A stretch of 62,582 nt of DNA, the filler included. It is 5 parts of 5 records of this genome, joined end to end, with 100 filler letters (N's around TTAATTAATTAA, not from the genome) between each part and the next. Parts side by side here need not be neighbours in the genome. Positions count along the whole stretch, not along the records: positions 22,016 to 43,355 come from SRR20825006_2563; 4 more parts are not named here. One strand, 5' to 3'. How positions within the stretch are numbered: the first letter of the stretch is position 1; each line of letters starts with the position of its first letter. Positions 1 to 62,582 of this stretch are shown one piece after another. A program made the translations under genes and the position numbers. A model generated the notes under the pieces. The model was not told where the DNA came from and ran no database searches. It saw only the letters and a program-made list of their open reading frames with translations.

Positions 1-65
1 GTTTAGATACTTTTTAGACAGCCTCTTTTTATATCAAAATGAATAAATTTTAAAAACGAAAAAAG

Positions 66-1094
66 TTACTTCTTCCTTTTACTAGATTCTCTTATAATTA
101 ATGTGGGACTCAAAGTAACAGATTTAGCTATTGCACTTTCATTATCTGTCCTACTTATTCTATCTAATAATAAATTACACGCTATTCTTCCAATTTCATA
201 ACCCGATTGATCTACAGTGGTTAAAGATGGTTCTATGGCTTCAGAAATCGGTTCGTTACTAAACCCAGCCACAGCAACATCTTGAGGCACTTCAATCCCT
301 ACAGATTTTAAATACTTAATAGCGCCAATAGCTGCTAAGTCATTTGCAGAAAAAATCCCGTCAAATTCAATCCCTAAATCTATAAGTGTTTTTATAATTT
401 TTCTTCCTTCTTGCTCATTAAGTGCAGAAGTATATACACGGTTTTCTTCAAAAGGTAAATTGTTTTCTTGCAATGCCTGTTTATACCCTTTAAACCTATC
501 TTTATAGATATCTAAAGTTGCAGGTCCTCCTATATGCACAATTTTCCTACATCCTTGATCTATAAGATGCTGTGTTACATCATAAGAAGCTTTTATACTA
601 TCTATAAGAACTTTACTATTTGGCATTTCAGATAAAGCTCTATCAAAAAATACTAACGGAATATTACTTAAGTCAAACTGTTTTAAATGGGTATCTTCAG
701 TTGTTTCCATAGAAACAGAAACCAATATCCCATCCACCCTATTTGAAATCAAATTATTTACAATTTTAATTTCCCTTTCAAGCTTCTCCATGGATTGGCA
801 AATAATTACATTATAACCTTGCGCATAGGATGCTTCTTCAATTCCTGCAATAGTAGACGAAAAAAAATGCCTTGAAATTCTAGGAACAATAACTCCAATG
901 GTATTAGATTTGCTCTTCCTTAAATTTGAAGCTAAAAGATTTCGTTGGTACCCAATCTCTTTTGCCTTTTTTAGAACTTTGTCTTTCGTTTTTTGGGTCA
1001 CTAAATTACTGTTATTAAGAGCTCGGGACACTGTTGAACTATCAATATTCAATAATCTTGCTATCTCATGAATCGTCGGTTTATTCTTTTTCAT
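66..1094 (-). CDS. LacI-family transcriptional regulator
   Basis: N-terminal HTH (TIHEIARLLNIDSSTVSRALN) plus periplasmic-binding-protein-like domain; divergent from kduI; ATG at 1094 preferred over TTG at 1097. Confidence 0.95.
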   Translation of the reverse strand: MKKNKPTIHEIARLLNIDSSTVSRALNNSNLVTQKTKDKVLKKAKEIGYQRNLLASNLRKSKSNTIGVIVPRISRHFFSSTIAGIEEASYAQGYNVIICQSMEKLEREIKIVNNLISNRVDGILVSVSMETTEDTHLKQFDLSNIPLVFFDRALSEMPNSKVLIDSIKASYDVTQHLIDQGCRKIVHIGGPATLDIYKDRFKGYKQALQENNLPFEENRVYTSALNEQEGRKIIKTLIDLGIEFDGIFSANDLAAIGAIKYLKSVGIEVPQDVAVAGFSNEPISEAIEPSLTTVDQSGYEIGRIACNLLLDRISRTDNESAIAKSVTLSPTLIIRESSKRKK

Positions 1095-1264
1095 CAAAAA
1101 ATTAAAATAATAAGCCCCAGAAGGGGTATTTAATTACATAAAAGTAATATTTAGCACCTACAAATGTACTTATTTCCAATAAATTAATAAGGTCATATCT
1201 AATTGTCTCATACAAACCAACATGAATACTCATCAACTTATTAAATAATATAACAAATTTAAGC

Positions 1265-1278
1265 TACAATCGATTGTA
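1265..1278. promoter_or_regulatory. Putative LacI-family operator, perfect palindrome TACAATCGATTGTA
   Basis: 14-bp perfect palindrome with the central AANCGNTT typical of LacI operators, 47 bp upstream of kduI, in the intergenic region shared with the LacI gene. Confidence 0.7.
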
Positions 1279-1325
1279 AAAACAAATACATTTATGTAAT
1301 TTGCGTAAATAATACAATTAAAATT

Positions 1326-2162
1326 ATGATTTACAGTAAAAGATACGCTTCTAGTCCGAAAGAAGTTAAACAAATGGATACGGACACCTTAAGAGAGACT
1401 TTCTTGATAAACGATTTAATGCAGGAAGATGAGATTAGTCTTACTTATTCTCATTACGACAGATATATTGCTGGTTCTGCAGTTCCTAAAAAGAAAGAAC
1501 TAAAACTAGAAACTGTTGATTTACTAAAAGCGGAATACTTTCTAGAAAGAAGAGAACTAGGAATTATAAATGTTGGAGCAAAAGGAAGTGTTTCGGTTGA
1601 TGGAGAAACCTATACCTTAGAGCATAAGGAGGCCTTGTATATTGGCCGCGGAAAAAAGGATGTTGTTTTTAAGAGTGAAGATAGCACTAGCCCAGCTAAA
1701 TTCTATTTCAACTCTGCTCCTGCTCATAAAGAACTTCCTACAAAAAAAGTAGGCATGCAAGAGGCTAATAAATTAGAATTAGGCTCTTTAGAAACTGCAA
1801 ATCACCGTACGGTAAATCAATTAATTATAGGCGGAATTGTAGAAACTTGTCAGTTACAAATGGGATTAACAGAACTTAAAACTGGGAGTGTTTGGAACAC
1901 TATGCCTGCTCATGTTCATGACAGAAGAATGGAAATTTATTTCTATTTAGATATTCCAGAAGAACAAGCTGTTTGCCATTTCATGGGGGAACCACAAGAA
2001 ACTCGTCACGTTTGGATGCATAATCACCAAGCAATTATTTCGCCACCATGGTCTATTCATGCAGGTTCTGGTACTTCAAATTATAGTTTTATTTGGGGAA
2101 TGGCTGGAGAGAATTTAGATTATGCTGATATGGATATTGCAAAAATTAAAGAATTAAGATAA
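1326..2162 (+). CDS. kduI: 5-dehydro-4-deoxy-D-glucuronate isomerase
   Basis: Motifs [52 protein letters not shown]. Confidence 0.97.
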
Positions 2163-2957
2163 ATGAGCTTATCATTATTTAACATAGAAGGAAAAGTAGC
2201 TTTAATAACAGGAGCTACACACGGTTTAGGAATGGCAATGGCTATGCAACTTGGAAAAGCCGGTGCTACAATTGTTATAAACGGAAACTCATCACAACAA
2301 AAAATAGATGATGCACTAGAAGTTTACAAAAAAGAAAACATTAAAGCTTTTGGATACAAATTCAATGTAACTATAGAATCTGAAGTAGAAGCAGCCATTG
2401 CTTCTATAGAAAAAGAAGTAGGCGCCATAGATATTTTGGTAAATAATGCCGGAATTATAAAGAGAATTCCTCTTGAAACTATGGAAGTTGAGGCTTTTAG
2501 AGAGGTTATTGATGTAGATTTAGTAGCGCCATTTATAGTATCTAAACATGTAGTAAAAGGTATGATAGCTCGTAAAAGCGGGAAAATTATCAATATCTGC
2601 TCCATGATGTCGGAACTTGGTAGAAATACTGTTGGAGCCTATGCCGCTGCCAAAGGAGGTTTAAAAATGTTAACCAAAAATATGGCTACCGAATGGGCTA
2701 AGCACAACATCCAAATCAACGGTATTGGACCTGGGTACTTTGCTACCTCCCAAACAGCGCCTATTCGTGTAGACGGACATCCGTTTAACGAATTTATCAT
2801 TAACAGAACTCCTGCTGCCAAATGGGGAGCACCAGAAGATTTAGGTGGAGCCGCAATATTTTTAGCTTCTCAGGCTAGTAATTTTGTAAACGGACATATA
2901 CTGTATGTTGATGGAGGTATTTTGGCAACTATAGGAAAACCTTCTAACGAAGATTAA
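2163..2957 (+). CDS. SDR oxidoreductase, gluconate 5-dehydrogenase / KduD-like
   Basis: TGATHGLG, NNAGII, YAAAKGG motifs; abuts kduI. Confidence 0.88.
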   Translation: MSLSLFNIEGKVALITGATHGLGMAMAMQLGKAGATIVINGNSSQQKIDDALEVYKKENIKAFGYKFNVTIESEVEAAIASIEKEVGAIDILVNNAGIIKRIPLETMEVEAFREVIDVDLVAPFIVSKHVVKGMIARKSGKIINICSMMSELGRNTVGAYAAAKGGLKMLTKNMATEWAKHNIQINGIGPGYFATSQTAPIRVDGHPFNEFIINRTPAAKWGAPEDLGGAAIFLASQASNFVNGHILYVDGGILATIGKPSNED

Positions 2958-2977
2958 AAATTTATAATTTAACCAAA

Positions 2978-4156
2978 ATGAATAAAAAAGTAAAAGCATA
3001 CTTCCTCGTTTTCGCTTCATTATTTGCTATTTCTTGTAGTAATGATGGAAAAATTATTACTGTTAAAAACGAATTGAATCTCGACAGGAAATTTGAAACT
3101 GTTGAAATTAATTTAAAAGATTTAGCCCCAGATGCGCTAGACGAAGCATATAATTATTGGGGAGTTAGAAATGCAGAAGACAAATCTGAATTAACTTCTC
3201 AATTAATTGATATTGATGACGACGGAAAGTGGGATGTGCTTTTATTTCAACCAAAAATTAATGCTTCTTCTGAAATAAAATTTGAAATTTATCCGAAGAA
3301 AGATAAGTCTCCAGCAGACACAGCTACTGTATGCTATTCTCGTTTTGTTCCAGAAAGAACCGACGATTATGCATGGGAAAATAACAAAGTTGCTTTTAGA
3401 ACTTATGGCCCCGTAGCTCAAAAAATGGTAGAAGATAGTGTGCCAGGCGGAACGCTTTCTAGCGGAATTGACGCTTGGCTAAAACGTGTTGAATATCCAA
3501 TTATTAATAAATGGTACAAAAAATATGTTTCTGGAACGGGTACTTATCATGAAGATACTGGGGAAGGACTTGACAATTTTCATGTTGGGAGTAGTCGTGG
3601 TATTGGTGGAATTGCCAAAAAAGTAGACACCTCTTATTACTTTTCAAAAAACTTTACCAGTTGGAAAACAATTACCAACGGTCCATTGCGTACCAGCTTT
3701 GAACTTACTTATGAAGCTTGGGATGCTAACGGAAAAACCATTTCTGAAAAGAAAATCATCTCTCTTGATTACGGTCAGAATGTATCAAGAATAACGCTTC
3801 AAGTAGAAGGCGTAAATTCTATCTCACCTGGAATAACACTTCATGAACAAAAAGGTAACACCAACACCAATAAAAAGGAAGGTTGGATGAGTTATTGGGA
3901 ACCTCATGCCGATTCTGAATTAGGGATGGGAATTGTAACAGCTCCAGAAAACATAGTTAATTTTGATAAATATATTACCAATAAAACAGACGAGAGCAAC
4001 CTTTTTGCTACGCTAAATTTAAACAATAATAAGGTAACTTATTACGCAGGATTTGGATGGAAAAAAGCAGGAGAATTTACTTCTCAAAAAGAATGGGAAG
4101 CCTATCTTTCAGACTTTGCTAAAAAACTAAGCTCCCCATTAAAAGTTATTCAATAA
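2978..4156 (+). CDS. DUF4861-family lipoprotein (uronate/polysaccharide utilisation associated)
   Basis: Lipobox-like FAISC; RFVPERTDDYAWEN-K-AFRTYGP, SSGIDAWLK, GEGLD motifs; operon context. Confidence 0.75.
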   Translation: MNKKVKAYFLVFASLFAISCSNDGKIITVKNELNLDRKFETVEINLKDLAPDALDEAYNYWGVRNAEDKSELTSQLIDIDDDGKWDVLLFQPKINASSEIKFEIYPKKDKSPADTATVCYSRFVPERTDDYAWENNKVAFRTYGPVAQKMVEDSVPGGTLSSGIDAWLKRVEYPIINKWYKKYVSGTGTYHEDTGEGLDNFHVGSSRGIGGIAKKVDTSYYFSKNFTSWKTITNGPLRTSFELTYEAWDANGKTISEKKIISLDYGQNVSRITLQVEGVNSISPGITLHEQKGNTNTNKKEGWMSYWEPHADSELGMGIVTAPENIVNFDKYITNKTDESNLFATLNLNNNKVTYYAGFGWKKAGEFTSQKEWEAYLSDFAKKLSSPLKVIQ

Positions 4157-4225
4157 TTAAGCTAAATGCTCCAAAGCCTGCCCTGAGTTTAACAAAGGGC
4201 TTGCTCCAATGTAGCTTAATTATTG
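4151..4225. repeat. 14-bp inverted repeat enclosing degenerate REP-like units; probable bidirectional terminator
   Basis: CAATAATTAAGCTA (4151-4164) / TAGCTTAATTATTG (4212-4225) between convergent genes. Confidence 0.55.
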
Positions 4226-4232
4226 AGTAATT

Positions 4233-5249
4233 TTAAGCAGTAGTTTCAGAAAAAATATCACTTAAAATTTTATAGGATTTTAAGCGCGCTTCATGATTGT
4301 AGATGTGTGAAACAGCAATAATTTCTTTTACACCTGTACTTTCCACAAACTTAGATAGCTCGCTTGCAATTGTATTTTTAGAGCCAATAAAAGTAAAATA
4401 CATCATATTTTTTATCATGGCTTCTTGTTCCATACTCCAAACTCCATCCATCGAATCAATTGGTGGCGGTAATGGTCGGCGGGTATTTGTAATTATTCCC
4501 ATTGCAAACTGATATAAACTTGTTGCTAAACGCTGTGCTTCCTCATCTGTTTCGGCGGCTATAACATTTACACAAGCCATTGGATAAGGGGTTTTATTTT
4601 CTTCGGAAGCTTTAAATCCTTCAGCATATAAATTGAGGGCATTAAATAATTGCGCAGGTGCAAAATGACTCGCAAAAGCGTATGGCAGTCCCTTTTCAGC
4701 AGCTAATTGCGCACTAAAAGTACTAGAACCCAATAAGTAAATCGGAATATCAAGACCCTCCCCTGGAATAGCACGTACTTTAGAATCTTGATTTTCTATA
4801 GAAAAATACTGCTGTAATTCCTCAATATCATTCGGAAAATCTTGAACACTTTCTTGTTTTCCTCTCCTTAATGCCTGTGCTGTAAGTTGATCTGTTCCTG
4901 GAGCTCTTCCTAAACCTAAATCAATCCGGTTAGGATATAAAGTTGCCAAGGTTCCAAATTGTTCCGCTACAATAAGCGGCGCATGGTTTGGCAACATTAC
5001 ACCTCCAGAACCAATTCGGATGGTAGAAGTTCCTTGTGCCAAATAACCTAATAATACAACTGTTGCAGAACTTACAATACTTTCCATATTATGGTGCTCG
5101 GAAACCCAAAAACGGTTGTATCCATATTTTTCGGCGTGTTGCGCTAAATCCAAACTATTCTCAATAGCTTCTATATGTTGTTTTCCTTGAGGAATTGGTA
5201 CTAAATCTAAAACTGAAAATTTAGTATTTTGTAATATATTTTGAGACAT
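4233..5249 (-). CDS. LLM-class (luciferase-like) flavin-dependent oxidoreductase
   Basis: [38 protein letters not shown] motifs. Confidence 0.93.
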
Positions 5250-5337
5250 ATAATTATCTAGTTTTATTAGTATAAAATGTACCTTTTATGGTCGATAATT
5301 ATATAAAAACTTACAGAATAAGATGTAGATTTCCTAC

Positions 5338-7872
5338 TTAATTTTTAATCGGACGGTAGCTCTGCTCCATAGAATTTGTATCGCCCACCACCGCTTCAAT
5401 TTCTTTTAATAAATACTGAAGATGTGCTCTTGAAATCCTATCTGAAACACTAGGAAGGAGGTTTTTTATTCTCCTTTCTAGGTTAATTAAATTATTTAAA
5501 GCCAATGCCCTAATATCTGTATTAGCTGTTTTTTCTTCAGAAAGTTTTGCCATTAATCCGGCCAATGGCCCTTGTGCTTCATCTGGCTTGTACAAAGCTA
5601 TCATATCCGAAACATAGGTTTTCTGAAGCTTTCGTTCATAATCATTTGGACTATAAAACACATCTAAATCACTCCAAATATAACTGCTTACATCATTCAG
5701 GTATTCTTCTGGAGTATATGGATCGTTAAAATTATACCTATCTGCAATAAAAGAAATTCTACTCATTCTACTTCCTCCCAAAAGTGTCATCATTAAACTC
5801 TCCATCATTTCGGTAGTGGAATTTTTGGTATTTGGTTCTTCAATTTTATTTAAAATTTCATCATTTAAAAGCCAAGTAGGCTCATTAAAAACATATTTAT
5901 CAATAAATAATAATGCTTCTTTTTGCTTCGCTTTAGAAACAGGCCTATACACATCTCCCTCTTCATTATTAGATTTTGGCGTAACATAAATCCCACCAAT
6001 ATTTTTGGCCACATGAAACAAATAATTACTGTATTGCTTTACCACATCATTATATATTTCTCCTAAATCCTTATAACTTTTTCCTGACTCATCTTTAGTC
6101 CATTCCATTAAATTTGGAACCACACGTTGTAAATTTTGAATTCCGTAGAAAGAGGCAACCATAGCATTATCTCCTAAATCTTCCGTTTGAGAACGCGGAT
6201 CAAAATCGCGACCCTCTCCTCCAAACCACAGTCTCGGATTTTTAGAAATACTATCTACAACCATGGTACTTAGTTGCTCTTTTTCTTTTTCTGAAGAAAG
6301 ACTATCTGGAAATTGCGAATATCCCCATTGAATTGCCCATTTATCATAATCTCCAATTCTAGGCATTAAATTTTCAACAGAAACACTATCCTCTGGTTGC
6401 GCCACATAATTAAAACGTGCATAATCCATAATAGAACTGGTGTGTCCGTTTTTGTTGAGCCACTCATTATCTCTCAAACGCTCTACAGGTGTTGCATAAC
6501 TTGCACCCATATTATGCCTTAGTCCGAGGGTATGCCCTACTTCATGCGAGGAAACAAAACGAATAAGCTCTCCCATCAGCTCCTCATCAAATGTCATTTT
6601 CCTTGCTCTTTCATCTACAGCACCTGCCTGAATTAAATACCAATTATGAAGTAGGTTCATTAAATTATGATACCACCCCATATGACTTTCTAAAATTTCC
6701 CCACTTCTTGGGTCAACAATATTAGGACCATATGCATTTTTAGAAGGCGAAGCAAAATATCTCAAAACAGAAAACCGAGCATCTTCCAAGCTCATAGAAT
6801 CGTTAGCTTCTGGCCATTCTTTTCCTACAATTGCATTTTTAAAACCAGCCTGCTCAAATGCTTTTTGCCAATCGTTAATCCCTTGAATAAGATAAGGTCT
6901 CCATTTTTTTGGCGTAGCAGGATCTATATAATATACAATTTGCTTTTTAGGCTCCACTAATTCGCCTCGTCTCCATTTTTCAATATCCTCCGCTTTTGGT
7001 TCTAATCGCCATCTATGGATATAAATATTTTTATCTACTTTTTGTTGATTATCGCCATACAAAAGATAAGAACTAGCAAAATACCCTACTCGGGGATCAT
7101 AAAAACGCTTTTTCATTGGCTCTTTAGGCAATAAAATAAAAGAGTTATTTAGCTCTAAAGTAACAACTCCCGACAAGGCAGCAGCAGGAAGACTCTTTTT
7201 ATTATTGTGAGCTATGCTTGCATTATACGTTTTAACCGTCTTAACTTCTGTATTTATAGGATAACTATTTATTGTTGAAATATAAGACTTGTCTTTTTCC
7301 AAAGAAGTTAAATTATAAGTCTCTTTTTGCGATGCACTTAGAGCTAAAAGATTGTTTTCACTATTTATAAAATCGGTAACTTTTATAACAGAAGCAGCAT
7401 TTTCCTCATTTCTAGCTTTTACATCAAAAGCTTCTAAAATAGGGGTAACATTAGAGTTATTTACAGCTTTTGCAATAGCATCTTCTTCATTAGCCTGACT
7501 TACAAAAGTAGCCACTCTAAGGAATATTTTATTAGAAGGCCCTTTTTCAAAAAATATAGTTTTCTCTCCAATTTCTTCCCCCCCATAATTCCCAGCACCT
7601 CCAGGGGTTTTTATAAACCTCGTAACTACCAATATTTCTCTATTTAGCAAACTATCTGGAATTTCAAAATAGTAATCCTCGTTTACTTTATGAACTGTAA
7701 AAAGACCTTTTTTAGACTCTGAACCTTCAGGAATAACTTTATCATAAGGCTCAGTTGGCTCAAACGACATTCCTACCTCAGAAGTTTGAGACTGTTTTTG
7801 AGTTCCGCAGGAAATAAAAAATACAACCAACAGAATAAAATATATACTTTTTTGAAAAATGTTATTCTCCAT
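5338..7872 (-). CDS. Zinc-dependent metalloprotease lipoprotein (DUF5117/DUF4953 Met-zincin type)
   Basis: HEVGHTLGLRHN zinc motif, SSIMDY Met-turn, DPRVGYF; lipobox FFISC after ATG at 7872. Confidence 0.88.
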   Translation of the reverse strand: MENNIFQKSIYFILLVVFFISCGTQKQSQTSEVGMSFEPTEPYDKVIPEGSESKKGLFTVHKVNEDYYFEIPDSLLNREILVVTRFIKTPGGAGNYGGEEIGEKTIFFEKGPSNKIFLRVATFVSQANEEDAIAKAVNNSNVTPILEAFDVKARNEENAASVIKVTDFINSENNLLALSASQKETYNLTSLEKDKSYISTINSYPINTEVKTVKTYNASIAHNNKKSLPAAALSGVVTLELNNSFILLPKEPMKKRFYDPRVGYFASSYLLYGDNQQKVDKNIYIHRWRLEPKAEDIEKWRRGELVEPKKQIVYYIDPATPKKWRPYLIQGINDWQKAFEQAGFKNAIVGKEWPEANDSMSLEDARFSVLRYFASPSKNAYGPNIVDPRSGEILESHMGWYHNLMNLLHNWYLIQAGAVDERARKMTFDEELMGELIRFVSSHEVGHTLGLRHNMGASYATPVERLRDNEWLNKNGHTSSIMDYARFNYVAQPEDSVSVENLMPRIGDYDKWAIQWGYSQFPDSLSSEKEKEQLSTMVVDSISKNPRLWFGGEGRDFDPRSQTEDLGDNAMVASFYGIQNLQRVVPNLMEWTKDESGKSYKDLGEIYNDVVKQYSNYLFHVAKNIGGIYVTPKSNNEEGDVYRPVSKAKQKEALLFIDKYVFNEPTWLLNDEILNKIEEPNTKNSTTEMMESLMMTLLGGSRMSRISFIADRYNFNDPYTPEEYLNDVSSYIWSDLDVFYSPNDYERKLQKTYVSDMIALYKPDEAQGPLAGLMAKLSEEKTANTDIRALALNNLINLERRIKNLLPSVSDRISRAHLQYLLKEIEAVVGDTNSMEQSYRPIKN

Positions 7873-8054
7873 GTATAATGCATTCAAATTAAACAAAATA
7901 AGAAGTGTAACAAGGCTACATAATTGCATTACAATAACTAAATAGGCACGAATAGGTATTTTAAAGATATAAAATTGAATAAATACTTCCTACTGATTAG
8001 GAATGAGTTAACACTTCTAGAACAAGCTTAACAGAATATTAGGAAACTACACAA

Positions 8055-9095
8055 TTGTTCTATAGTTTTACAAAACCAACCTATCTAATTTTTACTTTTG
8101 TGAAATTAAAAGATTTTCTTTTTTTCATCATTTTCTTAAGTTTTATTTTAAGCTTAAAAGCTCAAGAGAGTAATCTAGACAGCATCTCTGTAGAAGTAGG
8201 GAATATTACTAAATATCCAGATAAAATAACCTTACGCGTAGGTCTTACTAACGAAGCAAATTCTTACGAGATTACCACTCCTTCGGAAGATTTTTCTGTT
8301 ACTATTGCTCCAAATCAACGTTTGCGCTCTAATATTTCATTACTATTTAGATTTATAGAAATAAATATAGGATACACTCCAGCCTTTTTAAAATTTAATG
8401 ACGACAACGATGAAAAGGGAAAAACTACTTTTTTCAACATAGGGACACGTTTTTACTACAAAAAATGGATGCAAAACCTAGAATGGAACAAAACAAAAGG
8501 ATTTTATGTAGACCTAAACGATATTGCGCCTGGGGAACCAAATATAATATTTCCCGACTTTGAAGTGCTTAGAATTGGCGGAAATACTTCCTATATTTTT
8601 AATGACAACTTTTCTTTTAGAACTATTTTTAAACAAAATGAATGGCAAAAAAGAAGCGCAGGAAGTTTTGTGCCTACTTTGAGCTATTATTACTCCAGAA
8701 TTTCTAACGACTCCTCTGATAAAGATAAATTTATAGACATCACCATCGGTCCTTCTTATTTCTACAATTGGGTAATTAACAAACGGTTTATAGTTACTTC
8801 TGGTGCACATTTGGGGGTTGGTTACAGCCACATAACTTCTAAATCTAATAATGTTACCACAAGCATGGATGGCTTAAATTACCAAGGGCAAGTAACCTTA
8901 GGTTTAGGATATAATATTCCTAATTTCTTTACTGGTGTAAGTCTCAATTCTCAATCTTTTAACCATAATACAGATGGAAACAACAAACTTTCCGACCAAC
9001 ATGCGTATGTAGAATTCCATATTGGCTATCGGTTTGATGCTCCCAAGAAAGTATTAGAAAAAATGAATCAACTACAACAAAAAGTTGGTTTATAA
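8055..9095 (+). CDS. Outer-membrane beta-barrel protein, DUF4421-like
   Basis: Signal peptide, EWQKRSAGSFVP motif, alternating beta-strand pattern with late GYRF; true start may be GTG at 8100. Confidence 0.6.
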   Translation: MFYSFTKPTYLIFTFVKLKDFLFFIIFLSFILSLKAQESNLDSISVEVGNITKYPDKITLRVGLTNEANSYEITTPSEDFSVTIAPNQRLRSNISLLFRFIEINIGYTPAFLKFNDDNDEKGKTTFFNIGTRFYYKKWMQNLEWNKTKGFYVDLNDIAPGEPNIIFPDFEVLRIGGNTSYIFNDNFSFRTIFKQNEWQKRSAGSFVPTLSYYYSRISNDSSDKDKFIDITIGPSYFYNWVINKRFIVTSGAHLGVGYSHITSKSNNVTTSMDGLNYQGQVTLGLGYNIPNFFTGVSLNSQSFNHNTDGNNKLSDQHAYVEFHIGYRFDAPKKVLEKMNQLQQKVGL

Positions 9096-9130
9096 AAAAA
9101 CAGCCACCTCATTTTGAGATAGCTGTTTTT
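9095..9130. terminator. Bidirectional intrinsic terminator
   Basis: AAAAAACAGC...GCTGTTTTT hairpin between convergent genes. Confidence 0.75.
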
Positions 9131-9163
9131 AAAAATTTTAATCTGCTAATTCTAGCCTATTAT

Positions 9164-9772
9164 TTATTTTTTAGAAGCATAAAGTTCTGCTACTTTCTCC
9201 CAATTAATTACATTAAAAAATGCAGAGATATAATCAGGACGCTTGTTTTGGTAATTTAAGTAATAAGCGTGCTCCCAAACATCCAATCCTAAAATTGGAT
9301 CTCCTCCGCAACCAACACCTGGCATTAGAGAATTATCTTGGTTTGGTGTAGAGCAAACTTCTACTTTTCCACCTTTATGAACACATAACCATGCCCATCC
9401 AGAACCAAATCTAGTTCCAGCAGCTGTTGTAAAAGCTTCTTTAAATTTTTCAAAAGAACCAAAAGCGCTATTAATTGCTTCTGCTAATTCTCCAGATGGT
9501 TCTCCACCACCGTTTGGAGACATTACTTCCCAGAAAAGACTGTGGTTAAAAAATCCTCCCCCGTTATTTCTAACAGCACCATTATTCATGTCTAGATTTT
9601 TAAGAATCTCTTCAATAGATTTTCCTTCTAAATCTGTACCTTTAATAGCATCATTTAATTTGCTTGTATATCCTTGGTGATGTTTTGTATGGTGAATTTC
9701 CATAGTTCTTGCATCAATATGTGGTTCTAATGCGTCGTATGCGTACGGTAATTTTGGTAAATCAAAAGCCAT
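9164..9772 (-). CDS. sodA: Fe/Mn superoxide dismutase
   Basis: [32 protein letters not shown] motifs. Confidence 0.95.
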
Positions 9773-9889
9773 TTTTATCTTTTTTTAGTTAATAATATTA
9801 GTTCTTCAAATTTAAGAAAAAGCTTCGGAAAACATGGTAATAATTTGTTAATACCTCATAGAGTTTCCTTATTTTGCAATAAACTTTTT

Positions 9890-12800
9890 ATGTTGAATTC
9901 TGCACCTTTTCAAATATATAATGCCTCTGCTGGCTCTGGAAAAACTTTTACGCTTGTAAAAAAGTACTTAAGCATCCTTCTGAGTACTTCAAACATAGAC
10001 ACTTTCAAGCAAGTTTTGGCTATCACATTTACAAATAAAGCGGTAAATGAAATGAAGGAGCGGGTGCTAAATAATTTATATGAATTCTCTCAGGAGAGTA
10101 TTCTAACCAAACCTACACCCCTTTTTTCTATTATTAGTGAAGAACTTGCTATTTCTGAAGAAGAATTAAATGCTAGATCCAAGAAAATACTTACAAGAAT
10201 TCTACACAACTATGCCTTTTTTGATATTGTAACAATTGATAAATTTAACCATAGATTGCTTCGAACTTTTGCATTTGATTTAAAACTCCCCACTAATTTT
10301 GAAGTTTCTTTAGACGAAAAAACATTAACCCATGAGGCGGTAGACAATCTAATCTATCAGGCAGGAAACAACAAACTTCTTACCGATGTTTTAATAGATT
10401 TTGCATTAGAAAAAACCGATGATGATAAAAGTTGGGATATCTCTAGAGAGTTAAACGAAATTGCCAAGCTACTTTCTAACGAAGAATACATACACCATAT
10501 TGAAGCCTTAGAAAGCAAAAATTTAGAAGATTTTAAAGCGCTAGGAAAACAACTAAAAGAACTGATTGCTGAGCTGGAAACTGCAATTACAAGTAAAGCA
10601 AAAAACGTAATTGAAAAATTACACTCAAATCAGCTTGATGCCTCCTCTTTTAACCGCGGAACTTTATATAATCATTTCATTAAAATAATTGAAAATAATA
10701 TTGCTAGATTATATGAAAATAAGTTAGAAGAAAATTTAATTAACAATAGCCAACTATACACTAAAACCACCAACGACAGTATTAAGTCTACAATAGATGA
10801 GATAAGACCTTTTCTGTTAGAAAATTACTTAGAAATTAAAAATCACTTCGGTCAATTAAACTTTCTAAAAAACTTTTATAAAAATTTAGTTCCATTATCT
10901 CTTTTAAATGCTATAAATGCGGAGCTTAATAAAATTAAAGAAGAACGTAACTTATTGTTAATCTCCGAATTCAATAGGCTCATTTCTTCTGCTATTGCCA
11001 ACCAGCCTGCTCCCTTTATTTATGAGCGCATTGGAGAGAAATACAAGCACTATTTTATAGACGAGTTTCAAGACACCTCTTCTATGCAATGGAAAAACAT
11101 TCAACCTTTAATTTCTAACGCGCTAGAAGCCGAATTACCAAGCGGAAAAACTGGAAGTTTAATGATTGTTGGAGATGCTAAACAGGCTATTTATAGATGG
11201 AGAGGTGGAAAAGCAGAACAATTTATAGATTTGTACAATAAAAAGAATCCATTTCAAGCGGAAATAAATGTTGAAAATCTGCCTAAAAACTTCCGTAGTC
11301 ATGACAAAATAGTAGAATTCAACAACAACTTTTTTCAGCATATTTCTCAATACTTAAATAACGAAACCTATAGAGAACTGTTTGAAAAATACAGTAAACA
11401 AGAAACTAACAACAAAGCTGGAGGTTTTATTAATCTTACTTTTATAAACGAAAAAGAGAATAAAGAAAGTGAGGATAATCTCTATTGTACAGCCACTCAA
11501 AATGCCATTTCCTCATCTCTAGAAAAAGGATTTACATACAATGATATGTGTATTATAACTAGATCTAAAGCACAAGGAATTACTATTGCAAACTATCTAG
11601 CTGAACAAGAAATTCCAATTATTTCTTCGGAGACTTTACTTCTTAAAAACGATAAAAAAGTAGCTTTTTTAATAGATTTAATTACGTATTTTAATCAACC
11701 ATTAGACGCTGAAATTCACTTAAAGATATTGCGTTTTTTAGCTGAAAAAAATAAGGTAGAAAACCTACACGAATATTACAGTAAAAAGCTCTCCGATATA
11801 AATTCAGTATTCGAAGAAGAGAACTTTAATACCAAATATTTCCTACAACTCCCTTTTTATAACGCAGTAGAATATGCTATTAATGCGTTTGAAATTAGTA
11901 ATGGCAACGAAGCTTACTTACAGTTCTTTTTAGATGAAATAATATCTTTTACACAAAACAACAACGACAGTTTGAGTAACTTTCTAGCCTATTGGGAACA
12001 AAAGCAAGATAGTTTAAGCATTGTGGCTCCATCGTCTTCAAATGCTATTCAACTAATGACCATCCATAAATCTAAGGGTCTTGAATTTCCTGTGGTAATT
12101 TATCCTTTTGCAAACACTAGTATTTACGACTCTCGGAACTTTAATTTATGGTTTCCAGTTGATAAAAACCTTTTTGGAATAGACTACAGTCTCTTTAATT
12201 CTAAAAGCGCTATTGAAAACATAAACGACACAGGAAAACTGTTTGTTAAAGAGTATGAGGAAAAAGAAGAGCTCGATAATTTAAACCTATTATATGTTAC
12301 ATTAACGCGCGCTGTAGAGCAACTTCATATAATTTGCAAAAGAGAAATTAATACAAAAGGAGAGGAAAATGTAAAAACTTTTGCGGGACTCTTCATTAAC
12401 TTTTTAAAAGCTGAAGGACTTTGGAATGATAACAACACAGAATACACTCTTGGAGCTCCAGAAAAACATTCAGAAGTAAAAAAGAAACACTTGAGTACTT
12501 CTGAAGATATTCCGTTTATATCCAATGCTTCCTTTGGAAACTCCTTTGAATTAATTACTAAAAGTGGCTCTCTATGGGATACAAAGCAGCAAAGAGCTAT
12601 AGATAAAGGAAATATTTATCATCATTTATTATCTAAAATATTCTTCAGTCATGATGTAATTCCAACCATTGAAGAGGCTATAGGAAATGGCTTAATTCCT
12701 GAGACTGAAAAAGAACAATTTGAAAATTATCTTACAAATTTAACTCAACATCCTATGCTAGAAGCCTACTTTACTTCAGCATATAAAATTTTTAATGAAC

Positions 12801-13018
12801 GTGAAATTATTACTGCCGATGGAGTTTTTCTTCGTCCAGATAGATTTGTTGTTAAAAACAACGAAGTAACTATTATTGATTATAAAACTGGTTCTTTTTC
12901 TGAAACTTATAAAAACCAAATAAAAGGATACGCAAGCGCTATTTCTGAAATTGGTTACGAAGTGAAAGAAAAATTATTGGTTTTCGTAAATGAGAATATT
13001 GAAATTATAAAGGTATAG
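9890..13018 (+). CDS. UvrD/AddA-like helicase-nuclease
   Basis: ASAGSGKT Walker A, IDEFQD, VGDAKQAIYRWRG, TIHKSKGLEF, C-terminal PD-(D/E)xK (RPDR...IIDYKTG). Confidence 0.9.
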   Translation: MLNSAPFQIYNASAGSGKTFTLVKKYLSILLSTSNIDTFKQVLAITFTNKAVNEMKERVLNNLYEFSQESILTKPTPLFSIISEELAISEEELNARSKKILTRILHNYAFFDIVTIDKFNHRLLRTFAFDLKLPTNFEVSLDEKTLTHEAVDNLIYQAGNNKLLTDVLIDFALEKTDDDKSWDISRELNEIAKLLSNEEYIHHIEALESKNLEDFKALGKQLKELIAELETAITSKAKNVIEKLHSNQLDASSFNRGTLYNHFIKIIENNIARLYENKLEENLINNSQLYTKTTNDSIKSTIDEIRPFLLENYLEIKNHFGQLNFLKNFYKNLVPLSLLNAINAELNKIKEERNLLLISEFNRLISSAIANQPAPFIYERIGEKYKHYFIDEFQDTSSMQWKNIQPLISNALEAELPSGKTGSLMIVGDAKQAIYRWRGGKAEQFIDLYNKKNPFQAEINVENLPKNFRSHDKIVEFNNNFFQHISQYLNNETYRELFEKYSKQETNNKAGGFINLTFINEKENKESEDNLYCTATQNAISSSLEKGFTYNDMCIITRSKAQGITIANYLAEQEIPIISSETLLLKNDKKVAFLIDLITYFNQPLDAEIHLKILRFLAEKNKVENLHEYYSKKLSDINSVFEEENFNTKYFLQLPFYNAVEYAINAFEISNGNEAYLQFFLDEIISFTQNNNDSLSNFLAYWEQKQDSLSIVAPSSSNAIQLMTIHKSKGLEFPVVIYPFANTSIYDSRNFNLWFPVDKNLFGIDYSLFNSKSAIENINDTGKLFVKEYEEKEELDNLNLLYVTLTRAVEQLHIICKREINTKGEENVKTFAGLFINFLKAEGLWNDNNTEYTLGAPEKHSEVKKKHLSTSEDIPFISNASFGNSFELITKSGSLWDTKQQRAIDKGNIYHHLLSKIFFSHDVIPTIEEAIGNGLIPETEKEQFENYLTNLTQHPMLEAYFTSAYKIFNEREIITADGVFLRPDRFVVKNNEVTIIDYKTGSFSETYKNQIKGYASAISEIGYEVKEKLLVFVNENIEIIKV

Positions 13019-13056
13019 TTCCAATAATCCTATAACTTTGCAAAAAACAGAATACC

Positions 13057-14250
13057 ATGTACGGAAAAATAAAAGAACACCTAGAACAAGAATTAGCCGA
13101 TATTAAAGAGGCAGGACTTTATAAGAAAGAACGCATTATAACGTCCAAACAAGGAGCAGAAATTACTGTTGATACTGGAGAAACGGTATTAAACTTTTGT
13201 GCAAACAATTACCTTGGCTTATCATCACACCCAGAGGTAATTCAGGCAGCAAAAGACACATTAGATTCTCATGGCTTCGGAATGTCTTCGGTACGCTTTA
13301 TCTGTGGTACACAAGACATCCACAAGGAACTTGAGGGAAAAATAGCCGAATTCTACGGAACTGAAGACACCATTCTTTATGCAGCCGCTTTTGATGCTAA
13401 TGGAGGTATTTTTGAACCTTTACTAACTGCCGAAGATGCTATTATTTCAGATTCCTTAAATCATGCATCTATAATTGATGGGGTTAGATTATGCAAGGCA
13501 AAACGCTACCGTTATCAAAATAGCGATATGGCAGATCTCGAAAAACAATTACAACAAGCAAATGCAGACGGATCACGCTTTAAAATAATTGTAACAGACG
13601 GAGTATTTTCTATGGACGGCTTGGTTGCTCCTCTGGATAAAATTTGTGATCTAGCAGACAAATATGATGCCTTAGTAATGATAGACGAATGTCATGCTAC
13701 AGGTTTTATTGGAGAGACAGGAAGAGGTACTTTGGAAGAAAAAGGAGTGCTAGATAGAATTGATATTATAACAGGAACCCTTGGAAAAGCACTTGGTGGG
13801 GCAATGGGTGGTTATACTACCGGAAAGAAAGAAATTATAGAAATTTTACGTCAGCGTTCTCGTCCATATTTATTCTCAAATTCTCTAGCACCGAATATAG
13901 TTGGCGCATCAATAAAAGTTTTCGACATGTTGTCAAAAAGTACAGAACTTAGAGATAAACTTGAAGAAAACACAAAATATTTCAAAAAAGGAATGAAAAA
14001 TGCGGGTTTTGATATCATTGACGGAGATTCAGCAATAGTTCCAGTAATGCTTTATGATGCCAAATTATCGCAGACTATGGCCGATGAGCTTTTAGAAAAA
14101 GGAATATATGTTATAGGATTTTTCTACCCTGTTGTACCTAAAGAAAAAGCTCGAATTAGAGTTCAATTATCGGCTGCGCATACCCGAGAACACTTGGATA
14201 GAGCCATAAATGCCTTTACCGAAGTTGGGAAGAAATTAGGGGTAGTTTAA
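13057..14250 (+). CDS. kbl: Glycine C-acetyltransferase (2-amino-3-ketobutyrate CoA ligase)
   Basis: [46 protein letters not shown] -7 element at 13033-13040. Confidence 0.96.
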
Positions 14251-14359
14251 ACTACATCTCTTTTCATTTTAACTAAAAAATTATATATTTGTTTTTGTTA
14301 ATAAGTTGTAACAACTTACATTTGTCTTTAAATTAACACTTAAAATTAAATAATTGAAC

Positions 14360-15064
14360 ATGAAACATCTTAGCAAATTACTAGTTGCTGCGTTCCTTTT
14401 TGTAGGAATTAGCAACATGAATGCTCAAGACCAAAACAATCCATGGCAAATCGCATTTGGGGTAAACGCAGTTGATGCATACCCAACAAATTCTGATAGA
14501 CCATATGCTTCTGAAGCTTGGTTCGACGAGTATTTCAACGCAAGTGATCACTGGAACATCCTACCTTCTATTTCTTACGTATCTGTTTCTAAGTACGTAG
14601 GTAGTGGAATCTCTTTAGGAGTTCGTGGATCACTTAACAAAATTGAAAACCTTGGTGACACTAGTGTAGATGATTTATCTTACTACGGTGTAGATGGTAC
14701 TATTAAGTACAACTTTACTCAAGGTCATGTATTTGATCCATTCATCGAAATCGGTGGGGGTTATACATGGTTAGACGAAATTGGAGCTGGAACTCTTAAC
14801 GGAGGTGTTGGTTTCAATGTATGGTTTACTGAAAACCTTGGTCTTACTGTACAAACTGGATACAAGCATGTATTCGAAGATTACAGCACTCCTCACTTCC
14901 AACACTTAGCTGGTCTTGCTATCAAATTTGGTGGTACTGACTCTGACGGAGATGGTGTATACGATAAAGACGATGCTTGTCCTGAAGTTCCTGGTTTAAA
15001 AGCTTTCAACGGTTGTCCTGATTCTGACGGAGATGGTATCGAAGATTCTAAAGATGCTTGTCCT
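14360..15064 (+). CDS. OmpA-family outer membrane protein, 3' truncated by contig end
   Basis: Signal peptide, beta-barrel, then thrombospondin type-3-like repeats ([30 protein letters not shown]) at the break. Confidence 0.85.
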
Positions 15065-15164
15065 NNNNNNNNNNNNNNNNNNNNNNNNNNNNNNNNNNNN
15101 NNNNNNNNTTAATTAATTAANNNNNNNNNNNNNNNNNNNNNNNNNNNNNNNNNNNNNNNNNNNN
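15065..15164. other. Artificial contig linker (N44-TTAATTAATTAA-N44)
   Basis: Identical 100-bp spacer with stops in all six frames. Confidence 0.99.
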
Positions 15165-15165
15165 T

Positions 15166-15267
15166 TATCAATTTTTATTTGATGCTGGCGCTGTAGCTGT
15201 TTTTGGACCTGGAACCAAAGTAAGTGAAGCCGCTATTAAAATTTTAGAAATTTTGATTGAGGAGTGA
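15166..15267 (+). CDS. scpA: C-terminal fragment of methylmalonyl-CoA mutase (B12-binding domain end)
   Basis: Manual translation YQFLFDAGAVAVFGPGTKVSEAAIKILEILIEE*, matching the conserved ..FGPGT.. mutase C-terminus; absent from the ORF track. Confidence 0.8.
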   Translation, partial: YQFLFDAGAVAVFGPGTKVSEAAIKILEILIEE

Positions 15268-15525
15268 GGAAGTCGGAAGATTAAATAATTAAAAGATTAA
15301 AGGATTGAAAGATTGAAGGATTGAAAGACTTGGGAGTCGGAAGTTTAAAAAAATCTTTACAATTTTGAGATTTTGAACCTGAAATTAATAGAAAAGAAAC
15401 CAGAAACAGGAAACAGGAAACTAGAAACATCAGAATTTAATCCCCTTTGCGACTTTACACATCTTTAATTTTTTAACTTTCAACCTTTAACTTTTCAACT
15501 TTCAACTCTAAACTTTAAACTAACT
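15268..15525. repeat. Cluster of degenerate 7-8-mer tandem repeats
   Basis: AAGATTRA-type run 15277-15330, GAAAC-NG-type run 15396-15429, AACTTT(C/T)-type run 15475-15520, GG(A/G)AGTCGGAAG twice. Confidence 0.7.
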
Positions 15526-15538
15526 AAAAAACATACAT

Positions 15539-16420
15539 ATGAAATACACAGATAAAATGCTTCGTGATGGAGCGCTTGAAGGAAAATCAATAGTAGTAAC
15601 AGGTGGTGGTAGCGGTTTAGGCAAAGCTATGACCAAATACTTTTTAGAGTTAGGAGCCAATGTTGCTATTACCTCTAGAAGTCTTGAAAAATTAGAAACT
15701 ACAGCTAAAGAACTAGAGGCTGAAACAAGTGGAACTTGCTTTGCTGTAGCTTGCGATGTTCGCCATTATGACCAAGTAGAAGCAATGCGAGATAAAGTAA
15801 TTGCCAAATTTGGAAAAATAGATGTACTTCTTAATAATGCAGCTGGCAACTTTATATCTCCTACAGAAAGACTTTCTGCTAATGCATTTGATACCATTAT
15901 TGACATTGTATTAAAAGGGACCAAAAACTGTACACTAGCTTTTGGAAAACATTGGATAGATACAAAGCAAGAAAACACCAATGTATTAAATATTGTAACC
16001 ACCTATGCTTGGACAGGCTCTGCATATGTAGTTCCATCTGCTACAGCAAAAGCTGGAGTATTAGCACTTACAAGAAGTTTAGCCGTAGAATGGGCAAAAT
16101 ACGGAATGCGTTTTAATGCAATTGCCCCAGGCCCCTTTCCTACAAAAGGTGCATGGGATAGATTGTTGCCGGGCGACTTAAAAGAGAAATTCGACTTAGC
16201 TAAAAAAGTGCCTTTAAAAAGAGTTGGCAATCATCAAGAATTAGCAAATCTTGCCGCTTATATGGTTTCAGATTTTGGAGCATATCTTAACGGAGAAGTA
16301 ATTACTTTAGATGGAGGAGAGTGGTTAAAAGGTGCTGGTCAATTTAATTTGTTAGAAGCTGTACCAGAAGAAATGTGGGATATGCTAGAAGCAATGATTC
16401 GCAGTAAAAAGAAGCAATAA
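15539..16420 (+). CDS. SDR oxidoreductase, 2,4-dienoyl-CoA reductase-like
   Basis: TGGGSGLG, NNAAGNF, SATAKAGV, IAPGPFPT. Confidence 0.88.
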   Translation: MKYTDKMLRDGALEGKSIVVTGGGSGLGKAMTKYFLELGANVAITSRSLEKLETTAKELEAETSGTCFAVACDVRHYDQVEAMRDKVIAKFGKIDVLLNNAAGNFISPTERLSANAFDTIIDIVLKGTKNCTLAFGKHWIDTKQENTNVLNIVTTYAWTGSAYVVPSATAKAGVLALTRSLAVEWAKYGMRFNAIAPGPFPTKGAWDRLLPGDLKEKFDLAKKVPLKRVGNHQELANLAAYMVSDFGAYLNGEVITLDGGEWLKGAGQFNLLEAVPEEMWDMLEAMIRSKKKQ

Positions 16421-16895
16421 AATAGTATTAAGTATTTTGTACATAAGATTAAAATATTGAAAGATTAAAGGATTAAAAAATTTTATTACTTATTTTACTT
16501 TGCCTCTTTGAGTTGAAAGTTGAAGGAAACACGTATAAAGATTCTTTTTCTTCGGACTTCGGACTCCCGACTTCTCTTTCATTCACAAATTTACAACTAT
16601 ACCCCTCTGCTACGAAGAAACAAACTATCCATAAAAAGCAATGAAGTAGATGCGTGAATCTGTGGCTATAATCTATAAAGATTAAAATATTTTTAAACCA
16701 TGTTTAAAACCAAAAAACTTTCAGAAAAAAGCATCTATAAAAAAAATTATCAACTGAAATACAAATAAATATCCTATAGATAATCTATGCTTCGATGAGG
16801 TGTTGAATAACTGTTAACAAAATTCATTTTCTAAACTCGCAAATAGTTGTATTTTTACCTAACTATAATTTACCTTACTAAATCGAATTTCAAAC

Positions 16896-17669
16896 ATGGG
16901 CAAAGTAATTGCTGTAGCTAATCAAAAAGGTGGTGTTGGAAAAACTACAACATCTGTAAACCTCGCTGCTTCTTTGGGAGTACTTGAGAAAAAAGTACTT
17001 CTTATTGATGCAGACCCCCAAGCGAATGCTACTTCTGGTCTCGGTATTGATGTTGAGTCGGTTGAAGGAGGTACATATCAATTATTAGAGCATTCTGTAA
17101 AACCAGAAGACACTATTATTAAGACGGATTCCCCAAACGTTGATTTAATACCTGCCCATATAGATCTTGTAGCTATCGAAATAGAATTGGTAGACAAAGA
17201 CTCAAGAGAATATATGTTGGCTAAAGCTATGGAACGACTGAAGGATTCTTACGATTATATTTTAATTGATTGTGCGCCTTCTCTTGGCCTATTAACATTA
17301 AATGCTTTAACAGCATCAGACTCGGTTATCATTCCTATTCAATGTGAATATTTTGCATTAGAAGGACTTGGAAAACTATTGAATACTATAAAAAGTGTTC
17401 AGAAAATACACAATCCTAATCTAGATATAGAAGGGTTATTACTCACCATGTATGACTCTAGATTAAGACTTTCTAACCAAGTGGTAGAAGAAGTGCAAAA
17501 ACACTTTAGTGAAATGGTATTTGATACCATAATCCAACGAAATGTTCGTTTAAGTGAAGCACCAAGTTATGGAGAAACAATTATTAATTATGATGCTACA
17601 AGTAAAGGTGCTACCAATTACCTAAGCTTAGCACATGAAATAATTAAAAAGAATAAGCAAACAGTTTAA
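16896..17669 (+). CDS. parA: ParA/Soj chromosome partitioning ATPase
   Basis: NQKGGVGKTT, DADPQAN, DCAPSLG, RLSEAPS. Confidence 0.95.
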   Translation: MGKVIAVANQKGGVGKTTTSVNLAASLGVLEKKVLLIDADPQANATSGLGIDVESVEGGTYQLLEHSVKPEDTIIKTDSPNVDLIPAHIDLVAIEIELVDKDSREYMLAKAMERLKDSYDYILIDCAPSLGLLTLNALTASDSVIIPIQCEYFALEGLGKLLNTIKSVQKIHNPNLDIEGLLLTMYDSRLRLSNQVVEEVQKHFSEMVFDTIIQRNVRLSEAPSYGETIINYDATSKGATNYLSLAHEIIKKNKQTV

Positions 17670-18566
17670 ATGGCAAAGGCAACAAAAAAACAAGCTTTAG
17701 GAAGAGGGTTATCTGCTTTATTAAACGACCCTGAAAACGATATTAAATCGGCTTCAGATAAAAATGCAGATAAAGTAGTAGGTAGTATTGTGGAATTGGA
17801 TATTGATGCCATTGAAGTAAATCCATTTCAGCCACGTACTAATTTTAACGAAGAAACGTTACAAGAACTTTCTACTTCTATTAAGGAATTGGGTGTTATA
17901 CAACCAATTACCGTTAGAAAAATGGAGTTTAACCAATACCAATTGGTTTCTGGAGAAAGACGTTTAAGAGCTTCTAAATTAGCAGGATTAAAAGCAATCC
18001 CTGCTTATATCCGTATTGCTAACGACCAAGAGTCGCTAGAAATGGCATTAGTTGAAAACATTCAGCGTCAGGATCTAGACCCTATTGAAATTTCATTATC
18101 ATACCAACGTCTTATAGACGAAATTAATATTACGCAAGAGCAACTTAGTGACCGTGTGGGTAAAAAACGTTCTACCATTACCAATTACCTACGTTTATTA
18201 AAACTAGACCCAATTATTCAAACAGGAATGCGCGACGGTTTTGTAAGCATGGGGCATGGAAGAGCTTTGATTAATATTGAAAATAAAAAAGACCAGTTAG
18301 AAATCTACGAAAAGGTAATTACTAATAATCTTTCTGTTAGAGAAACCGAAAAATTAGTTAGAGAATATCAAACTGGAAAGGAACAGAAAACAGAAAAAAC
18401 CACTACTTCTGAAGTTCCAGAATACATCTCAAAAAATGTAGAGGAACTTACCGAATACTTTTCTTCTAAAGTAGACGTTAAAGTAGCAAAGAATGGTAAA
18501 GGAAAGTTTATTATTCCTTTTCATTCAAAAGAAGACTTTTTACGCCTCACAAAACTTTTTAAATAG
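17670..18566 (+). CDS. parB: ParB/Spo0J partition protein
   Basis: LGRGLSALL, NPFQPR, GERRLRA, ENIQRQDL. Confidence 0.95.
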   Translation: MAKATKKQALGRGLSALLNDPENDIKSASDKNADKVVGSIVELDIDAIEVNPFQPRTNFNEETLQELSTSIKELGVIQPITVRKMEFNQYQLVSGERRLRASKLAGLKAIPAYIRIANDQESLEMALVENIQRQDLDPIEISLSYQRLIDEINITQEQLSDRVGKKRSTITNYLRLLKLDPIIQTGMRDGFVSMGHGRALINIENKKDQLEIYEKVITNNLSVRETEKLVREYQTGKEQKTEKTTTSEVPEYISKNVEELTEYFSSKVDVKVAKNGKGKFIIPFHSKEDFLRLTKLFK

Positions 18567-19330
18567 TGTTTAAAAGAAGTATTGCCGTTTTATTTTTATT
18601 ACTTTTTCATTTTATTTCATCAGCTCAAGAAAAAGTAATCGACTCAGTAAGTAAAAATACCGAGGTCGATGCCACGCATGAAATGACCAAAAGAGAATTG
18701 CGAAAACTTGAAAAAGAAGCCCAAGATTCTCTTCAGAAATACGAAGAAGCAGATACTTTAGCAATTGCTTCTGACACTCTGTCGAGAAGAGAAAAACGCA
18801 AACTTAGAAAGCAACGAGAAATAGATAGTTTAGCAAGTTTAAACATCGATATTGATCCGCTTTCTCCTGCAAAAGCTGCATTTTATTCTGCCATTCTCCC
18901 TGGTTTAGGTCAGATTTACAATAAAACCTATTGGAAAGTACCTATTGTATATGGAGCAATTGGAACTGGAATGTATTTTTACATTAACAATACCAATTAT
19001 TACAATAAATATCGGGATGCCTATAAACGTAGGTTAGCAGGATTTTATGACGACGAGTTTTACGATATTAATGGAGACGGAGTAATTCCTGGAACTCCAG
19101 ATGTTAGTGATGATGCTTTAAGAGATGCGCAAGAATACTATCAACAAAATAGAGATTTATCTCTCCTAATTACGATAGGATTGTACGCCTTAAATATTAT
19201 TGATGCCAATGTTACTGCACATCTAAAACAATTTAACGTGAGCGATAAACTTGCATTAAAACCTTATTACGAATACAATCAAATTGACTACACTCCCAAC
19301 TATGGAATGCGGTTAAGTTTGAGCTTTTAA
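18566..19330 (+). CDS. DUF5683-family membrane protein
   Basis: PAKAAFYSAILPGLGQIYN-K-YWK and NIIDANV motifs; parB-DUF5683-dapB-lepB order typical of Bacteroidetes. Confidence 0.75.
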   Translation: MFKRSIAVLFLLLFHFISSAQEKVIDSVSKNTEVDATHEMTKRELRKLEKEAQDSLQKYEEADTLAIASDTLSRREKRKLRKQREIDSLASLNIDIDPLSPAKAAFYSAILPGLGQIYNKTYWKVPIVYGAIGTGMYFYINNTNYYNKYRDAYKRRLAGFYDDEFYDINGDGVIPGTPDVSDDALRDAQEYYQQNRDLSLLITIGLYALNIIDANVTAHLKQFNVSDKLALKPYYEYNQIDYTPNYGMRLSLSF

Positions 19331-19452
19331 CCTCTTGATGCCTGTTCTGCGGACTCTGCGTCGATTTGAATTAAGGTTTTTTCGTTTGAACCCCTTACAA
19401 AAATCACCTCAATGCAGTTAACAAGCTAACTATAAATATTATAAATAAAAAC

Positions 19453-20154
19453 ATGAAAATAGCTTTACTTGGATATGGAAAAATGGGAAAAATGATTGAG
19501 CAAATTGCTATTTCCCGAGGACATGAAATTGTAGCCAAAGTAGACGAAAGTACACAAGATTTTGATATTAAAACTGCCGATGTAGCCATCGATTTTAGTA
19601 TCCCTTCTGTTGCTTTTAAAAATATTTCTCTTTGTTTAGAGAACAATGTTCCTGTTATATCTGGAACTACTGGTTGGCTTAACAACTATGATAAAGCAGT
19701 AGAACTCTGCAACAAAAATAATGGCGCTTTTATTTATGCTTCTAACTTTAGCTTAGGAGTAAATGTTTTTTTTCAGCTGAATGAATATTTAGCTAAAATG
19801 ATGAAAAACCTCTCTCAATATGAGGTAGCTATTGAAGAAATTCACCATACTCAAAAATTAGATGCTCCTAGTGGAACAGCCATTACACTTGCTGAAGGAA
19901 TTATAAACAACTCCAACAAAGAAGCTTGGAAACTTGAGGAGGCTGCATCAAATGAAATTCCGATTACAGCTTTACGAGAGCCTGAAGTTCCTGGAACACA
20001 TACTATTTCTTATAAAAGCGAGGTAGACACCATTGATATTAAGCATACAGCTCACAACAGAGAAGGTTTTGCTCTAGGAGCTGTGGTTGCTTCAGAATGG
20101 ATTATCGGCAAAACAGGAGTTTTTAGTATGAAAGATGTGTTAAACTTGGGTTAA
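19453..20154 (+). CDS. dapB: 4-hydroxy-tetrahydrodipicolinate reductase
   Basis: GYGKMG, GTTGW, SNFSLGVN, EIHHTQKLDAPSGTA. Confidence 0.96.
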   Translation: MKIALLGYGKMGKMIEQIAISRGHEIVAKVDESTQDFDIKTADVAIDFSIPSVAFKNISLCLENNVPVISGTTGWLNNYDKAVELCNKNNGAFIYASNFSLGVNVFFQLNEYLAKMMKNLSQYEVAIEEIHHTQKLDAPSGTAITLAEGIINNSNKEAWKLEEAASNEIPITALREPEVPGTHTISYKSEVDTIDIKHTAHNREGFALGAVVASEWIIGKTGVFSMKDVLNLG

Positions 20155-20284
20155 AAACATCCTTTTTGGGTTCTAAATATAGGCACATACGCTTATTAAA
20201 CCGATAAAAAATATATTTTTACCGTAACTAAAATCCTTTTTGATAGTCTTATAGACATATCAAATAGGAACAAAGCATATTATT

Positions 20285-21841
20285 ATGACGATTACACAAT
20301 GGTTTATTTTCTTTCTGATAATTCAAGTAATTCATTTTTTAGGAACTTGGAAACTATATGTTAAAGCAGGAAGAAAAGCTTGGGAAGCAATAATTCCTGT
20401 ATACAATGCAGTAATTTTAATGAAAATAATTAACCGCCCGTGGTGGTGGGTAATCCTACTTTTCATCCCAATTATAAACCTTATTATGTTTCCAGTTGTT
20501 TGGGTAGAAACAATTAGAAGTTTTGGAAGAAACAGCACTGCCGATACTTGGCTTGTAGTGCTTACGCTGGGTTTATATATTTTCTATGTTAATTATGCTT
20601 TAGATGTAAAATATATTGAAGAAAGAAGCTTAAAACCTCGTACCGCTACTGGAGAATGGGTAAGCTCAATACTTTTTGCAGTGGTAGCAGCCACCTTGGT
20701 TCATACGTATTTTATGCAACCATATGTAATCCCAACCTCGTCTTTAGAAAAAACCTTATTGGTAGGCGATTTCCTATTTGTTAGTAAGTTTCATTACGGT
20801 GCTAGAACCCCAATGACAACGGTTGCTTTCCCTATGGTACATGATACCATTCCTGTAATTAAAACAAAATCATATTTAAAAAAACCACAATTACCATATT
20901 TCAGACTTCCGGGTTTACAAAAAATTAAACGCAATGAGATTGTAGTTTTTAGCTGGCCTGCGGATACTGTAGAACAGTTTTTTGTAAAAACTAACAAAAG
21001 GATCCGAAAACCAATAGACAAAAAATCTAATTATGTAAAGCGTTGTGTTGGACTCCCAGGAGATTCTCTTTCTATTAAAGATGGCTATGTATTTATTAAC
21101 GGAAAACAAACAGTTTTACCAGACCGCGCCAAGCCTCAATTCTCTTATTACGTTCAAACAAAAGGGCAGTTAACCCCTCAATACATGTATGAACGCTATG
21201 GAGTAACAGGACGATTTGGACAAGTTAAGCAAGGCGTATACTTCTTTAGCGCCATGACTGCCGAAGCAGCTAAACAGCTTGAGGATAATCCGAATGTTAT
21301 TAGCGTTAAAAGAAATATAGACACCCAAGGTAACACGCAAATGGGTACTGTATTCCCTAATTCTAAAGATTATAAATGGAATCAAGATCAATTTGGTCCA
21401 ATATACATTCCTCAAGAAGGAAAAACAGTTGCTTTAAACCTAAAAGTTCTTCCTATTTATAAAAAAGTAATAGAAGAATACGAAGGAAATACCCTTTCCG
21501 TAAACGGAAATCAGATTTTAATTAATGGAAATCCGGCAGATTCTTATACTTTTAAACAAGACTACTATTGGATGATGGGAGACAACCGTCATGCCTCTGA
21601 GGATAGTCGTTATTGGGGATTTGTTCCAGAAGATCACATTGTTGGAAAACCAGTGTTTATTTGGTTTAGTTACGATACCAATGCTAGTGGTCCTTTTTGG
21701 AATAAAGTACGTTGGGATCGAGTATTTACAACAGTTGGTGGTGACGGAAAACCACGTTCTTACCTCGTATATTTCTTAGTAGCAATAGCTCTTTGGTATG
21801 GAATAAGTAAATTCAGAAAACGTAAAAAAGAAAATAGTTAG
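20285..21841 (+). CDS. lepB: Signal peptidase I with N-terminal DUF5684-like membrane domain
   Basis: IPTSSLEKTL (catalytic Ser), YVKRCVGLPGD (Lys), MMGDNR-SEDSRYWG. Confidence 0.93.
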   Translation: MTITQWFIFFLIIQVIHFLGTWKLYVKAGRKAWEAIIPVYNAVILMKIINRPWWWVILLFIPIINLIMFPVVWVETIRSFGRNSTADTWLVVLTLGLYIFYVNYALDVKYIEERSLKPRTATGEWVSSILFAVVAATLVHTYFMQPYVIPTSSLEKTLLVGDFLFVSKFHYGARTPMTTVAFPMVHDTIPVIKTKSYLKKPQLPYFRLPGLQKIKRNEIVVFSWPADTVEQFFVKTNKRIRKPIDKKSNYVKRCVGLPGDSLSIKDGYVFINGKQTVLPDRAKPQFSYYVQTKGQLTPQYMYERYGVTGRFGQVKQGVYFFSAMTAEAAKQLEDNPNVISVKRNIDTQGNTQMGTVFPNSKDYKWNQDQFGPIYIPQEGKTVALNLKVLPIYKKVIEEYEGNTLSVNGNQILINGNPADSYTFKQDYYWMMGDNRHASEDSRYWGFVPEDHIVGKPVFIWFSYDTNASGPFWNKVRWDRVFTTVGGDGKPRSYLVYFLVAIALWYGISKFRKRKKENS

Positions 21842-21891
21842 TAGTTAAATTCTAAAATCACAAAAGTTATAAAGTTGCTTTTTTTACAATC

Positions 21892-21915
21892 AACTACCTC
21901 GGGGCAAGCCCACAA
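21892..21915. repeat. REP-like palindromic unit at contig end
   Basis: AACTACCTCGGGGCAAGCCCAC; related units at 33909-33936 and 56579-56599; ATGCCTCGTG ends contig 4. Confidence 0.6.
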
Positions 21916-22015
21916 NNNNNNNNNNNNNNNNNNNNNNNNNNNNNNNNNNNNNNNNNNNNTTAATTAATTAANNNNNNNNNNNNNNNNNNNNNNNNNNNNN
22001 NNNNNNNNNNNNNNN
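21916..22015. other. Artificial contig linker
   Basis: N44-TTAATTAATTAA-N44. Confidence 0.99.
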
Positions 22016-22091
22016 GTTAATTTTTAGGGTAGCTAGCATAAGAATATTATAATCTTCTCATTTTTCTACTGTACATAAGCCAAATCTAAAT

Positions 22092-22138
22092 ATCACTGAA
22101 ATTGGTTACTTAAAATGTAGTGCATTGCGCCAACTTTG
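22092..22138 (+). promoter_or_regulatory. Island box + -7 element upstream of 229-aa gene
   Basis: ATCAC-TGAAATTG-GTTAC (22092-22109), 21-nt gap, CAACTTTG (22131-22138). Confidence 0.6.
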
Positions 22139-22163
22139 TAATTAAACTTAAATTAAAGTAAAT

Positions 22164-22853
22164 ATGGATTTTAAAACAATGCTCCAATTACCAGTATTAG
22201 ATAATAATCAAGTTTTAGAAATGCTTCTAGAGATTGCAGCTATAGAAAGAGATAAGGAAAGACCACAAATGCCACAAGTTACCATTAGTATGAATTTAGA
22301 TAGTACTTCTGGTTTTTTTGTGAATTATGATTCTGACAAGAAAGCAATTTTATTATGTGATTTATTTGACGGGAAGGCTCAATTTAATTACATATCAGCT
22401 CATGCTATTTCTTCAATTTCAATAAGTAACATTAATAAATATGCCTACCTTTTATCTGACGGAAAAATTCCTTTCATTCCTGAAGATGAAGAAATACCAA
22501 CTATACTTCAGCTAAAAAAAGATATCAAAGATTTAGAGTTAGTAGTAAAGTCTATTATAGATAAAGAAATTTCCATAGTTTATAATGATAAGAATACACC
22601 AGAAGATACAGGGAAATATTATGCATTAAAAGTATTAGTTTTACTCAAAGAAACAATTTCTAGAATAGCTTCAGATTCATTGGCTAAAGAAGCTTTTATA
22701 ACTTCAGTTTCAAAAATTGAATTTAATCTAGCTAAAGAGAATAAAACTAGAATAGTAGAAGGTGTACTTTTTATTACAATAGACACTTCTAAAGTATTTA
22801 GAAGTTTTCCAAATGCAATCCAATTACAAGAACAAATAGAAGCTCATTTATAA
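22164..22853 (+). CDS. Hypothetical protein (C-terminal half resembles neighbouring 131-aa protein)
   Basis: 229-aa ORF; D-LAKEA...V-KI...EGVL pattern shared with 23044-23439. Confidence 0.75.
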   Translation: MDFKTMLQLPVLDNNQVLEMLLEIAAIERDKERPQMPQVTISMNLDSTSGFFVNYDSDKKAILLCDLFDGKAQFNYISAHAISSISISNINKYAYLLSDGKIPFIPEDEEIPTILQLKKDIKDLELVVKSIIDKEISIVYNDKNTPEDTGKYYALKVLVLLKETISRIASDSLAKEAFITSVSKIEFNLAKENKTRIVEGVLFITIDTSKVFRSFPNAIQLQEQIEAHL

Positions 22854-22977
22854 AATTAAGTAAGAATCTAATGTAGTTAGTAGAATAGAGTTATTAATAT
22901 AAAAAAATAAGAATACAAAAAAACACTTGTATTAAGCCAATGTGATTACAGTTTTAACATGGAATGTTATTCTGATG

Positions 22978-23016
22978 AAAAAAAGCCTTTAAGATGAATT
23001 TCTTAAAGGCTTTTTT
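22978..23016. terminator. Bidirectional intrinsic terminator
   Basis: AAAAAAGCCTTTAAGA / TCTTAAAGGCTTTTTT inverted repeat between convergent genes. Confidence 0.8.
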
Positions 23017-23043
23017 GACCCCTCAAAATAATGTCATTATATT

Positions 23044-23439
23044 TTATAAGTTATTCTCTAAATATTCGCGTATTACTAAGTCTGTAAAGTATCCACTGTG
23101 ATGGCCTCCCCAACAAGCAGTTAAAGAAAACACACCGTTTTCTAGATTAAGTCCCTTTTTTTCTTCAGCTCCTTCATTTGGAATGCAATAAACCTTTATA
23201 GAGTTAACAACCTCTTGAACAGCTTCTTTTCCCATAGCATCTTTACAAACTTCTCTTAAACCATCAGTAAGGCGTTGCAAGCATACACTAGGAACAAATT
23301 TTATGAAATCCATTTCAAAAGTATCCCAATTAATGTTTATAGGTAATTCTTTACCAACCACCTCATTAATTTCTTTTTGATAATCTCCTAAATATTGATC
23401 TTCTATAGCCTTTGCAGCTCTTTTTTCTTGTAATCCCAT
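23044..23439 (-). CDS. Hypothetical protein
   Basis: 131-aa ORF with its own promoter box and downstream terminator. Confidence 0.8.
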   Translation of the reverse strand: MGLQEKRAAKAIEDQYLGDYQKEINEVVGKELPININWDTFEMDFIKFVPSVCLQRLTDGLREVCKDAMGKEAVQEVVNSIKVYCIPNEGAEEKKGLNLENGVFSLTACWGGHHSGYFTDLVIREYLENNL

Positions 23440-23468
23440 GATATTTATATTAGTATTATTTTATAATT

Positions 23469-23570
23469 CAAAGATATTAGAACACATTCTCAAATAAACA
23501 CCTCATTTAAGTGATAATATAAATTCACGGAAAACAGTGAGCGTTTAAAACTTGAACAGACTTAAATTTA
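23469..23570. promoter_or_regulatory. Divergent pair of island boxes + -7 elements
   Basis: Minus: box 23498-23515 (revcomp ATCAC-TTAAATGA-GGTGT), 21 nt, TATCTTTG (23469-23476). Plus: TTCAC-GGAAAACA-GTGAG (23524-23541), 21 nt, TAAATTTA (23563-23570). Confidence 0.65.
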
Positions 23571-23590
23571 TATGGTATAAAATATCATTT

Positions 23591-24574
23591 ATGAAAACTA
23601 TAATTATTATAGGTCTTTGCTTATTAGGAATCTTACTTCTTTTTACTAATTGCGCACAAATAGTGGGTGGAATATCTAAGAAACAAGCCTCTAAAAATTT
23701 AGAAGAATATCTTGAAAGAGAGTATAATGGTGAGCTTACTTATAAAAATTTAAATAGATTTTTTAATGCAGCTACTATGAATCCTAATTCATTTTCTGTA
23801 CATATATATCATAAAAAAAATCCTGATATAGAGTTTTACACATATTTTGATGCTAAAAAAATATTGATTGCCGATTATATAGCTTCATATCACATAGAAT
23901 TTAATGATCTATATCAAAAAGCATTGAAATATCATGAAGCTAAACAAGCGGTAATTGTAGATTTTAAAAGTGATATTCTAGATGTAAAATATGGTTTAGC
24001 GGTGATTGAATTAATTTTTAAAGAAGCACTAACTTCAGATACATTGGAAGAAATAATTACCAAATTTGTTGATAAATTGAATGCTTCCTATGACGTATTA
24101 AATAATGGTTATGAACACAGCTTATTAGTTAAAACACCTAGTTACCCTGAAGGATTCATAACAGTGCCTTTGAAATTAGAAGACAATATGTGGAAAGTAC
24201 ATGCTTTTCACTTATCTGAAAATGTAACTAATTTTGAACTTTTTAAAACTAAAATTGAAAATAATATTCAAACCAAATTGGAGCTCACGTATCCTTATTA
24301 TAAAATTAGTGAGTATAGAAAAATATTCTTGGATAAATCTTCTTTATCTAAGGGAGCCTGGGTTCAATATTTAGAAGATACTAGAATAAATAATAAAGAA
24401 AATGAGAAATATCAAAACCCTTTAAAGGGAATTTATATTGTTTATTTTGATTTGGAATCAAGGTTTATTTATCGCGGAGAGATGCTTACAGAAAAGAATG
24501 ATATAACTACATCTAATAAGGAATTAAAAGAGATTAGAGCTGCTTTGGCCTTTTATGATATTAGAACGGAATAG
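23591..24574 (+). CDS. Hypothetical lipoprotein
   Basis: ATG at 23591 gives MKTIIIIGLCLLGILLLFTNC, a signal peptide II-like N-terminus. Confidence 0.7.
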   Translation: MKTIIIIGLCLLGILLLFTNCAQIVGGISKKQASKNLEEYLEREYNGELTYKNLNRFFNAATMNPNSFSVHIYHKKNPDIEFYTYFDAKKILIADYIASYHIEFNDLYQKALKYHEAKQAVIVDFKSDILDVKYGLAVIELIFKEALTSDTLEEIITKFVDKLNASYDVLNNGYEHSLLVKTPSYPEGFITVPLKLEDNMWKVHAFHLSENVTNFELFKTKIENNIQTKLELTYPYYKISEYRKIFLDKSSLSKGAWVQYLEDTRINNKENEKYQNPLKGIYIVYFDLESRFIYRGEMLTEKNDITTSNKELKEIRAALAFYDIRTE

Positions 24575-24661
24575 TAGTTTAAAAAAACAAAAAAGTGACT
24601 AAATAATAAGTGTCTAAACTCAGTTTGAAACTATAAATTCACTTTTTATACAGCCGCTTTT

Positions 24662-25297
24662 TTAATCAAATAGTCCAGACTCTATTGCAAATCGTACTGC
24701 GCCAGTTGTAGTTTTAGAACCTGTTTTTAATAGGATATTTTTTCTATGCGTTTCTACTGTATTTACAGAGATAAATAATTTTTCTGAAATCTCTTTAGAA
24801 GTAAGCTCTTCTCCTAAAAGCGCTAAGACATCCTTCTCTCTTGGTGATAGTTCGATGTTTTTATATTTTTTGCGTTCAAAAACACTTTCCATATATCGTT
24901 GTTTTATGAGTTCAGAAAAGTATTGTTCATCATTTAAAACGGAACGTACCGCTTTTTGTAGCTCTTCTTTACTTGTAAACTTCGGAACAAAACCGTCTGC
25001 CCCTTTTTGTATGACTTTATGTACTGTTCTATGATTGTCGAGCATGCTCAACATGATTATTTTTACGTCTTTATGCTTTTTTTTAATTTCTGTAAGCAAT
25101 TCTATACCGTCCATTTTGGGCATACTAATGTCGCTTATAATTAAACCAATTTTAAACTGAGAGAGTAATCTAATAACCTGTTTCCCTTCAGTTGCAATAT
25201 GCACTTCTCCAATTTCGTCCATATTTTTTAAAATGGTATTGATCCCTTCAATGAACATTAAATGATCGTCTGCAATTATAATGTTTGTTTTCTCCAC
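24662..25297 (-). CDS. NarL/LuxR-family response regulator
   Basis: IIADDH, SDISMP phosphoacceptor, LSPREKDVL...KEISEKLFISVNTVETHRKNI LuxR HTH. Confidence 0.95.
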   Translation of the reverse strand: MEKTNIIIADDHLMFIEGINTILKNMDEIGEVHIATEGKQVIRLLSQFKIGLIISDISMPKMDGIELLTEIKKKHKDVKIIMLSMLDNHRTVHKVIQKGADGFVPKFTSKEELQKAVRSVLNDEQYFSELIKQRYMESVFERKKYKNIELSPREKDVLALLGEELTSKEISEKLFISVNTVETHRKNILLKTGSKTTTGAVRFAIESGLFD

Positions 25298-25303
25298 AAT
25301 TTA

Positions 25304-27271
25304 TTAATTTACTGGTATGTCAATGGTAATTGATGTTCCGCGTCCTGGGCTACAATCGATTTCTAAACTACCTTGAATTTTATGTAAGCGTTCTTTTATA
25401 TTTCGAAGCCCTATTCCCGATTTTTTGTTATTTTGAAAACCTATACCATCATCGTTTATAACAATATTTAAATGATCTTCATGCATGGTGAGTTGAACAG
25501 CAGCATGCTTGGCTTCTGCATGTTTTAGAATATTATTAATTAATTCTTGTACAATACGGTATACGTCTGCTAGTAAGAAATCAGGTAACTCATCAATCGC
25601 TTCTTCTGGAAAGAAAAAAGTTTGAATTTCAGTAGCTGTTTTTTTAGTTATTTGATCAATAAAATCACTTAAAAAACTAGTGAATCCTATTTTTGAAAAG
25701 GGGAGCGGGTGTAATTGATGAGAAAGGCTACGAACATCCGCACAAGCATTATTAATAGCAGAAGCGATTCTCCTAGATTGGAAATCATCATGGTGTTGTT
25801 CTGAATACTGCTCGAACGCTATTTTGATGCTTGCTAAATCGCTGCCAATACCATCATGAATTTCCCGAGCAAGTCTTGAACGTTCTTCATCTTGACCTTC
25901 TTGATAGCGCTCAATAACAGATAGTTTATGATCATTTATCATTTTATTTATTTGCTGCTTAGCATTTTCCTCTTGCTGGATACTCAATTCTTTTTGAATG
26001 CGTAGTCTTTTAATATGAGAAACCCTTAAAATAATTAAAGTAATAAAAACCAATATAAATCCAGCTATTAAAACATTTCTAACTAAGCGTTGGCGTTTTA
26101 CAGTGAGCTCTACTTTTTGCAATTCTGTTTCTCCTAATTTTTGTTCTTTTTCTAATAATTGAATTCTAGCTTCCTTTAATGCTGTTTCATAGCGTTCTTG
26201 TATTTCAGCTACATATACCTTTTTATCAAGTGAGTTTTGCTCCGCAGTACTTGCCACTCCTTTTTGATAGAATTCAAATGCTTTTTTATAATTGTTTTCT
26301 TTTTGATATAAATTTGCCAGATTCTTGTATATGTCGGAACTGTATGGGTGTAGCGATTGTTCTTCGCCAATAGCTAAAGCGCGTTGAAAATAATTTATCG
26401 CTGCAATTGTATTACCTAATTTTGTTTCGCATAAACCTAAATCGTTTAAAACAATACTAATGTCTGAATTAAATTTTAGCTCTTCTAAAAGAGCTAATGT
26501 TTTTTTTAGAGCTACAACAGCTTCTTTACACTTACCTTCTTCCACTAACATTTGCGAAAGATTTATATTTACATAGGCAACAGCCGCTTTATTACCTTCT
26601 TTTTCTCTGTAATCTAAAACGGTTTGGTAATGCTTTCTTGCTTGACTAAACTTACCTTGTTCTTTTAAAATATTTGCAAAATTAAATAGCGTTGTGAGCA
26701 CTCCATCATCATCTCCTAAAGAGCGATAGAGATTGGCAGCACGATCTAGATTTTCTGCTGATTTTTTATAATCTTTTTGAAGCAGATACAATGTTGCTAT
26801 ATTTAGATATGCATTAGCTTCCTGTATTTGGCTATTGGTTTGTTTTGAATACTTTAAGCAATTCATAAAACAGTCAATAGCTTTCGGATATTCACCTAAA
26901 TTTTTATAGGCAGAAGCGAGGATATTATAACAAGCCGCTAATCCTTTTTTAGTGTCCAGTTTTTTAAGTAAATCAATAGCTTGATTTGTATATTTTATGG
27001 TGTTTTTATATTCTCCAATAATATTACTAAGGTTTCCTAATGCATACAAGGCACTTGCTTCTTGAAGTCCCAAATCTGAATTTTTGCTTCCTTCGAGCCA
27101 TTTTGTAGCGGCTAATTTTGCAATTTGGGGTTGCGTATAAATATTGGTATAATAAATGTTTGCAAGAGAATCTAATTCAATCGTACTATCTATGTCTTGA
27201 GCATAAGACAAGGTGCTAATTCCTATATAAAAGAAGAAATTGAATATAAAATATGTAAGAGATAACTTCAT
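25304..27271 (-). CDS. TPR-containing membrane sensor histidine kinase (HisKA_3 type)
   Basis: N-terminal hydrophobic segment, multiple TPR repeats, TM helix, EERSRLAREIHDGIG H-box, RIVQELINNILKHA N-box, DDGIGF, GIGL. Confidence 0.93.
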   Translation of the reverse strand: MKLSLTYFIFNFFFYIGISTLSYAQDIDSTIELDSLANIYYTNIYTQPQIAKLAATKWLEGSKNSDLGLQEASALYALGNLSNIIGEYKNTIKYTNQAIDLLKKLDTKKGLAACYNILASAYKNLGEYPKAIDCFMNCLKYSKQTNSQIQEANAYLNIATLYLLQKDYKKSAENLDRAANLYRSLGDDDGVLTTLFNFANILKEQGKFSQARKHYQTVLDYREKEGNKAAVAYVNINLSQMLVEEGKCKEAVVALKKTLALLEELKFNSDISIVLNDLGLCETKLGNTIAAINYFQRALAIGEEQSLHPYSSDIYKNLANLYQKENNYKKAFEFYQKGVASTAEQNSLDKKVYVAEIQERYETALKEARIQLLEKEQKLGETELQKVELTVKRQRLVRNVLIAGFILVFITLIILRVSHIKRLRIQKELSIQQEENAKQQINKMINDHKLSVIERYQEGQDEERSRLAREIHDGIGSDLASIKIAFEQYSEQHHDDFQSRRIASAINNACADVRSLSHQLHPLPFSKIGFTSFLSDFIDQITKKTATEIQTFFFPEEAIDELPDFLLADVYRIVQELINNILKHAEAKHAAVQLTMHEDHLNIVINDDGIGFQNNKKSGIGLRNIKERLHKIQGSLEIDCSPGRGTSITIDIPVN

Positions 27272-27292
27272 TAAAATGTAAACTTAATACCT

Positions 27293-29536
27293 TTAATTGA
27301 AATATGAGGTTCTTATTTTAGATTTGATGTCTTTTAACAATTCTAATTCATTATTTTCTAAATCAATATTTAACTTGAAAATTTGTTCTAATAAATTATG
27401 CAGAAGGAATTTATCAGTTTCAAAGTGCGTTTGTACGACCTCTAAATGTTCTAATAATGCGTTAGCAGAAGGATTCTCTTTACTTAAAAGCATAGCGTTG
27501 TATTTGATGTAATCTCCTTCATTCTCTATAGCTTTAGATAATGTTTTAAGTGTGGCTAGCATCATATTATTATTGTCTTTTGGAAATTCAAAAAACGAAT
27601 AGTCTGGATAGCTTTGTAATAATTGGTTAAAACTAGCTAATGCTTTTTTATAATGCTTCCCTGTTTTTAATAAATCGGCTAACAGATAGTCTGTTTTCCA
27701 GTCACTAGATTCTGGTATCTGGGTTTTAATAATTTGGCAAGCAGCAATACTTTTTGTAGTATTAAAATCCTCTTTAGCGCAACTTAATGCTAGTTTTAAA
27801 TAGTAAGCTTTGTTTGTGGCTAGTTGTGCCGCTTGTTGTAATGCATTTGTAGCAGCACAGATGTTACCTAGCATCCAATATATTAAACCATTGGTTCTGT
27901 ATTCTATAAAAGTAGAAGGTTCTTGTATTAAATCTAGTTCTGAAGCGTCTGCTATATCATCAGGTTTTTCTAAATAATCATAAAAACAAATCCACAGAAA
28001 CACAGGATATAATTCTGGTAATAATTGTCCTTGTTCGTGGTTATATATGGCATATTTGTAACATTCTTGATAATTGCCCATTTCAATAAGGGCTTCAATA
28101 CACATATTCATTGTGCTACAATATTCTGAGTCGCCAATAGTATAATAATTGATTTCTGACTGCATATCTTCAAAAAAAGCCGTGTAGTTATGGTTTTGTT
28201 TATGAATAATCATTCTTAAGTTATACAACCATGGTGCGTAAGAATGAGGTGGTAACGGAAAATCAGAAAGCGCTACATTAATCGTTTCCAGAGCTTCATC
28301 AAATTGTCTTAATTTGACGAGTGCACGTGCTTTAAAAAATAAGGTTTTAAGTGTAGGAGGAGTCCCTTTATGAAACTGAGCAACAATATCTAATATACCT
28401 TGCCAATTTTCAATTCTACTATTTACTTCTAGTAAATAAAATAGATATTCACTCAAACGGAGACCGTTTTTAAATGCTTCGTGGTAATTTACTCCGGTCT
28501 CGTTATAATTATTGACAAAAAAAAAGGATTTTGCCTTTAATACCAATAGTAATGGGTTTTTAGGATTTAAAGCTAAGCCTCTTTCTACACTAATATCTAA
28601 GATTTCTTTATTTTTTGAATAAAAATATGCCGAATTTCCTATCAATACATATTGATGTTGTGCCAATTGCCAGCCAGAAGTAGCAAACGCCTTGATAAAC
28701 GTTTGATATTCCTCAAAATTACTATACTCTTCTTCTGGAAACTCTGGTTCTGAAGGTGCTTTTAAAACTTGAGATACCATATCGTACATCATAAAAGATT
28801 TTGCATAATCTGCCAAGAGCATACGTGTTACTGCTGTCAATTCTAAAAGTTTCCATTCTGTATTCCAATGTTGTTTTATTTCAGTAGACCTTTCTTCCCA
28901 CAGTGCAACCTGTATATAGGCTAAAGTTTGATTTGCTTTATCTAATCGATGATCTAATTGTAATCCTTTTAAAACTTCTTCATTATGAGTAGCCGAAGCT
29001 AATTCTAAAAGTTCATAGCAGTTTGCTTCTTCGTTTGATGCACATAAATGTGCTAATTGAGTTGCTTCAATATCCCAAAGTAAGAATCGAGCTTCTGTGG
29101 AGGCAGGATAACATTCTAGGATATATTTTAAAGTAACAATAGCTTCTTTAAAACGTTTATCTTCTTGTAATTTTAAAGCGTAATGTAGGTGTAAAGTTTC
29201 GTTGTATGGATATAGCATTAAAGCTTCTTGGTACACTGTTTCTTCACATTGTTTGTAATAACTACAAACGTATTCGTAATCTGATGCTTCTACTTCATTA
29301 ATGTTAATTAATGCTTGTAAATAAGACTGCAAAACTTGCATATTCAGTTCTTCATAAATCCCAATATACAGCATATAAATGCGGTAATATTTGGCATAGT
29401 CTGAATTATTAGTTAAAAGCTCTAGGTGCTCTTGTATATTACTAATTACAGGCTGTAAATGCATATAAAGGTTGGTCTTGTACAGTTGTTCTGCACGCTC
29501 AATTTGTTGTATAAGCTCTTGTTCTGTTATCCTCAT
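27293..29536 (-). CDS. TPR/alpha-solenoid protein
   Basis: Helical repeats (e.g. KARALVKLRQFDEALETI); ATG at 29536 overlaps the upstream stop (ATGA). Confidence 0.7.
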   Translation of the reverse strand: MRITEQELIQQIERAEQLYKTNLYMHLQPVISNIQEHLELLTNNSDYAKYYRIYMLYIGIYEELNMQVLQSYLQALININEVEASDYEYVCSYYKQCEETVYQEALMLYPYNETLHLHYALKLQEDKRFKEAIVTLKYILECYPASTEARFLLWDIEATQLAHLCASNEEANCYELLELASATHNEEVLKGLQLDHRLDKANQTLAYIQVALWEERSTEIKQHWNTEWKLLELTAVTRMLLADYAKSFMMYDMVSQVLKAPSEPEFPEEEYSNFEEYQTFIKAFATSGWQLAQHQYVLIGNSAYFYSKNKEILDISVERGLALNPKNPLLLVLKAKSFFFVNNYNETGVNYHEAFKNGLRLSEYLFYLLEVNSRIENWQGILDIVAQFHKGTPPTLKTLFFKARALVKLRQFDEALETINVALSDFPLPPHSYAPWLYNLRMIIHKQNHNYTAFFEDMQSEINYYTIGDSEYCSTMNMCIEALIEMGNYQECYKYAIYNHEQGQLLPELYPVFLWICFYDYLEKPDDIADASELDLIQEPSTFIEYRTNGLIYWMLGNICAATNALQQAAQLATNKAYYLKLALSCAKEDFNTTKSIAACQIIKTQIPESSDWKTDYLLADLLKTGKHYKKALASFNQLLQSYPDYSFFEFPKDNNNMMLATLKTLSKAIENEGDYIKYNAMLLSKENPSANALLEHLEVVQTHFETDKFLLHNLLEQIFKLNIDLENNELELLKDIKSKIRTSYFN

Positions 29537-30192
29537 TTTTTCCATTCTTTAAACCAATCGGCATGTGCTATATGTAAGCGTTGGTAGTGCTCCCAAAGTG
29601 TTTCTGTCCCTGGGAATTTACTAACATCGAGTTCTGTAGCCCCTAAAACGTACTCATCTCCCAAGCACACGTTGCGGTGAAATTCTCCCCAACTAGAAAA
29701 CGTGGACTTTGTAATATTGTAGGCTTCTTCTAAACGCAACATCATTTCTTCTGTTGTTATAAAGTCTAAGACGAGGCCTAATCTCATTTGAAAAATGTAC
29801 ATTGCCATTTCATATCCTCTGAGTTTTTGATTTTTTAAACTGAAACGATATTTCCACACCATTTTGTAGGTGTTTTTGGTTTTAGGACTTTCTAGAGCTT
29901 GGTATTTAGCTTCAAAAGTCTTACTGGTATCATTGCGAAACGCTGCGGCTAATTTTTCAAAAGTATGAGATACCATTTGTCCGCTCTCGTAACGTTGTAA
30001 ACTGTTCCGTAAATGCAAGCCTGATTTAATACCGTACATAGTTAAAAGTCTTTCCGCATGCTTAACGTGCATTGCATCTTTTAGGTTAAAACCCGACCAA
30101 CTTTTTAAGGCTGCGTTTTTATGATTTTTCTTCAAAATCAAGGCCGATAAATTTAATTGGTTCTGAATTTTGGGTGTGATATCTTGTGTCAT
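29533..30192 (-). CDS. DUF1266 (YbeR/YbeU-like) family protein
   Basis: Pattern GYE...RLG...ITTEE...FSSWGEF...LG resembles the DUF1266 C-terminal consensus. Confidence 0.55.
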   Translation of the reverse strand: MTQDITPKIQNQLNLSALILKKNHKNAALKSWSGFNLKDAMHVKHAERLLTMYGIKSGLHLRNSLQRYESGQMVSHTFEKLAAAFRNDTSKTFEAKYQALESPKTKNTYKMVWKYRFSLKNQKLRGYEMAMYIFQMRLGLVLDFITTEEMMLRLEEAYNITKSTFSSWGEFHRNVCLGDEYVLGATELDVSKFPGTETLWEHYQRLHIAHADWFKEWKK

Positions 30193-30195
30193 TAT

Positions 30196-32697
30196 TTAAA
30201 CATTTAAATCTTTAACCACTTGCCGTAGATTAGCTGTTATATGTTCTGGATAGACTCCAGATTTTGTCATAGCCTTTAATCCCATTACGTAGGAATCGGA
30301 CATTTTAGTTCCTTTTACTAAATACACAAATAGGTTTCTGCAAAGCGTGCCGTAGGTTTTTAAATCTGTTTTAGGGGTTAAATTTGTATCGAGCAACGTC
30401 TTATAAAGGGCTTGACTAAATCGTGTTTCGATTCCAGTTTTATCACAATTTATCCAGATTTTAAAGTCGTCTATCTTTTCATATAAACCTGTTAATAACT
30501 GGGTGTCGCATCCTTCCTCTTTATAATTTTCTAGATTATGAAGTACGGCATCTACATACTTTTTATTAATCTCAACGATTTCAATTTCAACTTTAGAGAC
30601 AGGTAATTGTGATACTTCATAATCGGTTTCTGTTGATAATTCTTCTTTAAAATGAAATTGATGTAAATTATTAATAGCAGTAATTAATTTGGATTGTTTT
30701 ATTAAACCAGCTCCATCACTTTTACAATAATTATAGAGATAGTTTATAGTATTTATATTTAGTTTTTCTTCTTTTAATGCTATAAGAAAATCGGTTAAAT
30801 ACAATTCAATTTGTTTAGAAATATTATTGAATATAGGATTGGTTTCTTCCTTGAGCTTACATCGTTTATGAAAATCAATGATACGGTTAATTAATCTTTC
30901 TAAAAAATAGCTAACATCTTCTTTTTCTATATTGAAGAAATTTGCTGTGCGTAAGCCTTGAGTGGTTAATGCTTCTGATACCCAAACAGCCTCCTTGGTT
31001 AGACTATAGAAATAATCGCCTAAATAATTAAACCAAGCTTGTATAAGATTTAAGTTTAACGGACTATTTTCATTGATATAGTGTTCTCGAGCAAAATTGT
31101 TACAAATATCTATAATACAAACATCAATATTTTTTAGTGCCCAAATCTCGTTAACACGTGAGAAATTTACTGGTTCTGCACATAATTTAGCAAGAGTTTT
31201 TACAAGGATAGGTAGATTTTTCTTTCTAATAGAATCACTTACATATCTAGAAGAGTATGCTAATTCTATTAAATATAACTGTAAATATTCTTGTTCTTCT
31301 TTAGTGTATATTAAAGTTAGTTCTTCATTAGCATCATAATAGATGCGTATTAAAAATTGATTTAATGGGTTTTTAATACCTTCCTTTTTAAAGTCTTCAA
31401 GCCACTCTTTTAGGTTATTTTCTGTCTTGAATATTTCGGAAATTAAAAATGTTCCTTTGACTTGAAAATCTGCTCCTTCAAAACGCATTGCAGGAAGTGT
31501 TGCGTGCGTTGTTTCTAGTAGTAACTTGGTGAATATGGGATTTAATAGTTCCCTCTGATTTTTATGACTAGTTTTTGGATGACATTTGTGAAGCCAAAAT
31601 GGAATGCATTCTAACGGAAGTGCTTCTGCTGTGCACTCACTTAAAATTTTAATTCCGTAACCAGTAAAAGCTTCCGAATTCAAATTGCTTCCAGCATCTA
31701 CTAGTAACCAATCTAAAAAATTTAAATAACAACTATCTAACTGTTGCTGCGGTATGTTTTTATCTCGATTGTTGAATAGTAATACATCACCAGCATCCCA
31801 AGTTTTTTTGGCTAAAACATTTATTAAGGGATAATTACCGTTCTTAGTTTGGATATTTAGCAGTTCTAAGCTTTTAGTTTCTCCCCAAATAATACGTTCT
31901 TTTAGTGCTTGATTTGCGAAAATGGCCATCTCTTGGTGGCTTTCATAAAAAGACGCTAAATCAAAACTAAACCAGGATGACATCAAATCGTAAGCGGATG
32001 GAGCATATACAAGACCCACAGGTAATAATTGATGAAACTTTGTGATAAATAGATGCCAATTGCCATCAAAAAAATGCGTGATAAAATGCTTATCAATGGC
32101 AAACGGAATTGTACTTATCGAAAGATCTGTATTTTTAATGGTATATCCTTCTGTTAATAGCTGATGTTTGAGGCAATGCTGAATTATAAAATCTGAGTTC
32201 AATACATCTCGAATATCAAAAATCCTATGAATTAAAAAACACGCCACAGGAAGAGAGGCTTCAGATTTACTCTGAATCAGCAATTTTAAAACTTTAAAAA
32301 GTTGAATTTTTTCTATTTCTGAGGTATCTTCTGACTGAAAATAACTGAGATTGAAGTGTAAAAATTCAAGAAGTTTTCTAGTACTTTTTTTATCAGGATA
32401 AAAACCATTTTCCAAGAGTGGAAGCCAAGACTCAACAAATTTTAAGCCTTGTCTTTCCTTGGCATATATTTTTGGGTGTAAGTAAATACTTTGGGATAGA
32501 TTATTAGTAAAATTAGGGGTTGTAGTATTTGTATCAAAATCCTTTTTTGCATTCTTATAGATTTCATTGTCGGTGGCATGCATTAATTTTAATATCTGAA
32601 GTAATGCTTTTATTTCAGCGCCTTTAAATGATTTTATATTTAATTTAGGAATTATGTGCTCTTTAAAAATAGTAGACATTTGCTGGGTGTTAATCAA
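30196..32697 (-). CDS. Large hypothetical protein (833 aa, helical)
   Basis: Long ORF inside the operon; no recognisable motif; start TTG 32697 or ATG 32679. Confidence 0.75.
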   Translation of the reverse strand: MINTQQMSTIFKEHIIPKLNIKSFKGAEIKALLQILKLMHATDNEIYKNAKKDFDTNTTTPNFTNNLSQSIYLHPKIYAKERQGLKFVESWLPLLENGFYPDKKSTRKLLEFLHFNLSYFQSEDTSEIEKIQLFKVLKLLIQSKSEASLPVACFLIHRIFDIRDVLNSDFIIQHCLKHQLLTEGYTIKNTDLSISTIPFAIDKHFITHFFDGNWHLFITKFHQLLPVGLVYAPSAYDLMSSWFSFDLASFYESHQEMAIFANQALKERIIWGETKSLELLNIQTKNGNYPLINVLAKKTWDAGDVLLFNNRDKNIPQQQLDSCYLNFLDWLLVDAGSNLNSEAFTGYGIKILSECTAEALPLECIPFWLHKCHPKTSHKNQRELLNPIFTKLLLETTHATLPAMRFEGADFQVKGTFLISEIFKTENNLKEWLEDFKKEGIKNPLNQFLIRIYYDANEELTLIYTKEEQEYLQLYLIELAYSSRYVSDSIRKKNLPILVKTLAKLCAEPVNFSRVNEIWALKNIDVCIIDICNNFAREHYINENSPLNLNLIQAWFNYLGDYFYSLTKEAVWVSEALTTQGLRTANFFNIEKEDVSYFLERLINRIIDFHKRCKLKEETNPIFNNISKQIELYLTDFLIALKEEKLNINTINYLYNYCKSDGAGLIKQSKLITAINNLHQFHFKEELSTETDYEVSQLPVSKVEIEIVEINKKYVDAVLHNLENYKEEGCDTQLLTGLYEKIDDFKIWINCDKTGIETRFSQALYKTLLDTNLTPKTDLKTYGTLCRNLFVYLVKGTKMSDSYVMGLKAMTKSGVYPEHITANLRQVVKDLNV

Positions 32698-32721
32698 AAA
32701 TTATTTTCTTTTTTAATACAT

Positions 32722-33774
32722 CTACTGGGCTGTATAAAACCATTCATGATCCTCAATTTCACCTTCATTATTTAGTAAACTTTTTAGAAATGTATGTAAG
32801 TTGTCTGCATGGATATATCCAATTTCTTGATCGGCACCATAACGAATAATTTGCCCAGCAGTACCTTTGGTATTAGGTGCAAAATCGAAGGCTAAAAAAT
32901 TGCCATTACTTAAATCAAAAAATGGAATCCAATAAGGGGTAGTGTACATTAATAATGCTTTTCCTTGATTTGTAGTGTACGTATCTAGCAACTCTTCTTG
33001 CGTCCAATCATCATAGATAGCTTTCCATTGTTTCCATTCTTTGTAAATTGTTTCAGCACCCATTATGGCGCATCTGTCAATACCATTATGCAAGCTTAGG
33101 TACGCTTTGATAATTTGTGGAAAAGGAAATCCCGCTTCTTTTTCAAAAGCATCATAAATGGCATCGTTATTTGTCGGAGAATTTATGGTTAACCCTTTAG
33201 CCTTAATTAAGGTTTCAAAGGTTTGCTTTACTTCTTCAATATTAATTTGTGCTTTTAATTGAATATAAGGATTTAAAAAATCAGCCTTTTCTTTAGCCAA
33301 TTGTTCAGCTATAAACTCATTTGGAATAAATTGATTAATAAAATCCCCTGTATTTTCATGAAAAGTCATATGCTCTAAATTAGTAATCGGTTGTGAGCTA
33401 TAACTACTATGACTGAAGTTATAAATAGTAGAAATAAGATCTTTATCCTTTTCATCATCTATAGCCGTAAACCATTCTTTAAATAATGGCGTGTTTTCTA
33501 TTGTAAGCGGGAAAACTATTTTACCTTCTAAATAAGCAATTATGTAGAATTTATAAACAGTTTTATAATCTGGAGTAATGAAAAGAAGCTTAGAAACTTT
33601 CTTTCCAGATACTTCTTCAACGGCCTTTATAAGTGAATCTCTAAAAATAAAACAGTTGTTATAGTGTCTTGGATCTTTAAGAGCTGAAAGGGTGTTTATT
33701 TGAATAGTTTTGAAATTAAAATCATTCCACTTCAGTGCTTTAAAACCTTCTGAATATAATATGGGATTGTTCAT
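32722..33774 (-). CDS. SMI1/KNR4 (SUKH) family protein with N-terminal extension
   Basis: C-terminal FEKEAGFPFP...YLSLHNG...WIPF...GNFLAFDFAP...GTAGQII, a Knr4/SUKH signature. Confidence 0.85.
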   Translation of the reverse strand: MNNPILYSEGFKALKWNDFNFKTIQINTLSALKDPRHYNNCFIFRDSLIKAVEEVSGKKVSKLLFITPDYKTVYKFYIIAYLEGKIVFPLTIENTPLFKEWFTAIDDEKDKDLISTIYNFSHSSYSSQPITNLEHMTFHENTGDFINQFIPNEFIAEQLAKEKADFLNPYIQLKAQINIEEVKQTFETLIKAKGLTINSPTNNDAIYDAFEKEAGFPFPQIIKAYLSLHNGIDRCAIMGAETIYKEWKQWKAIYDDWTQEELLDTYTTNQGKALLMYTTPYWIPFFDLSNGNFLAFDFAPNTKGTAGQIIRYGADQEIGYIHADNLHTFLKSLLNNEGEIEDHEWFYTAQ

Positions 33775-33798
33775 TTTCTCTATTGTTGTTTAAAGCAA

Positions 33799-33878
33799 CT
33801 AAGGTACTTTGAACTAATGAGTTCTTTATCCCTGAAACTAATGATTTTGAAAATAACGAAATACTTCTAGAGAGTGAT
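33799..33878 (-). promoter_or_regulatory. Island box + -7-like element for the SMI1 operon
   Basis: ATCCC-TGAAACTA-ATGAT (33828-33845), 21 nt from TACCTTAG (revcomp of 33799-33806); second box ATACT-N8-GTGAT at 33861-33878. Confidence 0.6.
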
Positions 33879-33991
33879 GCATCAGAATTACTTTACGGTA
33901 TAATGGAAATTTAAATACACCAAGGCTTGCCTTGGATCTAAAAATACATTTTTTATAAAATGCCTAATGCGTTGGCAATTGGCATACTGAT

Positions 33992-35125
33992 TTATTTTGA
34001 AATAACTTTGATACATTGGCGTTTAGGTCCATAACTACCGTAAACTGTTTTGAATTTAGTTTTTACTTTTTGAAGTAAGCTTTCACATGAAAAATCCGGA
34101 AGTTGATCTAGGCATGTCAATATTAAATATTTATTAATTTTTAAATTTTGATAATGAATAGAGTCACAACTTAAGGCGTAATTAAGTAATTCATGATCCA
34201 ATGCCTTGGTCCTAAACTCCCCTTGAAATTCGTTGGTGATATTTGCTTCATTTTCATTATTCAAAAGTGTTACAGCTTCCGTGTTAGACATAGGTCCATT
34301 ACCATGACGGGTTTGATAACAACGCGTAATGTAATAGATGTCTATTTCCGCTGAAACACTTAAATGTTTTTTTATAAGCTGAATAGCATTTTTAGATGTG
34401 GTGTAGCTCCAAGTGGTATGTGGATAAAAACCGTGTTGGGTATCTAATAGAATACCCTGACTACCTTCAAAAATAAAATGCTCATAAGTGAATGCTAACT
34501 CTGAAAGTGAGGCTACATTATAAAACTTCTGGATGGCTATACAGCAATTTATGAAGAAGTCTTCATCGTATTCTTTTAATTCATTATGGTAATACGCTTG
34601 AACACTTTTGTTCTCGGTTTTTAGTTTATGTTGGTAGTAGGTTTTAATGCTTTGTAAACGCTGCTTCAAAACCCATTGAAATTTTAAATCATTGGCATAT
34701 AAATAAACTTCTTCCTTGTTTCGAGCGATTGTTGTTCCAAAGCCCAAGCCACAAGACCCGTGATGTTGTTGTTTTTCAATGGCTCGATTATAGGCTATGT
34801 CATAAATGGTAGTTACCATAGCCAATGGATTTAAGTATAATTTAGGCTGGTATGTTTTTAGAAAATTCCCTTCTTTTAGAATCCCAGGTGGGAAAAGAGT
34901 GGTATTTTCAGTATAATAAGTAGGTACTCCTAATAACGTACCCGAACCAAAATTACTAAAGGTATGCGTAAGTTCTTTTGTGCTAACAGTATGGCCAATT
35001 TGATGACCTCCAGAAAATCGAACGATGATACTTTTTTGAGGACACTGAGATGCCAGAAAATCTGTTGTTAAGCCTTTTCCGGCATCACCAAATCCCAAAT
35101 CTATAACAAGACTACATTTTTGCAT
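33992..35125 (-). CDS. Divergent adenylosuccinate synthetase (PurA)-like protein
   Basis: DLGFGDAGKG P-loop, GGHQIGHTV, FEGSQGILLD, YQTRHGNGP, TCLDQL, SYGP; shorter than canonical PurA and lacks the TTGR aspartate loop. Confidence 0.85.
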   Translation of the reverse strand: MQKCSLVIDLGFGDAGKGLTTDFLASQCPQKSIIVRFSGGHQIGHTVSTKELTHTFSNFGSGTLLGVPTYYTENTTLFPPGILKEGNFLKTYQPKLYLNPLAMVTTIYDIAYNRAIEKQQHHGSCGLGFGTTIARNKEEVYLYANDLKFQWVLKQRLQSIKTYYQHKLKTENKSVQAYYHNELKEYDEDFFINCCIAIQKFYNVASLSELAFTYEHFIFEGSQGILLDTQHGFYPHTTWSYTTSKNAIQLIKKHLSVSAEIDIYYITRCYQTRHGNGPMSNTEAVTLLNNENEANITNEFQGEFRTKALDHELLNYALSCDSIHYQNLKINKYLILTCLDQLPDFSCESLLQKVKTKFKTVYGSYGPKRQCIKVISK

Positions 35126-35992
35126 TTATAGCATATTCTCTACTTTAATATCTGAACTCCCAGAAGCATTAAATCTATTGGTAGCGGCACCTGGTTTATG
35201 GTTGTTAATGACCACTTCTGCAATCCGTTTTGCCACGGATTTAAAATCTGGTATTTCCATATAATTTTCGCCTAAAAGCGTTTTCCAATTTCCCTTACGT
35301 TTTTCTTGCTTAGACAATTCATTATGTTCTAAATGCATATGAAAAACATTGTATTTCTCTTGAGCCTCTTTAATAATGGCTTCTGTAGTTATGGTTTCTG
35401 CCTCATCTGCAAGGGTATATCTCTTTATAATTTCAGCAGGAATGTCAGAAGAAACAGGTTCATCACCAATGGTAAATAAAAATCCTTTTTGTTGTCTTTT
35501 TTCCCAACAATCAATCGATGTATGTCTTGCAGCAAATAAATGTGCTAGATTATAGCCTTCTTGATTGTTTCCACCTCCGCCACCTTCTAAATAAACTCGG
35601 GTTAACCAACGGTCTAATAACTCTGCTGATGACTCAAATTGTCCAACTTGTAATGGTGCATTATCATAAATAAAATCTCCAATGCCTAAAAATAACACTT
35701 GTGGATGTTCAATACCAGCTTCCATTAAAGAACCAATAAGGTCTGGCAAAGCTTCTTTTACAATATGCTCTGGCACAAACCCCATACTTCCTGTTACATC
35801 TAAAGCAACAATAATAGAAAGCGTTTCAGGATGTTCCTCAGAATCTCGAGACTCTCTAACTATTACTTTTGTAGGATCCATTTCAGGATCTATTTGTCTA
35901 GCCGTAAAAATTTCTTCTCTAGATTTATTACTGTAGCCTTTAGATTTTCTCAATCGAGAATACGCATCGTGACTAAATCTTCCTCCTCCCAT
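35126..35992 (-). CDS. vWA (MIDAS) domain protein
   Basis: ALDVTGSMG MIDAS motif, LQVGQFES, EGGGGGN..EGY, FTIGDE. Confidence 0.8.
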   Translation of the reverse strand: MGGGRFSHDAYSRLRKSKGYSNKSREEIFTARQIDPEMDPTKVIVRESRDSEEHPETLSIIVALDVTGSMGFVPEHIVKEALPDLIGSLMEAGIEHPQVLFLGIGDFIYDNAPLQVGQFESSAELLDRWLTRVYLEGGGGGNNQEGYNLAHLFAARHTSIDCWEKRQQKGFLFTIGDEPVSSDIPAEIIKRYTLADEAETITTEAIIKEAQEKYNVFHMHLEHNELSKQEKRKGNWKTLLGENYMEIPDFKSVAKRIAEVVINNHKPGAATNRFNASGSSDIKVENML

Positions 35993-35994
35993 AG

Positions 35995-36345
35995 TTATAA
36001 TTCGTTTATTGTTCCACCAAATAAATGTAAATAACGTTTTTTGGCTAATTCTAATTTTATTTCTAAGTTCCTTATTTTTACAGACATTTCGATGTCTTTT
36101 GCTACGTAATCTTTCGCATTAAAATCGGATGCTAAGACCAGACTGTTGGCATCTGTAGGGCTCATATCAAGCATATTTTCTTGTTCACGTTTTAAGCGTT
36201 TTAGCGATAATGCCAAATCTTCGGTTTCACGTTTGTACATTAATTGTGCATCTTCTGCAATTGCATGCGCACGATCGTCTCTTATTTTTTCGTTATTGCG
36301 TTTTAATGATGCTATAAACGCTGCACTCTTTACTTGATCTTCCAT
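35995..36345 (-). CDS. Small coiled-coil hypothetical protein
   Basis: 116 aa, charged helical; first gene of a tight 3-gene operon. Confidence 0.75.
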   Translation of the reverse strand: MEDQVKSAAFIASLKRNNEKIRDDRAHAIAEDAQLMYKRETEDLALSLKRLKREQENMLDMSPTDANSLVLASDFNAKDYVAKDIEMSVKIRNLEIKLELAKKRYLHLFGGTINEL

Positions 36346-36361
36346 AATAAAAGGTTTTCAA

Positions 36362-36522
36362 CAAATTTAGAGCTAATCTTTTTAGATTTTATCCCCGAAA
36401 TAGGGGATTTTTGGCTTTTTAGTATATGCGTTAATTTAAATAATTCTAAAAAGGAATAGCTTCAAGATATAAAATATCACGGAAGATAGGGATTAAAAAT
36501 ATAGATTAAGCTATTATTTTTG
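36362..36522. promoter_or_regulatory. Divergent pair of island boxes + -7 elements
   Basis: Minus: ATCCC-CGAAATAG-GGGAT (36391-36408), 21 nt, TAAATTTG (36362-36369). Plus: ATCAC-GGAAGATA-GGGAT (36476-36493), 21 nt, TATTTTTG (36515-36522). Confidence 0.75.
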
Positions 36523-36540
36523 AAATCTTAAAATAGACTT

Positions 36541-37446
36541 ATGATTGCGTTACATTTATCTCCAAAAGGTTTTCAAATAAATTCAAGAATGGTTGAGTTT
36601 CCAGTGTCTTTGGATGTGTTAAAAGACCATTTAACTAAAAATTATCGAACCTTAAAGAAGAAAAACAATACTATTTTTACTTGGGATGATCTAGGAATAT
36701 TGGCTTACTCAAAAAGTGGGGAACTTATAGAATCTATAATTATAGAATTACAACCTGAAACCTATGACTTTAGTCCAAAAAAAGCATTTTCAGGGATATT
36801 TCATTACAACAATCAAGAAATTGTAAGCTACTATAAATCGCATAAAAACCAGCATATAAAATTATTTAAAAATGATGATAGTGGTGCTTTAGTCTCGAAT
36901 GGCATTAGTGCTTGGTTTGATATGAACGAAGACACCGTTAGCGCAATAGAAATAAGTGCTTACAAACCGTATGTGCGTTGGGAAGGAATACCGGAAGATA
37001 AATACAAAATTAAGCGACTTGATGAAGAAGTTATTACTTTCGAAGATTTTGGATTTAAATTATCGGTTATTGAAGAGCTAATGTATACTAAAGAATTGTT
37101 GAAGCCTCAATTTGATATTCACGAATTTGCAAAATGGTATAGAGGTCGCGAGATAGATATTGATGAGGAAGGTTACGGGCCTATTGCTGAAGTAGAACAA
37201 TATTTTAAAGATTTACCAATCCCAAAGCGTTTGGCTGAAGAAGTTACAGAAATCTATCAAGATGGCGGAAACGAAATTTATATGAATTTAGCTCCTTTTT
37301 CTGGTGGAGCAGTGGAGTATTGGGATATTGAACACAGTACCGATGCAAAACAGTTCCCTAATTTAAAAAAAGCAACCTTATGCTATGCTAAAGATACTAT
37401 TTATGATGAGTTTATTGAAATGGGTATTGATACAGAATGGTTGTAA
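36541..37446 (+). CDS. DUF6892-like domain protein (putative immunity-type)
   Basis: C-terminal FEDFGFKLSVIEELMY...LKPQFD...YQDGGNEIY...FPNLK; N-terminal TWDDLGI motif. Confidence 0.6.
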   Translation: MIALHLSPKGFQINSRMVEFPVSLDVLKDHLTKNYRTLKKKNNTIFTWDDLGILAYSKSGELIESIIIELQPETYDFSPKKAFSGIFHYNNQEIVSYYKSHKNQHIKLFKNDDSGALVSNGISAWFDMNEDTVSAIEISAYKPYVRWEGIPEDKYKIKRLDEEVITFEDFGFKLSVIEELMYTKELLKPQFDIHEFAKWYRGREIDIDEEGYGPIAEVEQYFKDLPIPKRLAEEVTEIYQDGGNEIYMNLAPFSGGAVEYWDIEHSTDAKQFPNLKKATLCYAKDTIYDEFIEMGIDTEWL

Positions 37447-37526
37447 ATAGTGGATGCTTAAATTAAATGAAACAAATTCAGAATAGATTGTAAAGACAAC
37501 CTTCTTTCATAATTAATTAAAAGAAA

Positions 37527-37940
37527 TTACCAATACGTACCCACTAAAAATGTCATTCTAATAAAGGTAACAATACTTTTCGAAGTTAGTTTTAGCGGCG
37601 TTTTTAAATCGGTAATTTCCTTATTGTCTATAAAGACTACAAAGAGTCCGTCTTTAAAGGCTAATAAAACATTGTCGATTGCTTTTTGCAGATTTGCTAA
37701 ATCGGTGTTGGTTATTTCTCCAAAATCTACTTTACCCTTTTGCGCTTGTTCTTGTATTTCGGCTGGACTTAAAAAACCAATAACATTGACTTCTTGTAGT
37801 TTTGCATTAAAAGCCTCAACTTGATGTTTTACACAACCAACTAATAAGGCTTCTAAGTTTTTAGGTGATTCTTCTAAGGTAAAAGGAACTTCTTTTACTT
37901 TTTTCTTCCCGAGTTTTTTTAGTTGTAATGTAAGTTCCAT
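37527..37940 (-). CDS. Small hypothetical partner of DUF4132 protein
   Basis: 137 aa, GKVDFG...AFKDGLF...FIRMTFLVG; directly downstream of the DUF4132 gene. Confidence 0.7.
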   Translation of the reverse strand: MELTLQLKKLGKKKVKEVPFTLEESPKNLEALLVGCVKHQVEAFNAKLQEVNVIGFLSPAEIQEQAQKGKVDFGEITNTDLANLQKAIDNVLLAFKDGLFVVFIDNKEITDLKTPLKLTSKSIVTFIRMTFLVGTYW

Positions 37941-37957
37941 AGTATACGGATTTTTTT

Positions 37958-38047
37958 TGCGTTAGGGATTGTCGTGAAAAGCCCATAGTGCGATAGCACG
38001 AGGACTTGCAACAGAAAGCCCGACCCCGCCTAAGCGAGGTAACGCCC
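37958..38047 (+). ncRNA. Flavo-1-like structured RNA / intergenic repeat
   Basis: GC-rich segment GCGTTAGGGATTG...GAAAGCCCGACC...AACGCCC with closing GCGTT/AACGC stem; resembles the Flavo-1 motif as recalled. Confidence 0.6.
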
Positions 38048-38061
38048 TTATGATTTTTAGA

Positions 38062-41000
38062 TTAGCTATTTATTTGCGCTAAAATTGTTGGATCTTGTAT
38101 TTTATGATCTTCTGAAAGTAATTTCATTTTAGAAATAATTTCTGCTGATTTGGGGTCGTCGTCTATAAATGGTAAAAACATACGACCTCTATGCTGACTA
38201 TGCACTGGAATGATAGATAATGCAAGTCCGTTTTTGCTTACCTGACCACTTCCTAAATGTATGGTGTATTCGCCAAATGTACCTTTTATAAATATGTAAC
38301 GTTCTTTTACGGTACTATTTTTAAGTTTGAATAAGCTTGCTGAAGCTGTAGCCAATGCAGCACGCATTTGTATAGTACTATGGCTGGCTTCTGGATCTAC
38401 TCCACCAACGTGAGCAACACTAACTACAAGATCGATGTCTCTCATTATTTCACTAAATATTACCGGTGGAATTTCAGAGAGAGGAATGGTTTTATAGTTT
38501 TCTATAGAGTGAAAACGAATATCCTCCAAGGTTGGTGCTTCGGCATCTGATGGGGAATACCAGTCGGCCATAGCATACATTGTAGCTATAAAACCGTATT
38601 TATGATAAACTTTTTGTAAGCCATCTTCCATACTCACGGTCCAACCACGACCTCTTAAAAGTGCTACGGTTTTTTTAGGCTGAATTTGATATCCTTGGTA
38701 ACGTTCTGAGCGGTTACTATGTTCACGCTCATCATTGGTTATTAAATATAATTCTCTAAAAACTTGTTTAAATGGTTGGGTAATCCGTTCTGCAAATAAA
38801 TATTTTTGGTAGCTATCCCATTCAACTACTTGGAACAAATGAGAAGCATGTGCAATAAGCAAAACATCATCTTCAGCTAACGAATGTGTTTTTCCATGAA
38901 AATCTGTTAAAATACCTTCATCATAAAAACCTGAAATCTCTTTTTGAGGAACGTACATTACTAACTTACTCAACATCACTTGTACAATAGGATGTTGCAT
39001 CATACTATGAATTTCTAAAGCAGTAAATTCATCTTCGTTGACCATTGCGTTTTCTAATGATAAACGTGTTCTACTGTATTGTCTAGAAAGATAGGTTTTG
39101 TTGTCTTTTAAGGCTATAACCTGTTTTTCTTTGCGTAGTTTGGCTGGAATATTTTTTAATAATTTTCCAGCTTTGGAAACCTTAATCTCTGTTTTACCAT
39201 GGTTTGTAATGACGAGTTCTATAACCGTTTCATCTATGGTTATAACTGCATTTTTCATTATTGCTTGGGTAGCTTTTGCTTCCATAGCCCAACTAAAACG
39301 CACACGATCTTGGTAGCCCGCATTTCGAGATAAATTATCTAAAGCAATCTCCACTGCAATAGCTTCGCTTTCTTGTCGTTGTTGACCAAACTGTTTACTT
39401 TCTTTTAAAAAGTCTTGTAGTAGATTGTAGCGTTTTAATAAATCTTTTTCTGGAACGGTTTTACTTAAAGGAATTAATCCTAATGCGCGCACGTAATCTT
39501 TATCACGTTTTTCTTTAATTTTTTGTAGGGTTTCGGTAATTTTAACTTCCCCTAGTATAACACTAGAGTATAATTTTACTTGTCTGTGTCCATTACCATC
39601 TGTAATATATTTTGCAGCCTTATGAAGTAGTTTCCAGTTTGCTTTACCTAAGCTATTATATACTTTATTAAACCAATCGATATCTATTGCGCCTAACGAG
39701 AAATCGTTTTTTGGGATGTTAGAGTACCGGGAAATAATAGTTTCTTTTTCGCTATTCATATAATCTGAAGCGTGCGCTTGAAACCACCAAACAGCATTTT
39801 CTAAATTATCAATTTTTAAATATTGGCCCACAACACTAGCCCACTGCGTAGCATAACACGCCAATTCTATAAAACGTATTTTGCTAATTTTTAAAGCATC
39901 TGCAAGACTAGCAAAATCAGCATAAGATTCGGTGTCTTTAAACTGGGTCATTTTGAGGATAGCACTAAACTTAGACTTTTTACTATCTCCATAATAGCTG
40001 TACCCGCGCTCAAAAGTTTCTTCTCCTAAACGTTCTAGAACTCTGAATACATAATCAACACCTTCAACTCTATGAATTGCATTAATGTAATTAGAAGCAG
40101 GTGTTGCCAAATCTCCTCGTTCTAACTCTGTTTCTAATAAATTGGTTTTTAAAGGGAGAAAGACTTCTTTAGGAATTGTATTTTGCTTTAATCCATTTTT
40201 GTAATTCATCCTATAATTAAAACCACCATCAATAATGGTTATTAATTGATTTTTATTTAAAGCTTGGAGAAGTAAATCATCGTTGTTAATTAAACCGTTT
40301 TCATATAGTTTTAAGGTGGTTTCAATCTCAGGAAATTCCAGATTACTTCTTTTTTCTGAATTATCAGTAAGCACTTTAATATTTGAAGCAACTGTAGGGT
40401 GTGTAATGTTTTGTGCTATTAAATACATTTTAATATTCCAGTACTTTAAAAGTTGCTCTGAAGTAAGTTGGTTTAAATTATTGACACTAAAATTTGGGGT
40501 TAATTGAAGTATTATACTTGTCCAATTATAAGTTGTTGTATAATGGTAACCATTATCTTGAAACTTTATTAATTTAAATTTATCAGGGAAATTAGCAATC
40601 ATGTCTTCGAACATATGAAGTTTAAAGTCGGCTACTGTGCTGGTGTCTACATATGCCCTAAATAAACGCTTTAAAATTTTGTTATAACTATTTAACCTAG
40701 AGTAATGGGTGTCTTTATTTCCTATACTTAATCCAGATAAGTCTGGGTAATATTGCCTTAAAAATGGTTCTAATATTTTATAATATCCGTAAGGGTAACT
40801 ACTATTATTGATATAACGTATGGCAGCATACATTTCAAAATCATTGAGCTCACTTTTTTTATACCATTCTATCCATAAGTGGGCTAAAGGAATATTATGC
40901 AAATGGTCTTCTGCTGTAGCATCATCCCTCAATTCTTTTATTTGGTGAAGCCCTTTCTCTATATATGTAGTATGCATTTCTCCTTGATACCCTTCCATTT

Positions 41001-43062
41001 GGTATTCATAATGTCGGTTTTCGGTAACAAGAGCAATCAATAGATTTACTTGAGTAACTATTTTGTTGACATTAATAAATTCTTTAAACTTAAAGGATGA
41101 AGAGTCTGAGGTTGAAATTCCTAATTTATCTAAAAAACTAGTTTTTGTTTTAAAATGAGATTGTGGAATATAAAGTGGTGATAAATCATCATAATTTACC
41201 GCTCCAAAACCATTATTATAATTATATTCTTGCGTATTGTTTGAAAACTTATCTAAATAGACTTGTTCGTTTTTAGAGATTTTAGGACGCTCGTTATAAA
41301 GGCTTATTTGCGTTTCAATAAAATCCGATTGTCTATTGGCGTCGTGTAAAATAGTTAATACTTCTAAACCAGCTAATCGCTGATCAATATTTTTTGCTGT
41401 TACTAAATTTGTAACACTCTTTCTTAAGCGGTCTACTGGCAAGTCAACCAACAACTGAATTAAAGAGGTACGTAATCCTTTATGTTTTCGTCTTAGTAAA
41501 TCTTCAGCAATTTCCAAATCTGCGTCATACAAATGCATTTTACTAAATAAATTCAATCCCGTAGCCATAACTACCTCATTTCGGTTATAAATAGCACGTC
41601 TAGCTAAAGCTCTTTTCCAAAAATTTTGGTCATAATTGAGGCGCTCTTTTTTCTTAGACTGTTGCTGATAATTATTAAAAGAATAGCTATAATGTAAAGG
41701 AAATACTTTACGAATATAGGTTTCTCTATATTCTGTAGGAAATTCTTCAAAATCGTTCGCCATTAACTCTAATTGTGCTTCTGTAGCGCTATTGATAATA
41801 AACTGGAAGAAATACGTTGGTTCAGGTGTAAAGCTCCACCACGAGAATATTTTACTTTCGAAGGTTTTGCCTTTTTCTGTCACAGATTTTGCAACCGTTA
41901 ATAGGCGCTCAAAAGTATCATTATTTAATGTGGTAGGAGGTAAGTTTACCGCCATCCAATGGTCTAATGCATAATCTTTTCCTAGCTCTTTAGTAAAATA
42001 TGGTACTAAGGCATCATTAGTACGCTCTGTTTTCCAAATAAAATACAATGCTAAAATCTTCTTGTTTCTATCTTCGGAAGAGAAAACTATATCTAGTGCT
42101 TTCCTATTTGCTGTATCGACGTCTAAAATTCCTATAGCCCATAAACCGACTAAAACTTCTAAATTGTCTTTACTTTTAAGATAGCCATCTACTTCTTTTA
42201 AATTTAAAATTAAAGATTGTGCAAGTGTTAAAACACGATTTATAACTGGTTTTTTAGGGAGATCCCATCTTAAGCCAAACCAAGTACTAACAGCTCTAGT
42301 TACACTACTAAAGCGTGTTAAATCATTTTCTAATACCACATTGATTATATGTTTAAGCGCACCAAGACTAGACTCGTCTAGCGATTCTAAAATGGTTTGC
42401 CTTAAACCTTCTTGGCGTTGAGCCGCAAGTAATAATTTAGAGACCATCTCCCAATGTTTTTCCTCATCAGAAAGTAACAGCGCTTTAATAATATCTGCAC
42501 TAATTCCTCCAATTTCATCTTCACCTTGAATAATATTGTCTAGTAATTCATCGAAAACTCCTTCGGCATTGTGAAGAACTGAGGCTAAAAAATAACTGCT
42601 AAAATTAGGATGATACGTACTGTATATAAAGTGTTCTTGAAGTGTTAATCCATTATAACCCATTCTACTAAATTGTAAAAATCGGATTAAGTAATTTATT
42701 TTATTAATTAAAATATCTTTTGATGGTTTTGATCTAAATGCTTGTCTATCATAACCTTTTTGATAAGGTAGTGTGTTCATAAAATCCCACATGCCAGCTA
42801 GATAAGGTGCATGTACCACCCCGTAAAGTTGCATTGCTAGGCGCATACCTTCTTCATTCGACCAAGGATTTATAGTAAGCGGATCATCAAATGCTGCAAT
42901 AAAATCTGAAACATTATACCATACTCTTTCTTCTTTTTCGATTCTTCCTAATATTTTCCCTAAAATTTTATAAGGTTCAGAGAACAACCGAAATTCAAAA
43001 CGGTCTACTTCTGGTTTTTGATGTTTTTCGATGTATTTATTAGCGTCTTCTATTGGAATCAT
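38062..43062 (-). CDS. Giant DUF5724/DUF4132 (MolR-like) protein
   Basis: 1666 aa; LLLAAQRQEGLRQTILE, ESKQFGQQRQ, QPFKQVFRELY, FSEIMRDIDLVVSVAH, IHLGSG, LPFIDDDPKSAEIISK. Confidence 0.8.
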   Translation of the reverse strand: MIPIEDANKYIEKHQKPEVDRFEFRLFSEPYKILGKILGRIEKEERVWYNVSDFIAAFDDPLTINPWSNEEGMRLAMQLYGVVHAPYLAGMWDFMNTLPYQKGYDRQAFRSKPSKDILINKINYLIRFLQFSRMGYNGLTLQEHFIYSTYHPNFSSYFLASVLHNAEGVFDELLDNIIQGEDEIGGISADIIKALLLSDEEKHWEMVSKLLLAAQRQEGLRQTILESLDESSLGALKHIINVVLENDLTRFSSVTRAVSTWFGLRWDLPKKPVINRVLTLAQSLILNLKEVDGYLKSKDNLEVLVGLWAIGILDVDTANRKALDIVFSSEDRNKKILALYFIWKTERTNDALVPYFTKELGKDYALDHWMAVNLPPTTLNNDTFERLLTVAKSVTEKGKTFESKIFSWWSFTPEPTYFFQFIINSATEAQLELMANDFEEFPTEYRETYIRKVFPLHYSYSFNNYQQQSKKKERLNYDQNFWKRALARRAIYNRNEVVMATGLNLFSKMHLYDADLEIAEDLLRRKHKGLRTSLIQLLVDLPVDRLRKSVTNLVTAKNIDQRLAGLEVLTILHDANRQSDFIETQISLYNERPKISKNEQVYLDKFSNNTQEYNYNNGFGAVNYDDLSPLYIPQSHFKTKTSFLDKLGISTSDSSSFKFKEFINVNKIVTQVNLLIALVTENRHYEYQMEGYQGEMHTTYIEKGLHQIKELRDDATAEDHLHNIPLAHLWIEWYKKSELNDFEMYAAIRYINNSSYPYGYYKILEPFLRQYYPDLSGLSIGNKDTHYSRLNSYNKILKRLFRAYVDTSTVADFKLHMFEDMIANFPDKFKLIKFQDNGYHYTTTYNWTSIILQLTPNFSVNNLNQLTSEQLLKYWNIKMYLIAQNITHPTVASNIKVLTDNSEKRSNLEFPEIETTLKLYENGLINNDDLLLQALNKNQLITIIDGGFNYRMNYKNGLKQNTIPKEVFLPLKTNLLETELERGDLATPASNYINAIHRVEGVDYVFRVLERLGEETFERGYSYYGDSKKSKFSAILKMTQFKDTESYADFASLADALKISKIRFIELACYATQWASVVGQYLKIDNLENAVWWFQAHASDYMNSEKETIISRYSNIPKNDFSLGAIDIDWFNKVYNSLGKANWKLLHKAAKYITDGNGHRQVKLYSSVILGEVKITETLQKIKEKRDKDYVRALGLIPLSKTVPEKDLLKRYNLLQDFLKESKQFGQQRQESEAIAVEIALDNLSRNAGYQDRVRFSWAMEAKATQAIMKNAVITIDETVIELVITNHGKTEIKVSKAGKLLKNIPAKLRKEKQVIALKDNKTYLSRQYSRTRLSLENAMVNEDEFTALEIHSMMQHPIVQVMLSKLVMYVPQKEISGFYDEGILTDFHGKTHSLAEDDVLLIAHASHLFQVVEWDSYQKYLFAERITQPFKQVFRELYLITNDEREHSNRSERYQGYQIQPKKTVALLRGRGWTVSMEDGLQKVYHKYGFIATMYAMADWYSPSDAEAPTLEDIRFHSIENYKTIPLSEIPPVIFSEIMRDIDLVVSVAHVGGVDPEASHSTIQMRAALATASASLFKLKNSTVKERYIFIKGTFGEYTIHLGSGQVSKNGLALSIIPVHSQHRGRMFLPFIDDDPKSAEIISKMKLLSEDHKIQDPTILAQINS

Positions 43063-43130
43063 ATCTTGTATTGCTTTATACCTATCATAAACATGAGTTA
43101 TTCACCTCTTAAAAATGGTGATAATTGTTT

Positions 43131-43177
43131 GCAATATAACAGTAATTCCAATTTTTGTTCTCACGGTATTTAATGAT
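43131..43177 (-). promoter_or_regulatory. Island box + -7-like element for DUF4132 operon
   Basis: CTCAC-GGTATTTA-ATGAT (43160-43177), 21 nt from TATATTGC (revcomp of 43131-43138). Confidence 0.6.
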
Positions 43178-43355
43178 ATTTTTTAATACAGATTTTACTA
43201 AAATTTAGAATATCACAGAATCTATGGCCAATAGTTTTTAAAAGCGCTTTGTAAAATTAAAATGAATTATAGTAATGTTATAAAAGAGTTTCAGCTCTAT
43301 TACTTAATTTCTTGGAAATGGAAACTGAAGTTTTCAATATGTTTCTTTGCGGTTC

Positions 43356-43455
43356 NNNNNNNNNNNNNNNNNNNNNNNNNNNNNNNNNNNNNNNNNNNNT
43401 TAATTAATTAANNNNNNNNNNNNNNNNNNNNNNNNNNNNNNNNNNNNNNNNNNNN
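43356..43455. other. Artificial contig linker
   Basis: N44-TTAATTAATTAA-N44. Confidence 0.99.
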
Positions 43456-44089
43456 AGCGCCAATGCCTACAGCTTCAACTTCTCAAATTCTAGGAAACAA
43501 CGAATGTTTTGAGCCATATACCTCTAATATTTATACCAGAAGAGTACTTTCTGGGGAGTTTATAGTTGTAAATAAGCATTTGTTAGAAGATTTGGTTGAT
43601 TTAGGATTATGGACCGAAGAATTGAAGCAAGAATTAATGCGTGCTAATGGTTCTATTCAACATATTGAAACCATTCCGCAGGACATTAGAGATTTATATA
43701 AAACGGTTTGGGAGTTAAGTATGAAAGATATTATCGATATGTCTCGACACAGAGGATACTTTATCGACCAGTCGCAATCTCTTAACCTGTTTATGGAAGG
43801 GGCAAATTACGCCAAACTTACTTCAATGCATTTTTATGCATGGAAAAGCGGACTTAAAACGGGAATGTATTATTTAAGAACTAAATCGGCAGTAGATGCT
43901 ATTAAGTTTACTTTGGATAATACTAAGAAAACGGAAAAAGTACCAGCAGAAGCGGCCGAGGTTAAGGCATCTGTAGCTGGAAAAGCAGCGCCTGTAGCAG
44001 TAGAACCGTTATCGCCACAAGAATTAAAAGAAATGTTGGCAAAATCGAGAGATGCTGAAGACGACGATTGTTTAATGTGTGGATCTTAG
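43456..44089 (+). CDS. nrdA: Ribonucleotide reductase class Ia alpha subunit, 5'-truncated
   Basis: [32 protein letters not shown]-terminal CLMCGS. Confidence 0.93.
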
Positions 44090-44109
44090 ATCTTTTCATT
44101 TATATTGAT

Positions 44110-44144
44110 AAAAGGGAAGTTGGTAATTACCAGCTTCCCTTTTT
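44110..44144 (+). terminator. Intrinsic terminator after nrdA
   Basis: AAAGGGAAGTTGGTAATTACCAGCTTCCCTTTTT hairpin + U-tract. Confidence 0.85.
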
Positions 44145-44409
44145 GACTTTATACAGATAATTTTCCTCGATAATTGAGGTTTAAGTGCTTCAATGCTTAC
44201 GACGAAATTTTTTTAGTTCGATTTTCATTGATGAAAATCGATAAAGGAGATTCACGAAACCAAAAATTAAAACAATAATAGTGAGGCAAAAAATGAACAG
44301 AAAATTTATTTAGAACGGAATTGCTTTCTGACTATTAAAATACTCTAAAACTTACGTTAATCAATATTAATATTTTGGACGAATTTTTTAGATATCTTAT
44401 CTTAATGAA

Positions 44410-45036
44410 ATGGAAAATGTATTAGTAGCGGGTGCCAATGGTACCACAGGAAAAATAGTAGTAGAACTTTTAAATGAATCTCAATATTTCTCGCCAATTG
44501 CGATGGTTCGGAAAGAAGAACAGCAAAAACAATTTCAAGAGAAAGATATAAAAACCATTTTAGGCGATTTGGAAGAGGATCTAGCGCATGCAGTAAAAGA
44601 TGTAGATAAAGTTATTTTTGCTGCAGGATCGGGTGGAAAAAAGGTTGTAGAAGTAGATCAAGAAGGTGCAAAGAGATTAATTGATGTATCTAAAGTAGCA
44701 GCAGTTAAAAAGTTTGTGATGTTAAGTTCTATGGGAGTGGATAATCCAGAATCAATTGCTCAGTTAAAAGATTACTTAGTAGCAAAGCAAAAAGCCGATA
44801 GTCATTTAAAAGAAAGCGGCCTAAATTATACAATTGTTAGGCCTGGAACTTTAAAAAATGATGCAGGAATTGGCAGTATAGCATTAAAAAGGAATCTTAA
44901 TAAAAGAGGCGAAATAAGTAGAGCAGATGTGGCTCAAACATTAGTACGGGTATTACACGATGATGCAGCAAACAATGCAGTGTTTGAAATTATTGAAGGG
45001 GATACTTTAATTGCAGAAGCAATAGATAAATTTTAA
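44410..45036 (+). CDS. NAD(P)H-binding atypical SDR oxidoreductase
   Basis: VAGANGTTG, FAAGSGG, YTIVRPG, ISRADVA. Confidence 0.88.
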   Translation: MENVLVAGANGTTGKIVVELLNESQYFSPIAMVRKEEQQKQFQEKDIKTILGDLEEDLAHAVKDVDKVIFAAGSGGKKVVEVDQEGAKRLIDVSKVAAVKKFVMLSSMGVDNPESIAQLKDYLVAKQKADSHLKESGLNYTIVRPGTLKNDAGIGSIALKRNLNKRGEISRADVAQTLVRVLHDDAANNAVFEIIEGDTLIAEAIDKF

Positions 45037-45081
45037 GATTTTAGAGAGTTAGCTCTATTATTGTTTTGAATAGTGAATTAC

Positions 45082-45159
45082 AAAAAAAAGTAGCTATCTA
45101 AAAAGTATCCAAGCTTAGTTTGACAAGTTCAAATTACTTTTTAGATAGCCACTTTTTTT
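45082..45159. terminator. Long inverted repeat / bidirectional terminator
   Basis: AAAAAAAGTAGCTATCTAAAAAGTA / TACTTTTTAGATAGCCACTTTTTTT; the arm ACTTTTTAGA(C/T)AGCC also occurs at positions 9-23. Confidence 0.7.
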
Positions 45160-45203
45160 ATAGAAGTAAAATTTTACGTTTATAAATTGGCGTTAGTGTT
45201 TTG

Positions 45204-46160
45204 CTATTTACGCTCCCATTTTTTTAATCCTAAAAGTTTTTCACCTAATTCGGTAAGTTCAGCCGTAGGATAATTCTGTTCCCGTTTATGTGGATCTCCA
45301 GGAAAGGCATATCCCTCGGGAGCTGTTTTATTTCTCCAAGAATTAATACGCCATTCTTTTAATTCGCTATTGTTTTCTTCCGCAGGCATCATGGAAATGT
45401 ACTGAGCTATTCTTACTTTGTCTGAGTTGTTTGGGCGTATTCCATGAGGTTCACTACTATTAAAAATAAGTAAATCTCCAGCTTCCATTGGTACTTTAAC
45501 AATTTTATCCTGTAGATTACTCACATCTGGTTTAAAATGATCTCTATCTTCTGGCTGTGTAAGTTTCCAGGTGTCGTAATTTTTATACAACCACGGAATG
45601 CATTGAAAACCGCCCATGTTTGGGTCTGTTTGATCTGCTAAAGCTAAAACACCTTGTACGTTTTGGGGCTTTGTTTCTGGATCATAATCCCAATGTATAA
45701 ATCCTTTATATTCAAACCCTGGTTTTAACGGAAAATTTAAATTTGCTCTGTCAATAGTTACCCATAGTTTTTCTATTCCCCATACATCTACAAAAGCATC
45801 ATATACTTTTTGAGTTTGTCTATTATTCCATAAATGCTGGTTGTTATATACTTCTATCATTCCAGTACCTGTAAGTTCTTTCATCTTCATTTCGGTATAC
45901 GCTTGTGCATACCAAGTTTTACTATTATTTGGGTTTTTACTTTCAAATTCCCATAAAAAATCAGCAGTTTCAGTTGCTTGTTTTTTTGATACTGCATTTT
46001 TAATTACCACATAGCCGTTGTGTTTCCAAAATTCCCATTGTTCCATGGTAAGTACTCGCAATGTGTTTTCTGATGCATTTTCTCTTAACTGATGTACGCT
46101 ACTTTTGGACATCGAAGGGTTTCCAGGAATATCTTGATGGCCATTTTTAATTTTTCTCAT
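45204..46160 (-). CDS. Phytanoyl-CoA dioxygenase (PhyH)-family Fe(II)/2OG oxygenase
   Basis: NGYVVIKNAV, IHWDYD HxD motif, AGDLLIFNS..PHG. Confidence 0.85.
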   Translation of the reverse strand: MRKIKNGHQDIPGNPSMSKSSVHQLRENASENTLRVLTMEQWEFWKHNGYVVIKNAVSKKQATETADFLWEFESKNPNNSKTWYAQAYTEMKMKELTGTGMIEVYNNQHLWNNRQTQKVYDAFVDVWGIEKLWVTIDRANLNFPLKPGFEYKGFIHWDYDPETKPQNVQGVLALADQTDPNMGGFQCIPWLYKNYDTWKLTQPEDRDHFKPDVSNLQDKIVKVPMEAGDLLIFNSSEPHGIRPNNSDKVRIAQYISMMPAEENNSELKEWRINSWRNKTAPEGYAFPGDPHKREQNYPTAELTELGEKLLGLKKWERK

Positions 46161-46378
46161 TTTTATGCTATTTTAATTGTTTAATATTTATTTTTTAAGC
46201 TATTTACTTGAGACAAAATTAAAATAGATGTGTTTTTATTAATTTATCAATTTTAGCATATATTTGAAGTATTTTGATAATTTTAATGAATAAACTATCA
46301 TTTTAATCAATTTAGAACAATTGAGTACATATTTGAAGAATTGCTATATCATGTCTACATTCATATAAAACCAAATAA

Positions 46379-47221
46379 ATGAAAACTCAGCTTGAAAGTA
46401 TTCAGCCTAATTTTAATAGTTCCTTTAATTTACTAAGGAATGATTATTTAAGTGATACTTTTTTATGGCATTTTCATCCAGAATATGAATTGGTTTATAT
46501 TGATAATGCTTCTGGAACAAGACATGTAGGAAATCATATTTCAAAATACAAGGAAAGTGATTTGGTTTTTATTGGGAGTACTATTCCACATCTTAATTTT
46601 GATTATGGAGTAAAAACAGCCTACAACAATATTGTATTGCATATTCATCCAGATTTTGTAGTCAATGTATTAGAGAAAACTCCAGAGCTTTTTCTTATTT
46701 TAAAGATGTTCCAGAAGGGACAGCATGGGCTTTCTTTTCCTGAATCTATCAAGGTTCTGGTAGGAAAAAAAATTAAAAAATTAGGGAATCTTAATGCTTT
46801 TGATAGGTATCTGGAAGTATTAAAAATATTTGAAATAATTGCTAATTCTGATTTTAAACTGCTTCATGAAAAACCTTTTATCAATCAGTTCAGTTTAAAG
46901 GAACAAAAAAGATTGCAACTTATCTATCAATATACAGAACAACATTACCATAGCAAAATAACAATTAACACAGTGGCCAACTTATGCAATTTGAGTAATG
47001 AAGCTTTTTGTAGGTATTTTAAAAAGGTTACAGGAAATTCTTTCATCACTTTTTTAAATCAATACCGTATTAGTAAGGCAAAAACGATTATGATGAGTGG
47101 TAAAAATGTTTCGGAAGCTTGTTTTGAAAGTGGTTTTGAAAGTTTGTCTTACTTCAACAGAATTTTTAAGAAAGTAACTCAAGAAAATCCTAGTCATTTT
47201 ATAAATCAGCTTCATAAGTAG
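46379..47221 (+). CDS. AraC-family transcriptional regulator
   Basis: WHFHPEYEL cupin; C-terminal FCRYFKK...CFESGFESLSYFNRIFKK. Confidence 0.93.
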   Translation: MKTQLESIQPNFNSSFNLLRNDYLSDTFLWHFHPEYELVYIDNASGTRHVGNHISKYKESDLVFIGSTIPHLNFDYGVKTAYNNIVLHIHPDFVVNVLEKTPELFLILKMFQKGQHGLSFPESIKVLVGKKIKKLGNLNAFDRYLEVLKIFEIIANSDFKLLHEKPFINQFSLKEQKRLQLIYQYTEQHYHSKITINTVANLCNLSNEAFCRYFKKVTGNSFITFLNQYRISKAKTIMMSGKNVSEACFESGFESLSYFNRIFKKVTQENPSHFINQLHK

Positions 47222-47294
47222 AATGTTTATTTCTAGGCAAAAAAAATTGGATAGCAAAGCTACCCAATTTTTAAAATAGTATGTTTTAGAAATG

Positions 47295-49574
47295 TTATTT
47301 CTCTTCTTCGGTAATAATTTCAGCTTTAGGAACCGAGCTATCATATTGATCATTATAAAGCTCTAAAAGATTCATAGTAGCCACTACAAGGTCTTTAGTC
47401 TCTGTTAATAAGCTGAAATAAAGCGAAGTGTTTTTTGGACTCGATTCTTCCGTACGAGTTCTAGAAATTTGTTTTTCAATTTTCTTACTCACACTTTTTA
47501 ATAAACCTTCTTTTTCTTTAAGAATAGAGCTAATATCGTCAAAAGTACGTGCATCAAAGGTCTTTTTGATGTTTTTAAATAAAGACTGAATATCATTCTG
47601 AAGGTCTAATAATTCTCGAGTTTGATTAAACTTTAGCTTTTTATGATTGTTATTTACGTGCTTGTAAGACGATTTTCCTATGTACTCTAAAGATTGAGCC
47701 ATGTCTTGAAGATAGCCTAAAACATTAATGTAAAAATGACTAGCACCAACGCTAGATTCATCTAAATTTTTAATAAAATAGAATACACTTTCTTGCAATT
47801 CATCAATCTCAGAAGTTAGTTTATCATTTCCTTTCTTAGATTTTTTGAGCTGTTTTAAATCTTCTTTTGAGAGACCAGTAATAGCATCTGTATAAATTTT
47901 ATAAGATCTATTAGCTACCGCTCCAATGTTGTCTGCACTTTCCTCAATAACCCCTTGGATAGAGCTGCTCTCTGCTCTATTTAGGCTGTCTTCTTCTTTT
48001 ATTCCGCTAGATTTCTTTTTGTAGTTAATATAATTTCTTACTAAAAGAACAATTGCGAAGAATAATAAAATAGCAATTGCTGCTGGCCCACCAATGTATA
48101 TTAAGTATGCCATAGTAGCCGCTGCAATAAATGCAGAAAAGGCTGTAAAAAACCATCCGCCAATAACATTAAAAACTCCAGCTACACGGTAAACTGCACT
48201 TTCACGCCCCCAAGCTCTATCTGCCAAAGAAGACCCCATTGCAACCATAAAAGTTACATAAGTTGTAGATAAAGGTAATTTCATTGAAGTGGCAATAGAA
48301 ATTAAAATACCAGCAATCATTAAGTTTACCGAAGCTCTAATTAAATCGAAGGCAGGAGCTTCGTGGTTTTTATCTTTACCAGTTTCTACTGCTGGTTTTT
48401 CAAATTGGGCATTTAGTTTGCGTTGCGTTTCTTTTGGTAATAATAAGTTGATGCCTTGACTAGTTTTTGTAGAAGCTCTAACAACCCATCTAGATAATAA
48501 ATTAGGCTGAAATTTCTCTTTTCCTTCGTTCTGTCTAGAAAGTCTAATTTCTGTTTCAGCAACAGATCTAGCTTTTTTAGAAAACCATAGTGTTAACACC
48601 ATTATTCCTCCTGCAATAAAAAGTAATAGTGGTTCTGTTGGTACTTTTTCTGCAAGAGAACCCATGGCAAATTGATCTGGTGCAACGCCAGAAACCGACC
48701 AAGCTTCATAAGAGTGATAAGCTGCCATTGGAACCCCAATAAAGTTTACCAAATCGTTACCAGAAAAAGCCAATGCAAGTCCAAAAGTCCCCATTGCTAT
48801 TACTATAATGAGGATGTTTCTTTTGAAGATTTTCATGTATAACTGTGAGAATAATGTCCAGAAGATAAAACTTCCTATTAGAACAAAAATCTCATTTCCT
48901 TCTGTAATTTCTTTAATGTTACTGTAATAAGGAGTTCCTTTTAGTCCTTTCATAAAAATGAAATAGGTAATTCCTGTTAAAGCGAATCCACCGAAAAGAG
49001 CTCCAAAATGCTTCATCTTTTTTTCATAATGAAAAGAAAATATAAGTCTGGATATAAACTGAACAATTGCACCAACTGTAAAAGCAATAACTACGGAGAG
49101 TAAAATCCCAGAGATAATTACAAGAGCTTGATCTGAGTTTATGTATTTTGATAAATCGGCTAGTGTTTCGGTGTCTGATGCGCCAATTTTTATTAATGCT
49201 ACTGCTACTGCGGCTCCTAATAATTCAAAAACAATAGAAACTGTTGTAGAAGTTGGCATTCCTAAAGTATTGAAAAAGTCGAGTAATAGAATATCTGTAA
49301 TCATTACAGCCATGAAAATAATCATGATCTCATTAAACATAAATTCTTTAGGAATAAAGATCCCTTTACGGGCAACTTCCATCATTCCGCTAGAAAAAAC
49401 AGCTCCGATAAAAATTCCTAAACTGGCAATTATCATTATAGATTTAAACGAAATTGCTTTAGAACCTATTGCAGAATTTAAGAAGTTAACGGCATCGTTG
49501 CTAACTCCTACAACAAGGTCGGCTATAGCAAGAATTGCCAAAGCTACAATCATTAATAAGTAGATATTCTCCAT
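47295..49574 (-). CDS. Inorganic phosphate transporter (PiT/PHO4) with C-terminal PhoU-like helical domain
   Basis: GVSNDAVNF, GMPTSTT, GNDLVNF, PLSTTYV motifs; long soluble C-terminus. Confidence 0.85.
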   Translation of the reverse strand: MENIYLLMIVALAILAIADLVVGVSNDAVNFLNSAIGSKAISFKSIMIIASLGIFIGAVFSSGMMEVARKGIFIPKEFMFNEIMIIFMAVMITDILLLDFFNTLGMPTSTTVSIVFELLGAAVAVALIKIGASDTETLADLSKYINSDQALVIISGILLSVVIAFTVGAIVQFISRLIFSFHYEKKMKHFGALFGGFALTGITYFIFMKGLKGTPYYSNIKEITEGNEIFVLIGSFIFWTLFSQLYMKIFKRNILIIVIAMGTFGLALAFSGNDLVNFIGVPMAAYHSYEAWSVSGVAPDQFAMGSLAEKVPTEPLLLFIAGGIMVLTLWFSKKARSVAETEIRLSRQNEGKEKFQPNLLSRWVVRASTKTSQGINLLLPKETQRKLNAQFEKPAVETGKDKNHEAPAFDLIRASVNLMIAGILISIATSMKLPLSTTYVTFMVAMGSSLADRAWGRESAVYRVAGVFNVIGGWFFTAFSAFIAAATMAYLIYIGGPAAIAILLFFAIVLLVRNYINYKKKSSGIKEEDSLNRAESSSIQGVIEESADNIGAVANRSYKIYTDAITGLSKEDLKQLKKSKKGNDKLTSEIDELQESVFYFIKNLDESSVGASHFYINVLGYLQDMAQSLEYIGKSSYKHVNNNHKKLKFNQTRELLDLQNDIQSLFKNIKKTFDARTFDDISSILKEKEGLLKSVSKKIEKQISRTRTEESSPKNTSLYFSLLTETKDLVVATMNLLELYNDQYDSSVPKAEIITEEEK

Positions 49575-49669
49575 AACATCAAATATAATTATTCTTATTT
49601 ATATAACTACTTACCATTCAGTTTTTTACAAGCAAGTAGTCTATTGTCTTGATACTAAGTATCAAATAT

Positions 49670-49707
49670 TTTTACTCGATAATCGAGATTTAAATGCCCC
49701 AAGGCAG
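49670..49707. repeat. REP-like repeat copy
   Basis: TTTTACTCGATAATCGAGATTT identical to 56555-56576; degenerate copy near 44162-44185. Confidence 0.7.
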
Positions 49708-49716
49708 TTTACTATT

Positions 49717-50919
49717 TTAAAAATGAACCTCAATTTGTAGTCTAGCTAGAAGCTGATTGCTATCTTCAACTATTGATAAATAGCTAAAATCTGTCTGAAC
49801 TTTTAGTTTATGACCAACAATGTATTTTGAAATTCCTAATGTATATTGGTTTTCTGTGCTTTTTAAAGTTAACGATCTGTCTAGATCTATATTAGTATAA
49901 CGGGTACTTACTTCCCAGTTATTTTTAAATAAATATCCAGTTTGTAAATTTAAGCCATTTCCTACAGCTACAATGTCTCCTGTTAAACTTCCGTCAGAAT
50001 TTTTTGCAATAGGGTCATCGGCATTTCTATCGGCATATTCTCCCATAAAAGAAAAACCATTATATTTAAAAACAACATCTACAAATAGTGTAGAAATATC
50101 TGTTTGATATTCTCCAACATCATTTTGCATAAAAGTCCCCATATTACTACGTGTTTTTATAGCATCATCATTAAAATCGTAGGTGGCGGCAACCATAAGT
50201 TTCGGTTTTTCTTCTCTTTTTAAGGCTGAGCCTTGGTATTCGTTATTACCTTTAAAGGCTCCAAAAGGAAGTAATTCAAGTCGACTAGTATATTGATAGC
50301 CTCCTTTATTTCCTACGGTTACATTTCTTCCTTCTCCTTGAGAAAATGCAAAGCTCTCTCTTATTAAAAAATTAGGAGTAGCGTACCAAAAGTGTCTTAG
50401 TTGTGCTCCAATGTCTCTGTCAATATTGAACTGTGCATTTAGAAGAGAACGATCTACAAATTGAAGATTCCCAGAAGAGATTACACGCTCTACGTTTCCA
50501 GGAAGCTTTGTTTGTCCAGCCCAAAGGCTAAAGTTTTTATAAAAATTCCATTTAATTAAGGCATCGTATATGTATCTAGGCGTGTTATTAGTGTAAATAG
50601 AACCGCCAGAAATATCCCTGTTGGATAAACCGATTTCAATTTTGTACGTAAGTTTTTTACTGAGAATGAAGCCGTCAAATTTTAAACGGGCTCTACGAAT
50701 TAAAAAATTGGTTTCAGAATTGTTTATCTCACCATTCGCTTCGTTCCATGTAGCGGTGCCTAGCAACTGCATTCTAGTAGCGAATTTCATACTCCATGTG
50801 CTGTCTTTTCCAACGATATTTAAAATTCCTTTACCAAAGCGTGGTGCTTTGATTTCTTGTGCATTCAATAGACTGCATGAGAAACCAAACAGCAATGACG
50901 CTGTTAATAAATATTTCAT
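49717..50919 (-). CDS. Phosphate-selective porin (OprO/OprP-like)
   Basis: Signal peptide, FLIRRARLKFDG, GQTKLP, DRDIG, C-terminal F; upstream of the phosphate transporter. Confidence 0.8.
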   Translation of the reverse strand: MKYLLTASLLFGFSCSLLNAQEIKAPRFGKGILNIVGKDSTWSMKFATRMQLLGTATWNEANGEINNSETNFLIRRARLKFDGFILSKKLTYKIEIGLSNRDISGGSIYTNNTPRYIYDALIKWNFYKNFSLWAGQTKLPGNVERVISSGNLQFVDRSLLNAQFNIDRDIGAQLRHFWYATPNFLIRESFAFSQGEGRNVTVGNKGGYQYTSRLELLPFGAFKGNNEYQGSALKREEKPKLMVAATYDFNDDAIKTRSNMGTFMQNDVGEYQTDISTLFVDVVFKYNGFSFMGEYADRNADDPIAKNSDGSLTGDIVAVGNGLNLQTGYLFKNNWEVSTRYTNIDLDRSLTLKSTENQYTLGISKYIVGHKLKVQTDFSYLSIVEDSNQLLARLQIEVHF

Positions 50920-51248
50920 TTCCTTCTTAGTTTTTGTCGCTGCAAAGAACAGATTGTAATGTTAAGAAATTGTTTCCTGAATATTATATAATTAAGAATA
51001 ATATACAAAAAAAGAGGCTGCCTTTTCAGACAGCCTCGCATATTTCGGTAACTAAGTCGACAAAAACTAAAAGCTAATGAAATATCTATATGTTTAAACA
51101 ATACTGCAAAAATCAATTTTTAGGTTGAATACAATGTAAATAAATAATTAAGTTAGTATTAATTTTAGCTAATATTAGAGTTATTATTTTTAAAAAGTTT
51201 CTTTTTTTAACCATTCTCTACAGTATCTTGCAAGTCTAAATTTGTAGT

Positions 51249-52589
51249 ATGAATTGGGAACAATTACTCTCGCTTAAAAGGTTTAACGACACGCATAAAA
51301 GACTTCGAAAAGAACAAGATGAAACCCGTTTGGGGTTTGAAGTTGATTATGACAGAATTATATTTTCTTCTGCTTTTAGAAGTTTACAAGATAAAACGCA
51401 GGTAATTCCGCTTTCTAAAACAGACTTTGTGCATACTAGACTTACCCATAGTTTGGAAGTATCTGTGGTAGGGAGAAGTTTAGGAAGAGCAGTAGGGAAG
51501 GCAATTTTAGAAAAACATCCTTATTTGGCAGAGGTGCATGGGTACAAGTTTAACGATTTTGGGGCAATTGTTGCCGCTGCCGCGCTTTCTCATGATATTG
51601 GGAATCCTCCTTTTGGACATAGTGGAGAAAAAGCTATTGGGGAGTATTTTAAGAATGGAAAAGGAGAAAAATACAAATCGCAATTAACCGATAAAGAGTA
51701 TCAGGACTTGATAGATTTTGAAGGTAATGCTAATGGATTTAAAATTTTAACTGAAACTCGTAAAGGAATTATCGGTGGTTTACGATTAAGCTATGCTACT
51801 CTCGGAGCTTTCATGAAATACCCTAAACAATCCCTTCCAAAGAAACCTACTGGTAAAATAGCGGATAAAAAGTTTGGATTTTTTCAATCTGAGAGGCCTG
51901 TTTTTGAAGATGTAGCAAATGAATTAGGACTTTTACAAACTAGAACTGGAGAAGAGTTATCCTATGCTCGGCATCCATTAACATTTTTAGTAGAAGCTGC
52001 AGACGATATTTGTTATACTATTATAGATTTTGAAGACGGAATAAATCTAGGGTTAATCCAAGAAGAATATGCGTTGGAATATCTTATAAAACTTGTTAAA
52101 GATTCTATTAATACCGATAAATACCATTCTCTTACTACAAAAGAAGATAGACTTGGTTATTTAAGAGCACTTTCTATTAACACATTAATTGCCGATGCAA
52201 CTAGGGTCTTTATTGAAAATGAAGACGCTATTTTAAAAGGAGATTTTCATGTTTCACTACTAGAAAAATCTAAATATAAAGCGCAAATAGAAGATATTAT
52301 TAGCTTAAGTGTGGAAAATATATATCGAAGTAATGAAGTGCTTCAGAAAGAAATAGTAGGATATAAAATTATAAATCAGCTTTTAGATGTTTTTTGCGGG
52401 GCTGTTATGAGAACAAGTGAAGATTGTGCTACCAATTATGATAAACTTATATTGAATTTACTTCCTGAAAAGTATAAAATAACTACGGGAGGGTATGAGT
52501 CTTTACTTTCTGTTACGCAATTTGTTGCTGGCTTAACAGATGGAAATGCACTTTTGATTTTCAATAAAATAAATGGAAACTTGGTTTAG
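51249..52589 (+). CDS. dgt: Deoxyguanosine triphosphate triphosphohydrolase (HD superfamily)
   Basis: FRSLQDKTQV, HTRLTHSLEV, HDIGNPPFGHSGE, FEGNANG, EAADDICY. Confidence 0.93.
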   Translation: MNWEQLLSLKRFNDTHKRLRKEQDETRLGFEVDYDRIIFSSAFRSLQDKTQVIPLSKTDFVHTRLTHSLEVSVVGRSLGRAVGKAILEKHPYLAEVHGYKFNDFGAIVAAAALSHDIGNPPFGHSGEKAIGEYFKNGKGEKYKSQLTDKEYQDLIDFEGNANGFKILTETRKGIIGGLRLSYATLGAFMKYPKQSLPKKPTGKIADKKFGFFQSERPVFEDVANELGLLQTRTGEELSYARHPLTFLVEAADDICYTIIDFEDGINLGLIQEEYALEYLIKLVKDSINTDKYHSLTTKEDRLGYLRALSINTLIADATRVFIENEDAILKGDFHVSLLEKSKYKAQIEDIISLSVENIYRSNEVLQKEIVGYKIINQLLDVFCGAVMRTSEDCATNYDKLILNLLPEKYKITTGGYESLLSVTQFVAGLTDGNALLIFNKINGNLV

Positions 52590-52679
52590 TTGTAGCTCAT
52601 TTACCTTAATGTAGAACTTATCTACATGCATAATCAGAGCACGTGCTTTGAGAAATTAAAATCCTCTATCTATGAGGGA

Positions 52680-53708
52680 TTAAAAATTATAAATAACTCC
52701 TACGCCCAACGATTGTTTAAATTGAATTCGGGGGCCATAAGTAATTTTTTCACTTGTATTTGGATTTTCAATTTCTTCAAACTTAATATCGTTATCGTAA
52801 ATAAGTTGGGTGCCTATATTTGCCACCACATAGTCATTTACTTTAAATTCTACGTCTATTAACCAGTTAATATCTATATTTCCGAAGCTGTTCAAATAAT
52901 CGCTATATAATGTTAATCTATTAGAGAGAAACATGTCTTCGTAAATTTTAGTTTGATAGGAGTTGGTTATTAAAAAACCTAATTCTGTAACTATATTTTT
53001 ACCATCTTTTATTTTTACTCCATTAGCGTCGTAAATTGCTTTGTCAACACCAAATGCTCCTTGGTCGGCTAAATCTTGATCCAATACAATAGTTGATTTT
53101 TGAGTTATTGGAGAGATGTATAATTTAAAATCTTTATTTTCAGGAGAAAATTCACTACCAAAACCGAAGAGGAAATACCCCGGTGCCATAAATCCTGAAA
53201 TTGGGTCATCGGTATTTGGATATTTATAACCGTTGGAAAATTGAGTGTTAAAGTTTGCTTTGGCAGAGAAATACCAGCTTGATAAATCTTCCATTCTAAA
53301 GCCTAAGGTGGAATTTACTGCAAAAGCATCTTCTGTTTTACGTATTTTTTGACCTTCTTGTACATTCAAACCATAACGCATAATCATTTCGTTATTCCAC
53401 TGTACTTTTTCATGCTTATAATTTCTTTCGAATTGTGCATTTCCCAAACCGCTAATAGAATTGTTTCCCCCGGCACTCCAGTTTACAAAAGCAATTTCGC
53501 TAATATTAACACCTATTTTATTAATGCGCTTCCATCTTGGAGGTAGCGGCTTATATTCTTTTATAATTTTGGATAAATTAACGGTGTCCTTTCCAGAAAT
53601 AATAAAAACTTCTTTAGTTCTTGAATTGGTATAAACATGTTGGTCGTCATCTTGTGCTTGAGCCAACGTTAAGAACATGAAAAAGAAGAGAATGAAAGAA
53701 ATTCTCAT
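52680..53708 (-). CDS. DUF3078-family outer membrane protein
   Basis: Signal peptide, FVNWSAGG, RKTED, FNTQFSNGY, FMAPGY, terminal YNF. Confidence 0.75.
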   Translation of the reverse strand: MRISFILFFFMFLTLAQAQDDDQHVYTNSRTKEVFIISGKDTVNLSKIIKEYKPLPPRWKRINKIGVNISEIAFVNWSAGGNNSISGLGNAQFERNYKHEKVQWNNEMIMRYGLNVQEGQKIRKTEDAFAVNSTLGFRMEDLSSWYFSAKANFNTQFSNGYKYPNTDDPISGFMAPGYFLFGFGSEFSPENKDFKLYISPITQKSTIVLDQDLADQGAFGVDKAIYDANGVKIKDGKNIVTELGFLITNSYQTKIYEDMFLSNRLTLYSDYLNSFGNIDINWLIDVEFKVNDYVVANIGTQLIYDNDIKFEEIENPNTSEKITYGPRIQFKQSLGVGVIYNF

Positions 53709-53760
53709 TTTAAAACTTGAATATTAGTTAGGTTATACAAAAATGGTAAAAAAAGCTATC

Positions 53761-55530
53761 TTATAAAAATTTATTAATTTGATATGCAATACTCTCAGGA
53801 TCTGTACCTGCAATTTGCTGTAGTTCTTCAACGGTTCCTTGCTCAATAAATTGTTCGGGAACTCCTAAGAATTTAATCTTTTTTGTGTAATTATTAATAA
53901 CAGCAAATTCGGCTATGGCGCTTCCCATCCCACCTTTTAAAACCCCATCTTCAACGGTAATGATGGTTTTATATTTGGTAAAAATTTGATGCAGCATTTC
54001 TTTATCTAAGGGTGCAATAAACCTTAAATCGTAATGAGCAATTTTATCGGTTTCTGTGCTTTCAATCGCTTTTGTTACATTTTTAGCCATATTACCTATG
54101 CTAATAACGGCAATTTCACTTCCTTCTTTTAGTAAAACACCTTTTCCAATCTCAATTTTTGTAAATGGTTGTTTCCAATCTAAGGTAACACCCCTACCGC
54201 GTGGATACCTTATGGCTATTGGAAAGTCCAATCCCAATTGAGCGGTATACATTATGTTGCGAAGTTCAACCTCATTTCGAGGTGCGAAGATGATGAGATT
54301 TGGAATGCATCTTAAATAAGCAATATCAAAAACACCATGGTGTGTTGCTCCGTCTTCTCCCACCAGTCCAGCTCGATCCAAACAAAAAATTACAGGGAGT
54401 TTTTGCAGAGCTACATCATGTACAACTTGGTCATATGCGCGTTGTAGAAAGGTTGAGTAAATATTGCAAAAAGGAATTAAACCTTGGGTTGCCATTCCAG
54501 CAGCTAAGGTAACTGCGTGTTGTTCTGCAATTCCAACATCAAAGGCTCTTTCTGGAAATTGTTCCATCATGTATTTTAAAGAGCTTCCAGTAGGCATAGC
54601 AGGAGTAATTCCAACAATTTTCTCATTCTTTTTTGCAAGCTCTATAATGGTGCTTCCAAATACGTCTTGATATTTTGGAGGCTGTTTAACGTTGGGTTTT
54701 ATTATGAGTTCGCCAGTTAGTTTGTCAAATTTTCCTGGTGCATGGTATTTTACTTGGTCTTCTTCTGCTTTTTTTAAGCCTTTTCCTTTAGTGGTGATAA
54801 CATGTAAAAACTTTGGTCCTTTTATTTTTTTTAAACGTTCTAATTCTTTTAAAAGGCGTGGTAAATTATGACCATCTATTGGGCCTCTGTAATCAAAGTT
54901 TAATGCTTTGATGATATTATTTTTAGCAAGCTGTCGGTCTTTTTTTACATTGGTAAGATATTCTTTAAGAGCACCAACACTTGGGTCAATTCCTATAGCA
55001 TTATCATTTAAAATAATGAGTAAATTGGCATTGCTAACTCCTGCATGATTTAGTGCCTCAAAAGCCATTCCGCTCGCAATAGAAGCATCTCCAATAACTG
55101 CAATATGTTGTTTTTCGGTTTCGCCTTTTAGGTTTGATGCCATTGCCATTCCAAGCGCTGCTGAAATGGAAGTGGAGCTGTGTCCAACCCCAAAAGTATC
55201 GTATTTGCTTTCCTCTCGCTTTGGAAACCCGCTGATGCCATTTAATTGTCTATTAGTGTGGAAGATTGATTTTCTGCCAGTTAAAATTTTATGACCATAG
55301 GCTTGGTGACCAACATCCCAAATTAATTGATCTGCGGGAGTGTTAAAAACATAATGTAGTGCAATGGTAAGTTCTACCACGCCTAAACTCGCTCCTAAGT
55401 GCCCTTCTTTTGTTGCAACAATATCAATAATAAAATCTCGCAATTCTTTTGCTAAAAGGGGAAGCTCTTCTTTGTTTAATTTCCGAAGATCTTCAGGGAG
55501 GGTAATGTTGTCTAACAGCGTTTGCTTCAT
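53761..55530 (-). CDS. dxs: 1-deoxy-D-xylulose-5-phosphate synthase
   Basis: GHLGASLGVVEL, WDVGHQAYGHK, DVGIAEQHA, YSTFLQRAYDQ; ATG at 55530. Confidence 0.96.
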   Translation of the reverse strand: MKQTLLDNITLPEDLRKLNKEELPLLAKELRDFIIDIVATKEGHLGASLGVVELTIALHYVFNTPADQLIWDVGHQAYGHKILTGRKSIFHTNRQLNGISGFPKREESKYDTFGVGHSSTSISAALGMAMASNLKGETEKQHIAVIGDASIASGMAFEALNHAGVSNANLLIILNDNAIGIDPSVGALKEYLTNVKKDRQLAKNNIIKALNFDYRGPIDGHNLPRLLKELERLKKIKGPKFLHVITTKGKGLKKAEEDQVKYHAPGKFDKLTGELIIKPNVKQPPKYQDVFGSTIIELAKKNEKIVGITPAMPTGSSLKYMMEQFPERAFDVGIAEQHAVTLAAGMATQGLIPFCNIYSTFLQRAYDQVVHDVALQKLPVIFCLDRAGLVGEDGATHHGVFDIAYLRCIPNLIIFAPRNEVELRNIMYTAQLGLDFPIAIRYPRGRGVTLDWKQPFTKIEIGKGVLLKEGSEIAVISIGNMAKNVTKAIESTETDKIAHYDLRFIAPLDKEMLHQIFTKYKTIITVEDGVLKGGMGSAIAEFAVINNYTKKIKFLGVPEQFIEQGTVEELQQIAGTDPESIAYQINKFL

Positions 55531-55862
55531 CTTACAAAAATACAAACAAAGCATTATTATTTTGCATAATTTGTCTCTAAGTTCAATGCCTTAGTTGTAA
55601 GCTTTTATTAGCTGAAGTTGAATTTGATTTTTTTATTTGAAGCTCTATTGAAGGATTTATTTTAAAAAGGAGTCATCACCAAAAAGAAAATGAATAAAGC
55701 AAAGGTTTTATAGTAATTTCAGTTTAGTCTTTTCTCTTTTTTCTTACAACGAAGCGGTCTTATTTCTTTGTCCAGATTGTACTGTATATTTATATGAAAT
55801 ATTGAAATAAATACTTGTTCTTGCTGAAAAATATTTTTATTTCAAATTGTATCTTTGTTTTT

Positions 55863-56312
55863 ATGATAGAACCTTTTGACGATTCCTATTTTATGAAAAA
55901 AGCCATGCAGGAAGCGGAAGCTGCTTTTGATAGTGGTGAAATTCCTGTTGGGGCTGTAGTAGTGGTAGATAATAGGATTATTGCTCGTGCACATAATCTT
56001 ACGGAAACCTTAAACGATGTTACAGCCCATGCCGAGATGCAGGCAATTACTGCTGCTGCCAATTTTTTAGGCGGGAAATACTTAACGGGTTGTACGCTTT
56101 ATGTTACTTTGGAACCCTGCCAAATGTGTGCTGGAGCCTTGTATTGGAGTCAGATTAGTAAAATTGTTTATGGTGCAACCGACGAAAACCGTGGGTTTAA
56201 AATTATGGGGACAAAATTACATCCCAAAACTGAAGTTGTTTCTGGTGTAATGGAGCAAGAAGCGTCAAGCTTGATGAAACGTTTTTTTATTGAAAAACGT
56301 AATTTGAACTAA
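55863..56312 (+). CDS. tadA: tRNA adenosine deaminase / nucleoside deaminase
   Basis: GEIPVGAV, TAHAEM, TLEPCQMC zinc motif; TATCTTTG -7 element at 55850-55857 supports ATG 55863. Confidence 0.88.
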   Translation: MIEPFDDSYFMKKAMQEAEAAFDSGEIPVGAVVVVDNRIIARAHNLTETLNDVTAHAEMQAITAAANFLGGKYLTGCTLYVTLEPCQMCAGALYWSQISKIVYGATDENRGFKIMGTKLHPKTEVVSGVMEQEASSLMKRFFIEKRNLN

Positions 56313-56554
56313 TGTGACCATAGACTATTAATAGATGGCATTTAACTATTGGTTTGTCTGTTAGTCTATTGTATTGAGGAATTTTTAGTTGAATGTTACT
56401 AGGAAGACTTCTTTTTCTTCAAAAGAATAAGATTAAAAATGCTAATACTAAAAGCGGTTATCAGGAAAGAGACTCCAATAATTCTATTTTTCAGTATAAA
56501 AAAACTAAGCACTCCTAATACTATAAATATTATTGTGAGTGTAAACATTACATA

Positions 56555-56633
56555 TTTTACTCGATAATCGAGATTTCAATACTCCGAAGCTTGCCTCGAA
56601 ATGTTTTTTAGTTTTTTCTTCTAATGCCTCGTG
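56555..56633. repeat. REP-like repeat cluster at contig end
   Basis: TTTTACTCGATAATCGAGATTT + ATACTCCGAAGCTTGCCTCG + terminal ATGCCTCGTG. Confidence 0.65.
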
Positions 56634-56733
56634 NNNNNNNNNNNNNNNNNNNNNNNNNNNNNNNNNNNNNNNNNNNNTTAATTAATTAANNNNNNNNNNN
56701 NNNNNNNNNNNNNNNNNNNNNNNNNNNNNNNNN
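56634..56733. other. Artificial contig linker
   Basis: N44-TTAATTAATTAA-N44. Confidence 0.99.
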
Positions 56734-56961
56734 AAGCTGCGGAATGGTCGGCCAGTTCGAGAAGTCCTTGATGCCCTGACGGATTGCCGGGTCGACCAGA
56801 ACGTTGATGTCCTTGAAAGGCGCGCCGAGTTCGGCAAGGACCTGAACGACTGCGGCCGAGAAACCGCATTGCGGGAACATCGAGGTGCCCTTCATGAACA
56901 GAACGACGTCGTTGTCGTTGATGTCTTTCTGGATGCGATCAAAAACCGGATTGTCGGTCAT
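56734..56961 (-). CDS. grxD: Monothiol glutaredoxin Grx4, 3' truncated
   Basis: VVLFMKG..FPQCGFS, WPTIPQL. Confidence 0.93.
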
Positions 56962-57058
56962 GTTGGTTGTCCTTGGCTGCAAAGGCGGCGATCTCTCTGC
57001 CGCGATATTTCAGGTTATGGTTTTATGGCCGAAGATATGGCTGGAAGGGGCGGTTCTG

Positions 57059-57967
57059 TCAACTCTTGCGGCGTAATTGCCGTGCAGTCCGCAAATTATC
57101 CCAGGTGAAAATGCCAAGTCCGATCCAGACCAGCGCGTAAGTTATCATATGCGCCTGGGTAAAAGTTTCGCCGAGCAAGAGAACCGCAACAAAGAACTGG
57201 ATCGTCGGATTCAGATACTGCATCAGGCCAAGCGCGGAAAATTTCATGTTCCGGGCAGCAAAGGCAAACAGCACCAGCGGAATGGTTGTGACAGCGCCCA
57301 GCGACACCAGCAGGGCATCATGGCCAATCCCCAGATTGGTGAAGGCCATGGTGCCCGATGCATTCAGCCAGACCAGATAGCCAAATGCCACCGGCGACAG
57401 CAGCAGGCATTCGACAAACAGACCGGCAATCGGATCGGCCGGAACAAATTTGCGGATGACGCCATAAAAGCCGAACAGCAACGACAGGCTAAGCGCAATC
57501 CACGGCAGTGATCCGAAAAACACCAGAAGGTTCAGAACCCCGGCAAAGCAGATCAGTACCGAGACGATCTGAATGCGATTAAGCTTCTCGCCAAAGAAGA
57601 TGCGACCAAGGATCAGCATGATCAGCGGCATGATGTAATAGCCAAGGCTGGCTTCAAGCGCATGTCCGATATGAACCGACCAGATATAGATCACCCAGTT
57701 CCCGGCGATCAGCAGGCTGCTTATGAATAACAGTCCCATGGTGCGCCTAGACGACAGCAGGTCCCACAATCGCGCACGACGTTTCAGGACAAAAACCAGT
57801 GTCAATGTCAGGATCGCCGACCATAGGATGCGATGGGCGAGAATTTCAAACGGGCTCGCGAAATCGATGATTTTGAAATAGAAGCCCAGAAAGCCCCAGA
57901 TGACAAAGGCACCAAGCCCCGCTAGCGGTCCGGCACCGATCAAAGCCGGTTTTTGGGATGAGGACAT
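57059..57967 (-). CDS. rarD: RarD / EamA-family permease
   Basis: EILAHRILWS, EASLGYYI-PL, LGLMQYLNP; multiple TM helices; start may extend to 58000. Confidence 0.9.
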   Translation of the reverse strand: MSSSQKPALIGAGPLAGLGAFVIWGFLGFYFKIIDFASPFEILAHRILWSAILTLTLVFVLKRRARLWDLLSSRRTMGLLFISSLLIAGNWVIYIWSVHIGHALEASLGYYIMPLIMLILGRIFFGEKLNRIQIVSVLICFAGVLNLLVFFGSLPWIALSLSLLFGFYGVIRKFVPADPIAGLFVECLLLSPVAFGYLVWLNASGTMAFTNLGIGHDALLVSLGAVTTIPLVLFAFAARNMKFSALGLMQYLNPTIQFFVAVLLLGETFTQAHMITYALVWIGLGIFTWDNLRTARQLRRKS

Positions 57968-58206
57968 CGTTATTGAACCATGGTCATTTTGTGGGGCCAA
58001 ACGGCAGGTGCCCGATGGGCGGAACGATATTCAAGCCTGAACCGGAGCGGAAACCCGGATATTGATCCGGGTTCGAATACGGGTAGTCATTCTGGTCTGG
58101 GTCGGGAATTATCAAGGGCACCGAAGCTGATCGGTGCCCGTAATTTTCTGGCGGCCTTGCAAGGATGGTGGCAAACGCAAGGCGGTCCCGTGCGTGCGGC
58201 CGGAAC

Positions 58207-58440
58207 TTATTCCGGTGCGGAAGTCTGAAGCGCAAGGGCGTGCAGGTCACCGCCCATTTTGCCTTTGAGGGCCGAATAGATCATCTGGTGCTGCATCACG
58301 CGGGTTTTACCGCGGAAGGACTCGGACACAACGATTGCCGCATAATGATCGCCATCACCGCGAAGGTCCTCGATGCGGACCTGTGCATCGGGAAGGGCTT
58401 CCTTGATCATCGTTTCGATTTCGTGGGCTTCCATGGCCAT
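58207..58440 (-). CDS. bolA: BolA-family protein
   Basis: DLRGDGDHY, FRGKTRVMQHQMIY, LHALALQT; near grxD. Confidence 0.92.
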   Translation of the reverse strand: MAMEAHEIETMIKEALPDAQVRIEDLRGDGDHYAAIVVSESFRGKTRVMQHQMIYSALKGKMGGDLHALALQTSAPE

Positions 58441-58616
58441 GGCGCTAATTCCTTATAATTGGTCGAATACCCTTGCGCCCTGTTTGGCGCATTCATCCGG
58501 GTGCCCGGCGATATTTGTTAATTCTGGTATATGTTGTCCCTGTAGGGGCTGTCAATTTCTGCAAGCGGTAATGCGCTTCGCGCGGTCAAAGATATGGTGG
58601 TGCTTGTGTTTTGCGG

Positions 58617-58740
58617 CACATTGCGCTACGAAATGCGCGGTTGCACACACCGGCCGTTCGCGGGGCTTTGGCTCATGGTAAAGTGATGCAGACGATTTTA
58701 TCGGTTCCCCGTCTTCTTGTGACGTCGGACCGGCAATGCG
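58617..58740 (+). ncRNA. Putative structured cis-regulatory RNA leader (sul1-motif-like)
   Basis: CATTGC (58619-58624)/GCAATG (58733-58738) closing stem with internal GCGC-N9-GCGC hairpin, ending about 30 nt before the ATG. Confidence 0.45.
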
Positions 58741-58769
58741 GACACCCGGCCTCCTGTCAGGAGACGAAA

Positions 58770-59285
58770 ATGACCCAACCCGTTCATAACCCGCCCGAAA
58801 AGCCTGAACAGACACCGGTCGAGCTTGCCGATTTTGCGATAATCGCATCGGGCGATCCGGCGGAAATACTTAAGCAGCAGGCAAAGCGCCTGCGCAAGGC
58901 ACTGGCCAGCCGCAAGATGACGGTTTCCCACACCGGAAGCCTGGAGCTTCTGGCGCAAAGCCACGGATTTCGTGACTGGAACACCGCGATTGCCATGACG
59001 CGCAAACGCGAACCGGTCCGGATTGCCGATCTTGGTATCGGCAAACGCTTTGCCGGGTCCTATCTCGGCCATGCGGTGTGCGGCCAAATCCGCGGTGTCA
59101 CCAGAACCCCGGTTGGCGGTGTTTACCGGATCGAGGTTCATCTGGATCAGCCTGTTGATGTCGTGACGTCGGAACGTTTCAGTGCTTTGCGACAGCGCAT
59201 CGCGTCACGGATCAACGAGGATTGTGAACCCGTGCTTGCCAATGGCACGCGCGGCCCCGGTCTTTCGGTTGATCTGCTGCTGTGA
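58770..59285 (+). CDS. Glyoxalase-superfamily-associated (Glyoxalase_8-like) protein
   Basis: LKQQAKRLRKAL...SLELLAQSHGFRDWNT and DQPVDVVTSERFS; AGGAG RBS before ATG 58770. Confidence 0.7.
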   Translation: MTQPVHNPPEKPEQTPVELADFAIIASGDPAEILKQQAKRLRKALASRKMTVSHTGSLELLAQSHGFRDWNTAIAMTRKREPVRIADLGIGKRFAGSYLGHAVCGQIRGVTRTPVGGVYRIEVHLDQPVDVVTSERFSALRQRIASRINEDCEPVLANGTRGPGLSVDLLL

Positions 59286-59752
59286 CTTTGACGCAGCTTG
59301 TTGCTGACATAAATAATGAAACCCTCCGGCAGCTTCCCAAAGTTGCCGGAGCCTACATTCTCGTGATTGATCTTTCTGCTGATCTGGTTTTACGGAACAA
59401 ACGCTTCGCCGGGGCCATCCTGCGCCGGGGCACTTATCTTTATTGCGGTTCTGCCAACGGATCGGGTGGCATTGCGGCCCGTGTCAAACGTCATTGCCGG
59501 ACGGAGAAAAAACAGCATTGGCATGTCGATGAACTGACCAACGGCACCGGGCACGTGGTTGCGATGCTTGTCATGCCCGATGGGTGTGAATGCGATTTGC
59601 GTGCTGCTTTGGGTATGGTGCCGGGCATTTCCATTCCGATTGCCGGGTTTGGCAGTTCGGATTGCGCGCGTTGCCCTGCTCATCTGCTGGCGGCGGAAAG
59701 CCATGCCGTCGCGATGACGGCAATCGAGCAGGTCCGAAAGGCGTTCACCTAG
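59282..59752 (+). CDS. GIY-YIG (DUF123/Uri-like) endonuclease family protein
   Basis: GAYIL...YLYCGSA...RVKRH...HWHVD...EC...GFGSSDC..CPAHL; GTGA overlap with upstream gene. Confidence 0.8.
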   Translation: MTLTQLVADINNETLRQLPKVAGAYILVIDLSADLVLRNKRFAGAILRRGTYLYCGSANGSGGIAARVKRHCRTEKKQHWHVDELTNGTGHVVAMLVMPDGCECDLRAALGMVPGISIPIAGFGSSDCARCPAHLLAAESHAVAMTAIEQVRKAFT

Positions 59753-60885
59753 TCCTTGCGGTTGCCTGCCGTGCCGTCAATCAGCGGACGGAAGCCCGAT
59801 GCAACAATCTTTGGGCCGATCCTGCGCATAAGGGTATTGCGCAACCAGACACCGGTCTTGCCGCGGATTTTGGCGAAACCCATGCGTTGCAGGGATTGTT
59901 GCTGGACCCAGTGTGCTTCGGGCAGTCGGGCGGCCTGCCAGTCGGCAAGCGCGATTGTGATGTCGGGTTGTTTGTGAAGGGCATTGGCCAGTGCCAAGCC
60001 ATCCTTGATCGATTGCGTTGCCCCCTGTGCCATGGTCGGAAGGGTGCCATGTGCCGCATCCCCGATCAGTACCACACGCCCCGCAACCCATTCGGGCATG
60101 ACCATTTGCTGAAGACGGCCTTCGTGAATGACGGTGTCCGTTCCGATTGTGCCTAGCATATCGCACACCGATCCATCAAACCGGGCAAAATGCGCGGCAA
60201 GTTCGCTTGTCGGCAAGTCGTGTATTCTTTCGCCCGGATCATAGGTGCTGGCATAGATATAAAACCGGCTATCACCCAACGGCATCAGCAGAATAACCTG
60301 CCCGTGACCGATGATGAATTTGGGCGCTGTCAGGCCGAAGGGATAATCCGTGATCCAGCGCCAGCAGATATAACCAGTCGGCTGCGGGACATGTTCCGGG
60401 CCAAAAACCAGGCGTCGAACGGCTGAATTGATCCCGTCCGCACCGATCACAAGATCAAAGCTGCCGGTCGTGCCGTCGGTAAAACGAACCTGTGCCTGAT
60501 CGGGTGCGTTACTGATGTCGGATACGGAAAGACCAAACCGGATGGTCGGTGTTGTTAGTCTGGCGCACAGGATTTCGTGAAAGTCGCTGCGGGTCAGGGC
60601 CTGAAATGTCGGCCAGCCGAGCTGTTCGGTTTCAAGCGCAAACAGTTTTCGGTCACGATGATCGAAATAATCAAGCCTTGGAAAGGCACAGGATTTGTCG
60701 GCAACATCCTGATCAATGCCAAGGTCCCGAAGGGCCGTCACCGCATTGCCGGGCAGGTGCAACCCTGCCCCGGCCGGTTTCCAGCCATCAAGGGTTTCGG
60801 CAATCGTAATGTCATGTCCGTCGCCTTGCAGGGCAATGGCCGCAGACAAACCGGCGATGCCGCCGCCGACAATCAGAATGTTCAT
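59749..60885 (-). CDS. FAD-dependent monooxygenase (salicylate hydroxylase-like)
   Basis: IVGGGIAGL, IGADGINSAVR, LIGDAAH...AQGA. Confidence 0.9.
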   Translation of the reverse strand: MNILIVGGGIAGLSAAIALQGDGHDITIAETLDGWKPAGAGLHLPGNAVTALRDLGIDQDVADKSCAFPRLDYFDHRDRKLFALETEQLGWPTFQALTRSDFHEILCARLTTPTIRFGLSVSDISNAPDQAQVRFTDGTTGSFDLVIGADGINSAVRRLVFGPEHVPQPTGYICWRWITDYPFGLTAPKFIIGHGQVILLMPLGDSRFYIYASTYDPGERIHDLPTSELAAHFARFDGSVCDMLGTIGTDTVIHEGRLQQMVMPEWVAGRVVLIGDAAHGTLPTMAQGATQSIKDGLALANALHKQPDITIALADWQAARLPEAHWVQQQSLQRMGFAKIRGKTGVWLRNTLMRRIGPKIVASGFRPLIDGTAGNRKD

Positions 60886-60920
60886 TTTATGCCTGTAACT
60901 GGAATGGGGTGATGTTCGGA

Positions 60921-61919
60921 TCAGCCGCCCGTCATGCTCATATGGCGACCGACTGCAGGTTTCTGGCCCTTGCGGTCGATGACGAAATCATGACCCTTGG
61001 GTTTCAGCAGCATGGCTTCGTCAAGTAGACGGTCAAGGGTTTCGGGCGCGCCCGAGCGGAGGGCCGCGCGCAGATCAACGTGGTCTTCCTGACCAAGGCA
61101 CATGTAAAGCGTACCGGTACAGGTCACGCGCACGCGGTTGCAGCCCTCACAGAAATTATGGGTAAGCGGTGTTATGAAACCAAGACGCCCGCCGGTTTCG
61201 GCAACCGTGACATAGCGTGCCGGGCCGGGGGTGACATGGTTGCTGGGTACCAAGGTATATTCCTGTTCCAGCCGTTCACGAACGGCGGTCAGCGGCAGAT
61301 ATTGATCGGTGCGATCCCCGTCAATATCGCCAAGCGGCATGGTTTCAATCAGGCAAAGATCAAAGCCTTCCTTGCCGCACCAGGCGACAAGACGGGAAAT
61401 TTCGTCTTCGTTGAAATTGCGAAGGGCGACCGTGTTGATCTTGATCTTGAGCCCCGCCTGTTTGGCAGCTTCAAGCCCGCTTAGTACTTGTTCAAGGCGG
61501 CCACGGCGGGTGATTTCGGCGAATTTCTGATGATCAAGGCTATCAAGCGAGATGTTGAGCCGTTTGACGCCAAGACGTGCCAGATCATCGGCGTAGGTCG
61601 CAAGCTGGCTGCCATTGGTCGTCATGGTAAGTTCGTCAAGCGCACCGGATTTAAGATGACGCGACAAATCCCTGATCAGGTCCATGATGCCACGGCGCAC
61701 CAGTGGCTCGCCCCCGGTCAAGCGCAGTTTGCGTACACCGCGCGCAATGAAGGCCGAACAGAGCTGATCGAGTTCTTCAAGTGTCAGGACTTCGGATTTT
61801 GGCAGAAAGATCATGCTTTCGGCCATGCAATAGGTGCAGCGGAAGTCACAGCGATCCGTCACCGATACCCGAAGGTACGATACATGGCGGCCATATTTGT
61901 CAATCAGCGGTCTGGTCAT
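60921..61919 (-). CDS. moaA: GTP 3',8-cyclase (radical SAM, molybdenum cofactor biosynthesis)
   Basis: [35 protein letters not shown]-terminal MSMTGG. Confidence 0.96.
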
Positions 61920-62119
61920 GGCGGCGGCGCTTGTTTCTGTTTATTGGTCTGGAAACGCTATGTAGTGCGCAAGTTCGACTTTGGCACAGGGGGGATTGAT
62001 TTGGCCACCCCGATTTGTGATGAAATCATCACCTTTCCGTCAGATGACATCAGAAAAACCGCGGGAAATATCCGCCGCGGTGTTTCTATCTGTCAGGAAA
62101 TTCAGGAATTATCGAATGC

Positions 62120-62582
62120 CTATTCCCAGTTTTCGGCTTCGCGGATGTGGAGGGTCGCGACGTCGCGATCAAGCGATGCCATGACATTGCGTAGCGTCTC
62201 GACATTCTCGCTGCCAAGCTTGGCAACCAGTTCGGCCGAACGTTCCGGCTTGGACAGGGCGGAACGTACATCGCGGAACAGGGCGCGCAGCAATCGCACA
62301 CAATGTTCCTCGGTAAAGGTCCATGCATGATCGCCATGCGGCATGTTGTCATTGACCAACTGGATCATCCAGTTTTTACGCCGCTCGTAATCCTTGAAAT
62401 GCAGGGCCATGCGCGAGAAGACCAGATTAAGCCGGTTGGCGACCTGTGGCTCTTCGGCGAGGTGATCCCAGTAATCTGTCGGATCACGCAATTCATCTTC
62501 TTCGTCGGCATGCTGTTCAATGATGGTCTGTATTTCGCCATCGATTTCCTGTAGCATATCCATGCCAACCATCATGCGGATG
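62120..62582 (-). CDS. Hypothetical protein, C-terminal part (runs off window end)
   Basis: Open frame to the window edge, helical composition, no recognisable motif. Confidence 0.6.
   Translation of the reverse strand, partial: IRMMVGMDMLQEIDGEIQTIIEQHADEEDELRDPTDYWDHLAEEPQVANRLNLVFSRMALHFKDYERRKNWMIQLVNDNMPHGDHAWTFTEEHCVRLLRALFRDVRSALSKPERSAELVAKLGSENVETLRNVMASLDRDVATLHIREAENWE

Follow-up and report, generated by a model that had tools for sequence, protein, structure and literature searches.

Activators of the LuxR/TraR and NarL/FixJ types act at palindromes overlapping the -35 region (class-II-type activation), the lux box being positioned near -42.5. The gene island analyzed here resembles these systems in that its regulator has a GerE/LuxR helix-turn-helix, that an 18-bp inverted repeat upstream of its transcription units fits a dimer, that the inferred centre of this repeat is at approximately -42.5, and that the operon encoding the regulator is itself preceded by this box, its predicted binding site. 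It differs in its input, which comes from a TPR sensor kinase by way of a phosphorylated receiver domain instead of an autoinducer-binding domain, and in its promoters, which are of the Bacteroidota -7/-33 type. LiaSR and VraSR are autoregulating pairs of a HisKA_3 kinase and a NarL-family regulator, which control small stress regulons. Similarly, the island encodes a kinase with HisKA_3 and HATPase_c domains beside a REC-GerE regulator, with apparent positive autoregulation. However, its sensor has a periplasmic TPR domain of approximately 370 residues behind a signal peptide, and its regulon is a large, strain-variable set of genes of unknown function instead of envelope-repair genes.

For heterogeneous polyimmunity loci, the families listed include SUKH, DUF2314 (=Imm34), ankyrin and LRR (Zhang et al. 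2012, PMC3482391). The island also has SUKH, its gene content varies between relatives, and in W. arenosi it contains DUF2314 fused to ankyrin repeats as well as LRR proteins. In contrast to those loci, where one co-directional array is formed, the island has its genes distributed over both strands in seven units. It also holds enzymes (PurA-like, EndoV-like, 2OG oxygenase, GNAT) together with a two-component system; the text of PMC3482391 does not use the term "two-component", and according to it polymorphic toxin systems have no known immunity protein that acts as a transcription factor. A tandem series of at least four genes from recognised immunity families was not found in the window, which has SUKH-1 only; W. 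arenosi adds a DUF2314-Ank protein and three LRR proteins, which are scattered. Acquired interbacterial defence clusters of Bacteroidales (AID and rAID-1) are accessory and mobile, have repetitive intergenic sequences and were reported to be transcriptionally induced in co-culture with a competitor (Ross et al., bioRxiv 10.1101/471110). The earlier note had proposed such behaviour for the island, as a hypothetical danger-sensing or antagonism-resistance system. Like polyimmunity and rAID-1 loci the island is strain-variable and mobile, but it has neither the 5' XerD-like recombinase nor the co-directional genes by which rAID-1 is defined (10.1101/471110); its repeat would serve as an operator at promoters, and the island itself encodes a candidate sensor and a candidate regulator.

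The window is the whole stretch of DNA analyzed (62.6 kb), and positions 22016 to 43355 in it are one assembly contig of 21,340 bp which carries an island fragment. Both contig limits are assembly ends, joined to the neighbours via N44-TTAATTAATTAA-N44 linkers, and not biological borders. What had been described as a 21-kb island is a single contig, whereas the W. arenosi version of this regulon comprises approximately 51 kb and 13 box promoters. The contig represents part of an accessory island found in marine Flavobacteriaceae, which was probably acquired horizontally. The island was not found in the conspecific genome G001, the core DNA of which matches a neighbouring window contig at 99% identity, and its chromosomal context differs between G004 and W. 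arenosi.

An 18-bp palindrome 21 nt from the -7 element

Inspection of the sequence confirmed the seven boxes noticed earlier, including their coordinates: in every case a gap of precisely 21 nt toward the downstream gene separates the box from an octamer resembling TAnnTTTG, the -7 element of the primary sigma factor of Bacteroidota. Three of the seven octamers are exact, and four deviate by one or two bases, as had been observed. The motif itself needed correction. Written as two 5-bp arms around a spacer (ATC[A/C]C-N8-G[T/G]GAT) it is too loose: exact matches to ATCMC-N8-GKGAT are found at two of the seven sites (0.18 expected; at least two in 2 of 100 shuffles), and with the two mismatches needed to include all seven the window contains 50 matches versus 51.5 expected. 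The supposed N8 spacer is conserved, so that the half-sites span 9 bp each and the true motif is a contiguous 18-bp palindrome, ATCACTGAA|TTCAGTGAT. In a set of 29 sites, which come from five species, T2 and G14 of the box are invariant, C3 and A17 are present in 28, and an A two bases 5' of the box is also found in 28. In the -7 elements of the 29 sites, the A at position 2 and the T's at positions 5 and 6 are each invariant and the final G is present in 26. The 14-mer core of the box was not found in published papers.

A matrix combining box, 21-nt gap and -7 element was trained on four other species only, with the window's own excluded. It retrieved exactly the seven window sites in 62.6 kb, the sole extra match being one of these sites read in reverse, while Markov-1 random windows gave 0.12 matches at the same threshold. 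In 334 kb, 58 composite sites reached at least 17 bits; none lies in coding sequence, 54 are located at most 200 nt upstream of an ORF on the same strand, and the median distance from -7 element to ATG is 23 nt. When the same 334 kb were scanned with the box only, 47 of 50 matches had a -7 element (at least five of six positions) at spacings between 12 and 30, and the best spacing included 21 in 46 of these 47.

In alignments of orthologous islands, box and -7 element form conserved blocks, between which spacers and inter-box DNA have diverged and contain indels; the 21-nt gap is retained at the orthologous promoters of G004, W. vidalii, W. marina and W. arenosi. A genome-wide scan for the composite pattern with up to three mismatches (0-1 match per genome for the reversed pattern) detected seven matches in W. 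arenosi, all within 46 kb. At the island were six of eight matches in W. vidalii and four of five in G004, and in W. marina eight of nine were on the island contig, the ninth being upstream of a paralogous kinase-regulator pair. One match was present in the island-less G001; eight further genomes of the genus g1 (besides G001 and G004) had none in seven cases and two in the eighth. Thus, the motif with its rigid spacing is conserved, clusters at the islands and is restricted to these loci, and matrix, genome scan and spacing place one shared operator at a fixed distance for all seven units far beyond chance.

The seven transcription units

The contig contains 15 genes in seven transcription units on both strands. 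Promoter 1 (22092..22138, plus strand; box 22092-22109, -7 element 22131-22138 with C as first base; matrix score 18.9), which has orthologous sites in G004 and W. arenosi, drives the gene of a 229-aa protein (22164..22853, plus) without Pfam family. In G004 and W. arenosi this gene is followed by a 130-133-aa gene absent from the window, which in W. arenosi matches the Hcp/TssD family. Promoter 2 (23469..23515, minus; box 23498-23515, -7 23469-23476; score 15.0) belongs to a 131-aa gene (23044..23439, minus) of no family, with 85-89% identity in G044 and G047; its box is the weakest of the seven, and relatives have kept the distal half-site only. Promoter 3 (23524..23570, plus; box 23524-23541, -7 23563-23570; score 21.4) drives the gene of a predicted 327-aa lipoprotein (23591..24574, plus; signal peptide ending in Cys; no family), which starts at the ATG at 23591 and not at a TTG at 23552 that lies 5' of the -7 element.

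Promoter 4 (33799..33845, minus; box 33828-33845, -7 33799-33806; score 31.7) is located just downstream of a terminator-like hairpin (33920-33935) which closes the PurA-like operon. The box-driven six-gene operon that follows on the minus strand begins with a 350-aa protein with C-terminal SUKH-1 (SMI1/KNR4) domain (32722..33774). Next are an 833-aa protein of no family (30196..32697), for which neither a solved-structure match nor an informative atlas match was found, a 219-aa DUF1266 protein (29533..30192) and a 750-aa TPR protein (27293..29545), cytoplasmic according to domain search and topology prediction. The fifth gene encodes a sensor histidine kinase (25304..27271) with signal peptide, TPR repeats at approximately residues 25-393, predicted to be periplasmic, one transmembrane segment (394-412), HisKA_3 (2e-8) and HATPase_c (6.6e-13). 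The last, 6 nt downstream of it, encodes a NarL/FixJ-type response regulator (24662..25297) with the Pfam domains Response_reg (2.1e-27) and GerE (PF00196, 2e-14, residues 150-204); the phospho-acceptor D56 and the conserved K106 do not vary across an alignment of 10 regulators. A LuxR-type quorum-sensing regulator was rejected, since the N-terminus is a receiver domain and there is no autoinducer-binding domain.

Promoter 5 (36362..36408, minus; box 36391-36408, -7 36362-36369) has the most symmetric box. The PurA-like operon is opened by a 116-aa protein of no family (35995..36345, minus), with 78-93% identity in six relatives, followed by a 288-aa vWA-like protein (35126..35992, minus) with a MIDAS-like D-x-T-G-S motif and a 377-aa PurA-like enzyme (33992..35125, minus), the nearest family of which is a phage adenylosuccinate-synthetase-like group. 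A true PurA was rejected at 96.5 bits versus an equivalog cut-off of 402 (NF002223), phrog_1211 being the better match (1.2e-50). In Vibrio phage Va1, a homologue of the vWA-like protein is encoded directly upstream of a PurA-like gene. Promoter 6 (36476..36522, plus; box 36476-36493, -7 36515-36522) drives the gene of a 301-aa DUF7738-DUF6892 protein (36541..37446, plus). Promoter 7 (43131..43177, minus; box 43160-43177, -7 43131-43138 with two mismatches; score 12.6), the deviant -7 ending of which recurs at the W. arenosi orthologue, precedes a 1666-aa DUF5724-DUF4132-DUF7737 protein (38062..43062, minus). A 137-aa gene (37527..37940, minus) of no family has no own box; in relatives it invariably follows the DUF5724 gene, with which it is probably co-transcribed. 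The earlier annotation of the cargo is broadly correct; as to the label "immunity-like", SUKH-1 alone is a recognised immunity family in the window.

Reader of the box and direction of control

The earlier observation is confirmed, and its interpretation, that the island's own NarL regulator and TPR kinase co-activate the cargo, is partly supported. Co-occurrence and apparent autoregulation make the regulator encoded at 24662-25297 the most likely candidate reader of the box. Its orthologue (76-91% identity) adjoins boxes in six of the seven islands examined (window, G004, G042, G043, G044 and G047, not G415). All eight genomes of the family with at least five box matches have a regulator of this clade (E <= 7.6e-42) and, at 1e-40, none of five zero-match genomes and none of nine box-poor genomes of the genus does, in genome sets that were partly picked by box count, among related genomes and with a cut fixed after the scores had been seen. 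Outside the islands, a composite box lies directly upstream of four of six paralogous kinase-regulator operons examined, and none was found at the threshold used upstream of the other two; the box-bearing pairs elsewhere in the relatives' genomes show 39-43% identity. The alignment revealed recognition-helix residues common to island and paralogue regulators, which we take to be common to the whole NarL family and which are therefore not discriminating.

We consider it rather probable that a dimer of the phosphorylated regulator binds the box and activates all island operons together. Each transcription unit would start at a primary-sigma promoter with the palindrome ending 21 bp before TAnnTTTG, and the lack of a spacer in the 18-bp palindrome suits a GerE/LuxR-type dimer. 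The signal peptide, large periplasmic TPR domain and single membrane span of the kinase point to an extracytoplasmic signal, sensing of which would lead to phosphorylation of the regulator and to class-II-like activation from approximately -42.5. The kinase-regulator operon, being box-driven as well, would provide positive feedback, and paralogues of the same clade probably act through this box at other loci of related genomes. In this way one two-component sensor most likely switches on the whole island together.

It is unlikely, on balance, that the box is read by a regulator encoded off the island (an unlinked factor or only the paralogous pair), with the island kinase and regulator being part of the cargo. 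G415 has box-driven island genes but no island-type regulator, its best match, 39% identical, being located approximately 100 kb away; thus the island's own regulator is not strictly required. Boxes of this type are also scattered in genomes of other genera (G054, G305, G259, G346). Against an external reader, the clade is present in every box-rich genome tested and in none of 14 box-poor ones, the boxes of G004 are confined to the island, with the island regulator as the sole member of the clade in that genome, and the island proteins showed no further DNA-binding domain.

Is the activating role, then, the right one? NarL/LuxR-type proteins bound at approximately -42 are usually activators. 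In the mapping for F. psychrophilum, TAnnTTTG is placed at -12 to -5 (PMC9723704). If this start geometry applies here, the box would span approximately -51 to -34, centred at -42.5, and overlap the -33 region, in agreement with what had been proposed. Such a site covers a region that RNA polymerase must contact, and a NarL-type regulator or another helix-turn-helix dimer could silence the island there until a signal arrives. The three perfect -7 elements might allow their promoters to fire unaided, and a -33 TTG 17-22 bp upstream, present in 1 of 25 box promoters versus 7 of 38 other TAnnTTTG-bearing regions, gives a weak signal in a small set which did not separate the two groups. Nevertheless, we regard repression as quite improbable. 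The four sub-consensus -7 elements keep their deviations in other species, the SUKH promoter being one example, which fits promoters that depend on an activator, and the rigid 21-bp phasing is typical of contact between activator and polymerase, whereas steric occlusion would tolerate variable positions.

Gene content differs between species, and lone genes or tandem paralogues bear their own box, as do the three DUF1444-like genes of G047 and the additional cargo of W. arenosi. Moreover, the last 30 nt of the contig (43326..43355, minus) match without a difference a segment of a tyrosine-integrase gene in G001 that adjoins tRNA-Ser, and represent either an integrase remnant or a repeat that broke the assembly. 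One could imagine a palindrome serving mainly as recombination or cassette-capture site, as in integrons or in rAID-1 with its repetitive intergenic sequences (10.1101/471110), its position at promoters being secondary. This is very doubtful, since the box is fixed at 21 bp from the -7 element and is invariably oriented toward a gene start, since it is also found ahead of kinase-regulator operons that are not part of an island, and since no recombinase gene was found among the island ORFs of the window or the scanned W. arenosi proteins. Finally, a chance choice by eye of a loose AT-rich palindrome beside common TAnnTTTG-like strings, suggested by the shuffled expectation for the earlier consensus, is hardly conceivable and is refuted by the independent recovery of the sites with a matrix from other species, the genome-wide clustering against reversed-pattern controls, the spacing test and the phylogenetic footprints.

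The box and its distance to the -7 element

All seven palindromic boxes that an earlier note had claimed for the island contig (22016-43355) were found at their places, and in 7/7 cases exactly 21 nt separate the box from a TAnnTTTG-like octamer that lies towards the downstream gene. Three of these octamers are perfect and four deviate, as had been claimed. The consensus written in that note was too loose: with up to two mismatches it gave 50 matches versus 51.5 expected, which is no enrichment. In its exact form it covers two of the seven sites (0.18 expected), and all seven are reached only when two mismatches are allowed. The supposedly free N8 spacer is conserved, too. Alignment of 29 sites from five species revealed an 18-bp palindrome built of the 9-bp half-sites ATCACTGAA and TTCAGTGAT, in which T2 and G14 are present in 29/29 sites and C3 and A17 in 28/29. 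Two bases ahead of the palindrome 28/29 sites have an A, and an A-rich run comes after it.

A composite matrix (box, 21 unscored bases and -7 element), which was trained on 22 sites from the other four species only, matched the window at exactly the seven sites and at the reverse reading of one of them, with 0.12 matches in first-order Markov windows at the same threshold; since the training sites themselves were found with the matrix of the window's seven sites, this is a consistency test and not a blind one. The genomes of relatives were then searched blind to location with the composite consensus (up to three mismatches, reversed-pattern control). In the 3.7-Mb genome of W. arenosi, 7/7 matches fall inside 46 kb. 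At the island are 8/9 matches in W. marina (on the island contig), 6/8 in W. vidalii and 4/5 in G004, the island-bearing genome of genus g1. The island-less conspecific G001, of the same genus, has one chance-like match, and the reversed-pattern controls gave 0-1 per genome. Seven of eight other g1 genomes have no match and one has two. Among 401 family genomes, 146 contain at least one match, mostly a single one, and by reading of the table clustered matches are present only in G047, G341 and G415. Five genomes of other genera (G054, G346, G305, G259 and G254) harbor the same box type with the 21-nt spacing dispersed round the chromosome.

The spacing was analyzed with 50 box-only matches from 334 kb of sequence, chosen without information on the -7 element. 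A -7 match of at least 5/6 lies within 12-30 nt in 47 of them, and the best spacing includes 21 in 46/47, while each other spacing accounts for at most 1.4 of the 47. None of 58 composite sites scoring at least 17 bits lies inside an ORF and 54 are located at most 200 nt upstream of an ORF on the same strand, with a median of 23 nt between the end of the -7 element and the ATG. In alignments of orthologous intergenic regions, boxes and -7 elements stand out as conserved blocks amid diverged DNA; indels occur between paired divergent boxes and never between a box and its own -7 element. The weakest site is the second (23498-23515, upstream of the 131-aa gene), where the distal half-site alone is conserved. 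Clustering and spacing go beyond the controls. As judged from the sequence, the regulon is genuine, clearly delineated and conserved between species, and the core observation of the earlier note stands.

A reading of the box as a hairpin or terminator can be dismissed, as its sequence and not pairing alone is conserved and it lies upstream of the -7 element. The scan for E. coli-type sigma-70 promoters is not informative for this phylum; it flagged the box at 36391-36408 as terminator-like on the plus strand, and no plus-strand gene ends there. Rfam gave no matches in the entire window.

Candidate regulator and proposed mode of action

The GerE/LuxR helix-turn-helix of the NarL/FixJ-type response regulator (24662-25297, minus strand) is the only DNA-binding domain found on the island contig, and the contiguous inverted repeat would suit a dimer of this fold. 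The regulator and the TPR kinase (25304-27271, minus strand) are encoded at the end of a box-driven operon. A signal peptide is followed in the kinase by TPRs to about residue 393, one membrane span, HisKA_3 and HATPase_c, and because of this domain order and the signal peptide its sensor domain should face the periplasm. The best NCBIfam names for the pair, MctS and MctR, were rejected; the scores are far below the cut-off, and the work found on them concerns a rhizobial pyruvate-symporter system.

An orthologue of the regulator (76-91% identity) is present at 6/7 islands examined. In genus g1 such a regulator was found in G004 only (E = 4.8e-103); in the other nine g1 genomes the best match is no better than 7.5e-32 and there is no box cluster. 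From the 401 family genomes, eight with high and five with zero box counts were tested: all eight with at least five composite matches contain a regulator of this clade at E <= 7.6e-42 (three approximately 90% orthologues, five paralogues with 39-43% identity) and the five with zero matches have none below 1e-36, the genome sets being partly picked by box count, the E-value cut being set afterwards and the relatives not being independent.

The paralogous regulators sit behind kinases of approximately 700 aa, and in 4/6 of the operons examined the kinase gene is immediately preceded by a composite box. The single off-island match of W. marina belongs to another such operon. Together, these data suggest that Flavobacteriaceae possess a clade of kinase-regulator pairs which are autoregulated and have this box type in common. 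The recognition-helix residues are conserved between island and paralogous regulators, but they are typical of the whole NarL family and were dropped as evidence. Against a strict model, in which the box is read by the island's own regulator only, speaks G415: its island genes are still box-driven, and the genome harbors a paralogue alone, approximately 100 kb away.

Off-island paralogous operons preceded by a box encode the kinase of approximately 700 aa and a 214-aa regulator (stretches L022 of G415, L024 of G054 and L027 of G047). In G415 and G047 conserved 139-aa and 205-aa genes follow. In G047 the 205-aa protein matches SIMPL, the 139-aa and 205-aa genes have their own box and a gene for a LipL32-like lipoprotein is next. 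The off-island operon looks like a separate small regulon with the same box type.

For the primary sigma factor of F. psychrophilum, TAnnTTTG is placed at -12 to -5 in PMC9723704. By analogy, the box would span about -51 to -34 with its centre at -42.5. Dimers of the LuxR, FNR and NarL type at such a position activate transcription via contact with RNA polymerase. Different species keep the same sub-consensus -7 elements, as seen at the promoters of the SUKH and DUF5724 genes, which would fit promoters needing help. A TTG at -33 is present in 1/25 box promoters vs 7/38 other upstream regions with TAnnTTTG, a signal too weak in this small set to separate the two groups.

Because of the box centre near -42.5 and the conserved sub-consensus -7 elements we favour activation, and the following chain seems to us probable. 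An extracytoplasmic signal would be perceived by the TPR kinase, which would phosphorylate the regulator; a regulator dimer would then bind the box and jointly activate all island operons, with positive feedback on the kinase-regulator operon. Less probably, the box would be the site of a repressor instead. The kind of mechanism, a two-component regulator whose palindromic box overlaps the upstream part of the promoter, is already known. The novel features are the box, its rigid grammar, the clade of regulators and the wiring, across the whole island, of a mobile set of genes of unknown function, none of which was found in print in the literature searched. The 14-mer core of the box did not appear there either, and its 9-mers appeared in unrelated work only.

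Contig ends and island versions in relatives

The window of 62,582 bases consists of the contigs 1-15064, 15165-21915, 22016-43355, 43456-56633 and 56734-62582, linked by N44-TTAATTAATTAA-N44. The borders of the "21-kb island" coincide exactly with those of the third contig; thus, the supposed island edges are assembly ends. The last 30 nt of this contig (43326-43355) recur unchanged within a tyrosine-integrase gene (L008 984-2303; Arm-DNA-bind_5, Phage_int_SAM_5, Phage_integrase), which adjoins a tRNA-Ser gene in G001, and the same 30 nt are also present in G004. Inward of them the window diverges from the integrase gene and the reading frame ends after eight codons. The 30 nt represent either an integrase remnant or a repeat where the assembler stopped. 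Approximately 50 nt past box 7 (43160-43177) there is a degenerate box-like string (43213-43230) with the left half-site alone kept. It matches the place of a divergent box (566800) driving an 837-aa LRR gene in W. arenosi; in the window no -7 element lies 21 nt off, and the contig stops before any LRR-type gene.

The island contig was not found in G001. Collinear versions are present in Winogradskyella vidalii, W. marina and W. arenosi, a rearranged one in G004, where the chromosomal context differs from that in W. arenosi, and further ones in G047, G341, G155 and G415. In W. arenosi the same genes extend over about 51 kb (520.7-572 kb) inside a 986-kb contig, with 13 composite boxes, each correctly oriented upstream of a gene or operon, and at the right end three clustered tRNA genes adjoin the island. 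Additional box-driven or neighbouring cargo includes an Hcp/TssD-like protein, VWA_3, two DUF1963 proteins, DUF2262, a YAcAr/SLOG protein, DUF2314 with ankyrin repeats, a 2OG-Fe(II) oxygenase, an EndoV-like protein, a GNAT, SIMPL, DUF1444 and three LRR proteins, as well as another two-component pair (L019 8939-11617), whose TPR sensor kinase belongs to the His_kinase family and whose regulator is of the LytTR type. This pair lies within a box-driven unit downstream of the DUF6892 gene, at the same place as in W. vidalii and W. marina; the island contig of the window lacks it, and it did not turn up in the part of G004 examined.

The fourth contig (43456-56633) is 99% identical to G001 over its full length, approximately 80% to G004 and 68-75% to G044, G047 and G415. 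The island proteins show the opposite relationships, being nearer to genomes of other genera than to G004: identities are 90% (G047), 91% (G044) and 76% (G004) for the regulator, and 93%, 91% and 78%, respectively, for the 116-aa protein. At the nucleotide level the island is 71.0% identical to G004 and 72.3% to G044, and the part of G047 that was compared reaches 76.7%. This reversal points to horizontal spread of the island, in an assembly whose purity is not assured, since it includes a foreign-looking contig (56734-62582) with a G+C content of 45-57%, compared to approximately 32% elsewhere in the window. That contig encodes a MoaA-like radical-SAM protein and an FAD-dependent oxidoreductase, has no match in G001 or G004, and is either of foreign origin or a contamination.

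Three tandem genes of 204-211 aa in G047 (L028 4278-7171) each have their own box promoter, and the 211-aa member, the only one scanned, matches DUF1444. It seems from this that the promoter cassette is duplicated together with its gene.

Cargo and possible role

The island contig contains 15 genes in seven units. Three units consist of a 229-aa gene, a 131-aa gene and a gene for a 327-aa lipoprotein. A six-gene operon encodes a SUKH-1 protein, an 833-aa protein, DUF1266, a 750-aa TPR protein, the kinase and the regulator, and a three-gene operon encodes a 116-aa protein, a 288-aa vWA-like protein and a PurA-like enzyme. The remaining units are a gene for a 301-aa DUF7738-DUF6892 protein and a 1666-aa DUF5724-DUF4132-DUF7737 gene with a 137-aa gene behind it. 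No signal peptide or membrane segment was predicted in any protein of this contig other than the lipoprotein and the kinase. The 229-, 131-, 327-, 833-, 116- and 137-aa proteins remained without a match in Pfam (relaxed threshold), NCBIfam, PADLOC and PHROGs, and a PDB sequence search gave no match for the 1666-, 301- and 833-aa proteins; for the 833-aa protein an atlas search returned low-score leads only. In the literature searched, DUF5724, DUF6892, DUF7738 and DUF7737 are not mentioned, mentions of DUF4132 were not judged relevant, and nothing was found that brings immunity genes together with a response regulator and type VI secretion in flavobacteria.

SUKH, DUF2314 (Imm34) with ankyrin repeats and LRR proteins are among the families listed for heterogeneous polyimmunity loci in PMC3482391. 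The W. arenosi island includes DUF2314-ankyrin and LRR proteins; since SUKH-1 is the only listed family in the window, the locus falls outside the definition of a polyimmunity locus. The Bacteroidales AID/rAID-1 immunity clusters contain repetitive intergenic sequences and were reported to be induced by a competitor, with no regulator mentioned in the cited portion of 10.1101/471110.

An inducible role in defence or counter-attack would be a fair hypothesis for the island. Going further, it is tempting to speculate, although we regard this as rather doubtful, that the island may be a portable, self-contained alarm regulon, in which the TPR kinase would detect attack or envelope damage and switch on countermeasures. 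One regulator and a 47-bp plug-in promoter grammar would then serve a changing cytoplasmic arsenal of immunity-like binders (SUKH, DUF2314-Ank, LRR, DUF1266/TPR), together with the very large DUF5724-DUF4132 protein and with enzymes of a nucleotide or DNA repair type, such as the PurA-like one with its vWA partner, the EndoV-like protein and the 2OG oxygenase, and new cargo would enlist merely by gaining a box.

The island is of interest for several reasons. Regulatory circuits of Flavobacteriaceae are poorly mapped, and here a complete, testable circuit is readable from sequence, from the sensor kinase and regulator through an exact 18-bp operator and a rigid promoter grammar to as many as 13 target operons. 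The island also provides a handle on more than 12 families of unknown function, including DUF5724/DUF4132, DUF6892/DUF7738, DUF1266 and the phage-shared vWA-like/PurA-like pair, and knowing the inducing signal should hint at the purpose of these proteins. If the signal is attack by a competitor or phage, this would explain the induction of immunity-type islands, which in Bacteroidales is described without an assigned regulator in the cited portion of 10.1101/471110. Should the alarm reading be true, this would be the first defined sensor-to-operator circuit of an inducible interbacterial-defence island, and it would offer a mechanism for the competitor-induced expression that is reported for Bacteroidales AID clusters.

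The PurA-like enzyme scores far under the PurA cut-off and is nearer to a phage family. The 288-aa protein has a MIDAS-like D-x-T-G-S motif, and is named VWA domain protein in some sources; in the atlas, the named clusters closest to it are VWA_4, with a low score (0.83). The two genes (within 33992-36345) are adjacent as the same pair in Vibrio phage Va1 (L031 4001-6083), and the module therefore moves between phages and bacteria. With tblastn, the vWA-like protein matched 218 phage records, of which Mycobacterium phages account for 200, and it has at least 7,970 homologues, many of them 57-88% identical across phyla.

Follow-up and report, generated by a model that had tools for sequence, protein, structure and literature searches.

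A putative non-aspartate branch of the adenylosuccinate synthetase family encoded with a vWA partner in an accessory operon common to bacteria and large phages

We found that three adjacent genes in a stretch of DNA of 62,582 nucleotides (the window), encoding a small coiled-coil protein (cc), a vWA protein and a PurA-like protein, very probably form one self-contained accessory operon, a module that is common to bacteria and large phages and whose enzyme, neither PurA nor PurZ, has an obligate vWA partner. No description of a cc-vWA-PurA-like module was found in the literature. The features of the operon and its surroundings are listed in Table 1.

Table 1. Features of the operon and its neighbourhood, with positions along the window
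Feature	Position	Strand	Remarks
LuxR/GerE response regulator gene	24662-25297	minus	candidate operator regulator, by inference only
TPR histidine kinase gene	25304-27271	minus	candidate operator regulator, by inference only
SUKH-1 (SMI1/KNR4) gene	32722-33774	minus	350 aa; apparently co-regulated with the operon in Bacteroidota
Third operator copy, ATCATTAGTTTCAGGGAT	33828-33845	minus	54 nt 5' of the SUKH-1 gene
Terminator-like hairpin, CCAAGGCAAGCCTTGG	33920-33935	minus	T-rich tail; 57 nt 3' of the PurA-like stop
PurA-like gene	33992-35125	minus	377 aa
vWA/MIDAS gene	35126-35992	minus	288 aa
cc gene	35995-36345	minus	116 aa, from ORF calling
Promoter box, Bacteroidetes-type -7, TAAATTTG	36362-36369	minus	17 nt 5' of the cc ATG
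Proximal operator, ATCCCCTATTTCGGGGAT	36391-36408	minus	directly 5' of the promoter box
Distal operator, ATCCCTATCTTCCGTGAT	36476-36493	minus	copy of the 18-bp palindrome ATCMC-N8-GGSAT
DUF7738+DUF6892 gene	36541-37446	plus	divergent; operator-bearing intergenic region common to both sides

The sequence-only reading had described three genes with gaps of 2 and 0 bp, and the same coordinates and gaps were recovered here, with all three ORFs on the minus strand: cc and vWA meet as TAA-CT-ATG, and the TAA of the vWA gene is followed directly by the ATG of the PurA-like gene. The reading had also given the operon a promoter box of its own. The box is present and its position is conserved, appearing as TAACTTTGT at the 80% consensus level in an alignment of 32 Flavobacteriaceae upstream regions (we take TAnnTTTG to be the Bacteroidetes-type -7 consensus), but the motif itself is no commoner in the window than chance (89 seen versus 93 expected). 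Terminator-like sites such as the hairpin behind the PurA-like gene number 3 in the region versus 1.5 expected, which is weak by itself, and the sign of expression is a single RNA-library contig of 168 nt that could stem from carried-over DNA. The SMI1/KNR4 and DUF6892-like genes read on the two flanks are in place. As the same reading held, no gene of a purine-biosynthesis family is found among the 19 ORFs annotated at 20285-46160, the remaining window being partly annotated.

The 18-bp palindrome has 3 matches in the window versus 0.39 expected, and 104 matches in 32 Bacteroidota loci (31 Flavobacteriaceae and Fulvivirga L033) versus 0 in a reversed-sequence control. It lies 5' of the cc gene in 31 of these loci and 5' of the SUKH-1 gene (cluster c3) in 28, and the position of the distal copy is kept across the Flavobacteriaceae upstream regions. 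The palindrome, as a predicted operator, apparently ties the operon to the adjoining SUKH-1 gene in Flavobacteriaceae. In Fulvivirga, and also in several Flavobacteriaceae loci, the module has genes for the TPR histidine kinase and the LuxR/GerE regulator (clusters c11 and c18) as neighbours.

The third protein of the operon had been read as PurA-like, and it scores 120 bits with PF00709 (gathering cut-off 27) over residues 7-341, with PDB sequence matches down to 6e-19. This match, and the name adenylosuccinate synthetase that public sources give to the protein, would suit an ordinary second adenylosuccinate synthetase, an isozyme for AMP synthesis. We hold an isozyme to be extremely improbable, and four results disfavour it: the scores against equivalog models, the loss of the aspartate site and of R143, the coexistence with canonical purA, and the tree. 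The NCBIfam purA models score 81 bits versus 395.55 (TIGR00184) and 96.5 versus 402 (NF002223). A separate canonical purA, for which the sequence-only reading had asked, is present in all five module-bearing relatives that were checked (547-604 bits). Canonical purA occurs in 120 of 121 Flavobacteriaceae genomes, a second complete copy is found in 3 of the 121, and all 3 second copies lie within cc-vWA-PurA-like triads; the nearest genome compared has the canonical gene only. The phylogeny that had been suggested as a further check was run as a quick tree, in which the canonical PurA rows and PurZ stand together across a branch (SH-aLRT 90) from the vWA-linked enzymes.

Residues were compared in 19 vWA-linked enzymes, including that of the window, aligned to the numbering of E. 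coli PurA (EC 6.3.4.4; PF00709; structures such as 1ADE), to which the PurA-like protein is homologous over about 335 residues. We take R131, T300, T301, R303 and R305 to be the L-aspartate site of the E. coli enzyme and R143 to be its contact to the IMP 5'-phosphate across the dimer. At the positions of R131, R143 and R305, arginine occurs in none of the 19 enzymes; R143 is replaced throughout by E, G, D, P, C or N. The R303 position is a gap in 19/19 and T300/T301 reads [FWYH]-Q, with the Q in every enzyme, in a loop whose alignment is gapped and may be shifted by a few positions. The module enzyme is also shorter than PurA (377 versus 432 aa), its aspartate loop is 4 residues shorter when the raw sequences are read, and it is encoded after a vWA gene in genomes that carry the canonical purA separately. 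The clade has invariant residues of its own that PurA does not have, with N38 replaced by Q and T129 by C in 18/19 and V273 by H in 19/19. In contrast to these losses, G12, D13, G15, K16, G17, H41, Q224 and T239 are kept in 19/19 and D333 in 18/19; the P-loop G-D-x-G-K-G and the S-x-G-P guanine motif are kept too. We take D13 and H41 to be the catalytic base and acid, and the roles of Q224 and D333 are likewise assumed from E. coli PurA. GTP-driven activation of a purine O6 would be the likely first half-reaction, because the P-loop, D13, H41, Q224, T239, D333 and the guanine motif are kept; D13, H41 and Q224 could also be compatible with a reaction other than amination. Taken together, these comparisons mark the PurA-like protein as a predicted neofunctionalised branch of the adenylosuccinate synthetase family, with the GTP site and the O6-phosphorylating residues kept and the aspartate pocket and the IMP 5'-phosphate arginine evidently gone. 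The idea that a PurA paralogue has been put to a use away from purine biosynthesis is supported by the scores far under the purA cut-offs and by the absent aspartate site. From the conserved residues we infer its substrates, its product and even its activity as a ligase.

PurZ (succino-amino-deoxyadenylate synthase; for example gp27 of Vibrio phage phiVC8) is another PurA paralogue repurposed in phages and, like the module enzyme, a short form of the fold. The PurA-like protein matches PHROG 1211, labelled '2-aminooxy adenylosuccinate synthetase' (1.2e-50), and phage relatives bear the same label in GenBank records, as would be expected of a PurZ-type enzyme making 2-aminoadenine (Z) precursors for modified DNA. 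However, the label is apparently family-wide naming and is shared with PurZ itself, and the NCBIfam PurZ model NF038379 scores 34.2 bits versus a cut-off of 300, over residues 200-280 only. The PurZ of phiVC8 has S13 and R305, whereas the PurA-like clade has D13 and no R305; PurZ presumably still uses aspartate, and it groups with canonical PurA, away from the PurA-like clade. The phiVC8 record annotates no vWA gene, the bacterial chromosomal module has no replication genes alongside, and general family annotation of the ORFs at 20285-46160 gave no datZ, mazZ or dpoZ. We give a PurZ-type function almost no credence.

The 288-aa protein matches no Pfam vWA model (0 Pfam families at E<=0.01) and has no PDB sequence match with either a single sequence or a profile. 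Its AF2 model (pLDDT 72, pTM 0.77) gave 331 PDB matches at E<=0.001 in Foldseek; among the top matches listed are, by title, CMG2, TEM8, integrin I domains and BatB, with TM-scores to the target of about 0.6, and the listed TFIIH subunit and pilus adhesins presumably carry vWA domains as well. The protein, as modelled, has the vWA fold. The DVTGSMG motif that had been picked out as a MIDAS lies at residues 65-71, and D65, T67, G68, S69, M70 and G71 are invariant in 20/20 aligned homologues; D65-x-T67-x-S69 is the Thr-for-Ser variant of the MIDAS pattern D-x-S-x-S...T...D. T158 and D177 are also invariant and would belong to the same site. Further motifs are RESRDSxEHP, GQFESS, GGGN, FTIGDEP and a C-terminal ...ML. 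The protein matches PHROG 2971 (1.8e-44), and the vWA partner comprises at least 7,970 clusters at 90% identity. Its N-terminus reads M-G-x-G-x-[FYW] in 21/21 partners from all subtypes, including those of phages, 4 of which were set by hand at an internal M-G (2 over-extended and 2 trimmed ORFs), and M1, G2 and G4 are invariant in 20/20 independently called database proteins.

The link between the two genes is strict. The PurA-like gene follows the vWA gene in 64/64 bacterial loci, which were found with vWA alone and put the arrangement far beyond chance, and in 79/80 viral contigs, the lone exception being cut at the contig end; the same order is seen in isolate phages of Vibrio, Rhizobium and Mycobacterium (3 groups). 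The vWA and PurA-like pairs that the sequence-only reading mentioned from other phyla are borne out by this conserved linkage. Such adjacency would also fit an enzyme and its substrate. The vWA protein could be the amine substrate itself, its invariant N-terminal glycine attacking the 6-phosphoryl purine in place of aspartate once Met is removed. Nucleotide and protein would then be joined through an N6 link, in a protein counterpart of adenylosuccinate. The conserved M-G-x-G-x-[FYW] suits this chemistry, as does the replacement of the arginines presumed to bind carboxylate by F, W, L, Q and other uncharged residues. On the other hand, a conserved N-terminus can have many other causes, a stoichiometric substrate would be unusual, 4 of the 21 N-termini were placed by hand, and by eye there is no covariation between the loop aromatic and the N-terminal aromatic of the vWA protein. 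Protein purinylation of this kind seems to us quite unlikely.

The first gene had been called a coiled coil, and the model of its product (pLDDT 85) is a hairpin of two helices, 2-59 and 77-109, with a highly conserved loop at residues 57-75, N-M-L-D-x-S-P...S-L-x-L-A-x-D-F. No relatives were found in Pfam, PHROG, PADLOC or PDB. It is the best conserved protein of the three: median identities for cc, vWA and PurA-like are 70, 63 and 47% in 18 loci of other phyla and 58, 48 and 38% in 42 viral contigs. The cc gene is present in 49/64 bacterial and 55/80 viral loci, and in Planctomycetota, other phyla and phage Rizal a homologous kinase-like gene lies upstream (28% identity, E 2e-23). The kinase-like protein has H-G-A at the position of H-R-D, which we take to be the protein kinase motif, and has no HRD aspartate. 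By gene content, the third subunit appears to be exchangeable, a cc hairpin or a kinase-like protein according to lineage. A cytoplasmic MIDAS vWA protein encoded beside a kinase-fold protein resembles the TerY-P triad (Gao_TerY), which consists of a vWA protein, a Ser/Thr kinase and a PP2C phosphatase. The module differs in having no phosphatase, in the H-G-A of its kinase-like partner versus H-R-D, and in that PurA-like is the constant partner, with the 116-aa hairpin in the kinase position in the window; PADLOC gave no TerY match, and no kinase or phosphatase lies within the window operon.

That the non-enzymatic partners are more conserved than the PurA-like protein would agree with a GTP-dependent switch, in which PurA-like senses GTP and a purine nucleotide, regulates vWA and cc, and makes no product. 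Among P-loop GTPases, PurA falls in the SIMIBI class, which has many switches as members, and the second-substrate site is degraded. However, D13, H41 and Q224 are kept in 19/19, and new invariant residues, Q38, C129, H273 and Q301, line the former substrate site. Because these residues are newly invariant there, the site seems to be re-tooled and not decayed, and we see only a slim chance for a switch without a product.

The module was found in 218 isolate phage records, in 105 confirmed viral contigs and on megaplasmids (21 records), and it is no rarer in large phages than in bacteria. Its patchy, accessory distribution (3/121 Flavobacteriaceae genomes) and its presence on megaplasmids would accord with a defence system against phages or competitors, in which the vWA protein senses the invader and switches on PurA-like to produce either a signal or a purine nucleotide that is toxic or modified. 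So would the likeness of the kinase-plus-vWA variant to TerY-P, and the setting of the Flavobacteriaceae module in an island of SUKH-1, DUF1266 and DUF1963 genes with a common operator. We take SUKH to be an immunity-protein family and DUF1266 and DUF1963 to be immunity-type families. The neighbouring SUKH-1 protein matches the PADLOC candidate model PDC-M40A (5.7e-14). By contrast, PADLOC-DB v2 gave 0 matches for cc and PurA-like, and for vWA a match to AbiEii only (E 0.0015, 16.5 bits). Outside Flavobacteriaceae the flanks are varied, with no Pfam family exceeding 3 members among 103 flanking ORFs and few, generic PADLOC matches (PD-T4-6 in 4, MkoA in 4, Csa3 in 3). The module has no nuclease, pore-former or other effector linked to it, and the great frequency of the module in lytic large phages is a better fit to a function that benefits the phage. 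The defence role is not supported in the form put forward by the sequence-only reading, as these results do not mark the module as an anti-phage system, and we rate it as unlikely; the salvage of damaged purines after toxin attack, offered in the same reading, is compatible with them. Given its abundance in large phages, the results speak as much for a role that benefits the phage or counters defence as for host defence.

A minority of loci (7 of the 67 bacterial loci examined) have NAD-linked neighbours. One other Flavobacteriaceae triad lies in a same-strand run with Prs-like, Macro, ADP-ribosylglycohydrolase, Tpt1/KptA and NAMPT-like genes, and a second in a run with Metallophos, NADAR, DUF4291 and NAMPT-like genes. 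In one viral group, NAMPT-like and NadE genes lie directly 5' of vWA and an IMPDH/GMP-reductase-like gene lies 3'; the main NAD-linked viral group consists of 9-10 near-identical contigs from one sample. NrtR-like genes adjoin 5 bacterial loci, where repeated palindromic boxes occur in 3 of the 5 intergenic regions and L050 has one single palindrome with one mismatch; in three related genomes, NrtR-family genes are about 0.9 Mb from the module. In the 62.5-kb window, none of 10 NAD/ADP-ribose query proteins has a match. Phages are described as rebuilding NAD+ by NARP1, which consists of Adps and Namat, and also by NARP2 and NARP3 (bioRxiv 10.1101/2024.02.11.579819; PMC13464706). At locus L083 the triad lies between Prs-like and NAMPT-like genes that bear the Pfam signatures of NARP1, PF14572 for the former and PF04095 with PF18127 for the latter (bioRxiv 10.1101/2024.02.11.579819), and the NAMPT-like and NadE genes of the viral group are a further likeness. 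However, Adps and Namat are absent from the window (0/10 queries) and stand only beside more distant triads, and the chemistry of the module would be activation of purine C6, whereas NARP rebuilds the ribosyl-nicotinamide bond. Neither a vWA nor an adenylosuccinate-synthetase-like gene is mentioned in the main text of either source (bioRxiv 10.1101/2024.02.11.579819; PMC13464706).

Our best explanation of the whole, which we consider plausible but somewhat short of an even chance, is an accessory operon with a non-aspartate purine-C6 ligase, a vWA partner and a gating third subunit in a nucleotide- or NAD+-centred conflict, between phage and host or between toxin and immunity. The chemistry that we propose for the enzyme is tentative and derives from the residue patterns. 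With GTP, PurA-like would activate a hypoxanthine-type nucleotide at C6. The 5' end of this nucleotide probably carries a further substitution, as in an NTP or a dinucleotide of the NAD/ADP-ribose type. A non-aspartate amine would then take the place of the activated oxygen, and most likely a deaminated adenine nucleotide would in this way be re-aminated or tagged. The vWA protein, as an obligatory partner, would bind via its MIDAS metal site. The helical hairpin, or the kinase-like protein in other lineages, would gate or target the vWA/PurA-like pair, and the operon would be switched together with the adjoining SUKH-1 genes through the common 18-bp operator. The top conservation of the small cc hairpin is not accounted for by this mechanism and stands against it. 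A more specific version, which we regard as doubtful, is that PurA-like catalyses a reaction of a hitherto undescribed type: it either joins a purine nucleotide through C6 to the N-terminal glycine of vWA or re-aminates nucleotides or dinucleotides that contain hypoxanthine (ITP, deamino-NAD, IDP-ribose) in one step, in a new conflict or repair pathway with the hairpin or pseudokinase as the gate.

To our knowledge, the chemistry of PurA, in which a purine oxygen is phosphorylated and the phosphate is displaced by an amine, is known to serve two ends, the synthesis of AMP and the Z-base pathway of phages. The PurA-like clade would be a third, large branch of PurA that has discarded aspartate and gained obligatory protein partners, and the common operator would represent a regulon, unnoticed until now, that links the module with SUKH-1 genes in marine Bacteroidota. 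The question is directly testable, because this small, conserved module occurs in tractable systems, namely the cluster C phages of Mycobacterium smegmatis, Vibrio and Rhizobium phages, and marine Flavobacteriaceae. Identification of the substrate would add a new nucleotide transformation and probably also a new participant in the arms race that phages and bacteria wage over NAD+ and nucleotides. If the proposal is true, the module would represent a new nucleotide- or NAD-damage pathway common to bacteria and hundreds of large phages, among them about 200 cluster C-type mycobacteriophages.

Three minus-strand ORFs were called at exactly the positions that the sequence-only reading had given for its operon, namely the cc gene (for a predicted helical hairpin), the vWA gene (for a MIDAS protein) and the PurA-like gene, and the tight spacing it had described was confirmed in the sequence, where the intergenic gaps are 2 bases and 0 bases. 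A 195-base intergenic region 5′ of cc is common to the operon and to a divergent DUF7738+DUF6892 gene. The PurA-like protein was the only one of the three to match Pfam (PF00709, 120 bits), as a Pfam scan of the cc and vWA proteins gave no match, and its best database match, at 99% identity, is source-named Galbibacter orientalis. An Rfam scan of the whole window returned 0 families, and thus no known riboswitch. A sigma-70-type promoter scan, whose model is unsuited to Bacteroidota, gave 7 matches compared to 13.6 in shuffles, i.e. fewer. Counts of TAnnTTTG were at chance level, and the support for this promoter box is its conservation. A marine metatranscriptome library contains a 168-nt contig that covers 35138-35305, in the 3′ part of the vWA gene, with full identity; it gives a weak hint of natural expression, with DNA carry-over possible.

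Features of the operon and the adjoining island (positions along the window)
Feature	Positions	Strand	Description
cc	35995-36345	-	ORF, 116 aa
vWA	35126-35992	-	ORF, 288 aa
PurA-like	33992-35125	-	ORF, 377 aa
Terminator-like hairpin	33920-33935		downstream of the operon, followed by the SUKH-1 gene
Conserved island	24662-33774; also loci L005-L032		several genes with the module's 18-bp operator

Database relatives number at least 7,970 for the vWA protein and 862 for the cc protein. A bacterial survey with vWA peptide patterns, taking one genome per species, yielded 64 loci from Bacteroidota, Gammaproteobacteria, Spirochaetota, Actinomycetota, Planctomycetota, Myxococcota, Acidobacteriota and other phyla. 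The PurA-like gene follows the vWA gene in all 64, and the cc gene is present in 49, including all loci with a vWA protein at least 55% identical and none with one below 50%. Five distant bacterial loci carry, upstream and in place of cc, a gene for a kinase-like protein homologous to mycobacteriophage Rizal gp250 (28% identity, E 2e-23). Protein kinases carry H-R-D; since H-G-A replaces this motif here, the kinase-like protein is probably inactive. Among isolate phages, 218 records carry vWA (200 Mycobacterium, 10 Rhizobium, 6 Vibrio), and the PurA-like gene adjoins vWA or lies one gene apart. The module was confirmed in 105 uncultivated viral contigs, many of them 100-350 kb, of which 80 were kept; the PurA-like gene follows vWA in 79 of these, the exception being truncated by its contig end; cc is present in 55 and the kinase-like gene in 5. 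In addition, vWA was found on 21 plasmid records, mostly megaplasmids.

Other genes were seen around the viral modules. A HIRAN-domain gene lies immediately 5′ of vWA in Rhizobium phage RHph_TM30 (locus L003, 5679-5996). Thirteen viral loci (L002 and 12 others) have TROVE/Ro60-like genes close to the module, and another 12 have TerD with a P-type ATPase.

The PurA-like gene is probably an extra copy. The nearest available genome has canonical purA (adenylosuccinate synthetase; 572 bits) and no second copy. Among 121 Flavobacteriaceae genomes, canonical purA was found in 120 and a second complete copy in 3, and all 3 second copies sit in cc-vWA-PurA-like triads. Module-bearing genomes of several phyla also carry canonical purA (5 of 5, 547-604 bits). 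The two NCBIfam purA equivalogs scored 81 and 96.5 bits on the PurA-like protein against cut-offs of 395 and 402, and the model for PurZ, the phage paralogue of the 2-aminoadenine pathway, scored 34 bits against a cut-off of 300. In a quick maximum-likelihood tree, built without 23 near-duplicate Flavobacteriaceae rows and without rows shorter than 330 aa, a branch with SH-aLRT 90 separates canonical PurA together with PurZ from the vWA-linked enzymes; one “canonical” row (L071) is a wrongly picked ORF and is to be disregarded. Judged from sequence, the enzyme is PurA-derived and neither PurA nor PurZ.

We then aligned 19 vWA-linked enzymes (the window's, 15 other bacterial and 3 phage enzymes) with E. 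coli PurA, a canonical flavobacterial PurA and phiVC8 PurZ as references, and took the roles of the aligned residues to be those in the E. coli PurA literature. In E. coli numbering, the P-loop residues G12, D13, G15, K16 and G17 are retained in 19/19 vWA-linked enzymes, as are H41, Q224 and T239; D333 is retained in 18/19 and S414 in 15/19. Conserved swaps specific to the clade are N38 to Q (18/19), T129 to C (18/19) and V273 to H (19/19). No arginine is found at R131, R143 or R305 in any of the 19, the R303 position is a gap in all of them, T300/T301 has become [FWYH]-Q, and the aspartate loop, read from the raw sequences, is 4 residues shorter. Invariants of the clade in a 24-sequence alignment include H122-G-S-C-G, R273-H-G-x-G, Q301, R305 and C338-L-D-Q (numbering of the window protein). 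This pattern of kept, swapped and lost residues reads as an enzyme that would still use GTP to activate a 6-oxopurine, would take a new second substrate and would hold the 5′ end of the nucleotide differently. A rival explanation for these enzymes is a switch that senses GTP.

The partner proteins were compared by structure as well as by sequence. Pfam and PDB sequence searches found no relative of the vWA protein. Foldseek with its AF2 model (pLDDT 72, pTM 0.77) gave 331 matches at E ≤ 0.001; the top matches listed are proteins with vWA or integrin I-type domains, assigned partly by their titles and, for some, by what we presume of these proteins. The MIDAS motif D65-x-T67-x-S69 is invariant among the aligned vWA homologues. 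The N-terminus reads M-G-x-G-x-[FYW] in 21/21 sequences of all subtypes, phages included, with 4 starts set manually at an internal M-G. Purinylation of the vWA protein on its N-terminal glycine is another rival explanation, and it would act at this motif; a by-eye check found no covariation between the aromatic residue of the enzyme loop and that of the vWA N-terminus.

The cc protein is modeled as a helical hairpin with a highly conserved loop. Its best match in a profile search against the PDB had E 0.12, Foldseek with its model gave 0 matches at E ≤ 0.001 and generic helical hairpins only, and its best score in the ESM Atlas (0.79) was under the lead threshold. Of the three proteins, cc shows the highest conservation: the median identities to the window's cc, vWA and PurA-like proteins are 89.5, 84.4 and 74.8% in 31 Flavobacteriaceae loci, 70.0, 63.2 and 47.3% in 18 loci of other bacteria, and 58.1, 47.7 and 38.0% in 42 viral contigs. 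From gene linkage only, we infer that the module proteins may bind one another.

In the lineage of the window, the module shares an operator with neighboring genes. Thirty-two aligned Flavobacteriaceae upstream regions contain two copies of the 18-bp palindrome ATCMC-N8-GGSAT and the conserved TAnnTTTG box. The window has 3 copies of the palindrome, compared to 0.39 expected, two of them 5′ of cc and the third 54 nt 5′ of the SUKH-1 (SMI1/KNR4) gene at 32722-33774 (-). Across 32 Bacteroidota loci (31 Flavobacteriaceae and Fulvivirga, L033), 104 copies were counted versus 0 in the reversed-sequence control, and four whole genomes gave 20 versus 4 in the control. The palindrome lies 5′ of cc in 31/32 loci, 5′ of the SUKH-1 gene in 28/32, and also 5′ of further island genes (neighbor gene clusters c7, c9 and c12). 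The island encodes SUKH-1 twice, DUF1266, DUF1963, DUF6892, an HD_4 protein and an 833-aa protein without a Pfam match; SUKH-1, DUF1266, DUF1963, HD_4 and DUF6892 are what we take to be families from immunity-gene arrays. Also part of the island in the window are a TPR histidine kinase and a LuxR-type response regulator. From the synteny of this pair with the module, seen in several genera as well as in Fulvivirga, we infer that the pair is a candidate regulator acting through the operator.

A reading of the module as a defence system, one that would produce a signal or a toxin, is also a rival, and the sequence-only reading had leaned toward defence or stress. This did not gain from the defence-island test: no family was enriched when 103 ORFs flanking 31 non-Flavobacteriaceae loci were scanned with Pfam and PADLOC (maximum 3/103). 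PADLOC gave no match for cc and the PurA-like protein, and for vWA only AbiEii at 16.5 bits.

Several other features of the window were recorded. A 1666-aa protein with DUF5724, DUF4132 and DUF7737 is encoded at 38062-43062 (-), and 147 nt upstream of its gene, at 43209-43220, lies the half-site-like TTCTGTGATATT, a 12-mer whose search did no better than chance (7 versus 4.5 expected). A 208-aa ORF at 43463-44089 (+) matches only positions 387-523 of 523 (the last 137) of the ribonucleotide reductase large-subunit barrel and appears to be a piece or relic of a gene. The 165-aa zinc deaminase at 55815-56312 (+) (dCMP_cyt_deam_1/MafB19-like) has a size and family that fit a predicted tRNA adenosine deaminase. 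From 56300 to 62582 the G+C content rises from about 0.32 to 0.56-0.58. The genes of this segment are for an EamA transporter, a glyoxalase-family protein, DUF123, an FAD monooxygenase and a MoaA-like radical-SAM protein, and its origin is one of two: foreign DNA that was inserted recently, or sequences of two organisms joined during assembly.

A minority of loci link the module to NAD+ and ADP-ribose genes. Two other Flavobacteriaceae triads are embedded in same-strand runs, which comprise, in this order, Prs-like, Macro, ADP-ribosylglycohydrolase, Tpt1/KptA, triad and NAMPT-like genes (L083, 2230-9327) and Metallophos, NADAR, DUF4291, triad and NAMPT-like genes (L084, 2839-8663). In one viral group, NAMPT-like and NadE genes stand immediately 5′ of vWA and an IMPDH/GMP-reductase-like gene 3′ of the module, and a few other viral loci have homologues of NADAR, Prs-like or NadE; the largest viral group consists of near-identical contigs of one sample. 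NrtR-like genes lie beside 5 bacterial module loci. When the NrtR-adjacent intergenic regions of all five were examined, repeated palindromic boxes were found in L042, L052 and L057. Between the divergent NrtR-like gene and cc, two Actinomycetota MAGs have TTGTCA-N-TGACAA-type palindromes, one in L050 (5464-5487) and two in L052 (5553-5573 and about 5590-5607); in L034, the NrtR-like gene is downstream of the module, with an A/T-rich palindrome only. The L052 boxes fit what we take to be the NrtR-box core, GT-N7-AC. In the window, 0/10 NAD/ADP-ribose query proteins found a match. NrtR control of the window's operon was not supported, since the window has no NrtR homologue, NrtR-family genes lie about 0.9 Mb from the module in three related genomes, and the operator lacks the core that we assume for NrtR boxes.

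The Prs-like and NAMPT-like pair of L083 resembles the phage NAD+ reconstitution pathway NARP1 (Adps and Namat) in bearing the Pfam signature given in the accessible part of bioRxiv 10.1101/2024.02.11.579819. The accessible parts of the main texts of that paper and of PMC13464706 (NARP3) do not mention the module genes, and no account of the module turned up in full-text literature searches.

As for the chemistry, we offer one route tentatively and with more doubt than confidence: GTP would activate C6 of a hypoxanthine-type nucleotide whose 5′ end is more than a simple monophosphate, and an amine other than aspartate would then displace the activated group. Taken together, these results establish a conserved, mobile, three-part module with vWA and the PurA-like gene as its invariant core, and it is very probable that this is an accessory module whose enzyme is not PurA or PurZ and has vWA as its obligate partner.
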